Both the position numbers and the translations under genes were made by a program. Of a DNA stretch of 64,000 bases, positions 1 to 64,000 are shown piece by piece (within the stretch, counting starts at the first letter, position 1; each line of letters opens with the position of its first letter). The notes below the pieces were generated by a model. It saw nothing but the letters and a program-made list of their open reading frames with translations, did no database searches and was not told the DNA's origin. The DNA is from Eukaryota sp. TZLM1-RC (taxonomy: Eukaryota; Protista; Metamonada: BaSk clade), in NCBI GenBank assembly GCA_040285825.1, contig JAUPSS010000002.1, positions 620,001-684,000 of the forward strand. Reading direction: 5' to 3'.

Positions 1-1836
1 AACTAATGGGACGACTATCATTGAACCAAGATTTCCTCTACAAAATCTTGATCTGCTTGCTGTCTGGCTAAAGCTTCTCTTATTCGATTGAAAAACCGAG
101 GTAATCTATTAATAATGGCAAATTGAATCCGTGAACGCCATAAAAAAATATCAAATCTTTTCATTGTTTTTTCTTGCACCATTTTTTGGAAGTCATCCAA
201 AAAAGTTTCTGCTTCAACTGATAATCTTCCATTTATCGAAAAAGGGAAAGCAATAAAAACCAACTGTGTATTTCTATCGACATTAGCCTCTTCAATATCT
301 TTATCATATTTTCTATGTTTCTCTTTTGCTTTAAAATCTAGAGCAGCCACAGGATTAAGTTTTCTTCTGTGAACCAAAGTATCATTTGCAACATTACATG
401 AGACAAAATCTACAATAGCTTCAGAATTATCAATCCAATCACAGTATACATCATCTCTATCATCAGAACCAAAATTATTCAGAGAAAGTGTTTCCTTCAG
501 CAGGGGCTCTTTGATACACGATATCCTTGCAGTTTGTGCCATATTGAAAACAGTGTCTCTAACAGCATCATGTAATGAAGAACGATAAGTTATCAATTTA
601 GAGCAATTCAGAGCATGGCGCAAAGTGAGTTGAGGTGAATTCGAACAAATACATTTTTCTTTTGATAATAATTGATTAATGGGGATGTTCAAATATAATC
701 TCATTTTTGTTACAAATGCTTCATTAGTGGCACACAATCCAAATCTTCGTGGTACAATGGTTACAAAAAGTGAAGAATCTGACGACTTGTTTTCACAAAC
801 ACCCTTTTCCAATAACAATGAGTGAAGATCTTGATTTAGAACAGCCGAGCTGCATATATTATTATAAAGATCTTTTTCATACATTCCAGTCAATCGTTTC
901 TGTAATGTTCGAAGAGTGTACTTCAAATTTAAAACATTTTTTTCTGGAATATTGCCATTGAATGATTGGGGAAAACATCGACCCCATTTTTTTACAGCAA
1001 TTTTTGAAATTTCTTCATTTAATGCAAAAACAGTGGAACTTTGCGTTGTCATCAATAAATCTTCCCAATCTGCAAATCTTTCGGAAAACTCAAAGATTGC
1101 ATTTCTGCATCCACCAACAAAAGCACACGAGGTAAGAATAGAAGCCTTCGTCCACCCTAAACCGCCATAATGTGGACTAAGGTAAGCATGATCTGGAATT
1201 TGAAACATTTTACATCCCAGTAATGGAGACAGAACTTTTGCACGTAACTCATTAAACTTCTGAGCCAAAGGTCTAGTGACGAGAGGATTTGTAGATCGAA
1301 ATATATGATTAAAATTGGAACTAAAACACAGTCTTATAATGGTAAATTTGATGTGTTTTTTTATATCCAAATTCATCATTCTGTCAATTTTGTCAGAAAT
1401 TGAGTTTCAACTTTTCAAACAATTTTTTGGTAATTTCATCATTATTTCCTAAAAACGAACCCAAATGACGAATAGCATCAATTGAATATAATTTGGCTAG
1501 AATTTCAATACCATCAACTATTGTGGAAACTGGGAAATTCGATAACAAAACACATTTAAGTAAATTAAGTCGGAGACCAATTTTGGTAAATAATTCTTTA
1601 AAACATACAGTTGCTTGTTTCACAATATTTAAATCACCAATAAGCACAACATCATCCATATATGCAATCATTTTTAGTGAAGGAAACATCTCTTGAATTT
1701 GCAGTAAAATAGGATGAATGGCCAAACACAACAAAAGAGGTCCTAACGGATCTCCTTGCTTTACACCACTTGATGAACTCAAAATGTTATTACCAAAATG
1801 TAAATTAGAATATGTGCTATATGATGATTGAAAAGT
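1..1836 (-). mobile_element. CRE-like RLE non-LTR retrotransposon, family A copy 1 (5'-truncated, one frameshift near 1390)
   Basis: RT motifs GVKQGDPLGP and YMDD (1393-1782), then CxC..H...C knuckle, HDAVRD, R(D/G)DVY..AIVDF..KEKHRKY restriction-like endonuclease (18-1379); near-identical to copies at 4336, 9684, 25733 and 42267. Confidence 0.9.
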
Positions 1837-2201
1837 AAAAGTTGAAAACTAAGGCCCATTGATGTCGTAGGGAGAAACCAGACGTTGTTGGAAGATTTGG
1901 TTGGTAAAAAAAATAAACCAAAATGCAACCAAAGGAAAACCACAGTAAATTTTATTGAACAATTTTAGTGAACAACAGTTTTTTTGGACAATAGCTGGAA
2001 GCGCAGTGGCATGAGATAAGAAAGAGTGGTGATTAGACTAGTAGAAAGCAAAAACTAAAGCAGGGGGGATTATGAGGGGGATTAGAGTCAGGGTGGCTGG
2101 TGAGGGGGATTTTTATTTACCCTGAAAGACCACCATAATAATTTTTTTTATTTTCAACGCTAACAAAACATTAAAAAATACTAATAAAAAGAACAAAAAT
2201 A

Positions 2202-2365
2202 TTAGAACTCAATATCCTCAATTCACGCATCAACATCATCAAATCTCTTAAGTGCGCGATTTTCATACTCTATTCCTAACTTTAACAGTGCTTTGGTCAG
2301 CATTTCTGGAATTGCTTTAAGAATACTGAAACCTCTTCTATTGTGCCAAAAATTGATTCTTCCTC
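2202..2365 (-). mobile_element. 3' fragment of a CRE-like non-LTR element (same family as 45950-46733)
   Basis: Reverse complement aligns by eye to 46580-46733 (WHNR..F..L.AIP..LTKALL.LGIEYENRALKRFDD). Confidence 0.7.
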
Positions 2366-2609
2366 TGTGGTTTTCAAGTTCATCTATAGCTAAGATTCAA
2401 TATAGTTAAGATTCAAGTTTTCCAAGATCAAGTTTGTGGCCTGTTGAAACGCTAATTTGACAAATTTGGTTGTTAAAAACATTCACATCTGACACACAAT
2501 CTCAGTGCGTGTTTATGTATTGTATCGTTGCTGCTCTATTATCTATTAATTTTATTTAATTGAATTATGATTTTAATTGTTCTGTTTATATAATTTGAGA
2601 AAAATTTGA

Positions 2610-2756
2610 TCAAAAATACGTTGCACGCGCGTTTGTTAATGATGCGTTAACTTAATTTTTCGTTTCATCGATGCACGTTCAGACAAAAAATAATTGCGTT
2701 TCGTTGACGAGACGCAACGCCTTAGTGACGCACGTCGACTAAAACTGACAGCTCTA
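2610..2756. mobile_element. Possible single terminus of a hAT-like DNA transposon
   Basis: CpG-rich subterminal tract ending ACTGACAGCTCTA (TAGAGCTGTCAG on minus), resembling hAT TIR starts; partner end not found. Confidence 0.3.
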
Positions 2757-3122
2757 GTACCAATGGTGCCAATGTAACAAATTTGATTACTGAAAAAGAT
2801 GTTGATTTGTGTATTTCAAACTGTTTACACAGGTTGATAGGATGTTTTCCTTGATAAACAACATTGTTCGAAACACTGAAAATCGTGAAGATGAACATTT
2901 GTAATCGAATAAAACTATCATTAAGATGTTTAGGAATTTATTACTGACTCCAAAAACTGATGGTTTAAAACCAATGTTGACCTTTGAACAACAAAATCAA
3001 GATTTAGAAAAGTTAGTCCATAACCAATAGCAACCATAGATAATATGACTCCATACATGAACATTGACAATTATGGTGAAAATTCGTTGAGTCTAAATTT
3101 ACAACAAATAACATCTGGAAAA

Positions 3123-3578
3123 CTACATTAAGCAACACCCAGTATTTCCTACTAACTTAGTCTCTGCTAATTCTTCCGGTTTGGGGCAATAAACAAAGTG
3201 TACTGCCAGAGATCGATTATCTCCATCCGCGTATCCAGCTACTTTCAACAGAGGAGCTTCATAGAGGATATGTGAACAGTTACGTGTCAGAATAAGTTCA
3301 ACCTCTGTGGGATCGACTGTGGTACCGTTTTCATTTCTACATTTGGAGATGACATCATCTAGACTTAATGGCCTGGGAGACCTTTCAACGATACTTATGA
3401 TATACTCATCTGATAGGTTCGACGCTTGGCCGAATGAAGGTGAATTAAAATCGGTGCTAGATTGTAAAGCTTTACTACGGAAAGGTTTAGGTGAAAGAAG
3501 AGGTGCAGCTGATGTCTGACGGATCGCCAGTGGACTGCGCTTAACTGTGGACTTTCGATAAAATCGGGGACTGAACAT
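3123..3578 (-). CDS. Hypothetical 151-aa protein with C-terminal CaaX box (CCLM)
   Basis: Intact ATG ORF, higher GC than flanks, S/P-rich N-terminus, ends GCCLM*. Confidence 0.6.
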   Translation of the reverse strand: MFSPRFYRKSTVKRSPLAIRQTSAAPLLSPKPFRSKALQSSTDFNSPSFGQASNLSDEYIISIVERSPRPLSLDDVISKCRNENGTTVDPTEVELILTRNCSHILYEAPLLKVAGYADGDNRSLAVHFVYCPKPEELAETKLVGNTGCCLM

Positions 3579-3609
3579 TTAGTTTGATTTACTTTTTTTA
3601 AACAAATCA

Positions 3610-5825
3610 ATTTCATTGAAACTTAGTAAAATCAAATCAGAACTAATGGGACTAAATTCAATGAACCAAGATTTCATTTACAATATCCTGATCTGCTTGC
3701 TTTCTCTCCATTGCTTCTCTTATTCGATGACACAACGAGGTAATCTGTTAGTTATAGCGAATTGAATCCGAGAGGGCCATAAAAAAATATCAAATCTTTT
3801 CTTTGTTTTTTCTTGAACCAATTTTTGGAAATCATTCAAAAAATTCCTGCTTCTACTGATTGTCTTCCATTTATAGAAAATGGAAAAGCAATATAAACAA
3901 GTGGTCTATTTCTATCATTATTAGCTTTTTCCCTATCTTTGTCCTATTTACTATATTTTTCCTTGAATTCAAAAGCTTTTACAGGATTAAGTTTCCTTCT
4001 GTGAACCAAAGTATCATTTGCAACATTACAGGAGACAAAATCAACAACAGCTTCAGAGTTCTCAATCCAATCGTAGTAAGTGTCACCTCTATCATCAGAA
4101 CCAAAATTATTCAATGACAGTGTTTCTTTCAGCAGAGGCTCTTTGATACACGAGATTCTTGCAGTTCGTGTCATATCAAAAAAAGTGTCTCTAACAGCAT
4201 CATGTAATGAAGAACGATAGGTTATCAATTTCGAACAATTCAGCGCATGACGCAATATGAGCTGAAGTGAATTCGATAAAAAACATTTTTCTTTTGATAA
4301 TAATTGATTAATGGGAATATTCGAATATATTCCCAATGGGATGTAAAATGTTCCAAATTCCAGATCATGCTTACCTTAGTCCACATTATGGCGGTTTAGG
4401 GTGGACGAAGGCTTCTATTCTTACCTCGTGTGCTTTTGTTGGTGGATGCAGAAATGCAATCTTTGAGTTTTCCGAAAGATTTGCAGATTGGGAAGATTTA
4501 TTGATGACAACGCAAAGTTCCACTGTTTTTGCATTAAATGAAGAAATTTCAAAAATTGCTGTAAAAAAATGGGGTCGATGTTTTCCCCAATCATTCAATG
4601 GCAATATTCCAGAAAAAAATGTTTTAAATTTGAAGTACACTCTTCGAACATTACAGAAACGATTGACTGGAATGTATGAAAAAGATCTTTATAATAAAAT
4701 ATGCAGCTCGGCTGTTCTAAATCAAGATCTTCACTCATTGTTATTGGAAAAGGGTGTTTGTGAAAATAAGTCATCAGATTCTTCACTTTTTGTAACCATT
4801 GTACCACGAAGATTTGGATTGTGTGCCACTAATGAAGCATTTGTAACAAAAATGAGATTATATTTGAATATCCCCATTAATCAATTATTATCAAAAGAAA
4901 AATGTATTTGTTCGAATTCACCTCAACTCACTTTGCGCCATGCTCTAAATTGCTCTAAATTGATAACTTATCGTTCTTCATTACATGATGCTGTTAGAGA
5001 CACTGTTTTCAATATGGCACAAACTGCAAGAATATCGTGTATCAAAGAGCCCCTGCTGATGGAAACACTTTCTCTGAATAATTTTGGTTCTGATGATAGA
5101 GGTGATGTATACTGTGATTGGATTGACAATTCTGAAGCTATTGTTGACTTTGTCTCATGTAATGTTGCAAATGATACTTTGGTTCACAGAAGAAAACTTA
5201 ATCCTGTACCTGCTCTGGATTTTAAAGCAAAAGAGAAACATAGAAAATATGATAAAGATATTGAAGAGGCTAATGTCGATAGAAATACACAGCTGGTTTT
5301 TATTGCTTTCCCATTTTCGATAAATGGAAGATTATCAGTTGAAGCAGAAACTTTTTTGAATGACTTCCAAAAAATGGTGCAAGAAAAAACAATGAAAAGA
5401 TTTGATATTTTTATATGGCGTTCACGGATTCAATTTGCCATTATTAATAGATTACCACGGTTTTTCAATCGAATAAGAGAAGCTTTAGCTAGACAGCAAG
5501 CAGATCAAGATTTTGTAGAGGAAATCTTGGTTCAATGATAGTCGTCCCATTAGTTTTGAGTTAATTTAATTAAGTGTGCAAATTCAATAAATATAATATA
5601 TTCCCATTTTTGTTACAAACCCTCCATTATTGGCAGAAAGCCCAAACCTTTGTGGCACAAGGGTCAAAACAGTAAAGAATTTGATGATTTATTCTCACAT
5701 ACAGCTTTTTCCAATAACAATGAATAATCTTGATCTGAAACAGCGGAGCTGCATATAATTTTGAAAAGATCATCTTCTTACATTTTAGTTATTCGTTTTA
5801 GTAATGTTCGAAGCGTGTACTACAA
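3610..5825 (-). mobile_element. Older diverged CRE-like family A' copy, split by the insertion at 4336-5594
   Basis: 3610-4335 and 5607-5825 are collinear with copy 1 when joined across the duplicated AATATATTCCCA. Confidence 0.8.
4336..5594 (+). mobile_element. CRE-like family A copy 2, 5'-truncated, 12-bp TSD
   Basis: TSD AATATATTCCCA at 4324-4335 and 5595-5606; intact 400-aa C-terminal ORF 4336-5538; 3'UTR ends AATAAATAT. Confidence 0.9.
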
Positions 5826-7241
5826 TCAGATCATTTGCTATCAAAACGCTTGCCTTCAAACAAGTGTAAATCTTTTCTGATGATAATTTTTTTAATCCGG
5901 AATTTGAATTCAACGAGTTTTCTGCATAGTTTTGTTCAATAGAAGGGCAAATAGAACTGAAGAATTCCCAAAGAATATTACTGATATACTTTCCTGTACC
6001 TATGTGGAAAACTGTTTGAAAACAAAGGCAAATTCATTAGATTTAGACTGATGTATTTTTTGAGGGATTTTTGTCGAGGATGATCATTGTCTTGAGTTCA
6101 ACATCTCAAGCATCTATCGACAGTGTTTCCTTTTTTATTTTTTCTGAAAGAAAATCAACAAATGTTGCAAATTTTGTTTTTGGTAAAACAGTTTACAGTC
6201 TTTGTAACAATTTGTGGAGAATAAGTGCTTGTTTTATTTTCAAACTCGGCTTTCTTAATCAAATACCATTTGCATCCATTTTCAGAATTTGTTGCATTAT
6301 TGTTTTACAGATTAGGACAAGTTCGAGCATTATGTCCCGTCCCACGGCAATGTGAACAGTTATGAGAGCGTTTCTTGATCCTTGAACAACTTAATTTAGA
6401 AATGACTTTTGAATTGATTTTTCTCTTTACTCCATCTGAAAAGGAATTCATTGACCGAAGAACAAAAGAACAAAAATTTATTTATCCACTGTTTGTTAGA
6501 CAACATTGCAGTTGAGTAGACATTGCTGGAACGAAAATTTTCCAAAACTCCTCTCCACCATTAGGGAAATGGAAATGGAATCAATTTATGAGAATGTGGA
6601 CAATTTCTCCCTCCTGACGAAAATATCAACAAAATGAGAACAGAGGGTGCAAATCTTTTGAAAAAGAAAACTGATGAGCAAATGGATGAGAGGATTTCAG
6701 ATCAGAAAGTGTTTTTAGTTTCAATAGTTATTGGTAAGTTTGACCGTCATGTTTTCTTTTTGGAGAGTCAATTTTCACTTATATTGAGAATGAGTCCTCA
6801 AATCAGATTACCAGACATTGATATGGATATTCAGGCAGAAAAATGTTCTCTGACGAAAAAACCTTATTAATAATCATCAACCCCATTGTGTTCTTAATCA
6901 CAATTTAGTGCAGTTTGATTTACATGTTTTAAAAATAGATTAAATTATTTTGATTTATCATTTCCCACTGTTCGAGATGGTTCAACAATTGCTTATTCAA
7001 TCAACTTTCACCAAGAGGGAAAGAAGTTGTCATCAGGGAAAATGGCTTTTTTCTTTTAGATACTTTGGTTTTTGCCAAAAATTTATTAAAATACCCTACG
7101 ACATGGATTAGGCAATCTGGCATATAAAACGATAAATGAAAAGAAAATCAAACTTCATCAGGAATTTTCCCATATTTGGCCAATTGATTTTTTAGCTACT
7201 TCTCCACTGAGACAAAATTCGATTCAATATGGGCTTCATTA

Positions 7242-8530
7242 TTGTGTCCTTTGTCTGAAACTTTGTGTGCTGTTTCAGAAGACAAATTTATATTATCATC
7301 TTATAAAACCATTCGAGCAACCGTCAACTCAATGGTTAAACATTCAAATGCGATACTCAAATCGAAAGAAACTGCATTAAATTTTCAACAATTACGTATT
7401 CACACCACATGTTGCTTAAAGCTGTATTTACAGTCCCGATTTGAACGTAATTTACTACTGCCACGAATATCTGCCAAATTATATGAATCATTAATGGCCG
7501 GAATTCGTTATATTTCAGCTGAGTATTATGAGCAAAAAATGGTAAAACCAAGAAGTGCATTTCCACAGGATTTTGAAGACTTTGTTTATGGTGAAGGAGA
7601 TTATACTTTAAGAACTACCTTTGAGCAACAAAAATTAAACGAAACATTGAGTTATCTTGATCACTTAAGATACAAGCCTGAACAGTTTCCACGATTTCCA
7701 ACTGATAAATTCAGTAGACCACCTGAGTATATGGTTCCAGTACTGTTTGCCAATTTTGAGAATAATTTGAAATTAGATTATGAAAAACATATTAATCGAT
7801 TTATTAATGTCTTTTTTGATAAACCAGATGTGGAAAATGTGTTATCAGAAATGCACAAGCTGAGTGGATACTCAACGCCATTATCTACAATTATTTCACT
7901 ATTTAGATTTAGGCTTCGTCAATTCAAAAACATGTTTTTAGTTGACAGAGATTGCTTGAGTTCTTTGTTTCATCATCCTGAAAATATTTCAGACCTTCTG
8001 AATGATGAATTTTTCGATTTATGTGAACAACATGATATAAGAAATAATGAACTTAGAGACATATTTGAAGGTCTTATTGAGCCATTTACTTGTCAAATTG
8101 AGAATTTGGTCACTGACGAGAATTTAGTTGACAACATATTTCCAGTGGATATACATTTTCTTGCAGACGCTGTTGAAAAAGATCCTCAAATATTCCTAAA
8201 ACCAGCAATTACAATTGCCCAGTATATCTTCAGTAGAGAGAAAAAACCTTATCATATTTCTCCTGTTTCAACCACTGTAGGCCCTGGATATTTTCCTATT
8301 GATACAGATACAATATGGACAATTAGTAGACAAACATTCATGGACGATTTGTTGCCTGATCAGAGATTAAAAATGGTCAATACACAAGCCCAAATTACGA
8401 AATTCAAACCACCTGAGCAATTTGACTTTTGGTCTAATATTCTCGATTTAAACCAACATTTTTTTTCATGGCATGCTATAATATTTTGATTTTTTCTCGA
8501 AACTGAGGTTGATTTGTTGCAATGTTTATT
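7242..8530 (+). pseudogene. Fanzor1-like N-terminal (REC/WED) region, RuvC part missing
   Basis: YKTIRATVNSM, LRIHTTCCLKLYL..LPRI, FENNLKLDY..HINRFIN, ISPVSTT..PGYFPIDT and FW motifs resemble Fanzor1 N-terminal halves; degenerate ET(D)G motif just after the stop. Confidence 0.65.
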
Positions 8531-9683
8531 CACAAAATTGCTATGATGTGCTTAGTTTCTACGAATTTTAGACAATACAATGTGCACTATAAAGGACCTT
8601 TCACTTGTCTTTATGCCAGAAAATTAACTTTATTCATTCAAAAATCACTTGTATGGGTTATAAATCACTACAGAACCCTACACCATCACTGATGTGAAAT
8701 AATTCAAGAACCTTCTCTCAAACTCAGTGCTGGGTTAAGTCAATAATCGACACATGTTGCTGCTCTTCTTTACTTTGATTCGAATAGTATAATTGAGAGT
8801 CGGTATGATACGAATAATGATTCATACACATTTATACACATTTATACTATTATTGCCTACTACTTAATGGAGCACAATGGGGTTACATCATTTGCAGTGA
8901 ATACGGATTCTTCATTCGTTTCAAACTCTCAACTTCAGTTCTTACTCACCACTTTCCATTTTTCTGGCAAAATCTGGTTTAAGCAGCAGCGACCTTTTAA
9001 TTTGAACAACTGCTTTTGAAGGCAAAGGATTTACTTTGTAGACTATACAAAGTAGTTCCCTTAAAAACCCAGAATCTGAAGATATAGCTGTTTCTGCTTT
9101 TTAGTCAGAAATTATAGACTTTACATCCTGTCAGGAAAGTAAAGAATAAATAAAGAAATTGATGGACCAAATTTGAACTAAATAACTGTTTTTTGATTCA
9201 ATTTTCATTAATCAGCATAAAATTTTATTAATAAAAAGAACAAGTTTTCCTACTAACAATCAACGTGAAATACTGAGCTTGCAACATTTTCAAGCCACCG
9301 CCCATTTTGTGTGTCTATCATTTATCTCCATCAGACAACCATATACGAGATTCTATAACAGAAAGGATGCGGTACGAGCAGTTGAGAGCTTGAAATGCTG
9401 ATTCTTTACAAATGGCTTTCATCTTAGACATTGAAATGAGTAATCTTTCCATCAATGAAATACAACTATTAGCAACTATTCCTCTTGCTGAAACTTCAAA
9501 AGGAAATGATTCAACCGAAAAATCTAAATTTGACAATAACAATTCAAGACTCTGGTAATTCGTACGTTTTAATGTATGTCTATTAGCTAAATATTGTAGT
9601 ATCGGTGATGATAACTCACAAATCAGTGCTGTCTTTTTTTTAATTCAGTCACATTTTTTGAGATAAGAATTGGACCAGGTCTA

Positions 9684-10361
9684 CCTCAACTCACTTTGCG
9701 CCATGCTCTGAATTGCTCTAAATTGATAACTTATCGTTCTTCATTACATGATGCTGTTAGAGACACTGTTTTCAATATGGCACAAACTGCAAGGATATCG
9801 TGTATCAAAGAGCCCCTGCTGAAGGAAACACTTTCTCTGAATAATTTTGGTTCTGATGATAGAGGTGATGTATACTGTGATTGGATTGATAATTCTGAAG
9901 CTATTGTTGACTTTGTCTCATGTAATGTTGCAAATGATACTTTGGTTCACAGAAGAAAACTTAATCCTGTACCTGCTCTGGATTTTAAAGCAAAAGAGAA
10001 ACATAGAAAATATGATAAGGATATTGAAGAGGCTAATGTCGATAGAAATACACAGCTGGTTTTTATTGCTTTCCCATTTTCGATAAATGGAAGATTATCA
10101 GTTGAAGCAGAAACTTTTTTGAATGGTTTCCAAAAAATGGTGCAAGAAAAAACAATGAAAAGATTTGATATATTTTTATGGCGTTCACGGCTTCAATTTG
10201 CCATTATTAATAGATTACCACGGTTTTTCAATCGAATAAGAGAAGCTTTAGCTAGACAGCAAGCAGATCAAGATTTTGTAGAGGAAATCTTGGTTCAATG
10301 ATAATCGTCCCATTAATATTGAGTTAATTTAATTAAGTGTGCAAATTCAATAAATACAATT
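9684..10361 (+). mobile_element. CRE-like family A copy 3, 5'-truncated, 10-bp TSD
   Basis: TSD ACCAGGTCTA at 9674-9683 and 10362-10371; ORF 9696-10301 nearly identical to copy 2. Confidence 0.9.
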
Positions 10362-10491
10362 ACCAGGTCTAAACTCTATCACAACAAAAGCAAAATCTAT
10401 TTAATGATTTTTGAGATCAAGCAACACAGCATACATTTCAATGATCTAGGAAAGGAACTAAGAGGTTATCAAAATTATTTAAAGATTGAAT

Positions 10492-13249
10492 TGTTGTACT
10501 GTGGACAACTGGTCTAGTATGCATCAGAGTTCACTAGTGATGGTCTTTATAAGGACAAGTGAGTTTAAATAAAAATTCTTTATGTTTACAGTTGTTATAT
10601 GTCTTTACCTTACAGCATCAATAATTGATGGCTAAGCCGGCCATATTGATAACAGTCCTTCCTTCGGGAAGAGTTTTCCTGATCAGGAAAATAATCCTTC
10701 ATTTTCGAAGAGTCCTTCCGTAAGGAAGAGTAATCTTTCCTCCAAGGAGAGAAGTTTTTCCCTCGAAAAAAGAGCGCCTCTTTGCAAGAGTGAGAGTAAC
10801 AACGGGGACCACACCTATGACCTTAATACTGTTTTCCCAAATGGGAAAAAACTCATACTTGGTGATTTAAACCCAGAGTCTCTTGTCAATCCTACTGAAG
10901 GTGAAAAAGAGGACGCTTCCAACAAGAATCTTTTTCCCTCCTAGCCCGACAAGACTCATAAAGAATTATTTTCTACGACTGTTACCTCCTCTCAATTGGG
11001 ACTATCAAATCCCTACGGTGGAAACGTTGACGGGGATGGTGAAAATGCTTTCGTAGGCGACCCATCCAACATCGACTGGACAAACACAGAATACCGCACT
11101 TCTCAAGAGTGGTACGGTCAAGAGATGAGAAAGCGAGTCGCCCACACCGTTAGAAAGTTCTTCCTCAGCATCATTGCGCAGCCGCCTGATGATATCAATG
11201 AGTGAAAGTGATGATGAATTCATGTTTGTAACTCTTTCAGTAGTCTCATACCCAAGAAGAATATTATCATCCATTTAATTGCCTGGGCAGAGTACTCCTA
11301 TTTCTTCGAACATACCCTTGGCTGCAGGCAGCTTTTCAGCACCTACAATTTCAAGAGATCCAAGAGAATTTTTATTTTTCAAACACCCAAAATAAGGCCA
11401 TTTCTCTGATAAATCAAGCCTTGAGTCCAACAAAATACCCAAAGATCAGTCGAATATCTGCCAAAGTGTTGTGGAACAAATTTATTGTGCAATTCAATAA
11501 CACAATAAGACGGTCAACTGCTATGCCAGAAACCGGTAGGAAGTTTTCTGTTGTTTTTTCTGCTAGGAAGTTCCTAGAGGTAATCGACAAGAAAACTAAC
11601 GATCAATTAATTAATACCTAGGGATTTAGTTCGATGAAGTTCCACATGTAGTAGGGACGTTAGCAAGTTAAAAGATTGCAATGTATGTTTATATACGAAT
11701 CTTTATGCAAAAATTTAAAGAAGTTGAAAACCAGGAGTTATCAACTGTGAAAATATAATTTGGTAACAAACCTTCGTTTAGAAGACCAATCCAGTCAAGA
11801 GGTTCCTCAAGAGGCCTCTAAGAATCTAGGGGCAGTGCTCAACACAAAAACCAGCCCAAATAAACATCTTCTGGGCAATGGTGTAGTATCTGTAATACAG
11901 ATAGATAAGATGAAAAAATATTTCTCAGTTTTAGGTAGACCTTGTAGCAAGAAACGAAGAGAAGGCCCAGAGGACAAATGTAAACATATTGGTAGTAATA
12001 AATCAGATGATTGTACAGCTTTAAATAACAATTTTACATATAATTCCATCAGTTTCATCTATAAAGTGAGCAAAACTGATTCGAATTGCCAACACCTAAA
12101 TCCATTGAAAAAATTTACAGCGTCGTACTTTATCCACAGCGTTAAACTATCCAGGGTGACAGGAGACAAAACATGTGCTAACGGGAAACTTCGGTTGCAC
12201 TGCTCAATTAACAACGTTGAAGTACAAGGCAAAATTGACAATAAAGTTGCATTTTCAGCATTATCAATGAGTTTAGCCTTCAAATATAGTATGACGGTAA
12301 ATGACAATAAAACCGTCGAATACCTGTCGACAAATGGTATCCGCTCCACAACTGTATAATGTACAAATGGTGTTCTTGCTTTAAATGTGGGTAACTCGGT
12401 TATTCAAGTGTTTTTAAGAATCGAACTCCAGTCACCCCTAATACCAATAATTTTTTGATCGGAAGAGACGTAATACAAAACTGGGGGCTACGCACGGAAT
12501 ACAATTTCAACATTAATTCGGATCGCGAACATTGCACCATCTCGAATGCTCAATGTGAGTTTGAAGGTAGAATTTGTCAACCAATTAGATTCATAGAACA
12601 ATTGAGTGATAAATCAGACTTATGTAATGATTTGGGACACTCCACATTCAGACCTAATTTATACGAGTTGTGCTGTAGAACATGCCTGGTTGACATTAAG
12701 GATGAGGAACGCCTGGTCGTATCAGTCGAAAAATACAGAGACGTGTTTAGTGTGATACCTCAGCCGGATGGAATTGATTGTCAGCGGATGACCATTTCAT
12801 TTTTTGACGAAAGCAGTGTCATCAAAAGGAAACCTCGAAGATTAAATCCAGAACAACAATGGGTCGAGGAAATTTCTAACTAATTGATTCGAAATGGATT
12901 ATAAAGTTCCTGATTGCACCGCAGTTTGGTATGGCGGCGAGACATGGCCTGTTCCAGTTGCTGATGTCATAACCACTGAGGCATACCAATCAGATTTGCG
13001 TACCCTTGGTCCTCACACTACCAGGAAACAAAAAATGAATTCCAAGTCCAAATTTAAGACTTATTCCCCTTCAGTTTATTCTCATAGTTTTCGTACGAGA
13101 TCTAAGAGAGAAAAATGGAAGTGTTGTATTGTTGACAATTAGTCTAGTATGTAATAAACTTCACTAGTGATGGCCTTTATAAGGCTCAGTGAGTTTAGAT
13201 AGATATTCTTTATCTTTACTGTTGTTATTTGTCTAACCTTTCAGCATCA
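10492..13249 (+). mobile_element. Internally deleted Ty3/gypsy-like LTR retrotransposon
   Basis: LTRs TGTTG...GCATCA at 10492-10620 and 13122-13249 (roughly 80-85% identical by eye), 4-bp TSD GAAT, PPT AAGAGAGAAAAATGGAAG; relics of protease (IGRD), RT start (YRDVF..KRKPRRL) and chromodomain-like CTAVWYGGET. Confidence 0.85.
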
Positions 13250-14089
13250 GAATCATGTAACCACTTAGGTTACCTTGTAACCAATCCACAGTTCTGCAAT
13301 TTGCTAACTTGGACAGCTGCATACAATGTGGCAAAACCTTTATGGCCCAAATTGACATCATGAGCACACAGCAGACAATAGTTTAGATCCATCAGGCATT
13401 TTGGACAAATTTTCCATCAATAAAGGTTATCAGCAGCAGATATTACATCCAAGAAAGAATTAATTGCAATATAATTAATTGAAGGAGGTAGATCAATCAA
13501 TAAGCACAGCCAATTATGATCAGTGTTTATGTTTTAAAAGTTCAATTTGATATTATTAATTGATAATTGTATATTCCATGAATGTATCGATTCCTTTTTG
13601 ATTTTAATATGGTATTGCTCAATCTTGAGTCAAAATATATATAGCTTTGTGTATAATGGCAATTCAATGTTTTGCAACTCACAATTGAACAGTCCTACTG
13701 TTCTTTTTGAAATATCTATTGAGCGAGAAATTTGAATATGAAGGCAAGAGTTTTCCATTAATTTCCCAATTTTGCTTCATTTTGTAGAGATTAATAAGTA
13801 ATAGACATTAACTGAAATCAAATTCACGTTAAGTTGATTTTGATTGTTATTCCAGACGAAAACAGCTCATTTGCCAATTGTGATAACTGTTTCGTCATTT
13901 TAGTATGTGGTTGCTTTCATTTTGTTAAACTATTGAAATTGAATGACACAGGCTTTACGCCAAAAACTCAACAATTTTATTGAGGTAAACTATGTATCTG
14001 TTGCAATGGAGAAAAATGAAGAAAATCTTCACCTTGTCACCAATCAATCATGAAAAAAACAAATAAAATTTATATAAACAACTCAAAAT

Positions 14090-15565
14090 CTACAACAAAC
14101 TCAAAGCTTTTACTAAGAGATCCATAGTTCTTCCTACACTGGGAATATCACACTCTTCATTGACAGAGTGGGGGAATCTAATGGTAGGGCCGATACTGAC
14201 TGCCATTATGTCCCTTTCTGGTTGAAGAGCCATCAAGATTGAGCATTCAAGACCAGCATGAATTGAATAAATCTTGGGAACAAACCCAAACATTGAATCA
14301 TGCACCCTAGACAATGTTTGTACAATCAAACTTGAGGGCTGTGGATTCCATCCACTGAATCTATTGCCCCTTACATCAGCCTTAGCCCCGGCCAATCTAG
14401 CCAGACTCTCTACTTGAAGTTCAAATGCATCCATCTCACTATCAACGGATGACCTGGCAAAGAGTTCAATAACAAATTGATTGTCAACAATGTTGGCCAA
14501 TGCAAGATTGTTTGAAGTTAAAACAGCACCAGGGATTTCAGGGTTGAGCTTGATAACACCATGAGGAATGGAGTTGAGGAGGTCAATCATTTTTAACGAA
14601 TCATTATCATCAATGACTGTTATTTCTTGGGAGATATTAGTTTCAGAAACAATCAACTGCATATCAGGGTCAATCACAGTAAATTCCTGCTTGATATCAG
14701 CAAAACAATCAGTAAATGCCCTCTTCCATGATTCCGTCTCTTCTACTACCAACTCAACTGTTGCTTGGGCAGGAATAACGTTTCTAGCTCTTCCAGCAGC
14801 AAATTTTGAAATTCTGAATGATTTCTTGGTAGCACTATGGGCAAAAGAAGTAAGGCGAGCCATCAGTTTGATAGCATTGGCCCTTTGCTCATCAATATTG
14901 ACTCCAGAATGGCCAGACTTAAGGTTCTTGAGAACAATTTCAAGTTTCTTCATGTTGGAGACTTGCTTAAAAGACAAAGGAAGGGTGACGACACTTTCAC
15001 TACCCCCGGACGAGCCAATACAAAGGGCATGTTCCTCTTCTGAATCAAGGTTGATAATAATGGAACTTTTGAAGGGAACGCTACATCTCTCTGCACCACT
15101 CATATCAGTTTCTTCATCAACAGTGAGTAGGACTTCGAGAGGAGGATGTTCCAGGTCATTAGATTCCAAAATAGCAATAGCCATAGCTACACCCATACCA
15201 TTATCTGCACCCAGTGAGGTTCCTTGGGCCTTGAGGAGATCGCCCTGGATCGAGGTCTGAATTGGGTCCTTAGAGAAATCAATAGGAGTATTTTCATCAT
15301 TAACTGCAACCATATCAACATGTGCTTGAAGCATAGTGACTGGAGATTCCTCATGACCTGCTGTTGCAGGTTTAGTGATCAAAACATTGCCTACATCATC
15401 GCGGAAGGTTTTGATGTTGGAGCTGAAGGATTTAACCAAATTCTCGATCTTGTCGTTCAAATGAACGCAGTTCCCAGATTCATGAGGGATAGCGCAGATC
15501 CACTGAAAGTGGTGGAAGACACGTTCTTGAAGAGAGTTTTGAGCAAACGAGGTGAGGGATGTCAT
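14090..15565 (-). CDS. pepD: Aminoacyl-histidine dipeptidase (M20 family, PepD-like)
   Basis: IPHESG, LQAHVDMV, LGADNG, DEE, NLDSE, GHSG, HAGLEC, SIGP..PHS..E motifs; intronless. Confidence 0.9.
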   Translation of the reverse strand: MTSLTSFAQNSLQERVFHHFQWICAIPHESGNCVHLNDKIENLVKSFSSNIKTFRDDVGNVLITKPATAGHEESPVTMLQAHVDMVAVNDENTPIDFSKDPIQTSIQGDLLKAQGTSLGADNGMGVAMAIAILESNDLEHPPLEVLLTVDEETDMSGAERCSVPFKSSIIINLDSEEEHALCIGSSGGSESVVTLPLSFKQVSNMKKLEIVLKNLKSGHSGVNIDEQRANAIKLMARLTSFAHSATKKSFRISKFAAGRARNVIPAQATVELVVEETESWKRAFTDCFADIKQEFTVIDPDMQLIVSETNISQEITVIDDNDSLKMIDLLNSIPHGVIKLNPEIPGAVLTSNNLALANIVDNQFVIELFARSSVDSEMDAFELQVESLARLAGAKADVRGNRFSGWNPQPSSLIVQTLSRVHDSMFGFVPKIYSIHAGLECSILMALQPERDIMAVSIGPTIRFPHSVNEECDIPSVGRTMDLLVKALSLL

Positions 15566-16300
15566 TCTGAGTGATATTGTTTATAACAGTGGAAGAAGTG
15601 TCCTTTTTACACTGATGAAGAGTGACTGAGTTTTTGGGCACTGTGATTTGCAACTCAAGTGCTTATTTTCAGTTTCGCAACATCCACTCACCAGTATCTC
15701 AAGTTGCAAATCATCAGTAAAAGAGTTAGTAACACACTACTGTGTAGTTTCTTCGACGAGTACTACAAAGTCAACATCGAAGGTCTTATCATTGTGGATA
15801 CACCGTCATCTTTCAATGGCTCATTCCGATCAGGATAGATCAGGGCAATGCGTATTCTAAAGTTGTCTCTCAAAAATAATCATCATCATTGTTAAATAGA
15901 CGTCTTTGTACACAAACACGGCGGGCAACCGCGGAGTTCTGGCCATAACTCTGCACACTTTCGAAAACAAACACCATCTCCAAACTCACTCCGAAAGCAC
16001 ATGAGCGAGGTTGTCCCGGATCAACTCCATCAACAGGATAAATTGGATTGTGCTCAAAGGGAGGTGTTTTTGCGGACCCTCAAGGTCTCTTTTTCTTTGC
16101 AACACCCTTCAGTTTAACATTTTCAGTAATCTTACTGGCAGACGAAACATTGCTCATCTCTGCTTTAGTTCTCCTAGTCCTTGGTGTCCTTTCTTTAAAT
16201 TCAGAAAAGGTAACAAAAATCCCGTTAAAATCATTTCTAATTGTTATCTTTCTGAACTTCATTTTCTCATCAACATTATTGATACCAACGAATGAATGAG
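15566..16300 (-). pseudogene. Fanzor-like relic (WED end, RuvC-I, right end) abutting the pepD ATG
   Basis: ITIRNDFNGIFVTF, basic linker, then GVDPG (16014-16028), later LSCKSQC; last ~75 nt homologous to the Fanzor ends at 19061-19135 and 39893-39963. Confidence 0.6.
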
Positions 16301-17109
16301 GAAAAGTTTTAAATACCCTATTCAGACTGATCAGTGCAATAAATAAAAGTTTATTTCGGCAACAAACACATTTTAAAACTAAACAACAAACCTTAACTAA
16401 AGCTTTTACCTATTCAAACCCCATCAATTGAATGACGGGAAATTTTCGCTATTCATCTGAATAGCAACTCTCTTGTTATAAAACTTTGTAATGTTATTCA
16501 ATTTGGAGTTATAAAACGAAAAAGAGCTTTTAACAACGAAAATACAATTCTGTTCTTCCAAACCAAAAAATCGAATGTACGACCACTTTCCTTGAGAAGT
16601 TTTTCCTACATCATCTAGATTTAGATGTTAAATTGAATTGAGACTAGAATTGAGACCTTCAGTTCCAAGGATACCAAAAATAGAAATAACAATTGGGACA
16701 ATTTGATGTTTCTGCCTCTTGTTTTAAATATGAAATTGATCATGATGGAAAATCATATTTTGTATTGTTTCGCTTTAAAAAGCTGAAGGAATTAAATATT
16801 GGATATCAGTATGAATCACAACAGAACTATGGAACGGTTTTCCCACAGCAGATGTTTCACCTTTAAGAAAGGGCAACATGCATGTTTTCGATAGTACATG
16901 TGGAGTTTGAAGAAATAAATTTTTAGTGTTTAAAAATTCTTTTTGGACATTAATAAACTAGTTTGTTTTGATAAATAGTTGAGCTATAAATTGTCAAAAC
17001 AAGTTTATCCAATCTGCAAATCTTTCAGAAAACTCAAATATGACATTTCTATTTTTATAGCTTTTAATTTATCAAATACCGAATAAAAAATCATCAAATA
17101 CACAACTAA

Positions 17110-17590
17110 AGCTCCACATCCTCTGAACCTACCTCTCCTAAACCGAAACAGTTAACTAATGAAAGATTCAGAAAATTTACTGAAAGACGAAAGTGAATCA
17201 GAAATTAATTTCACCATTCCCTGAAAAAAAGAAAATACAATCCTGTTTTGCCAGTAAACACGATTGAAAATTTTTCCACTCCTTTCCTTTACAACTAGAT
17301 TGAAATCCTCAAGGAAAGCCAAAGCAGCCTTACCTGAATATCCAAGCAAGGAAACAAAGAAACACAAATTATATTGGGCATGAGAATTTTCATTGAAAAA
17401 AGAAATAGGTTTCGCGTATTGAGCAATTCTGTTATTTTCTGTCAGCAGAAAGAGAATTCTGAGTTGATGAAATGTTCGTTAAAAGAATTACAAGGGTCAA
17501 TGGACATGGTATCTAAAATGGTAAAGCTTCAATTCAAGCCGGGAACAACCAAAACACCTCTTGTCAGACCCATAGAAGGTATATTGTAGC
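17110..17590 (-). mobile_element. CRE-like family B 3' fragment
   Basis: Homologous to 62708-63200 (VVKERSGKIFNRVYWQNRIVFS). Confidence 0.75.
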
Positions 17591-18502
17591 ATTTCTGCAA
17601 CCACTGATAGAAGCACACGAAGTGACTGTTGACTTTACTGCAAACTAAACCACCATTGTGTGGAATACGATGAACATGATTAGCAATAAATCAATTTTGC
17701 TTCCTAACAATTGTGACAAAAATCTTGCACATAATTAATCTTCTGGAAACGAAGACTACAGAGAAAAAAAACAGAACCAAAAAAAGAGGACCAGTAGATC
17801 GAAATATATGATTAAAGCTTAAATTAAAACAATGTCTTATCATATTCAATTTAACGTGCTTCTGTACATCCAGTTTCATCATTATTTTCTAAAAACAAAC
17901 CAAATGACTCATAGTATTAGATGAATTCATATTGGCTTTGAATTCAATTCCTTCAAATGTCGCTAAATTTGAAGAATTTGAAAGTGAAACATATTTGTGT
18001 TAGTCTAAAGCCAATTTCTGGGTCAGTTCAATGAAGGTTAATATTTTTATTGAATCTTTCACACTTATTTACCTTTGTTAATAACGTAGTAGATCCCAAA
18101 AGGTTGGAACATTGTGTAGAAAGCCAAATTTTCGTCCTAGCACTGAGAAAAGTATAAAATGAAGAATGTTCCATTTTCAGAAGCAATCAATGATATAAAA
18201 GCCCCAGTAGAACGTATCAAAAAATAATCACTTGCACTGGTGGGTTTTCCAGAAATTGGTGCTAATGTATTTTAATATTAAATTTGAAAACAAATTATAA
18301 TGGTTTGAATTATATTATATGAATAAAAACTTGAATAATGCTTGGTAAGTTGCACTATCAACCAATTAATTATCAAAAAATGTTCCATCAATCAAAATCT
18401 ATTGATGCATAATGAACTTCAGGATAGAGAGACATTTGGCCTGCAATCACATCGCATCAATAATGAAACAGACACCAAATAAACATATTAAATAACAATA
18501 AA

Positions 18503-19060
18503 CTAATCGATTCGAACCCTTTTCCTTGACACTACAGATTCAGCTGGAACACTAAAAGGAAGATCTCCGTATGAAGATCTTCGAGATAAACTGATTGGAG
18601 TAGAGGAGTTATCATGAGAGAGCAGGATATCATTACTAAAACGAACAGGGCACTTGGACTTTGTGTGTCCAAAATGACTACAAACAGAGCACCTATAGGC
18701 TCCACGCTTGTTGATTGACGACGTATCTAATGAACACATTTTGCGGTGCAAACAAGCAACTGTATTTAAGAGCTCTGGAACGTGTTTGGGAACGATAATG
18801 TAATCCCTGAGTCCAGATTTCTTGAATACATGAACAGGAAGAAGTTGAGTTAATTTCTCAATGGCTTCAGCTTCTGGGAGTGGAGATGGTATGGATAGAA
18901 TACGTCTAGCATCCGAAAGAGTAACCACATTACCTTGGTGGATTTGGGTGGCAATACGAAAGAGTTTGATGCTGTGATCATCAGAGTTCTGTTTAAGATC
19001 ATTTACCAACTCTTCAATTGATGTATAAGAACAGATTTTTTGAGTACAATCATAACTCAT
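18503..19060 (-). CDS. Small CCHC zinc-knuckle protein (paralog of 22762-23322)
   Basis: Intact ORF; CSVCSHFGHTKSKCP; N-terminal domain shared with the paralog. Confidence 0.75.
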   Translation of the reverse strand: MSYDCTQKICSYTSIEELVNDLKQNSDDHSIKLFRIATQIHQGNVVTLSDARRILSIPSPLPEAEAIEKLTQLLPVHVFKKSGLRDYIIVPKHVPELLNTVACLHRKMCSLDTSSINKRGAYRCSVCSHFGHTKSKCPVRFSNDILLSHDNSSTPISLSRRSSYGDLPFSVPAESVVSRKRVRID

Positions 19061-19650
19061 TCTTACAGATGATGTCTAAAACAATGAAATAAGTGTCCTT
19101 TTTAAACCAATGTAGAGGGACTTGGTTTTTGAGAAGAGGAAGATTTTCTCGAAAACTTTTTCTTTGAACCTTCATCAACGTTGGCTTTCTGTAGGTATAC
19201 CGGTCTATCTCCACCTTTTACATGTACTTCCATCACTGCCAACATATTTAGCCAAGCATTTCGGTCTCTATTCTACAAACTTTCACATGATTTACACATG
19301 GTAAGCCCATGACGAATAGACATCTCATGCCTCTTCTATGGCCTTGAGTTTCTGCACCATTAGAGTGTTTCAACTGTTTTCTCCGCTTTCTTACATTTGC
19401 AATAACAACTGGTTCGAAACTCATCAATCAAAAGACCTTATAACCAGCCTTTTTAAACAAAATTCTCAAACCTTTTCCTTTCGTAGGTTCTTTGAATTTC
19501 ATATGTTTTCGTTGTTCCCAGTCTCCGATTGCAATAACTACTTGGCTGGCATCACCAATTACTTATTTGAATCTCTGAATCATTTTTGCCTCAGATCTTG
19601 TGTGATTAATCTCAGCCCACAATCGTAGTTTCCTGAATATTTTTTAATGA
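19061..19650 (-). pseudogene. Fanzor1 C-terminal relic plus right end, abutting the CCHC gene ATG
   Basis: Translates (with stops and a frameshift) FRKLRL..IN..RSE.KMI..FK, IGDWEQRKHMKFKEPTKGKGLR.LFKKAGY, IDEFRTSC.C.C, HGLTMCKSC...NRDRNA.LN, GGDRPVYL. Confidence 0.88.
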
Positions 19651-20290
19651 TAGACAATACTATTCACATATTTCTTTTGTTTAATATACTCCATTAATCT
19701 ATCAAACCTGCAACTTTTGGAATTGAATTGGGATACAGTTGCTTCTTATTCTGCTACAGATTTAGTTTTTTGATTATTGTTACTCAAATCTAATGAGTTA
19801 TCAATTTCTTGGGGAATATTGATTTCTTGAGGTACTTTTCCTCTTAATAAACTAATTGTTCTTTCAGTCATTTGATTAATTATACTGCTGTTTAAATCCA
19901 TCATTTGTTGTTGCTCATCAGATGGTTCATAATTGGATAGATCAATCACTCTACCAGTAGAGTTACTTATTGTGATAAGAGTGTGATTCCCTCTCTCATG
20001 AGCGAAAGAGGAAGATTGATAGTCTTTAAAGGAAGGTGGAAAAATTTGTTGAAAAACATGCAATTGCAGTTGGAGTTGTTCATTGAACCTTCTCAACAAC
20101 ATCAACATGCTTTTTGCATACTTTCAACATAAACACAACAAGGATCTTTAATTGTTCCACGCGAGTAATAATTGTCACATAGCCAATTGTCTTTAGGTTA
20201 TTCAATGTAGATCTAAATCATGGTTTTTAATAGAATTACCTCTTTTAGTGTCAAATGTACAGAAAGTTGCCTCAATGGATTTTCTGCAAC

Positions 20291-20881
20291 TACACTGCTG
20301 GCAGTAATTAGTCTCACTGAGACTAATTATGTCTATGGCATCACTCAAAATCATCAAGTGAGACTAATTATGTTCTCAATTAGTACCATAAATTTTCATG
20401 TTTTCAACCGTTTTTTCTTCAAGCTCAGAACAAAAATGTATTTATTCAATAAAGATAATACTAATTACCAATATTACTAATATTACTAATATTACTAATA
20501 CTAATACTAATACAAAGGTAATACTAATTCCAATTCTTCATTACATATACTTATGAATAACCGCTTTTCGGGGTCTCCTCTTCTCCAGGCATTTGCCCGC
20601 ATTACTCCTCTTGAATAAATTGAATAGATTGTTGAATAAGTGAGAGTACATGTTGGTTTAGTTTATAAAAGAGTATTGTTTTTCGAAACAGCACACTACA
20701 AGGAATATTTGCTGAGGATAAAATTAGTCTCACTGGGAAATTAGTATCACGACAAAATTAGTATCACGACAAAATTAGTATCACGACAAAATTAGTCTCA
20801 GTGAGACTAATTATGGTTTGTGTTAGGAAAAATTCGAGAACAAAATTAGTCTCAGTGAGACTAATTACTGCCAGCAGTGTA
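20291..20881. mobile_element. Tc1/mariner-type MITE with TA TSD and repeated subterminal motifs
   Basis: TA|CACTGCTGGCAGTAATTAGTCTCACTGAGACTAATT ... perfect inverted copy|TA; internal 17-bp tandem AAAATTAGTATCACGAC and an (ATACTA)n tract. Confidence 0.85.
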
Positions 20882-21006
20882 GATAAATGCTGAAATCGCA
20901 TTCATTTCAATTGCACACTGAAGGCACTTATAATTTGATAATTAACCAATCAACAAACCAAAAAACACAGAAAAAAGTATTCTATATTAGTTTATTTTTC
21001 ACTGAA

Positions 21007-22636
21007 TTACATGTTTGGTGCTGGTCCTCTTGGTTTAGGAGCCTGGTCTCCCACGGGCCTAGACATCACCAAAGAATCAACACGGAGAATGGTAACTGCT
21101 GCATCAGTGGCAAATTTATAGCACCACCACTTACCTTGTAAATGATCGAAAATACCTGCAGACTTCATGTCGAGAGGTTTTCCATCATCAAGCCCAACAC
21201 CATCATACAAATTACCCTTTTCATGGGCTGCTCTGATTAAAGAGATGGTGTTAATATCATCATGACCAGAATTGACAGCCAATGCACGAGGAAGAAACTC
21301 CAATGCTTCAGCAAACTTCTTAATAGAATATTGATCTAAACCTGAAGTCTTTTCTCCAAGTGCAAATACACGGCGAGCTAGTTCACCTTCAGTAGCACCA
21401 CCGCCAGCAACAAATCTTCCATCAGTCACAGTGGCCTTGATGGTACGAACAGCATCGTTGATACTACGTTCACAGTCATCCATAACATGCTGGGAAGAAC
21501 CTCTAATGACAATAGTTGAAACAGCAGAGGACTCTTCTTCTTGCCTAAAAACAATAACCTTTTGAGAGCCAATTTCAGTAACACGGACTTCGTGACAATG
21601 ACCTAATTCCTCTTGGACAGGTGCACCAAATCTCACTAAAGGAGTAGCACGAACAGCTTTGCAAACACGTCGAAGATCAAACTTTGATAATACCTTAATG
21701 ACCATGATTTTGTGGGCTTCAAAGTAGTGAAGAGCGAGCTCCCCTACACTTCCTCCTGAAACAACAACATCTACACCAGCCTTAGCGATACCTTCAACAG
21801 CCTCCTTGACGCGGTTTTCTTCTTCCTTGTTGAATGCTTGTAGTTCCTCAGCATTGTGAAGGACGACCGTTCCTTTATTCTCAGGGGTTTCAAGGTCTAG
21901 ACCACAGCTAAAGACGGCTACATTACAGTCCTCTTTGTGACGAATGGAACCCTCCACATCACGAAGTAAGCAAAAGCCCTTGACAATGCTGGAGGAAACA
22001 ACAGAAGAACCTAGAATCTTTAAACATCGGACATTATCTGGGTTAAATTTCTTAGGATTGGATGGCATAATCGAGAGAGCAGACTTGCAAACGAGAGGAA
22101 CTAGTACGTCCTCAAGACCATACTTCTTTGCTTGAACAACAGCTGAAATACCGCGGGAAAGGTTTTCAATGTTAAGTTCATCAACCCTGTAACAGCAAAG
22201 TTCAGGGAGTTGAGAGAGGACAAATTCGAGAGATTTCTCATATCCGTTGATGATGTCTGAGGGATGGATACCCATTTTGAGGAGCGATTCAGCTTGAAGA
22301 AGAAGCTCACCAGCAAAAAGGAGGGCCTTGTTTGTAAAATCACCGTGTTCACGTTCTTGTTGCTGAGACGCCATAGCGACGATCTTGGCGGCAGGATGTT
22401 GAAGCTCCAATTCCGACACAACTACTGCTGCATCGGCTGATAAAAAGACCTTTTCCAGATGGTTAACTACGATCTTTTGGAGACCTAAGATAAGGGTATT
22501 CCGATCTCCACAAACCTGAAGGACCCAAAGAAGTACGGGTGATGTCTGTAAACTCTTTGACAGCGTTGATGTTGCGAATGATTGCTTCTTCTACACCAGT
22601 AAGTTGGGTGGTACCAGGTTTAAACAATGCAGACAT
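21007..22636 (-). CDS. CCT8: T-complex protein 1 subunit theta; 31-nt intron 22485-22515
   Basis: EEAIIRNINAVKE..TRTSLGPSG|LQKIVVNHLEK..ELELQHPAAK..; GT-AG intron restores the frame. Confidence 0.93.
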
Positions 22637-22761
22637 GTTGAAGAAGTTGTGGATGTAAAGTTGAAAGTGTCTTTGTAATTCAACCAACTTCTTTAACGAA
22701 CTTCAATTCAACGACCACAGCACAACAGTGACTTATCCCACTGTTTTAGACATCATTATTG

Positions 22762-23322
22762 ATGAGCTCGGAGGATATTCGCTTCCCAAAGAGGATAAGC
22801 TTTCCCAACCTTTTCGACGCCATTACTACCCTTTCTACAAAACATGATGCAGAAAGCACCATTTTCCTTGACATAGCACGAAAGATTTATAATGGAGATG
22901 TTTTTACTCTCTCTAATGTTCGACAGCTACTTGGACTTCCTACCTCCATGACTGAAAACGAAGTAATAGATAAGGTTGTCAACTCACTGCCCTTATATGC
23001 TTACAAGGAATCTTGGATGTCTGATTTTATATTGACCCCCATGGATGTTGCTGAACAAATTTATTTCATATCACTTCTTTATGAAAATACCAATATGACT
23101 ACAACTGCAATTCGGAGAGGCCCTTATAATTGTTCAATATGCCAGAAGTCTGGACATACGAAAGCCAAATGTCCTGAACGAATTAGACAAAATATCCCGA
23201 CCACTAGCATAGGTGGACGTAGGAAACGTGTGAAAAAGGAAAATACCACTCCGCCGACTCATTCAGCAGAGTCAAGAACTTCCCCACTAGCATCTCCTAG
23301 GTCGAATACTTCCAATCTGTAG
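22762..23322 (+). CDS. Small CCHC zinc-knuckle protein (paralog of 18503-19060)
   Basis: CSICQKSGHTKAKCP; IARKIYNGDVFTLS vs IATQIHQGNVVTLS in the paralog. Confidence 0.75.
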   Translation: MSSEDIRFPKRISFPNLFDAITTLSTKHDAESTIFLDIARKIYNGDVFTLSNVRQLLGLPTSMTENEVIDKVVNSLPLYAYKESWMSDFILTPMDVAEQIYFISLLYENTNMTTTAIRRGPYNCSICQKSGHTKAKCPERIRQNIPTTSIGGRRKRVKKENTTPPTHSAESRTSPLASPRSNTSNL

Positions 23323-23457
23323 TATCAATTCGACTTTTTTAGTTTTTTGTTCCTTGTATATTATATTTTGTTTTAGAAGTAAAACATGCTTCATTAAACA
23401 AATTTTCAAACAAAGTTGCGTTTATAAACACAAAAATTGGTCTAAGAATATACACTT

Positions 23458-23896
23458 CTAAAAGTCATTACGGATTCGCATTGCAAGGGCCATATCCTTT
23501 GGCATAATCGTGACTCTTTTGGCATGAATTGCACACAGGTTAGTGTCTTCAAAAACACCAACAAGATAAGCTTCGGCAGCTTCTTGAAGAGCAGAAATAG
23601 CGTTTTGTTGAAACCTTAACTGAAATTAGAGTCAAATATCGATACCATACTTCATTTCCAAACTCTTGGGCAATCTCTCTCACTAGACGTTGAAAGGGGA
23701 GCTTACGAATCAGGAGTTCGGTTGACTTTTGGAACTTTCTGATTTCACGGAGGGCAACGGTACCAGGACGATAGCGATGAGGCTTCTTGATACCACCAGT
23801 AGTGGGTGCAGCCTTGCGAGCAGCCTTGGAAGCCAAATGCTTTCTTGGTGTCTTGGTGGAGGTAGTTTTGCGAGAAGTTTGCTTAGTTCTTGCCAT
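23458..23896 (-). CDS. H3: Histone H3 (divergent variant); 31-nt intron 23620-23650
   Basis: [47 protein letters not shown]; splicing gives [41 protein letters not shown]. Confidence 0.93.
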
Positions 23897-24529
23897 TTTA
23901 CTGAGAGTTAGTAGAATAGGCTTTTATTTTCTGAATGAATGAAATTCGGATTTGAAACAATGCATTTATGGATTTTAAAGCATTGCTATAAATTCAAGAG
24001 ATGACGAATCACGAAATTTACTCTACATGAAGAATCACTGACAAAGTAACACATGTGAAGAAACAGACGGTCAAGGTTATCTTCACCAGCATAAAGCAGC
24101 ATCGAAAAGGATTTGATTGAAAATTTGATTGAAGAGAAAATTGTCTTTCCCCAGAAGAATGATATCCATAACTTTTACTTCACATCATTCCGTCATCCAT
24201 AACTCTTCCAAGGATGTCACCTATTTTTGGAACGTTTCATTGACTACAACTAGTATATTCATATTTAAACCAGCCATTGATTGTTATCGCCTCTGTCCAT
24301 AGAGCTGTCCTTGCAATCAATCATTTAACCCTGTATTACCGGATATTGTTATATACATATGCGACTTCTGTCAGGGTCTCATCTTCGAATGTTTGTCGGT
24401 GGTTGTCATGTGTTCATTTTTTTCACGGTTTTGTTGTTGTTAACAAATGTTGTGTAGAACGTTTTTCCGTCCTAATGTGATATGACGTCTGAATACAACA
24501 AGTCTTTCAGTATGTTACTGCGTATTTTG

Positions 24530-25305
24530 TACATTCACTGAATTACTGTATTTATGGGTTCTTCAGCGTATTTTATGCAATGTATACATGTTTATTGTAT
24601 TACCTATGATTTCTGAGAATGATGATTTTTGTAAATACACGTGTTTTCTTCTTGATACTTAATGAATAGATTTATTTCTTATTGTTCCACTTTGCATGAT
24701 GCTGTCAGAGATCAAATCCATGCAATGTGTAATTCCTATCATATTGAATCATTTGTAGAACCATTGTTGAGGTCTCTTGATATAAATGAAAACGTTAGAG
24801 AATCAAAAAATGGAAAAGGACGTCCTGATGTTGTTGTGCCCTCATTCGATGATGTCTTGAATGTTGTTGATGTTGTAACGTGGATGTTTGCAAGAAAAAT
24901 GCCTCAAAAATGCACAATCCAAAGTCCCCCCCCCCCCTTGATAATTCAGAACTAAATAAACGTATGAAATATGCAAATTCTTTGAAATAATTGAAACATG
25001 TTCGCCATGTGGATTACCAATTTGCCCATTTGTTATATCTTTGTATGGACGTTTTGGAAAAGCTGCAATGAATTTTATTGATGATTTTGAAAACCTCACA
25101 AAAAGAAGAATGACTAAGTGTTTTGATCGTCGTTTGTGGTTAAATCGTATTGGTTTTACTATTTTCAAATCAATTCCTATAATGATTTCGAAAGCTTTGA
25201 TGTCTGTCAGTGCACATTACGAAGACAATGCTGTTGTAAGGTTTGATGGTGTGGAAGCTTGTTTTGAAGATATTGATTTTTAGACTGTGTTTTTCCGATA
25301 AAATT
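24530..25305 (+). mobile_element. Degenerate CRE-like 3' fragment (distinct family)
   Basis: LHDAVRDQI..EPLL..RPDVV..VVDV..PFVISLYGRFG..LWLNRI. Confidence 0.75.
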
Positions 25306-25612
25306 AAATATTTTCAAAAAAAATACTTAGTCTATTTTTTTATTATCATCAGTTTTGACATTTCAATTACAGTGATCGAACCGTAATTTGGGTAACTATT
25401 AACTATTGACATCCTTTCATATTTGCTATTGTATGAAAATACTAGTTTGCGTTGATGTGAATCCTTCTCTTAATTCAACTATGTTTACTCTAAAATATTG
25501 GTTTCATTTTTTTGGACAACTCTATTATTGAACCAATTTTGTTAGCAGTTTTGTCTATAATGTAATGTGCTTGGAAATGTATGGGTTTGTACCTGCAACA
25601 GAAGAATGTGTT

Positions 25613-25684
25613 GCCTCGGTGGTCTAGGGGTATGATTCTCGCTTAGGGTGCGAGAGGTCCCGGGTTCAAATCCCGGCCGAGGCC
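25613..25684 (+). tRNA. tRNA-Pro (AGG)
   Basis: Cloverleaf: acceptor GCCTCGG/CCGAGGC, anticodon arm CTCGC-TTAGGGT-GCGAG, TTCAAAT T-loop, followed by TTTT. Confidence 0.96.
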
Positions 25685-25732
25685 TTTTAGCTTCTGCTAG
25701 TGTATGATAAAATACACAAGAATATAATATCT

Positions 25733-26258
25733 TATTTATTGAATTTGCACACTTGGTTAAATTAAATCATAACTAATGGGACGACTATCATTAAACCAAG
25801 ATTTCCTCTACAAAATCTTGATTTGCTTGCTGTCTAGCTAAAGCTTCTCTAATTCGATTGAAAAACCGCGGTAATCTATTAATAATGGCAAATTGAATCC
25901 GTGAACGCCATAAAAAAATATCAAATCTTTTCATTGTTTTTTCTTTCACCATTTTTTGGAAGTCATCCAAAAAAGTTTCTGCTTCAACTGATAATCTTCC
26001 ATTTATCGAAAATGGGAAAGCAATAAAAACCAGCTGTGTATTTCTATCGACATTTGCATCTTCAATTTCTTTATCATATTTTCTATGTTTTTCTTTTGCT
26101 TTAAAATCCAGAGCAGCCACAGGATTAAGTTTTCTTCTGTGAACCAAAGTATCGTTTGCAACATTACATGAGACAAAGTCAACAATAGCTTCAGAATTAT
26201 CAATCCAATCACAGTATACATCACCTATCTATAATATATAATATAATATATATAATAT
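25733..26258 (-). mobile_element. CRE-like family A copy 4, 5'-truncated, ~50 bp downstream of tRNA-Pro
   Basis: Identity to the other copies; probable TSD ATATAATATCT at 25722-25732 and 26259-26269; AT-repeat filler at the 5' junction. Confidence 0.85.
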
Positions 26259-27219
26259 ATATAATATCTCAATATATATTTTAAGTGAATGTGATATTGT
26301 AAGTGAAGATATCACTAGTAGAGGCAGAGATGTAGAGGACGAAGCCTTCTAGGAAACCGCACACTTTAATAGCATTGATAAGGGAATCACGACAGGTGGA
26401 GGAGAGTAGGGGTGCAGGAGTTGTTTCTAACAGTGAGGGATGTGACGTCATGTGTTGGTAAACAGAAGTGGAAACAGTGCAGCGAGATTGATTTTGTATC
26501 TACTCAATTTTGCAACCAGTTTTGGATTTAGTCAGTCTCTATTTTAATTTTTGGTAATAATGGTCAGTCTGGTTTGAATTTTTTTAATGATTTTGATAAT
26601 CTCTGTCATTTAAGTGGTAAGAATTTTGATGGGTTTTTATGGAAGAATTGTGTCATTTTTGCTTTGTACAGAAGTGTTCCCAAGTATTTAAATTTTATGA
26701 TGTCTAGGCTTTACAAGGATTCTTCAAGAGTTGATGTGGAGAATTTGTTTCTTATGTGTTTTAATTTGTTTTGTTTTGTTCTGTAATTACGTGGAAAATA
26801 AGATAAATAATATTTATATATTATAAAATAATAGACCTTGTTTACAATCAGTACGTCGATAAGTTGCATTATTGAAAGAAACATTGAAAATTATATATGT
26901 ATAATTCTGGAGCAGCACTGCTTTTAACAAAAATAGCACAAAACAGCAAAAGAATGCCAACTCCATAAAACTTTCTCCGTTGTTCAAATTGTAGTCCTTT
27001 TTTGTAGGATAGGTACTTTAACAAAGCATTTGAACATCTTCCAAATTATGGTCAAATTATGAAACGAAAGTGGACCAGTTGATCTTTCTAGAAGTAATCA
27101 AACACATGGATAGAATGGAAAAATTTGTATAATGAAATCTGGCATAAAGCTATTCCGCCCGCGAACATGTTTTAGAAATAATAGTAAATAACGAAGAGTA
27201 GTGGAAATAGCAAATAGAA

Positions 27220-29591
<2,372 letters not shown>

Positions 29592-29823
29592 TTTATTTGA
29601 ATTAATAAAGCTGTATTATTTTTTGTATGATCTCAAACACTTACTGCTTCAGAATACTTCAGGAAACAAATGTGAGCGGTCTTAAAAGAAAGTGTAACAC
29701 CCATTCAATCATTGACAATTTCACCATTTATATAATCTAATTGTGTTTATATAGAATTGTTCACTAAGTGCAAAGAAAATGACTCGACAATAACATAAAT
29801 CTACATAATTTTATTTGAATATA

Positions 29824-31113
29824 TCAACCAATAAGACGTATTTTTACATTTTGATCTACATCATAAACATCCATAGTCCCTGATATTTTAGGTAGGAAGC
29901 AACTTAACTCCAACCAGCCAGAAACCCCTACAAATAAAGCTTTATCTAGAATTTCATAAAAATTAGATTCAGAAGGAAAAACAAATAGATTAGGACAACT
30001 TTGACAAAATCCACAATACACGTAAACATCTCTACTAATTTTCCCAGCTTCAATGGATTGAACAGGATATAATACTCTCTGACTCCTCAGTACAGAGAAG
30101 CACTGATCTCTGTTGGCAGAATCCAAATCTACACCAATTAAGGACATTCTGATAAAATTCACATCAATCGTAAATGGATTGCTACAAAAAACAATCTTCT
30201 CTTCCTTCTCTGCCCTTGTTAAAGCCAATTTGATTGCGTTAGCCATTGGTTTAAGTCGCGGCGGAAGAGGTACAAAAGAAAGTACGTCATCTAAAGACCA
30301 ATGTGAAGCAGGAAAAGACTCTATTATTCTGAACCTACAATCGAGGGTTGGAACAATAAAGAGTCGACATGGACGTTCCAAAACCAAAGCAAATAGCTCC
30401 CAAAGGAAGCAAACTTCTGAGGTAAATGGGCCATAAAGAATAACTACATCAGGAGTATTTAAAGAGAATTGTTTCGTGAAGTGAGTTATGTTTGCAACGA
30501 AATCAGAGAATTTAAGAGCCCATAGCACCATTGGTGTATTATTCAAGACATTTTGAACTTGAGAAAGAAAGTTTGGTTTGGGATAGGGAAGAGGTGCCGG
30601 GGGAGGGAACACCAATCTAGTAACTGAGAGCTTGTTGTGTTCCAGGAGAGTACCATTGACCAAAACAATCATGGAAGGAAGAATAAATGGGAAAGTGTTG
30701 AGAGAGGTCAAGTTGAGAAGATGAGACTGTGGGGGATGAGGGGGATCAAAGGAAGGGATGGACAAACAGTAGTCGCCGTTACTGTCTAGGAATATCCAAC
30801 CAACTACCCATCCTGTAGAATTTAGTGAGAGTGATGACTGTATTTGGGATTCATTAAGTTTCGCAGCTTGTAGAAGCACTGGAAGTAGGGTAATACACCT
30901 TTGTGTTAAATAATCGTAATCATCAGACCTATGTGCAGAGGGTCCTTTGACTTTCACAAAGGATGGAAGATTTGTACCATTGCAACCTGAGTGAGAATGT
31001 TGTGGATTTATTAGAGAAGATGAGGATTCGGGTAAGGAAAGCACAGTGCGTAGAGCCTTTGTAGTTGCAAAACGTTCCTTAACTGAAGGAACATTGAGGT
31101 GTTCATTCAACAT
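29824..31113 (-). CDS. Divergent DNA polymerase alpha B-subunit-like protein (calcineurin-like phosphoesterase fold)
   Basis: PDVVILYGPF, FIVPTLD, SNPFTIDVN, PNLFVFPS motifs in the order seen in POLA2-type subunits. Confidence 0.55.
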   Translation of the reverse strand: MLNEHLNVPSVKERFATTKALRTVLSLPESSSSLINPQHSHSGCNGTNLPSFVKVKGPSAHRSDDYDYLTQRCITLLPVLLQAAKLNESQIQSSLSLNSTGWVVGWIFLDSNGDYCLSIPSFDPPHPPQSHLLNLTSLNTFPFILPSMIVLVNGTLLEHNKLSVTRLVFPPPAPLPYPKPNFLSQVQNVLNNTPMVLWALKFSDFVANITHFTKQFSLNTPDVVILYGPFTSEVCFLWELFALVLERPCRLFIVPTLDCRFRIIESFPASHWSLDDVLSFVPLPPRLKPMANAIKLALTRAEKEEKIVFCSNPFTIDVNFIRMSLIGVDLDSANRDQCFSVLRSQRVLYPVQSIEAGKISRDVYVYCGFCQSCPNLFVFPSESNFYEILDKALFVGVSGWLELSCFLPKISGTMDVYDVDQNVKIRLIG

Positions 31114-31164
31114 GATTGGCGAACAATTAGTTTAATGAGAGGCAACTAAAGAAGTCGATATTCT

Positions 31165-31280
31165 CCTGAGAATTTCACATAGTGTGAATATTGAAAATAT
31201 ATCCCCAATAATTGTGTAAACTTCTCAACACCAAGGGTTAGTATACACTAAACACCTTGGAAATACGTTGATTAAAACAG
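31165..31280 (-). ncRNA. Putative Fanzor omegaRNA scaffold / right end (copy A)
   Basis: Non-coding, conserved with 49406-49521, long stem TGAGAAGTTTACA/TGTGAAATTCTCA; identity stops after TTCTCAGG. Confidence 0.7.
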
Positions 31281-33100
31281 CTACTGTTGTCTTCTTAGAC
31301 GTCTCACACGCCTTGGCCTTCTGAATGGTTCTGGCCTGGTACCAGTGAAATACTCACTAATTACAATCTCCAGCTGGTTTCTGGAGGCTGAGATGTCCCT
31401 AGACCAGTTGGTCTGACATCGAGGGCAATCGAACTTAGCGTTATTTACCCTTCCGTCATCATGATAGATCTTTCTATGAAAGACCTTACAGCAATTCATT
31501 TTTGCTGAGGTCATAAACTCGTCCCCCACTTTGACGCTTTCAAAGTGTTTTTGTATTTGATTGAGAAATCTTTTCTGGATAATTTCACAGATTGACAAGA
31601 TGGACTACCGCCACCATTGCCGAACCAAACTATAGTGTTTCTTCCTTCAGGCAAGCGTTTAATTTTGTTAATCAAACTAGTTATTCTTTTTTGCCTTCGT
31701 ATGAAGAAATCAAACTTATTCCTTCCCAGCTTTTTTCTTGCACCACGCTGCATATTCAGGCTCTTTCTCAGATTTAGAAACATAAGGTAAACTTATTTCA
31801 ATCAGATACTCTTGGAAGCTCTGAGCGGAATAAGTGTCAGGAGTTGCTTGAGTGAGAGGAGGAGGGTGATTTAGTCTTCGTTCTTTTGGATTCAGTAGCA
31901 GTCCAGAACGTTCAAAAACAGTAGCAGATTTTCGGAAAGAACCAGTAGTCTAACCACAAAGATTGCTGTGGTTGGGATCAATTGCTACAAAAAACAAATT
32001 TTCATCAGGACCTGTGTAATTGGGCTGTTGTTCCACTGGTAACCGCGGTCTTCTCTGTGGATTTGCTGTTCTATGGACATTGGATTTTCATTTCCTTTCA
32101 GAGTTGTGAAAATCATAGTTTCCAGAGCCTCGCCTGGGCTCAAATTCCGCTTTACTTGGCTTATTATAAGTTTTTTTTCCTTGGTATACTTAAACCGCAA
32201 GGAATCACCACTTGAAAAAATGGTGTAGTTAATCAATTTGGATTTATTAAAAAACCGATAAGGGTTGTTCAGAAGCTCTTTGTTTGCATTTAGTTTTGTG
32301 AAATAAGCTTCTGCTTTTTTAGTCAAGCTGCAGAAGCATAAAGACCAATTGGACAGTGTAGAGAGAGTACCTTTTCATCACATCAGGGCAGTTATCTTCT
32401 AAAAAGATAAAATATTCAAGCCAGATTAAAATATTGTTGCCGCAGACTCCATATCAATGGGAAATCATTCGTTTCTTATTGAATTTTCGAACAAATTTTC
32501 ACCACCACCAATATAGGCGTTGGCTGTCATATTGAGCCAATGGACCAAGATAAGCTGGTGTATTTCTTGATACCGATGCAAAATCGACTCATCTAACTGA
32601 ATCTCTTGAAGTACACAGTCGGCGTACTTCTAGAAATTGAGCACATCTCTTGAAAAATTGCGTTTCCAGACAACAGGGCCGTTAGCGAGCAACTAACAAA
32701 AGGCTTCTGGCAGTTGGATGGCTCGACTGTCAAAAAGAGTGGAAAGACACCAAAATCTACCACCGTCGGCTGAGGTGGTTTCATTCAGCAATCCGCAGGC
32801 CGAAAAGTGCTGAGCAAGGTGTTGCAGCGCTTGGTACACCAAAGGATGGTTCTCAAATGGCCTCCTTTGTTTGGGCTCACTTTGGCAAACAAGATCGACA
32901 CAGAGGTTCCAGAGCTAGCTTTGAATAAGCCACACAGAGTGTTTTGTGTATTGAAGCACAAAGAGTCTTGCTACGTGAGTAGCATGAGCTCCAATACTAC
33001 CAAGAACTTGGAACTGGCGTTCTATAGCTTCTTGTGCCTCTGAGTCGAAGAACTGGTTTGCCGACGCTTCCACAGTTGTAGTTTGTAGAACGTTATCCAT
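31281..33100 (-). pseudogene. Full-length but frameshifted Fanzor/TnpB-like nuclease, family B copy A
   Basis: RuvC-I AIDPN, IVWFGNG, RuvC-II DEFMTS, C..C knuckle CPRC, RuvC-III RDISASRN, tail GTRPEPFRR; roughly 600 codons. Confidence 0.85.
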
Positions 33101-33375
33101 AGCCGTCAACACAGAACGGAAACAGTCAGAAATGATTGAAAATTTGTTGAAATCAATCAATGTTATAGTTGTCAATTCTAAGTAAAGTTAGTTACAGGTG
33201 TTTATTAATAATACATATCGTTCGACATTACTTTCTGAATTGTTTTCCTTTCTTCAGACAAGAACTACATCCTACAAAAGTTGGTGAGTGGAGTTTGGTT
33301 GGGTTGTCATCATTTTCCAAACTCGCAATTGAATTTCATTTCATCACTTTTAATTTTCGTTCACCTTTAGTAATT

Positions 33376-33996
33376 TACACTGTTGGCAGTAATTAGTCTC
33401 ACTGCCAAATTAGTCTCACTGAAAAATTGGCCCGAGTGAGACTAATTTTGTCCAATGACCATTCAAAATCGACTTTGTGAGACTAATTTTGTCCTGAGTT
33501 TCTTAAACATTTTTCCAGTACTTTTTTCAAAAACTTATAAAATTTTTTACCAATCATTTTTTATTCAACATTTTTTACAATGCAATGCAAACTTCAAAGG
33601 AGAAATGCCTCCTGTTTGTGATGAAGATATCTGGGAAGATGTGAGTGACGACGATGATTTCACTGAAGTACAGGGATTCGACGATAATTCGGAGGAGCAA
33701 ACTCAAGTAACCGAAGATTTCATAACCCAACAGGAGATTACTGAGCTGAAGGATGAAGAAGAGAATGAACGTTATATTTTAGACTAAATTGTGTGCTTTT
33801 TATTGATAAAGATGTTGTTTGTCTAATGGTCAAAGGAAATAAGGTTGTGACAAAATTAGACTCACTGCAAAATTAGTCTCAGTACAGAATTAGACTCACT
33901 GCAAAATTAGTCTGAATGAGACAAATATTGTCCGGAAAGCACAAACAATTCAGTACAAAATTAGTCTGAGTGAGACTAATTACTGCCACCGGTGTA
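33376..33996. mobile_element. Tc1/mariner-type MITE related to 20291-20881
   Basis: TA|CACTGTTGGCAGTAATTAGTCTCACT ... AGTGAGACTAATTACTGCCACCGGTG|TA, multiple AAATTAG(T/A)CTCA repeats; different interior with acidic ORF 33605-33787. Confidence 0.82.
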
Positions 33997-34957
33997 GTTT
34001 CGACTAAATTTTCATCTTCGACAACATCCCCTTTGGAAACTCAACAAACTGGACAACCTTCAGTAGTCACATCTCCATTTGGTCAGCAAACAAGTCATCC
34101 TTCCACAACAGGAGCTTTTGGTGTTCAACAAATTGGTCAAAGTTCAGGAGGTGTATCGCCTTTTGGTCAAGGAACAAACCCATTTTCTACTACAGAAGCT
34201 TGTGTTCGACATCTTGTGTCCGAATGGCTTTCTTTCTTTGGGTTTTGACATACTGGTTGAGTTCTCAAAGCTGAGGTCGCTCTACAGGACACCTTTTCCA
34301 GAGATGAGCTCAACCATTCAACCTATTCGTTGAAAGAAACACCATCTGAACCTCTTCTCCTTACTCTACTTTCCTTTTTGGACGCTGTAGACACTGCACC
34401 ATTACCAGAGTCCACTCCAACCGAAGTCAAAGAAATCCTCAGTTCATCTCAATCCCCGGCAAAAGTTCTAGCCCAGAACATGTATGCTCAGTTTCCCCAC
34501 CTATCCAGTAATCCTCTTCTTCCCCTTTTCTCCTGTCCATGGTGACCATGAACGGGACTCGCCAGTTGAGATTACTAATGAACAGCCTCTTTCCGAAGTG
34601 ATCCCTTCCACTCCTTCTCCGCCCTCTGCTCACCCATCTCCTCTTCCTCCGTCTCCGCTACCTTACGAAATGCAAGAAGAAAAAGAAGATGAACAAGTTG
34701 ACTCGTTTCTTCTCCTTCGATCCGCTTCTGCTTCTAGTAACAATAACACAGTGTTTGGCGAATCAGAAGGGTCTGGGTTAAAGTCTTTGCCACCATTAGA
34801 AAAGTTTCCTAAAAGTTTGCCTGAGTTCAAGGTCGTCAAGCAAAGTCCAAAGGAAAGTGTCAAAAATGCTCTTGATTTTGACCTTGATGTTGATTTTTCT
34901 GTTTTTTCAGACGATCACGGAGTTATTCCTACAGCGAAATTTAACGCTTTGAATTAA
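33997..34957 (+). pseudogene. Chimeric pseudogene: FG-repeat-like segment joined to a LisH/FOP-like protein
   Basis: PFGQQ/AFG/PFGQ repeats, then LVSEWLSFFGF*HTG*VLKAE..EPLLLTLL; two in-frame TGA and a frameshift near 34530. Confidence 0.4.
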
Positions 34958-35299
34958 AAGATCAAGAAATTAGAAGAAGACAATAAGTTAATCGTCATTT
35001 TTATTTATTATTGTATTTAATTTTTTGTTTTACAGTGGTTTTTATTTGCATAAATTAAGGTTTTTATAAACCATATGTATGCAATATATAAACTAACAAC
35101 AAAAATGCATGTCTATTTATTATTATCATTATAATATTATTTATATGTATTCTGCGAGAAATTGCTTACTCATTGCACTTTAAAATTCCAAAACAATCAG
35201 TGCAGTGATATTTAAATATAAATATACTTTTTCGCAAATTTGAATATTGAAATTATAAAGGTTTTTTATGTACAAACATTTATTAATTCTGCATAATCG

Positions 35300-37050
35300 T
35301 TCGAAAGCTGATGAATGTCCGGAAATACCTTAAATTGTCAAAACTGAAATGTTAATTGAAATTTTAACCAGTTATTTCTGTCATTCGCATCCTAAGCACT
35401 CATGCCATTGCACTTTCCTTATATGTTTTGGAAAATGAAAATTCTCAAGTTGTACAAAGTCTATCTTGTTCAGCAAAATCAAAGGTTACTGCTTATTGAC
35501 ATTTGTGTGCTATTAGTTCATGTCAGCTCATGACCAACAAATGTGTCGACCTATCTTCAAATTTAATTAATTTTTTTTAATGGTTTATGGAAAAGAATCA
35601 AATTCAATATTGTATCATCAGGTCATTTCATCAAATAATGGTGCTAAGCAAAGTGATTCCAATTCACCCTTCTGATTTGCTCTTGGAACTATTCATGTTT
35701 TATCATTTGAAAATAGCTATCTAGGTGTCGAAGTTAAAAGTTATTTAGATGATACATATATTTTTTGCCAAAAAGAACTGAACACTAATTACTTTATTAA
35801 ACGAATTAGATTCAATTTTCAAGCAGTGTGGTCTTAGATTAAACTTGACAAAACCGAAGTGTTCTCAGTTGAAGATGATTTTACATGTTTGGGATCTCCG
35901 ATTGAAATCAATTGAATTTGAATCCTCCTTTATAATTGAAAAGGTTCAAAAAGACTTGATTCCAAGTTTATTTCTATTACAACCATTATTACTACAAAAT
36001 CAATTTTTAATACTTAGACATTGTACTTAATCAATATTGATGTACTGTGCCCGAAGAGTTCGATAGGAATCCACCATAATAGGTTTTCATTTTTGGGTTT
36101 CAGAACTTGTTACTTATTTCAACTTATTATGAGGAAGAATAAAAAACATTGATTTAATTTATTGGCCACATTGAATGGGTGGATTAGGGTTAATTCACAT
36201 GGGTCAAGTTGCACAAATTTGCTATTCAGTTTCTTTATAGTTGACTGTACATGAACTTGATTTAACCAATTTAATTTCAAGTGATCAGTTTAGAGCTTTA
36301 CTATCAGCTTGATCAGCTTCTTTGCTGGTTTTGACTCTACTTGGGACAACAGAATCAATATTTGTCAACTTCAAATCACTCACTCTAGTAATAAAGAATA
36401 ATTCAATCTCTTCAAGAATTATCACAATGTGAACGACTATAATTTATTTCAAATTGTGACAGTCAATTATCTTGTTTTTTTTTTTGAAAATTTCGTCTAT
36501 TTCACCAAATTTCACGTTCTCAGATGATTGTTTCAACTACGTGTATGTCAAATCTGTTTGCTACTGAAGATGATTTTCATAAGAATAATAGAGGTGATGT
36601 CATATTACCTGGATTAGATGGAACCTTCATTTTATTGAATGTAATGTCCGTTGATCTTTGTAATTCCTCAAATGAAAACTTGTTAATTTTGCAATTCATA
36701 ATCCTCTTTCAAATGCTGAAAATTACAAAATCAACAAATACAATGAACTCTTGTCCAAATTTGTCCAGTCAACAGCATGCAAAATACAAATTGTATCCAT
36801 TTGTATTTTCTCTTTTTGGTTCACTTGCTCCAACGGCTATACGTTTTTTGGTCGATTTTGAAATGATTGTAAAGTGAAGAACTAACAGAAATTTCCACAG
36901 AATGTTTTGGCAAAATAGAATTGTGTTTTCTATTTTCAAGGGCATGTTGAAGATGGTTTCTGATACCTTGCTTTCTCTTGAATCTCACTATGAGAGAGTT
37001 GCACCTAGTGTTTTTGTTTTGGGAAAAATGGATTATTTAGATGTTGATTT
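35300..37050 (+). mobile_element. Highly degenerate CRE-like non-LTR element
   Basis: GAKQSD..P, YLDD, GGLG, RGDV..DGTF, YPFVFSLFGSL, FWQNRIVFS relics. Confidence 0.7.
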
Positions 37051-37742
37051 ATAGGGCTTTCATAAAATTGATAAACAACTACGTGATTAATCGGAATGAG
37101 TTTGCTAGAACTGTCAAAAAATTCTGGTCGTTGACAAAAGCTACCCCTAAAATGGTTGTCAAAAGCTACCACATTTTGTTTGTGCTAGACCATGGTGGCG
37201 TTTTCTTGAATCAGTTGCAGTTTGGTCTTGTTGCTGAGCACCATCAAGCGTATTGTATTCAATAACATATCCATGAGATGACTTAGTTTATCTATTGTGG
37301 ATTTGTATGCTTCTATAAAAAACCTTTCTCTTTATTCGGGAACGTAGAGTTCGTCATTGAACAAAAAGGGTACAACAGCCAGAACTGTGGGCTCATTTTT
37401 GTTTGGATGATTCAGTTTAGATGCTGTAATTACACAAATACAAGCCGGAGCCCAAATACAATTTCTGAAATTATATAGTTTATATTTGGATTCCGTTGAC
37501 TTGTTCTTGGGTGATTATAGTATGTGGATGTAGGAAATTGTTGGACATTTCAGGAACAGTTAAACAGTCATCTTCAATTCACTGAAGATCGTTTAAGTAA
37601 GAATTCAAAGTTGTAACAATGTCCTGCTCCAAGTTTCAAATATCAGCAACAACTTTTCTTTAATCAATAAAAGCTCTACAGTTGTCAATATGAAATCTTG
37701 ATCGAACTATTCTTGGAAGCTGCAGTAATTGTAAAACTCAAC

Positions 37743-38347
37743 ATGCCCACCGCCGCTGTTCTGTTGTTTCCTGGAGTTGAACCTATCGAGTCAATCACTT
37801 GTATTGATCTTCTTACCAGAGCAGGATATAATGTCACAACTCTGGGTGTGACAAACGACGATATAGTACACGCTGCAATGGGGTTAGATATTGCTCCGAA
37901 ATCGAAGCTTGAGAACAAAGTAGACACGCTCTACGACATTGTTGTAATGCCAGGTATGATGCAGAATTGCTAACAACAGGCGGTCCAGGGTCTAGTGAGG
38001 AAGCAGTGTTCCAAAATGAATTGGTTCATCGTTTCTTAAAGAAACACAATGCCCAACGTAAAATCATTGGATCCATTTGTGCTGGTTTACTTACTCTAGC
38101 ATCTGCAGGAATCCTTGACGACAAAATTGTCACATCTTGGCCCACTATTAAGGAAAGAATCGAGCCTCACTGCAGACAGTACCTCGAAGACAGAGTGGTA
38201 GTTGATTCCAATATTGTCAGTAGTCGAGGTCCTGGGACCGCAATTCTGTTTGCTCTTACTCTGATTAAACATGGCCAATCTAAGCAAGTTGCTGAAGTTA
38301 CAGGACGCGGAATTCTTGCATGTGAAGAAGATCTCAAAAAATTGTAG
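37743..38347 (+). CDS. DJ-1/PfpI family protein; 26-nt intron 37954-37979
   Basis: GVEPIE, YDIVVMPG|GPG, SICAG (catalytic Cys), SSRGPGTA; intron GTATGA..CTAAC..CAG. Confidence 0.9.
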
Positions 38348-38539
38348 AATTCTAATCAATGACATTAATACATGGTCTCATCTATAATTCTTCTATTCTT
38401 CATAGCAATTTAGATACTCAGCTAGGGGAATGAAATTCATTGGATCAACAAAATTCTGATTTGTTAACCCCCTTAGGGTGGTTTAAATCATCTCTGATTT
38501 TGATAGAAATACTCATCTATAAACAACAACGAATTGAAA

Positions 38540-39020
38540 TCAAAAACGCCATTTATGGTACAAATTTTGGTGGTGTTGATTTTCATAAATCAAGCTACCT
38601 TTGTAAAGCTGCCTTTAATGGAGGTGGAAAGAATTTTATTTATGAATTTGTGAATCGTTTTCCTGAAAAAATTCATCTCATTGAAAATTGTGGCAGCTCT
38701 TATCTTATTTCTTTGCAACAGGAAATTGAAACTCTTTCACCCAATATTTGGGCTAAATGTTTTCCCTCTGATATTGTGGAACTTCCTTCAAGAAGCTTGC
38801 TCTCCTTACCACTGACTTTTGCAAAAATGCAGAAAAAAATCTTGAAAGTTTTAGAAAACTTGGATTATATTGTACGTCTTAGCTTGGCTAAAGAAAAAAA
38901 TCCCGTTTTTGCAAACTTTTTGATTGATCTTGAAGACAGTTGCTCAAGTTGCCTAATGTCCCAGGCGCTTTTAGCTATTGGTGTAGAATATGAACGTAAT
39001 GCTTTTTTATCTCAATAAAT
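38540..39020 (+). mobile_element. CRE-like internal fragment
   Basis: GGVDF..AAFNGG.KNFIYEF..RF..IW.KCFP matches the post-RT region of the other families. Confidence 0.65.
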
Positions 39021-39489
39021 ATTCCAGTTTTTAAAAAACGCCATTTATCGTATTTTTATTGTACATTATTCAAGAAATTTGGTGGTTCAACCGATAGTCT
39101 TCCATTCATATTTTTTATATGGTATATTTCGGTTTTGACTCACATGATCTTTTGCAAGACTTGTGTCCATTTTCCTATTTTCTTAATCGATCAAATCTGT
39201 ACGAGCTTGTGGTTAAATCTTGTGAATATTGGTCGTTTAATTGAAATTTCTATTTTACCACATCACTGAGAGAACTTTCAGGTTATTAACAAGTGAAGAA
39301 GCTGAAAAACCAATATTCCCCATGAAATTGATTACTCATTAAACTTGGGTATAAACGATCACACAACTATAACTGTAGCAGAACGGAGATCAATTCTATG
39401 AAGTGAAAATAGATTTGCTGGTGATATCTATCAACAATGGATATTTAGGAAACTGAGATGGTAGGCTGAAGCCAATAGAGTTCCAATGA

Positions 39490-39963
39490 GTAACTGGTAA
39501 CCTCAACGAAGTTGTTATTGGGGATGGAGACTGGAAACGACGAAAACACTTGAAATCAAAAGAACTTTCCCAAAGGTAAAGGTTTGAGAATTTTATTCCA
39601 TAAGGCTGGTTATAACTTTCCAAGTCTTTTTAATTGATGAGTATCGAAACAGTTGGTGTTGTTTCAATTGTAAGAAATAGACAATCAGTTGAAACATTTA
39701 GATGGTGCAAAAATCCAAGTATAAGGCGAGAGGTGTCTGTTAATCACTTTCTTCACATGTGTAAATCATGCGAAAGTTTGTGTATAATGATCGAAGTACT
39801 TGGTTTCAAATGATACCAGAGATAAAAGCACATGCAAATGGCAGAGACAGATTGATTAGAATGCTGTGATGGAACTTTCAAAAAAGGTTTCTTCCAAAGA
39901 ACTCATTCTATCTACATAAGCGTAAAGAGTACTTATTCCATTGTTATTACAACTTTTGTAAGA
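39490..39963 (+). pseudogene. Fanzor1 C-terminal relic plus right end, abutting the MVK ATG
   Basis: Homologous to 19061-19550: GDW..RKHLK.KE..KGKGLRILF.KAGY, IDEYRNS..C..C, HMCKSCESL; ends TGTAAGA|ATG. Confidence 0.82.
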
Positions 39964-41076
39964 ATGGCTCATCATCACAAAATACAGGCCTCTGCACCTG
40001 CAAAAGTGATAATATCAGGTGAACATGCCGCTGTTTATGGACTGTCAGCACTGGCTGCTACACTGTCTTTTCGAACCTCAGTTTTACTCTCCTCAAACCG
40101 TGATTTGTCGTCTGAGCCCCAGGTTACAATAATTCTCGATGGAGATCGATATAGTTTCAACACACAAGAACTATCTCAATACATTCCAAACAAGGTTAAA
40201 CTATCCGATTCATCTCTGCAACAATGCATACTTTCTCTGGAACCAATTATTCCCAAAGATCGAGAAGATGTTAGACCATTAGTGGTGATTTTACTTTTAT
40301 TGACTCATATTATTAGCTCTATAATTGAACAGTTTGACCCATTAAACCTTGAAATGACCATTGAAATTGAATCAAATGTACCACAAACTATCGGACTGGG
40401 ATCATCAGCAGCCCTTTGTACAGCATTATCCACTGCTTTTCTTGCTTGGTTTGGGTTCATTTCACTCGATCCTACCGCTGAAGACTTGCAATTGATAACC
40501 AAGTGGTCTAGAATTGGAGAAATTGTTTTTCACGGAACACCGTCTGGAATTGACACGGCAACTTCAACGTATGGTAAGTTTGTTGCGATTGAAAAACATC
40601 AGCCTAGATCAATAGTTTATCCTCCTTTTAAAGTTATGGTGATTGACTCTCGCAAGCGCAAACCGCCAGGGGGAACTGCAGCAGCAGTGGCAATGGTTGA
40701 GAGAAGAGTGAAGAGTGACAGGACGGTTATAAACAAACTAGATCAAATACATGGTATAGTAAAGTCAATTCTTGCATCGTCCCCTGCTGGTCTCTCTCTA
40801 CCTGATCTTGCTGAGCTACTTGACCAGAATCATTTGCTTCTCAACGACATTGGAGTTGGTTTTGAAGAAGCAGAACAGATACGAGAGGTCTGTAGCATGC
40901 ATGGGTTCGTTGCAAAGATCACAGGATCTGGGCTGGGAGGTTGCTTACTGGCAGTTCAAAAGGGGATTAAAAGTGATGTAAATGCATTGAAAAGGGACTT
41001 AGAATTAGCAGGATTTATTGCTTATGAAGCTACTTTAGGAGGCCCTGGAGCCGAAGTATCTGTCATTTTTGATTAG
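39964..41076 (+). CDS. MVK: Mevalonate kinase (GHMP family)
   Basis: APAKVIISGEHAAVYG, GLGSSAA, HGTPSGID, KITGSGLGG. Confidence 0.9.
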   Translation: MAHHHKIQASAPAKVIISGEHAAVYGLSALAATLSFRTSVLLSSNRDLSSEPQVTIILDGDRYSFNTQELSQYIPNKVKLSDSSLQQCILSLEPIIPKDREDVRPLVVILLLLTHIISSIIEQFDPLNLEMTIEIESNVPQTIGLGSSAALCTALSTAFLAWFGFISLDPTAEDLQLITKWSRIGEIVFHGTPSGIDTATSTYGKFVAIEKHQPRSIVYPPFKVMVIDSRKRKPPGGTAAAVAMVERRVKSDRTVINKLDQIHGIVKSILASSPAGLSLPDLAELLDQNHLLLNDIGVGFEEAEQIREVCSMHGFVAKITGSGLGGCLLAVQKGIKSDVNALKRDLELAGFIAYEATLGGPGAEVSVIFD

Positions 41077-41106
41077 ACTAAATGTATAGTTGAGTGTCAA
41101 AATTGC

Positions 41107-42180
41107 TCAAGAATTTGCTACCCATTTAGGAATTTCAACGAATCTATTAGAGAGTAATTTTTTTAAATCAGACACGCTTGTTTCAGGAGATGTACATTTT
41201 AATAAACATATCAGAATTTTTAAACTAATATTATCTGATAAAACGCAAGCTGGCAAACTATTGTACAAATCAATCAAAAATGATGGAGAAATTGCTTGAC
41301 CACACTCAATATGAATCTTTAACTCTTCAATGACATTGATTAATTGGAAGTGTAGTTCATGACAGAAGTGTTCTCTAGCCCTACACCAAGCACTGCTATT
41401 ATTCAAATTATTCTCAAAATATTGTCGGGATAGTTGATCAGCTTCCATTTGAAGAACTTTAAACCCTCCTGCAGAATGAGATTTTAGTTGACATTTATCA
41501 ATCAAAAACGATAAATATTGTGACTTGACTTCTCGATGTATTTGACGCTGTTTGAGTTTCAGAACCAATTTGTCAGTAGATTTCCTCCTCATTGTGTTGA
41601 CCACACTATTGAGTTTAGCTTTACGACAGAATAAATCATCAGGAACATGATAGGTGTGCTCAATCTGAGGAAGTGATGGCAACTTGACAGTCATTTGTGA
41701 CTGATCAACTTTACACTTAGACTTTAATTCCTTGACCGCTTGTACAAGTTCTGGAAACTGTTCGAGGGTATCAAACTCAGTCCATTCAAGGGATTTGAGA
41801 GAGTTTTTCTGTTTGGATGGTAGGGTAAGTGAGTCACGAAGGGATTTTCTAGCACTTCCAAGTACTTCTTCTGATGTTAAAAGTAAAGATTCTGGTATAT
41901 GGGCATTTTGACTGATTTTTCGAGGACTAACTAGGTGGCGGAGACTGGAAGCTGTATTGGATGTTGTTGGTGACAGTGATGTAATAAAAAAGTTGGAGTC
42001 TTCGGAAATTGAGTCGTTAGCATTGGCCGGACGGGGTTTGTTACACTTAGATTTGTTTGACCGGCGTGCTGAATTGATGATAGAACTTTGTAGTAGATTA
42101 AGTGTCTGATCTGTGTTTGAGACTGAGTGCAGGATTTGAGAAGTAGATGGACGAATAAGGCTGATGTTGCTAAAAGGCAT
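41107..42180 (-). CDS. Hypothetical protein (likely start MPFSNIS at 42180; upstream ORF extension partly retrotransposon-derived)
   Basis: Long intact ORF convergent with MVK; sequence beyond 42266 belongs to the inserted element. Confidence 0.6.
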   Translation of the reverse strand: MPFSNISLIRPSTSQILHSVSNTDQTLNLLQSSIINSARRSNKSKCNKPRPANANDSISEDSNFFITSLSPTTSNTASSLRHLVSPRKISQNAHIPESLLLTSEEVLGSARKSLRDSLTLPSKQKNSLKSLEWTEFDTLEQFPELVQAVKELKSKCKVDQSQMTVKLPSLPQIEHTYHVPDDLFCRKAKLNSVVNTMRRKSTDKLVLKLKQRQIHREVKSQYLSFLIDKCQLKSHSAGGFKVLQMEADQLSRQYFENNLNNSSAWCRAREHFCHELHFQLINVIEELKIHIECGQAISPSFLIDLYNSLPACVLSDNISLKILICLLKCTSPETSVSDLKKLLSNRFVEIPKWVANS

Positions 42181-42266
42181 GTGACGCTTGTTGACTAAAA
42201 TGCGGCATACAACTTGGTGTTGTTCTGATTTTTTCCAAAAGTTGGAAATGGTTTCTGTATTTTCGA

Positions 42267-44614
42267 AAAGAGACCACGCGGTAAGTCTGCCGGACTTTCT
42301 CGTATTACTATTGATCATGTAAAAGCCGCAATTATTTCTTCAGAGGATTGTCTTGGTTTATTAACCAAATTTTTCAACAAAATATTGACTGGTCAACTCA
42401 GATATCCAGATGAATTAAGAAGTTCTCGTTTGACTGCACTTGTCAAAAATTCAAAAATGGATGTTCGTCCTATTGCAGTCTCTAAGAGCTTACAAAATAT
42501 TTTTTCTGCGTGTTGCTTAAGCAGGTTCAATGAAAAAGCAAAAAAGATTTTATTACCCTTTCAATATGGAATTAATACCACTGATGGAGTCTCTTCAGCG
42601 ATATTTGCTACTGATGTATTATTTCGTCAAAATGAATCCAATGTTTGTATGTCATTGGATTTTAGTAATGCATTCAATTCACTCAGTCGTCACAGTATCC
42701 ATGGTGCTTTATTGCAATATATGCCGGAATTAATGCCGTACTTTCAATCAACATATAGCACATGTTCTAATTTACATTTTGGTGATAGCATTTTGAGTTC
42801 ATCAAGTGGTGTAAAGCAAGGAGATCCGTTAGGACCTGTTTGTTTTGTTTGGTCATTCATCCTATTTTATTGCAAATTCAAGAGATGTTTCCTTCGCTAA
42901 AAATGATTGCATATATGGATGATGTTGTGCTTATTGGTGATTTAAATATTGTGAAACAAGCAACTGTATGTTTTAAAGAATTATTTACCAAAATTGGTCT
43001 CCGACTTAATTTACTTGAATGTGTTTTGTTATCGAATTCTCCAGTTTCCACAATAGCTGATGGTATTGAAATTCAAGCCAAATTATATTCAATTGATGCT
43101 ATTCGTCATTTGGGTTCGTTTTTGGGAAATAATGATGAAATTACCAAAAAATTGTTTGAAAAGTTGAACTCAATTTCTGAAAAAATTGACCGAATGATGA
43201 ATTTAGATATACAAAAACACATCAAATTTACCATTATCAGACTGTGTTTTAGTTCCAATTTTAATCATATATTTCGATCTACAAATCCTCTTGTCACTAG
43301 ACCTTTGGCTCAGAAGTTTAATGAATTACGTGCAAAAGTTCTATCTCAATTACTGGGATGTAAAATGTTTCAACTTCCAGATCATGCTTACCTAAGTCCA
43401 CATTAAGGCGGTTTAGGGTGGACGAAGGTTTCTATTCTTCCCTCGTGTGCCTTTTGTTGGTGGATGCAGAAATGCAATCTTTGAGTTTTCCGAAAGTTTT
43501 GCAGATTGGGAAAATTTATTGATGACAACGCAAAGTTCCACTGTTTTTGCATTAAATGAAGAAATTTCAAAAATTGATGTAGAAAAATGGGGGCGATGTT
43601 TTCCCAAATCATTCAATGGCAATATTCCAGAAAAAATGTTTTAAATTTGAAGTACACTCTTCGAACATTACAGAAACGATTGACTGGATTGTATGAAAAA
43701 GATCTTTATAATAATATATGCAGCTCGGCTGTTTTAAATCAAGATCTTCACTCATTGTTATTGGAAAAGGGTGTTTGTGAGAACAAGTCGTCAGATTCTT
43801 CACTGTTTGTAACCATTGCACCACGAAGATTTGAATTGTGTGCCACTAATGAAGCATTTGTAACAAAAATGAGATTATATTTGAATATCCCCGTTAATCA
43901 ATTATTATCAAAAGAAAAATGTATTTGTTCGAATTCACCTCAACTCACTTTGCGCCATGCTCTAAATTGCTTCAAATTGATAACTTATCGTTCTTCAGTA
44001 CATGATGCTGTCAGAGACACTGTTTTCAATATGGCACAAACTGCAAGAATTTCGTGTATCAAAGAGCCCCTGCTGAAGGAAACACTTTCTCTGAATAATT
44101 TTGGTTCTGATGATAGAGGTGATGTATACTGTGATTGGATTGATAATTCTGAAGCTATTGTTGACTTTGTCTCATATAATGTTGCAAATGATACTTTGGT
44201 TCACAGAAGAAAACTTAATCCTGTGACTGCTCTTGATTTTAAAGCAAAAGAGAAACATAGAAAATATGATAAAGATGTTGAAGAGGCTAATGCCGATAGA
44301 AATACACAGCTGGTTTTTATTGCTTTCCCATTTTCGATAAATGGAGGATTATCAGATGAAGCAGAAACTTTTTTGAATGACTTCCAAAAAATGGTACAAG
44401 AAAAGACAATGAAAAGATTTGATATTTTTTATGGCGTTCACGGATTCAATTTGCCATCATTAATAGATTACCTCGGTTTTTCAATCGAATAAGGGAAGCT
44501 TTAGCTAGACAGCAAGCAGATCAAGATTTTGTAGAGGAAATCTTGGTTCAATGTTAGTCGTCCCATTAGTTATGAGTTAATTTAATTAAGTGTGCAAATT
44601 CAATAAATAAAATA
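42267..44614 (+). mobile_element. CRE-like family A copy 5 (longest, frameshifted), 10-bp TSD
   Basis: TSD GTATTTTCGA at 42257-42266 and 44615-44624; KSAGLS, VRPIAV, QYG, LDFSNAFNS, GVKQGDPLGP, YMDD and RLE motifs. Confidence 0.92.
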
Positions 44615-44759
44615 GTATTTTCGAGGTTTAAACTAGATGTTTATCCCATATTAATTTGTTAATGGGAAAATTAATTTACATCCCAAAGATTCACAAGATA
44701 AGCATCCTGTTAAATGTCAAGAGTTAGGGGCACTTCTCACAACACTGGCTGAGGAGGAC

Positions 44760-45760
44760 AGCGAAAAAATGAAGTCTGCGAACTTCGTAGAGTTCCTACC
44801 ATCACGTCCTACCCTGACGTCGAAAATTGCGTGTCAGTACAAACCCTAAACGAGACCATAGTCGGGTTAATGGAAGTTCTTTTAACCCCCCCCCCAATTC
44901 TAAGAGAAGCTATAGAGCCCCTAGACCTCGAAAGTAAGGAATTGTCGGATAGACCGTCAGAACGTAGATTAAGACTATCCCCATTAGATTCCTCTTATAG
45001 AACCTTTATGTCCAAGTTTCGCGAGGACAGGTTCGACTTTATAGGCCAGAGAGCCACCCTCGACAAATACAACTATAGAATCCTGATGTAAGAGGTTTTC
45101 GAATACAAGCAACACTTTTCCAGCCAATTTGACGTATACGAAAATGTCCGTCTCTCAGACTAATAGACCAAATTTAGACAAATTAAACGATGACACGTGT
45201 GCTCCTGGAGAGTATTATGTGGTCTTTAGAGAGGCTCACGAATACTACTCATCCTCGACAAATTCAGAACTCGTTCAGATGATCCCCATTTCTCAACTTG
45301 TCAGAGAAATTTATATAGAACAAGCGTTAACTTATAAGCGAGATCATGTCCATATGAAAACGGTAGTCATCTCCACCTATAGATCCCTTCCTGATCACCA
45401 TAATGCTCAAACAGGAAAGACATGGTTTAATAGAAAGGCTTACATCTTTACTTTCATCACTGGCATTGAAGATACACCCTTCAGGGTATAAGACCTTTCA
45501 TGCCTTCAATCTAACTCAGTATTGAAGAGGAGGTGGAACTTCTTCAAAGTCTTCTTATAGATTAACTGCCAGAACCAGGTCAAGGCAAACAGGACATCCC
45601 TATGGTTGTTTTCACTATCCAACCATCATATACTACTGAACCTACGGTAGAGTCGACTTCACATCAACCAGGTGCCGGGTTAAGTAGACAAGACATCTCA
45701 GCGTCACGGTCACAAACATATGCAAATGAACACGACTCACGTCAGGTACTTGATTTGAAT
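44760..45760 (+). pseudogene. Possible gag-like LTR retrotransposon relic
   Basis: Broken ORFs with composition like the 5' part of the 10492 element; no diagnostic motif. Confidence 0.25.
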
Positions 45761-45949
45761 GTGCAATCTCACGTTAGATACCATTATAGATCAAAAAAAA
45801 TTGAACATGGCACCCTCCATGAGCCATTCGAACTCAAATTCTCCGAAATTCAAATGAAGATAATTCATTTCTTGTTAAAATTCGCTTTTTGGAAAGGTCC
45901 AAAATGTTGGGCGACTATCTATCGGGCGATTGATTTCTGTCATATTTTT

Positions 45950-46733
45950 TGAAGCACAAAATCAGGTGGTCTAAATTTTTTCAGCTCCAAAAATCTGTGT
46001 AAAATTACATTCATTGGTGGAGGCAAAAATTTCATCTTTTGAATTTTTGAAACGTTATCTTGAAAACCAACATTTAATAGAACATTGTGTTAGTGATTAT
46101 GGAGTGTCTTTGCAGTATGAAATTGAATACCTCTCTCCTCTCATCTGATGCAAATGCTTTCCTGCCGATACTTAAGAAATTCCACCCAGAAGTTTGGCTT
46201 GCTTACGAATTGCATAGGCCAAAATCCAGAAAAGAATATTGAAAGTTTTTGAAAACTTGGATTTTGCTGTTTGTCTTAGTTTGGCTAAGGAAAAGAATCA
46301 AGTTTTTGCCAACTTTTTAATTGATTTGAAGGAAAGCAAATTGATCAAAGAATCAACAATTGATTTTGCAATAGAGATGAAACTCCACTTTGCTTTGCTG
46401 AAAAGAACAAAATCAAAAAGTACAAAGAGCTTTTATCTCAGCTTGGGCGTGTTGAGCGTGTAAAATATCAGCTGGTTCCATTTGATGTATTTTTTTGGTA
46501 ACATTGGAATAACTGGTTTAATATTTGTCGAAGGTTTCAGAAGTTCAATAAACGAAAGAGCAGGAACAGAGCTGAACTTTAGTTTCTGGCACAATAGAAT
46601 TGTTTTTAGTATACTTAGAGCAATTCCAAAAATGATAACCAAGGCACTGTTACAATTAGGAATAGAGTATGAAAATCGGGCACTAAAGAGATTTGATGAT
46701 GTTGATGTGTGTATTGAGGATATTGAGTTCTAG
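45950..46733 (+). mobile_element. Degenerate CRE-like relic
   Basis: LAKEKN.VFANFLIDL (shared with 38880) and FWHNRIVFS..DIEF* terminus. Confidence 0.7.
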
Positions 46734-46883
46734 TTTTTGCGTGAGTATTTATTTATCAACTAACGATCAAAAAACATATAACCAAAAAAATTTGTAACTG
46801 TTCACACAAATCGCCCAACATTTTCGGTAGATTACACATTTAGTAGATTTTGGTAGTTGATCCTTGAAAAGGCAAAATTTCAA

Positions 46884-46957
46884 CTCCCGCGGTGGGACTT
46901 GAACCCACAATCCTTCGATTAAGAGTCGAATGCGTTAACCGATTGCGCCACGCGGGA
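46884..46957 (-). tRNA. tRNA-Lys (CTT)
   Basis: Acceptor TCCCGCG/CGCGGGA, anticodon arm TTCGA-CTCTTAA-TCGAA, T-arm GTGGG-TTCAAGT-CCCAC. Confidence 0.93.
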
Positions 46958-48171
46958 CAACAACAAATTTGTTTCAGGAGTGGTTCACTTGCTGAATCAC
47001 ATTACTATTCTGTAGTAATCTGTAGTAATCGAAAAAGTCATTAAGAAATGCATTCAATTGCATTTGAATAATTGTTCCTAATTGGTTTTGATGTCGTAAC
47101 TTTAAGTAAACTTTGATAAAACATAACAGGTTTTTTCAATAAGCACTCCCTGAATGAAAGCAATATTTGAAGGGAGAGCGGAAATATAATACCTTTTCAA
47201 ACTTTTATAAACACAGTCAATAGTTTCCTAATTTGTAGATGTGTCTTTGAGTCTAAACGTAGAAATTTACGTTGAAAGTCTGGAATTTTGATAATGATTT
47301 GATCATTGTATTTGTTAATCATGTTGAATTAATTCCATTGTTGAGTTCAGAGTGTGATTCAATTGTTCCCATTTCATATCAATGAAAATACCATTAATGC
47401 TTTCAAAAAGCATCAAAAAGCTCAAAAAAGCTCAATGTTGAAAGGAAGACAATTTGTGCCATTGTTGATTCAAAAAAAATTATAATGCAATTGAAAACGA
47501 TTCCCGTGATAAACACTGACTATGGAAATTCCATATGATTCCAAATATTTTTTGAGAATCAGTTTATTCATTGGAAGAAGGATGTATTCAATGTCTTGAG
47601 GTGCTATTAATTAAAGAATTAGTGCGTGTTTAAAATGAAATAAAAAAAACTTCTAATTGAAGGACATGCTAAAACTCGTTCCTAAATGCTGAAAACCAAC
47701 TATTAATCAAACACACAGACCTAGAAAACCAATGGATTTGTGTGAACTTCAGCATTTCAGAAATAAACACCAAAGAATGTTCTTTCAAGGAATTTACAAA
47801 TATTCCAAAATAAAACCCGCATAAAACACAAATCATTCTAGTTAAAAATGAGACGGTTGAACCCAAAACCTTTGACCATTTAGTCACAATGTTTCCTCCT
47901 GAAGAGGCCTTAGTTTACTTTGTTAATAGTAAAAGTACACACACACTGTTGGTCTGCAAGCCGTAGAGAAAAACAATAAACAAAAGTTAGTTCATTGAGT
48001 TTAATATTGCATAATAAGATGGGAAAATGTTTACAGCACAAAAAAAGCTTGTAAAAATAAAGAATGATAATAAAAAATAGTAGATCCGAGAAAGAGAGAT
48101 GACATGGTTGAATTTGCTTTCCTTCAAAAAGAGAGTAAACAAAAGTTAAAGTTCAAAAAAAACCTTGAATA

Positions 48172-49398
48172 TCAATCAATTTCAATCACATCTTCTATAG
48201 TTGACCGTAACCCACATCCTTCTATTAATTTACTTGTAACAAATGCCTGTAATGTGCAAGTGTAAAACGTATCAGCTGAAGTATGTTGAAGCCAGGATAA
48301 GACAAGCTCAGTTTGACTCGTTAATGAACCATGGTTTTCAAATAATTTAACCTTATTTGGGAAAACCTTCCGAGAAATAGACAAAAACATGTACATTGAA
48401 GCATGGTGAATACCACAGAACTGAGTAAACTTGGAAACCACAATCATAAGAGGATCAACATCGGAAAAGGAACTCAATAAATAATCACAAAAATCTCTAC
48501 ACATCTCCACGTCTTTGTTAATTAAAGATTCCTTCTTTATTGACATGTAAATATTAAGTATCTTTTGAATAATAATAAACGGGTAATTGAAATTGGCTAA
48601 ATGAGAGCTTAAAACACCAAAAAAAATGTTTATATTTGGAAAATCTCTCTTTAAAGGCCAAGATTTGGTTTCAAATGTACTTCTCAAGAATTCAAGACAA
48701 TTTAGATCTTTAGGGTGAAGCGTCAAGTGATGGAAAACTCTTTGCATGTCAATAGATGATTCCGTATTGAATTTACAAGATAAAAAAGGCAACTTAAAGC
48801 TAAAATCTTTTAAATTTAGGGCAAAATCGGTCAAATGATTGGTTTGTTTAGCACTCAACCTGTATCTTGGACTAATTCTCACCATGGAATTACACATACA
48901 AGCATTAAGCAGTCCATTACTGTGGTTATGGAAAGAAATTGTTGGTGTGGGTTTGTGGTGAAGACAGGGACTGACACTGGGCTTTCGCTTTCTTTTTAGT
49001 TTCATATTGGTCAGTTTGGTGTTAAAGCATTTGAAAGTAATTGGTTGTAGCTTTGGATAGATGTATGGGATATTGACAACAACTGGTGTGTTGAAACCTC
49101 GGGATGAAGAAGAAATGTTGAGGAGAACATCGATATGTGACAATGAGGGAGCTTGTAGCAAGACAACAGAGCGAGGAGGAGAAAAGAAATGGATTGGACC
49201 AGCTGGAGAGAGATAATGCTTGGATGTGTAAGTTTTTTGAGTTACCAGTTGTTCCAGAGCACGACATGAGATTGATGAATTGAGGAACAATGGTACCAAA
49301 TTGTGTCGAAACAACAAGGGTACTATACGTTGGTCACAACAGCAGGTAATTTTGTGACGGTAGTGCTTGAAGATGAACTTCAAGAACTGAGGTGACAT
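48172..49398 (-). CDS. Hypothetical protein (start MSPQFLK)
   Basis: Uninterrupted ~408-codon ORF; first ATG lies 7 nt after the conserved Fanzor end. Confidence 0.6.
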   Translation of the reverse strand: MSPQFLKFIFKHYRHKITCCCDQRIVPLLFRHNLVPLFLNSSISCRALEQLVTQKTYTSKHYLSPAGPIHFFSPPRSVVLLQAPSLSHIDVLLNISSSSRGFNTPVVVNIPYIYPKLQPITFKCFNTKLTNMKLKRKRKPSVSPCLHHKPTPTISFHNHSNGLLNACMCNSMVRISPRYRLSAKQTNHLTDFALNLKDFSFKLPFLSCKFNTESSIDMQRVFHHLTLHPKDLNCLEFLRSTFETKSWPLKRDFPNINIFFGVLSSHLANFNYPFIIIQKILNIYMSIKKESLINKDVEMCRDFCDYLLSSFSDVDPLMIVVSKFTQFCGIHHASMYMFLSISRKVFPNKVKLFENHGSLTSQTELVLSWLQHTSADTFYTCTLQAFVTSKLIEGCGLRSTIEDVIEID

Positions 49399-49405
49399 GT
49401 ACTCA

Positions 49406-49521
49406 CCTGAGAATTTCACATCAAGTGGATATTGAATAAATATCGCCAACACTGATGTAAACTTCTCAGCACGAAGAGTTAGTATACACTGAACACCTTG
49501 GAAATACGTTGATGAAAACAG
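49406..49521 (-). ncRNA. Putative Fanzor omegaRNA scaffold / right end (copy B)
   Basis: Homolog of 31165-31280 with the same stems and a different inner-stem sequence. Confidence 0.7.
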
Positions 49522-51552
49522 TCACTGCTGTCTCCTTAGCGCCTTACACGCCTTGGCCTTCGGAATGGTTCTGGCCTAGTACCAGTGAAATACTCACTGA
49601 TTGCAATCTCCAGCTGATTTCTGGAGGCTGAGATGTCCCTTGACCAGTTGGTCTGACACCGAGGGCAAATGAACTTAGCGTTATTTACCCTTCCCTCATC
49701 ATGATATATCTTTCTATGAAAGACCTTACAGCAATTCACTTTTGCTGAGGTCGTAAACTCGTCCCCTACTTTGACGTTTTCAAAGTGTTTTTGGATTTGA
49801 TTGAGAAATCTTTTTTGGGGGATTTCACAGCTTGACGAGATGGACCATTACCACCATTGCCGAACCAAACTATAGTGTTTCTTCCTTCAGACAAGCGTTT
49901 TATTTTGTTAATAGAACTAGTTAGTCTCTTTTGTCTTCGTATGAAATCATCATACTTATTTCTTCTAAGTTTTTTTTCTTGCACCACGCTGCAGGTTTCT
50001 ACACATAATTTAAGTATATTCAGGCCCTTTCCCAGATTCAGAAACATAAGGTAAACTTGTTTCAATCAGATACTCTTGGAAGTTCTGAGCGGAATAAGTA
50101 TTAGGAGTTGCTTGAGTGAGAGAAGGAGGGTGATTTAATTTTCGTTCTTTTGGATTTAGCAGTAAGCCAGAACCCTCAAATACAAGTGCATAATTTCGGA
50201 AAGAACCAGCAGTCCAACCACAAAGATTGGTGTGGTTGGGATCAATGGATACAAAAATTTTCATCAGGATCTCGATAATAGGGCTGTTCATCCACTGGTA
50301 ACCGTTGTTTGCTCTGTGGATTTGCTTTTATATGGACTTTACATTTTCTTTTGTTTTCAGAGTTATGAAAATCATAAATTCCAGAGACCTCTCGACTCAA
50401 ATTCCGCTTTAGTGGTTTGACTATATGTTTTCCCTGCCTTCTGGGTGAACATGAACCGCAAAGAATTTCCATTTGAAAAAAATTTTATATTTAATAAATT
50501 TAAATTTATCAAAAAATCGATCAGGGTTGTTCAGAAGCTTTTTGATTTCATTTAGCTTTGTGAAATAAGATTCGGCTTTTTTATCCCAACTGCAAAAGCA
50601 TGAAGACCAACTGGATAAAGGCGACAGAGTGTGTCTTTTCATAACCTCAGGCAGTTATCCTTTAGTGATGCCGTTAGGCAGAAATACCAAAGATGAAAAG
50701 AAGAAAAAAGAAAAGAGCTTTATTATTAGAAATACTTGTTCTTGAACAAGTGCCACGTCAGCATGTAAATTCCTCATCTGTCTACCAAGTTAGTTTATCA
50801 GTAACAACAACATTAGAAAAATACAATATCCAGTCCTGAAAAAAGATTGTGGCCGCAGTTTCCATTTTAATTTAAATCGTTGATTTTTGATTGAGCTTTC
50901 CAATAGATTTTGACCGTCAACAATATAGACATTTGCTGTCATATTCAGCCAGTGGGTCAGGATATGCTGGAGCATTTCTTGCTACTCCTGTGAAATTGAC
51001 TCATCCGACTGAACATTTTGAAATACACACTCGGCGTATTTTTTGGTCTTGGGCAATTAAAACACTGGGCACAGTTCTTTCAACAACTGTTTTTTCAAAC
51101 CACAAAGCCGTCAGCCAACAACTGGCAAAAAGCTTCCCTCAGTTGAATGGATCGACTTTCAATTAAATTGGAATAGCACCAGAATCTGCCACCGTCGGCT
51201 GACGTGGTTTCATTCAGTGAGTGCCAAGGCGAATAGTGCTGAACGAGATTTAGCAGCGCTTGAAAAACGAAAGGATGGTTTTCGAATGGCCTTTGTTTGG
51301 GTTCTGATCACAAACAAAGTTCGAAACAGAGGCTCCAGAACTGGCTTTGAGTAAGCCACATAAAGTGTTCTGGGCATTGGAGTACAAAGAGTTGTGCTAG
51401 ATGAGTAGCATGAGATTCAATACTAGCGAAAACCTATGGAACACCAGTTCCTCGTGTTTTTGAGCCAAAGCACTGGTTGACCGACGGTCCCACAGTTGTA
51501 GTTTGGAAAGCGTTATTATTATCAAAGCGTCATACATCAAATGGACAGCCAT
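49522..51552 (-). pseudogene. Fanzor/TnpB-like nuclease, family B copy B (frameshifted, contains a solo LTR)
   Basis: SIDPNHTNL, IVWFGNG, DEFTTS, CPRC..RDISASRN, GTRPEPFRR; collinear with 31281-33100. Confidence 0.85.
50666..50812 (-). mobile_element. Solo LTR with 4-bp TSD TTAG
   Basis: Absent from Fanzor copy A; termini TGTTG...GCATCA like the LTRs at 10492/13122; TTAG at 50662-50665 and 50813-50816. Confidence 0.75.
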
Positions 51553-52569
51553 AGCTGACAATGAACTACTTGTTCCAATCAACGTTAAACGAGGATTCAA
51601 ATACAAGAACACTAATTACCGTTGTCACTCATAACATTAATGGAATAGAAAAATATTTTCAATTCTTGTTTGAAGTAGAAGTTTTTATCGGATTAGTCAT
51701 TTCTTTTCTAAAGGTATTACGACTAGTTCACAGCAATTTTGCTGGTTGTGCAGCATCTGCTCATTATTTAATATGCTGGGTGGTACAAAAGTATAAGCAC
51801 AAATTCAAAAGGATCATGAAAGCGTTCAACAATTCACACAAAATGTTTTGTGGCATTGAAATTACTACCTGTAAGAGTTAGACAAGAGTACAAGAGTACA
51901 ACGAGTTAGACCAAATTTTGAAACCCAATCTTGATCGGTTTTATGAAAAAAAGTCTTTGAACCAAATCTTGTTGGCTAATTTGAAGTATGAAGATATAGG
52001 ATTTTAAGTTTCTTGTTTAGTTTTTCATTGAAATAAATAAATTTGTTTAAAAATAATAATCACAACAAATATTAATTGTGATGCAAATTTACCACCTCAA
52101 GAGGCCTTTACAGAATTCTTGATTTGAATAAGCTTGCATCACGAATCAATCAAGGAACTGCAACATCGTCCTTCATTGAAAGAGTCTGGAATGCTTTAGA
52201 TCTTCAGCTCGATAACAGAAGAATCGATAACCATGTCACACTCGAAAATTCTATTAATTTGTCTTTTAACCTGCCAAACATCAATCAAAAACAAACAGCA
52301 ATTCTTGAAATTCTCGGTGATGACAGCAAGGAACAGCAATGTGGTATGAAACTGCATGGGTGCTTGGATTAAACAATATTCCAAGAATCCAGAAACATAG
52401 ATCCCGTGAGAACACGAGAGGATGAGTTTGACTATTCAAAGAGTTCCTGATGAGGGCGCTACATTGTACCAAACCATCGGTCTTGAATACAATGTTCCAA
52501 AATGTTTTTGTATTTCTACAACTATTACAATTAATTATTAATTTTGTATTCCTTGGAAATGCCACGAAA

Positions 52570-53260
52570 GACTATCAGTAGAAACAGGAAATTTTTTGAA
52601 TGATTTCCAAAAAATGGTTCAAGAAAACAATGATTCATTTATACCAATGGCTCAATCAAAAAAAAGGAACCCCTTATTGGTTTCCGAAAAGGCCAAAATT
52701 GACAAATATATTGCAAAATTGCTATCCTTGAATGCAAAATCGTATACTCATTATGTCCTCTGTCCATTTGCAGTTTCCCTTCATGGCTCGCTTGGACCTC
52801 TTGCTTTATCTTTCTTGGATGATTTTGTTGAATTTGTGAAACAACGTACTGGAAGAGTTTTTGGCAAAACAGAATTGTATTTTCAATTTTCAAAGGTGTT
52901 GTTCCCTTATTATCTTCAGCTTTGTTATCTCTTGGACGCTTTTATGAAAGAAAAACTTCCAGTCAATTCTTCTTGGCTGATTTGGGTTATGAAGATATAG
53001 AATTTTAACTTTGTCGTATAGTTTTTTATCGAAATCAATCATATATTTAAAAAAAGGAAAAAATGAAGAGGTTTGATGTCTTTTTGTGACGGTCACAGTA
53101 TCAACTTTCTATAATAATCAGATGACCTCGGTTCTTCCATCGAATAAGAGAAGCAATGGCGAGAAAACCAGCAGATAAGGATTTTGTAGAGGATATCTTG
53201 GTTCATTGTAGTCCCATTAGTTCTGAGCTTATTTTACTAAATGTTGTAGTTCAATAATAT
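52570..53260 (+). mobile_element. Mosaic of CRE-like 3' fragments
   Basis: FLNDFQKMVQE and the family A-like terminus (53130-53260) flank another family's CPFAVSLHGSLG segment. Confidence 0.6.
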
Positions 53261-53504
53261 ATTAGAGACTGTTAGTATTTGATGGTTATAACAGAGTTTG
53301 TCAGTAATTAGATATGATTTTGTACCTAGACCATGGAATCAGAACATGGTGGATAAGGAGACACGTGATGTGGCCAACTATGTTATGTGCATATGGTCAC
53401 CAACATGATGTTACACTAAAAATCTGTTTTGCTTGATTGATTTCATACAAATTTCGGTAATCTTAAGAGGTTACTTCCTTCTGACATCTCTGTGCGTTTA
53501 GACG

Positions 53505-54902
53505 ATGTCTAATGAAGAACAATTTCAGCAACTCGTAGCTTCTTTCGAGAAAGTTCATGGTAAACAGGACGATGTGGCCCCTCTTGGTAATGGTGTTCAA
53601 GAAACTACCTCTGCTTCCGATGACCTCTATTCTGCAGATATTTCTTTTGAACAGCTTGGTGTTGACAGTGACATTTGCAAGGCCATATCAGGGGACTTGA
53701 GATTTGTAGCACCTTCACAAGTACAAGCACAATCCATCCCTAAAGTTCTGTCTGATCCTCCAAGAAACTGCATTGTTCAATCACAAAGTGGCACTGGCAA
53801 GACCCTTGCTTTTGCTCTTGGTTCACTGTGTAGAATCGACCGATCTAAGCTTGTTCCACAAGTAATTGTACTCTGTGGAACCAGAGAACTTGCTAGACAA
53901 GTAGCTACTCTTTTCTACACTCTCGTAAAGCACACCGATCCCGTTGTCAAAGTTGCTACTGTTCTCAAGGGTGGGGGTGGTGCCCCTGTCTCTACATCCA
54001 ATCCTCACTATGCAGCCCTTCCTTCCGAAGCTCACATTGTGGTAGGAACTGCTGGTTCCATTCTTGCATCAATTGGACGCAAGCAGCTAGATCCTTCGAA
54101 CCTCAAGGTATTGGTACTGGATGAAGCTGATGAATTACTGAAAGGACAAGGAGCTGAGAGTCATGTCATGTCTATTCTCCGTCAACTTCCTCCTGACTCT
54201 GAATGTCAACGGCTTTTGTTCTCTGCAACTTTTCCTGCTGAACAACGGAAGTTTATCATTGAGAACTTTCCCCGCCCTCAGTTGATTATGAAATCTGAAC
54301 AAGAACTTCCCTTGAGTTGTATTTTAAATGTTGCTCTGAATGTCAATTCCCCTGAAGACAGGGAAGCTCTGTTCAGACACTTGATGTCAGAGTACAGTAG
54401 CCTTGGTCAAACAATAGTCTTTCTCAATAGAAGAGATGAAGCAAAAAGACTCCATACTGCCCTTTCTGAAATTGGCTTTGGTGCTGAATTATTAACTGGA
54501 GATTTACAACCAGAAGAACGAGACCAAATCTTTGATAGTTTTGAAAATAACAAAATTCAGGTTTTAATTGCCACTCATGTATTGCACAGAGGTGTTGATG
54601 TTCGTCATGTTGTTTTTGTCTTCAACTATGATCTCCCCTTTGACAGGGACGGATCTCTGAATATGGCTTCTTATCTTCATCGGATTGGGAGAACAGGTCG
54701 TTTTGGAAGGAGGGGTATTGCTGTTAATTTTACATCTGGAGATTTGTCCAAGGAACCTTCAGAAACACATCAAGCTATTGATGCTATTAGACACCATTAC
54801 AAGATCCCCTTACCGTATGTTACTCTTGAACAGTTGAAGCAGCTTGTAGATAAAATTGATCAGGAAGAGGGTGGAGAAACACAAGTTTTATTGCAAAAAT
54901 AA
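53505..54902 (+). CDS. DBP5: DEAD-box helicase Dbp5/DDX19-like
   Basis: PPRNCIVQSQSGTGKT, DEAD, SAT, HRIGRTGRFGRRG. Confidence 0.85.
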   Translation: MSNEEQFQQLVASFEKVHGKQDDVAPLGNGVQETTSASDDLYSADISFEQLGVDSDICKAISGDLRFVAPSQVQAQSIPKVLSDPPRNCIVQSQSGTGKTLAFALGSLCRIDRSKLVPQVIVLCGTRELARQVATLFYTLVKHTDPVVKVATVLKGGGGAPVSTSNPHYAALPSEAHIVVGTAGSILASIGRKQLDPSNLKVLVLDEADELLKGQGAESHVMSILRQLPPDSECQRLLFSATFPAEQRKFIIENFPRPQLIMKSEQELPLSCILNVALNVNSPEDREALFRHLMSEYSSLGQTIVFLNRRDEAKRLHTALSEIGFGAELLTGDLQPEERDQIFDSFENNKIQVLIATHVLHRGVDVRHVVFVFNYDLPFDRDGSLNMASYLHRIGRTGRFGRRGIAVNFTSGDLSKEPSETHQAIDAIRHHYKIPLPYVTLEQLKQLVDKIDQEEGGETQVLLQK

Positions 54903-54952
54903 ACCTAATTAAGTCACTTTATTTCAATTACAATAATATTTTTTTGGTTATT

Positions 54953-57468
54953 CTACAATTTAGTTAATTCAGCTTTTTCCATCAAATCAAGTAAGTTTTG
55001 TTTCAAAGAACTCAACATTGACCTTAAACCAGAATTATCTAAAGAAGAGTATTTCAACATCGAGATACTTTGTGAAAGCTCATGTAATTTGGTCAAAATC
55101 GAAGCGTTTCCTGAACCATTAGTTAATAGACTTTTCCTTATTTTTTGAGATTCAATAAGCACGTCCTGAGGAAAACCAGCCAACTCTGCTGCTTGTATTC
55201 CATATCCATGTATTGAATTCGTATGTAAGGACCCATCAGTAAGCTTATATAAGGGCTTGAAAAAACCATCTACAGACTTTGACCCCATATGGCAACATTT
55301 AGCATGTGGATAATGTAGGGAAAGCTCAGAAAGTTGTGAAAAATGAGTGGTTAATATGGATTTGACTTGATTAACAATCAAATACTCAGATATTGACCAA
55401 GCTAATGACAAACCTTCAATGGTACTTGTTGCTCTACCAAGTTCATCTATTAGCATCAAAACCTTTTTCTGCCCAGAAGGTGAAAGTTCAGCTGTTGCTC
55501 TTATTCCATGTGCAATTTCTCTCATTTCCAATCCAAAAGTAGAATCTCCTACCTCAAAAGAATCATCAAACCCCAGTCGTACTATCAGTCTATTAAGTAG
55601 TGGAATAGAACAGAATGTGGCAGGAACATAGCAACCAATATGCGCTAGCAGAACAATCATTGCAATTTGACGTAACAAGGTAGTTTTCTGTGATGAATAT
55701 ATTTTTAAAGAAACCTAAACAAACCCCCGCCATGTTGATTCCTGTGATCAAAATAGTACTAATACTATCGCTCATAAAAAAATCATTTGCAACAAAATTA
55801 GACACCATTGACTCTAACAATGGATGTCTCCCAGCTTTGATAGCAATTGGGCCATCTACAGTCAACTCTGGTCTGGTGTATTCTCTTGCAGTTCCCTGAG
55901 ATGCAACAAAAGCAGCATAAGAACGAACAACATCAACCAGAGCAATACCATCTGAAAGTAATAACAATACTGATAATCTAGAGTTAATTTAGTCTAAGAT
56001 GAACATACAATGGTCTTATTTGATCCACTAATTCCAACAACACATTTGACATCATCAACATCACTTCCTCCAACGCCTCGTGGGATCTGGAATTTAGTGA
56101 TTCCAATTGAGTTAATGAGAAGTTCATTCGTTTTCCCTGTCGTTGGTTTTGAATAAACCCTTTTATGGTACCATGTTTAGGCAATTCTTCAACCAACACA
56201 CTCAAATAGTGGCCTTTTTTAGCAGAATAATGAAGTTTTAGGCTAGTCAATACATAATCTTGCTTTATCGTATTCACTAAGTCCTGAATATCTTCAATGG
56301 TCTCTGAATATGTATGTCTTGCAACATCAAGCAAACAATCAATACCAGGTTTCACAGCAAAGGCTAAAACACTTTTAGCTGCTGACCCCTTTGCAAGAAA
56401 TACTTCATCGTCTAGAATTTCATCAATTCTGTCCCTTATCAGTTCAAGACTAGGATCAGCTAAAACTTCACAAATTGCCCCAAAAACAGAAACTTCTTTA
56501 ACTTGTATCAACAACTTATAAAGAGAAAAAGTATTTTTCAGTACAATCTTGGTCATTACCATTGTTTGAGCTATGTTTTTCAAAACTGTAGGTGTCCTCT
56601 TTGGTGGAGGATAAGAAGAATATTGTGATAGAATGAATTCGATATCAGGCACTTCTGCTAAAACATTTTCCAATTCAAAAAACACCTGTTCATTGGCCAA
56701 CAGAGCCTGGACTGCATCCAATCGAGATTCAATGGTAGCTAAATCAGAAGGAGGTTGAGCTAATGTCATTCTTAAAAGCCTTCTGCCCATGGATGTTTTT
56801 GTGTGGTCAAGTGCTTTGAATACACAGTGAGTGGATGATGATACAGACGATTGGAAAAGTTCTAGACTGGATGCCGAACTTGGATCAATCAAAAGACTGC
56901 CATCAGGAATTTTGACAGTCACCTTCAATGAGTTTGCCGAATATTCCACAGTTTGGATTTGTTGAACATAAGTAATAACCGCCGAGACTGCCGCAAGCAC
57001 TGCTCTATTCTTTGAGATTTCTGTAACTATAACAGCTCGATCCCGTTCAAAGCAAACTTTTTCAATGATGTCGAGACCATGTTTATCGGAAAAGTTCTTG
57101 CGCCCAGAGGATGCTATACTTGCTCCGAGAAAGGATTCTGTGATGAGGGAGTTAAGAGGAGTAGTCGATGGAACGGCCAGGACAATTTCAACTGGATCCC
57201 ACACCATGAGCATAGAAAGCGTAGAGAGATATGCAGATGTGTCTGTAAGAGTGCATAAATGTAAATTAGGACTTTTAAGATCGACTGCAGCAAGTCCAAT
57301 AGCTCTATTTTTTGACTCAAAGACTGCAACAACGTAACATGAAGAAGTTTCTCGACTAGTCCCAGTGTTGGCTGTTCGTTGACCAGTTGACAAAGTACGT
57401 GGGGTTTTCATGATTTGCGGTTTCAGTAGAGGTGTAGCCTCAATAGAAGTGTTGTAGCGAGGTTCCAT
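54953..57468 (-). CDS. MSH4: MutS homolog 4 (meiotic); introns 55978-56008 (31 nt) and 55688-55724 (37 nt)
   Basis: No mismatch-binding domain; GRHP, spliced Walker A GINMAG|KTT, STFGLEM, DELGRATS, TTH, YGI; FAVKPGIDCLLDVAR typical of MSH4. Confidence 0.88.
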
Positions 57469-57640
57469 TGCAGGGAAAATTGGACAATTCCCACTAAAAT
57501 TCACTTGTGGTTTTCGTTTTGTGATGCTTGACGAAAATATGCATTTCAAATGAAAACCACAGACTTCTCTGTCATATACTATTTGACACTCACTGCATCT
57601 GTCAGGACCATGCTTGCGTTTTCTCCGCCATGCACCAACT
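57469..57640 (-). pseudogene. Minimal TnpB/Fanzor-like tail plus hairpins abutting the MSH4 ATG
   Basis: HGPDRCSECQIVYDRE reading, then long hairpin 57506-57561 and a GGGAATT..AATTTTCCC stem, ending TGCA|ATG. Confidence 0.5.
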
Positions 57641-57799
57641 TGACTATGATAGATTTTAGAAAAAAGGGATCAAGAGATCTTTGATTTATTTATTAATTGA
57701 TTGCTTTGATATGAACCAATCACCTGGTCCCTTTAACATGTTTTGAATGAAACAACTAAATTGAATCCAACAGCAAATTCCACAAAAGTCCAAACTAAA

Positions 57800-60319
57800 C
57801 TAAAACCCCAACGACAGTTGTACTTCCTTTTCCCTTTTTTCACTGCCTCCATCTCTTTGAGAGGAACTTCTTTTCCTCCCGGAAACAGAGAGTGATTGGA
57901 AGTGTGGATCCTCATGTGAGCCAACTAAGAGGAAATCACCAGATTTGCCAGAAAAAGTACCAGAATTATGTCTGACTGATTTCCAGTTAACCCCCCTTCT
58001 TGGTGCTGACAAAACTTTCATCAATTCAACAGGAATTTCTGTTTGAGCTGATAATACATCAAAGAAATTGTCAATATGGGAACAATAAGCAAGAATCGAT
58101 GTCGAAACATTCTTAGATCCACTATCCATTTGACCAACAAATACGAAATTTAAAGGCTTTGTGCAAGGAATCGGAAGATTGACTATACTAATGTGACTAG
58201 TCTTTGCTAGTTTAGCACTTTTTAGAGATATTGTTGATTTTGGGTGAAGTAGTTGGTTAGGCCAATTGTTTTGGTTAAATGTCATCAACCTCACATCATC
58301 ATTTAAATCAAAACCAGCACCAATAATCAAATCAGCCAAATCACAAACCCTTTCATCTTTATTGACCTGAACAGCAAACAATGGGTCAAAAGTAACGTGA
58401 CCAAGATTGAAATCTGTTGTAAAAGGAAAGGAAAAGTTTCCATTATACTTTGAACCACCACGCCTTCCTTTACAGTTAATAGGTTTTAATAAACGTTGCC
58501 TACAGTGATCACAGATGCTACTGTTGACTAATGGACTGTTATTGGTAGATATTCCCAGCAAAGAACAGTGTACTTCATAATAACCAGTGTCAACAGCTTC
58601 ACCAACCTCCAAAAACAAAGTTCCACAATCTGATTCCACCATATCCTCACAGTCCAAAACGCGACCTGCAGAAACCCATTGAGTTGCAGACCTTAACCGT
58701 AAGGGGATAGAGTCTGGGATATGGAAAGTTTGTTTGAGTTTGGTTAGGGTTTGTGCTACAGTCAATTCTTGGGGCAAATCAAGAATAAAGTCCTGGTCAA
58801 ACCCTGGAATAGCTGAATTATCGAATGGTGCAATCAAAACAGAAGGTGATTGATGATTTGATTGGTTATCTTCAACTTCCACCACATCACCTTCCATTGA
58901 TTGACCTTCACTCTCCCAAAAATCTAACGGGGCAACTATAAAGAAAATTTCCTTATCAAGGGTAAATAAAAGAGAATCCATCAAGGAAGTGTAATCTCCA
59001 AGACAACTATAGGTTGCTCCTTGGCCTTCAGTTTGAACGACAGGTTCAGAGATTAGAAACAAGCACTGACCGTCTAAAATACTCAATCCAGAGAGAGAAA
59101 AAGCTTCAGTTATGGTAAATTGATTAGAAACCGAAACTTTCCTTCCAATAAAATCTGAAAAATGGAAAAATACCACATCTGTAAGTGAGTTAAACTCTTT
59201 TCTTTGAAAGTCAAGTTGCTGATTCTTTACGGTTATTAATTCCTTCAAATCGGAAGGTAGATCATAATCAAGAGGGGTTGATTGAACAGGATAAAATTCC
59301 ACACCATTGTAACTATTCCTTTCGAGATTTGCATAAAACAACATATAAGCACATTCAGTACCGGAGAAAAACTTTTTTAAATCAAATAACTTTTTTTCAA
59401 CATTACAATCATCAAAAGAGACAAAAACTTCTTCATTTATAATATAGCTCTTGTAATGGCCTCCATAAGCCCCACCTTCGTGCACAACAAACCCAAATAA
59501 GTGGTATTCCTCGTTGTTTATTATAAGATTGTTGGGAAATGAAACTTTCCTTGTTGATTTGCGTCTAATTTCTGAATTCCAATCAAAAGAAAATCTATTA
59601 AGAACAAATGAAAACATTTGTGGCAGTTTAGAAAAGGAAACCGACCTTGATGATGAGTTTGATTGATTACAACAGTCACAAACATACTCCTCAAGGAACT
59701 CAGGTGATGACATATGTTCGATCATTGATTCAAGGGAACTGGCAGTTGAAATAGAAAGAATTACTTCACAAAACTGTTCATAATTGACCTTTTGAGAACC
59801 GCACTGATCACAACAAATACTGTACTCAAATTCACCAGAAAAGAGATTTGACAGAGTTCGACCAACAGCCTGGTAATTTGGGGGAATGGTAGAACTGGAT
59901 GGGGATAGAGAATCAAAAAGAAGACGGAAAAACTCTTGGGAATCATGCTGAACAGTCAGGTCTTCCTCGCTCCATTTGAAGGCATTAAACAGGTTTTGGG
60001 GGTAAATAGACTGTGCATTGAGGCAGTGCATTTGAGCAAACAGTTCACGGAGAGCATTTATTACGGTGACGGATTGGTGTGAAGATTCAGAAGGTGATGG
60101 TAAATTGAGAAGTGAGTTTCGAAATGGTGTGATATGGTATAAAAGTTGGAGAGCAGCATTGACAAAACAAGATGCTCCAGAAGAGTCTAATCCACAAGAC
60201 ACCCCTTGTTGACGAGGTGGTGGAGGAGGTGGAGGCTTGGAGTTGCAAATTTGTATACTGTAGGCAAGTTCAGCATCTAAATCCCCTGTAAACAGAGCCC
60301 CAAGAAGGTTGTCAGTCAT
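57800..60319 (-). CDS. Ubiquitin-specific protease (C19; USP40/47-like)
   Basis: Cys box GLDSSGASCFVNAALQ, QHDSQEF, His box VVHEGGAYGGHY, FDD. Confidence 0.88.
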   Translation of the reverse strand: MTDNLLGALFTGDLDAELAYSIQICNSKPPPPPPPRQQGVSCGLDSSGASCFVNAALQLLYHITPFRNSLLNLPSPSESSHQSVTVINALRELFAQMHCLNAQSIYPQNLFNAFKWSEEDLTVQHDSQEFFRLLFDSLSPSSSTIPPNYQAVGRTLSNLFSGEFEYSICCDQCGSQKVNYEQFCEVILSISTASSLESMIEHMSSPEFLEEYVCDCCNQSNSSSRSVSFSKLPQMFSFVLNRFSFDWNSEIRRKSTRKVSFPNNLIINNEEYHLFGFVVHEGGAYGGHYKSYIINEEVFVSFDDCNVEKKLFDLKKFFSGTECAYMLFYANLERNSYNGVEFYPVQSTPLDYDLPSDLKELITVKNQQLDFQRKEFNSLTDVVFFHFSDFIGRKVSVSNQFTITEAFSLSGLSILDGQCLFLISEPVVQTEGQGATYSCLGDYTSLMDSLLFTLDKEIFFIVAPLDFWESEGQSMEGDVVEVEDNQSNHQSPSVLIAPFDNSAIPGFDQDFILDLPQELTVAQTLTKLKQTFHIPDSIPLRLRSATQWVSAGRVLDCEDMVESDCGTLFLEVGEAVDTGYYEVHCSLLGISTNNSPLVNSSICDHCRQRLLKPINCKGRRGGSKYNGNFSFPFTTDFNLGHVTFDPLFAVQVNKDERVCDLADLIIGAGFDLNDDVRLMTFNQNNWPNQLLHPKSTISLKSAKLAKTSHISIVNLPIPCTKPLNFVFVGQMDSGSKNVSTSILAYCSHIDNFFDVLSAQTEIPVELMKVLSAPRRGVNWKSVRHNSGTFSGKSGDFLLVGSHEDPHFQSLSVSGRKRSSSQRDGGSEKREKEVQLSLGF

Positions 60320-60552
60320 TTTTTATTTGTTGAGTATGGGACTGATTTTTTAGAAGTGGGGAATTCCCCATTACACGATCAATTTTCGTGTGGAATAATT
60401 ACAAAAACTATCTACTACACAAATACTGAGGCCTTTCATTACCACTCATTCTGGTTTCAGCAATTGCAAACATATTCAGACAAGCCAACTTATTTCTATT
60501 GAAAAGCTTTGTTGAGCCTTTGTTACTGAGTTTGCAACTCAAGAGATGATTG
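60320..60552 (-). pseudogene. Fanzor1 C-terminal tail plus 88-nt structured segment directly upstream of the USP ATG
   Basis: HLLSCK...LFNRNKLACLNMFAIA...GNERPQYLCSR* (stop 60408-60410); stems ACACGA/TCGTGT and palindrome TGGGGAATTCCCCA. Confidence 0.72.
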
Positions 60553-60879
60553 TTAACAAAAAGCAATTGGATAGTATTAGTATTAGTATTAGTATTATTG
60601 GATAGGATTAATCGTGCCTGAAAATGAAGAACAAAGGTTCGCCATATTACAATATCATCAAGGTAATGGTATCTATCGATATGGTTCAGTAGAAATTATA
60701 AATACTAGTGATAATAATAATACAAGAGAGATGTGTAAATTAGATTATGATGATGAAATGAAAACACCTGAAGAAGCTGTAGAAAAAAAGCTGATGATAA
60801 TCTTGTCAAAATAGAGTAAAGTGGAAGATTTTAATTTTCATCTGTTTGAAGCAATAACATTTTCATCTGAAAAAATAGC

Positions 60880-62300
60880 CTAAAATAATAATGATCCATT
60901 ATTCGAAAATGCAATTCTAGATGAAATTACTCAAATTTGGAAAAATAATAAAAATGGAATTTTTATTCCAAAAAGTTTCAGAAAACAGGCATTGTTATTA
61001 ATACAAGGTTTAGCCCAATCCGGTCACCTCAGCAAAAACAATAGTTTACACAAAGTATATAAAAGTGATGATTACTGGGCCAATATGAGAATAGACCTTA
61101 TAAACCATAGAATGGCTCCAGTAACAAGATCAAAAACACCTTTTACAAAATTTCTATGGACAGATCGTCCGTTTGCAGGATTGAACGTCGATAGAATTGG
61201 ACCTCTGAACACCGACCACGAAGAGAATAAATACCTATTGGTATTTTCAGACTCTTTTACTGGATACACAATTGTAGTCCCTCTAATTTGACTTTATGCT
61301 TTAGAAACCGCAGATGCTTTAGTTTGGAACATCTGCCCAATCTCTGGAATACATATGTTAATTCATAGCGATATTGGTCCTGAGTTTGCCAATGAGACTT
61401 TCAAAATAGTGTGTAACAGATTAGCTATTGAGATCATTAACTCAATACCCCATTGTTCAAAAAGTAATGTACTTTTGGAACGTAAACAGAGAGATGTTCA
61501 TCAATGCTATGAAACAAGACAACTATTAATAGTTTTTAATGATATGTACCTTTATCCTAACTATCAATAAACTCTACTACAACCAGATAAACTGGTATTA
61601 CACCATATGAACCTTTTATTGGTTCTTCGATTAGTCCAAGAATAGATCCTGCTAACATATTAGGAAACCTATTCAAATTCGAAACTTATCTACCTTTATT
61701 AGATGACATTAAATTTAAAAACAATCGGTTTTAAGAAAAAAAACAAGAAACAGAGCATCACCAAACATCAAATGCTCCGTCTTTAGTAGACAATACTAAT
61801 TCATGTTCTTTAGTGTTTTATATTGGCGACTACGTCTTACGTAAAACAAACCAAATTAATAAATTGCATGGATCTTGGAATGGACCATTCTTAGTGATTG
61901 ATATTCCCTCCAATTCCACTTTATTATTAAAAAATCTTTCCACTGACACCGAATTAAAGGCTGCTAAGAAAGAAAGATTTTAAAATATAAAATGCGGAAA
62001 ATCCACAGGATATCAATTTCTCAAAGCAATCGCTGTAGGCGATGCTGAGAAACCCGTTATAGTGAAATTTCTCGGAATATAACTCTGACTCTGGTAGTTT
62101 TTGTACTGTTCAATGGTTTGGCGGTGAGACAACAGAAGAGTCTCTCTTTCGGTTAAACATTCAGAAGCTTATAAGTTGTTTAGTAAGAATAACAAGAAAA
62201 TTGGTAAACGTACCGCTAGTCAACGCCAAGGTACCCCCAATGAGTCTACGCCTTCTAAACGGCCTAGACGTAGTAATAGAAGTAGGAAGCGAAGCTCATT
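60880..62300 (+). mobile_element. Ty3/gypsy integrase-chromodomain pseudogene
   Basis: GH..YW, RPF..LNVD.IGPL, YLLVFSDSFT, HSDIGPEF, SN...ER, TG.TPY, KLHGSWNGPF, CTVQWFGGET (related to 12894-13000). Confidence 0.8.
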
Positions 62301-62459
62301 CTTAGTATATTTGTTTAATTTTATCACCATTTTCTTATGGTTTAGTTTCGTATTTATATTAACTGATTTATTGTGAAAAAAGGCAGAAGCAGTTTTGGCA
62401 CCCTTTTATCTTGTATAAAATTAATTGACAATAAAACATCTTTATTCCAATTCTCCGAC

Positions 62460-62665
62460 TTAAGGCAACAGAAATGCTAATTCTTTACAAATGGTTTTCA
62501 CAATAGAGTTTGAAATGAGTAATCTTTTCATCAATGAAATACAACTATTGGCAACTATTCCACTTGCTGACACTTCAAAAGGAAATGATTCAACCGAAAA
62601 ATCTAAATTTGACAATAACAATTCAAGACTCTGGTATTTCATACGTTTTAAGGTATGTCTATTAT
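62460..62665 (-). mobile_element. HERO-like RLE 3' fragment (second copy of 9390-9585)
   Basis: About 200-bp near-identical repeat; KYQSL..FEVSASG. Confidence 0.7.
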
Positions 62666-62699
62666 CTTTATTTCGTTTTTTTTATTTATCCATTAAGGA

Positions 62700-64000
62700 A
62701 CATAAAATCATGAAATACACATCTGAAACTCCACATCTTCAAAATCTGCTTCTCCTACTTCAAAACAATTATTTACTAAAGATTCAGAAAAATTCCCAAA
62801 TGAAGAGAGTGAATCAGAAATCAATCTCACCATTCCCTTAAAACTAGAAAATACAATCCTGTTTTGCCAGCAAACACGATTGAAAATTCTTCCAGTTCTT
62901 TCCTTTACAACTACAACAAACTCCGCAAGGAAAGCCATAGCAGGTTTACCTAAAGATCCAAGCAAAGGAAAAACAAAGGGGCATAAATTAAATTGGGCAT
63001 GAGAATTTTCATTTACAAAGGAAATGGGTTTTGCGTGTTTAGCAATTTTATATTTTTCGTCAGCAAGAAGAGGATTATTTACATCTGAGTTGATGAAATG
63101 TTCGTTAGAAGAATTACAAGGGTCAATGGACATGGCGTCTAAAATGGTAAAACTACCATTTAAGCCTTGAACCACCAAATCACCTCTTGTCAGACTCATA
63201 GAAGTTCTGCTGGAGCGCATACTATCAATATTGGGGTCATCAAGAATTAATTTTGATAGCAAAGGCTCTAAAAAGGAATCTGCTCGATGTGATTTACACA
63301 TTACATAAATCTGGTCTCTGGCATTATTATGCACTTTACTTTTAAATGTAATTAAATGTTTACAGTTCAACAGATGAGTAAACAAAAGAAGTTTACCACA
63401 TTTAATTGTCAAATAATTGGGCAAAATGTGTGGCCATAGAAAACAACAAAAACGCATGTTTAAAAGCCACTCATTGTTTTTACACAAAAGTCCGTAAACA
63501 GAGGGAATTTTAGTTACTGAAGCAGCAGCAGAATAATCACGAATGTCCTTTCGAGAATTTCCGAAAGCGGGATTTTCAGTTTTGGCCAAGCCAAGTCTTA
63601 CCTCATAATCCAAGCTTTTATATAACTTAACCAGATGGTGCTGAAGCTTTTTCAGGCAAAAACGTAAATTTGGGAGTGATCGGATGGGAATTTCTTGAAC
63701 ATTCTGAGGAAAACACTGAATCCAGATATCACTGGGCAAATGGTCTAATTAAAATTGAAGATGATTTAAGTAAAAATTTGATTTACCATGGATGAGAAAA
63801 ACATCATAAGGAAACGTTTGGAAAAATTCAAAAACAAAATTTTTTTCCACCTCCAAAAAATGCTGCTTCACACAAAATCGAAGATTGGTGAAACCACGTC
63901 CACATAAATCAGTAGAACAAAATATATCACTTCGAATTAAAGAGTCATTTTCTCCTAATACAGAAGAAAAAAATTGACCAGAAGTTTGTTGAAAGATCAG
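62700..64000 (-). mobile_element. CRE-like family B element, 3' half (continues beyond the window)
   Basis: ORF 62708-63739 with CG..HLLNC, HNNARD, RGDLV..ILD..K..K RLE motifs. Confidence 0.85.

Follow-up and report, generated by a model that had tools for sequence, protein, structure and literature searches.

Fanzor1-like elements lie directly upstream of host start codons in the free-living protist Eukaryota sp. TZLM1-RC (Skoliomonas)

The closest described systems are the Fanzor1 nucleases (SpuFz1, PpFz1, GtFz1), for which a RuvC-I DPG motif serves as a criterion (PMC10711439). Among Fanzor1 elements, CRe-1/2/3 of Chlamydomonas and MCi-2 of Mucor were described by Bao and Jurka in 2013 as having 3' ends that are intact, 5' ends that are truncated or variable, duplications of variable length (7-19 nt), extra bases after the 5' duplication and no transposase of their own; the CRe elements are linked to Helitron2 and inserted after TTTT, and no connection with gene starts was described (PMC3627910). 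Insertion near Pol II starts, tolerated or gene-boosting, is a feature of Tf1 (PMC3553992) and the P element (PMC1592238), in which it is driven by an integrase or transposase, is regional and not base-exact, and involves no RNA-guided nuclease. Guides overlapping gene starts and altered RuvC residues are found in TldRs, nuclease-dead TnpB repressors encoded by domesticated genes that are intact and have targets in trans (10.1101/2023.11.30.569447).

In this study, a stretch of 64,000 nt of TZLM1-RC (the window) was analysed. A preliminary description had reported seven co-oriented Fanzor 3' ends directly upstream of host genes, and six of these hold: five (CCHC gene, PolB-like gene, MVK, ORF 49398 and USP) by protein evidence and one (pepD) by right-end DNA alone, while the piece at MSH4 is weak. 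All confirmed ends are part of dead Fanzor1-like elements that fall into three families (A, B and C), as many as had been proposed at the least. The features are as follows.

6592..8525, + strand: Fanzor N-terminal half (7293-8525, family-C-like) with a faint preceding PolB-exonuclease relic; 3' end lost
14090..15565, - strand: host pepD (Xaa-His dipeptidase), intact, N-terminus full-length (Pfam M20; PDB 2qyv)
15566..15636, - strand: family-A right end adjoining the pepD ATG (77% identity with the CCHC copy across 75 nt; same register)
16000..16313, - strand: middle region of a family-B-like Fanzor, a weak relic containing a DPG motif (tblastn to P0009 and HMM)
18503..19060, - strand: host zinc-knuckle (CCHC) gene, 185 aa (NCBI-called protein; weak zf-CCHC match)
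19061..20123, - strand: decayed family-A Fanzor1 3' half and right end; gap to the CCHC ATG 0 nt (HMM E 5e-44)
22730..22761, + strand: bare family-A end motif before the ATG of a CCHC paralogue (22762) (PWM)
29824..31113, - strand: host DNA polymerase alpha/epsilon B-subunit-like (PolB-like) gene, 429 aa (NCBI-called)
31166..33349, - strand: decayed family-B Fanzor (PF07282 above cut-off; 90% to the L002 copy)
39251..39963, + strand: old family-A Fanzor1 relic with its right end; gap to the MVK ATG 0 nt (identity with the CCHC copy 73%; tblastn E 1e-12)
39964..41076, + strand: host mevalonate kinase (MVK) (Pfam GHMP)
48172..49398, - strand: host ORF, 408 aa, without a Pfam family (NCBI-called)
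49407..51517, - strand: decayed family-B Fanzor, terminal CTCAG, 8 nt from the ATG at 49398 (PF07282 above cut-off)
57470..57624, - strand: possible zinc-finger/RuvC-III relic upstream of MSH4, only suggestive (7.7 bits)
57800..60319, - strand: host ubiquitin-specific protease (USP), 839 aa (Pfam UCH E 3.5e-43; NCBI-called)
60342..60554, - strand: family-C Fanzor1 tail and right end, about 22 nt from the USP ATG (60319) (93% to P0161)

The elements, of approximately 600 aa, are nearer to Fanzor1 than to Fanzor2 or TnpB. A TnpB-type zinc finger (TNB) and a RuvC C-terminus are present, with PF07282 above cut-off in family B. Families A and C match Fanzor1 entries of the PDB by sequence (E 1e-19 to 1e-12); family B gave no PDB match by sequence, and the Foldseek search with a predicted model (pLDDT 66) of its relative P0008 returned SpuFz1 (E 2e-8) and ApmFz2 (E 0.07). 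An assignment to Fanzor2 was ruled out, as phmmer gave no Fanzor2 match and the Foldseek result was nearer to SpuFz1. As in known Fanzor1, the right end is short and structured and the RuvC-II Glu lies beside the zinc finger, six residues ahead of it in families A and C (E-x6-CxxC) and at the equivalent place in family B, where the first Cys pair is degenerate. The DPG motif was found in family A (copy L009) and in a family-C relative from Skoliomonas RCL. Unlike in described Fanzor1, family B and its relatives have DPN in its place, the RuvC-III catalytic Asp (kept in A and B) is Asn in every family-C copy of both species, long copies bear Ulp1 and PolB-exonuclease domains, and no TIR or fixed TSD was found. 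Docking at start codons is a further difference; literature searches confined to non-subscription journals returned no report of it, and it is apparently an undescribed placement habit.

The window copies contain stops and frameshifts, and Pfam, HMM and tblastn searches assigned C-terminal Fanzor relics on the gene strand to the CCHC gene, the PolB-like gene, MVK, ORF 49398 and USP, at element-to-ATG distances of 0, 52, 0, 8 and 22 nt, respectively. NCBI gene models begin at identical ATGs for these five genes and pepD. Family A ends 0 nt from the ATG in a single fixed register: the ATG is in register in 7/7 copies and opens a long gene in six of them (in the seventh it is followed by only 42 codons). 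The elements of families B and C terminate with CAG, at 8-53 nt upstream of the ATG.

The CCHC-upstream copy (74-77% to P0127/P0181, with stops) lacks its 5' part, being truncated close to a MITE-like repeat (20288-20882). At pepD, which aligns with PDB 2qyv almost from its first residues (E 8e-85; query residue 11 corresponds to residue 7), the right end is 85% identical to copy L009 over 59 nt (E 3.6e-11), and a search upstream for a C-terminal coding relic found none left; the relic at 16000..16313 is weak (tblastn to P0009 E 4e-4 with a small subject, HMM E 0.06). The CCHC paralogue is a second gene with the end motif kept and no C-terminal coding relic. This motif (PWM score 20.7, shuffle maximum 15.3), which the preliminary description did not list among the 3' ends it could find in the window, lies within a 125-nt divergent spacer common to CCT8 and the paralogue, and is identical to the CCHC copy at 23/26 nt, although the two proteins share no more than distant similarity. 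We discarded a general host promoter motif as an explanation of the family-A end: only four sites were found, three of them family-A ends, and it is absent before other starts. Covariation in the family-A end structure did not exceed that of shuffles. The pattern had no occurrence in JGI metagenomes, and an Rfam search gave tRNAs only.

The family-B element before the PolB-like gene (PF04042 E 0.002, below cut-off) has a structured right end (31166-31280), delimited from three copies, with terminal CTCAG and 52 nt to the ATG (31113). That at 49407..51517 carries an insertion of about 150 nt (50660-50813) and a right end that folds (z -2.8). The family-C tail upstream of USP is 87-92% identical to copies in L002 and L010 and shows the Asp to Asn change at RuvC-III. 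MVK starts at its native position, with its N-terminus aligned to the orthologues of RCL and GEM-RC, two other Skoliomonas species in which the orthologous sites are empty, with no Fanzor relic. By this comparison of orthologous loci, the insertion at MVK is lineage-specific.

Placement was compared with that of other elements. In TZLM1, 13 of 16 Fanzor ends (five loci, including this window, itself chosen for the pattern) have a co-oriented start no more than 60 nt away, versus 1/26 for control CRE retrotransposon ends (Fisher 3e-7); this is more than chance and supports non-random docking at gene starts, and out-of-window ends alone give 7/10 versus 1/26 (p 1e-4). Giant-virus Fanzor1, the closest protein relatives of family A, have 34/96 ends (35%) within this distance, so that part of the gene-start adjacency is generic; the TZLM1 ends exceed this rate (p 8e-4; out-of-window ends only, p 0.04), whereas the RCL ends do not (6/10, p 0.17). 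Unlike family A, the viral ends have no fixed register (6/96 within 5 nt of a start), and they differ also in a conserved right end, GGTGTA, apparently of TIR type. As predicted beforehand, another intact RCL copy, the third, has a co-oriented ATG 28 nt past its end. The statement that no end is antisense to or downstream of a gene was upheld within the window, but not outside it, where 2/10 TZLM1 and 4/10 RCL ends (6/20 in total) are without a co-oriented gene following.

We favour, at a probability of roughly 55%, the reading that these Fanzor1 elements insert preferentially in the transcription-start/leader zone and are then filtered by selection, the family-A end probably being the leader. 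The elements, exact at the right end but variable at the left, would insert mostly in the forward direction within a few dozen bases around transcription starts. In families B and C the CAG end would be joined to the host leader 5-53 nt ahead of the ATG; in family A it would be joined to the ATG itself in a fixed register, landing on the start codon and displacing the entire native leader. Copies that kill genes would be purged, and the survivors would be B/C copies that left a short host core promoter intact and A copies whose right end acts as leader or promoter. The latter role would explain why the nuclease gene decays and yet the final 30-75 nt are kept; against it, right-end conservation among young family-A copies is not clearly above that of coding DNA. 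Loss of the native leader, as proposed earlier, is shown for family A, with no host base before the ATG; families B and C keep 8-53 nt of host leader.

The targeting in this reading, beyond selection alone, is what we infer. Without it, insertion would be broad, with family A using any site that resembles an ATG, and in a genome that was ancestrally compact selection would keep only short-spacer copies that, through their right end, rescue transcription of the following gene. We consider this rather doubtful. In its favour, the viral relatives, whose contigs are gene-dense, are 65% co-oriented and 35% of them end at most 60 nt from a start, RCL spacers are often below 200 nt, one family-A copy precedes just 42 codons and the departure from an orientation-only null is modest (p 0.011; out-of-window ends, p 0.17). 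However, TZLM1 has large repeat-filled spacers in which CREs pile up freely, and young (approximately 90% identical) Fanzor copies are still located at gene starts; harmless intergenic insertions would be expected to dominate, yet they are rare.

Mobilisation probably occurs in trans, via break repair or reverse transcription. Intact RCL copies (ORFs of 592 and 605 aa) have precise right ends and variable left ends, reminiscent of the CRe and MCi-2 elements; no transposase ORF was seen in them, no Helitron was seen and no targeting factor was identified. Target duplications of 11-13 nt with filler were found for L012 (0/300 shuffles) and L005; a precise 3' end, 5' truncation and a filler-bearing variable TSD occur together in 2/5 young RCL copies; none is clear in TZLM1. 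A carrier with TIRs and a DDE transposase (Mariner, MuDR, IS4-like) does not match the intact copies, whose left ends differ and whose duplications are 11 nt, 13 nt or absent. All three copies (3/3) of the 592-aa RCL family have TTG before the junction. A predicted TSD of 2 bp for this family was dropped, since the third copy is 5'-truncated and what looked like the left end is found again as a repeat of its own.

Sense bias, leader-length gaps, precise 3' with truncated 5' ends and filler would also be accounted for if a reverse transcriptase supplied by the abundant CREs copied a host mRNA as far as the 5' terminus and jumped to the 3' end of a Fanzor RNA, the chimeric cDNA recombining with its junction at the TSS in sense. 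This is improbable: the junctions have no poly(A) tail, target duplications and antisense copies suit a DNA-break route better, and the single family-A register would demand identical leader lengths in six genes.

A guide takes its sequence from the flank once the element is in place and can restore the element only at that same locus; the earlier step from guides made of gene starts to homing on new gene starts is not warranted. Such homing is very unlikely: flanks of sister copies are unrelated beyond the ATG, and family C is multicopy despite lacking the RuvC-III Asp. In its favour, all family-A guides would open with AUG, and in characterised Fanzors the flank is the guide (PMC13565253).

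Folding is still predicted for several right ends (z -1.6 to -3.8) and the family-C change, shared by both species, recalls TldR repressors, as would be expected if domesticated scaffold and gene-start RNAs guided a possibly nuclease-dead Fanzor that regulates host genes in trans. This part of the preliminary description found no support, and we regard it as highly improbable. In contrast to TldRs, the elements are decaying, multicopy and lineage-specific, the window copies are broken, the MVK relic is missing from two other species, and predicted guides match their own flank only, with no second target in a small sample of about 140 kb. For family-A ends, predicted folding is no better than that of shuffled sequences.

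The CAG that closes B, C and RCL ends also closes host introns, and the elements might be tolerated as large spliceosomal introns removed from 5' leaders. This is the least plausible explanation, as the host introns seen are of 26-37 nt, the left end has no conserved GT, CAG forms the closing part of the terminal stem in the predicted right-end RNA and family A is without CAG. CAG as a host initiator target was discarded: T is not preferred after it, and regions upstream of ordinary genes show only modest TTCA/CAGT enrichment.

A bolder form of the preferred reading, which is tentative, is that this transposase-less lineage has its own means of finding Pol II starts, the start codon completing the terminal stem of the family-A guide-RNA scaffold (CATT of the end pairing with AATG across the junction), the element replacing the leader and promoter of many housekeeping genes and the guide being read from their first codons. 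How transposase-less Fanzor elements travel to new sites is directly testable here, because the landing site is predictable, and base-exact in one family, and a cultured relative has intact multicopy nucleases. If the right ends are promoters, transposon DNA would drive a sizeable share of core genes in this protist (6/16 genes in this window) and offer a fast route to promoter turnover.

The piece upstream of MSH4 scored 7.7 bits (reversed-sequence maximum 5.4), with no Pfam match. The Fanzor N-terminal half at 7293-8525 (+), which has no 3' end and had been overlooked, follows a weak PolB-exonuclease relic and is recognised by HMM (E 8e-21) and by tblastn to a 723-aa Fanzor of RCL (E 8e-19).

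Fanzor right ends (the element 3' ends) in TZLM1-RC, which we take to be S. litria, lie predominantly just upstream of co-oriented start codons. Within the DNA covered (~145 kb of TZLM1-RC and ~130 kb of RCL, another Skoliomonas species), 13 of 16 TZLM1 ends were docked, i.e. no more than 60 nt from a co-oriented start, versus 1 of 26 3' ends of CRE retrotransposons in the same DNA (Fisher 3e-7). Outside the window, 7 of 10 ends (chosen by Fanzor protein or met as bystanders) were docked (p 1e-4 versus CRE). The single CRE end of this kind is within ~45 nt of its ATG (window 3578-3621), and elsewhere ~35-40 nt separate a CRE 3' end from a tRNA-Pro gene's 3' end (window 25613-25724). A harder control was provided by 96 dereplicated giant-virus and metagenome relatives of Fanzor1 on gene-dense contigs. 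By crude, ORF-based calls, the next gene was co-oriented in 62 of these, with its start within 60 nt in 34 and within 5 nt in 6, and therefore one third of docking-type adjacency is generic. Docking in TZLM1 exceeds this rate (p 8e-4; out-of-window ends, p 0.04), and 6 of 10 RCL ends were docked (one of them a copy predicted beforehand), a count that on its own is not above the viral rate. The viral set (loci L013-L169) was itself somewhat asymmetric: outward-facing starts lay within 60 nt of 34/96 right ends versus 9/77 crudely called left ends. The preliminary description had found no end antisense to or downstream of a gene; outside the window this fails, the exceptions including one convergent Fanzor copy and one antisense within an SF3B1 fragment.

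The window (34% GC, ~16 host protein genes, abundant CRE-type pieces) was placed by its MVK protein at offset 620000 of contig JAUPSS010000002.1 in GCA_040285825.1. That assembly, in which other proteins carry the label Eukaryota sp. TZLM1-RC, belongs to the Skoliomonas set of Williams et al. (10.1101/2023.05.03.539051). Seven of its genes had been described as preceded by a Fanzor 3' end, and for five of them (CCHC, PolB-like, MVK, 49398 and USP) the identity was confirmed. The PolB-like and 49398 relics passed the Pfam cut-off for PF07282 and align at ~70-93% with a 548-aa, near-complete copy located elsewhere in the TZLM1 genome; their RCL relatives are intact and multicopy, and the predicted model of one is similar in fold to SpuFz1/PpFz1 (E 2e-8). 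The relics of family A (CCHC, MVK) and family C (USP) match other TZLM1 fragments, and family A and an RCL relative of family C matched solved Fanzor1 structures. At pepD the claim stands in part, since all that is kept is a family-A right end and, from another family, a weak middle piece. The MSH4 signal, the best unassigned match in the window, is barely above null and was left out of the count. Every copy in the window is truncated or disrupted by stops and frameshifts. In family C, Asn replaces the RuvC-III Asp in every copy of both species, yet the family is multicopy (window 60411-60545; proteins P0161, P0166, P0171 and P0128). The Skoliomonas proteins are ordinary-to-divergent Fanzor1, and the new part is the placement habit; a literature search found no description of start-codon docking of Fanzor elements.

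In family A, the register is fixed. Its copies have ~75 nt in common, closing with ATCTGT and four more bases. In each of the seven whose end is intact (pepD, CCHC and MVK, plus four from outside the window) the ATG follows in one register, with no host base between. This register is clearly above the viral control (p 4e-6; out-of-window, p 0.002), where the 96 relatives had no fixed register. The family-A ATG may come from the host or from the element; the base preceding it is A in 7/7, and in 52% of ordinary genes. Six of the ATGs open genes of 185-494 aa, one a RAE1-like WD40 gene; the seventh opens 42 codons and no called gene. Family B, whose end is defined by three copies, stops at CTCAG and leaves 8, 27 and 52 nt to the ATG; the gap is 53 nt for a B-like copy and 22-36 nt for family C, whose end lies near CAG. 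Within the family-A end, CATT complements the AATG that spans the junction, a feature also present at two viral ends; covariation supporting a family-A end structure was not above shuffles. That the elements are spliced out like introns is scarcely credible.

The MVK start is native (it aligns from Met1 with orthologues), as is that of pepD (which exceeds the solved enzyme by ~four residues). The RCL MVK orthologue lies behind a 75-nt divergent spacer without a relic, and none was detected at the orthologue in GEM-RC, a further Skoliomonas species; the MVK insertion is therefore lineage-specific. The family-A end motif persists alone at pepD and at a CCHC paralogue, which, with the lack of host bases before the ATG, points to a putative leader or promoter role. 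The paralogue's bare motif sits inside the 125-nt divergent spacer it shares with CCT8 (window 22637-22761). The pepD gene (window 14090-15565) closely resembles Xaa-His dipeptidases of bacteria (PDB 2qyv, 3mru; E 1e-84), and its lateral transfer is possible.

In intact RCL copies the right end is precise, left regions differ from copy to copy, and no transposase ORF was found. At the truncated left end of one copy, a target duplication of 11 nt is accompanied by 10 nt of telomere-like filler (0/300 shuffles); in another the duplication is 13 nt, again with 10 nt added, and three others showed no duplication. In end structure, lack of a transposase ORF and, for those two copies, duplications with filler, they resemble the Fanzor1 elements CRe and MCi-2 described by Bao and Jurka (PMC3627910). 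Copying would start at the right end, the left side being closed by end-joining; as an account of the docking, a reverse-transcription chimera is improbable. Long copies also bear 2A-like motifs, an Ulp1 (C48) protease and a PolB 3'-5' exonuclease domain, which either precede the nuclease or are fused to it:

L005 (RCL) 5761-8733 (-), long element with accessory domains
L005 14938-15966 (-), long element with accessory domains
L011 (outside the window) 6934-8846 (+), long element with accessory domains
Window 6592-7300 (+), faint relic of the exonuclease domain

A Fanzor N-terminal half in the window, at 7293-8525 (+), has no 3' end. A candidate full-length family-A element (~4.3 kb, L011 6169-10455 (+)) has a possible, weak 7-nt duplication (p 0.13) beside the start of a divergent gene.

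The Fanzor guide is the flank immediately beyond the right end (PMC13565253), and guides here would therefore read leaders and first codons. From this it had been proposed that the element homes to gene starts. That proposal is not sustained and such targeting is very unlikely: homing restores the same locus only, these guides are a consequence of insertion, the flanks of sister copies are unrelated, and predicted guides had no credible second match in ~140 kb of DNA. A regulatory network of such guides is less probable still. For the same reasons we favour (probability roughly 0.55) an insertion preference for the start zone, to which open chromatin or a tethering factor would direct the elements and where selection would then sharpen placement. 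Selection alone shaping the placement is rather unlikely.

Several further arrangements were seen around the elements. Two MITE-like elements (terminal inverted repeats, 17-nt tandem arrays; window 20288-20882 and 33373-33999) each lie where a Fanzor relic is broken off on its 5' side, and an FG-repeat nucleoporin-like fragment with stops (window 33970-34957 (+)) has lost its start at the second of these MITE-like elements. An 18-nt sequence after the right end of a 604-aa element recurs where a truncated SF3B1 fragment ends (L005 9376-9407, 11888-12410) and where a second Fanzor faces it antisense; 13 of the 18 nt also precede the left end of the 604-aa element. At locus L002 (1-21867), a unit of a Fanzor and an RBBP4-like gene is duplicated in the form of large inverted repeats with 98-99% identity, and a copy of the RBBP4-like gene seems frameshifted close to its start.
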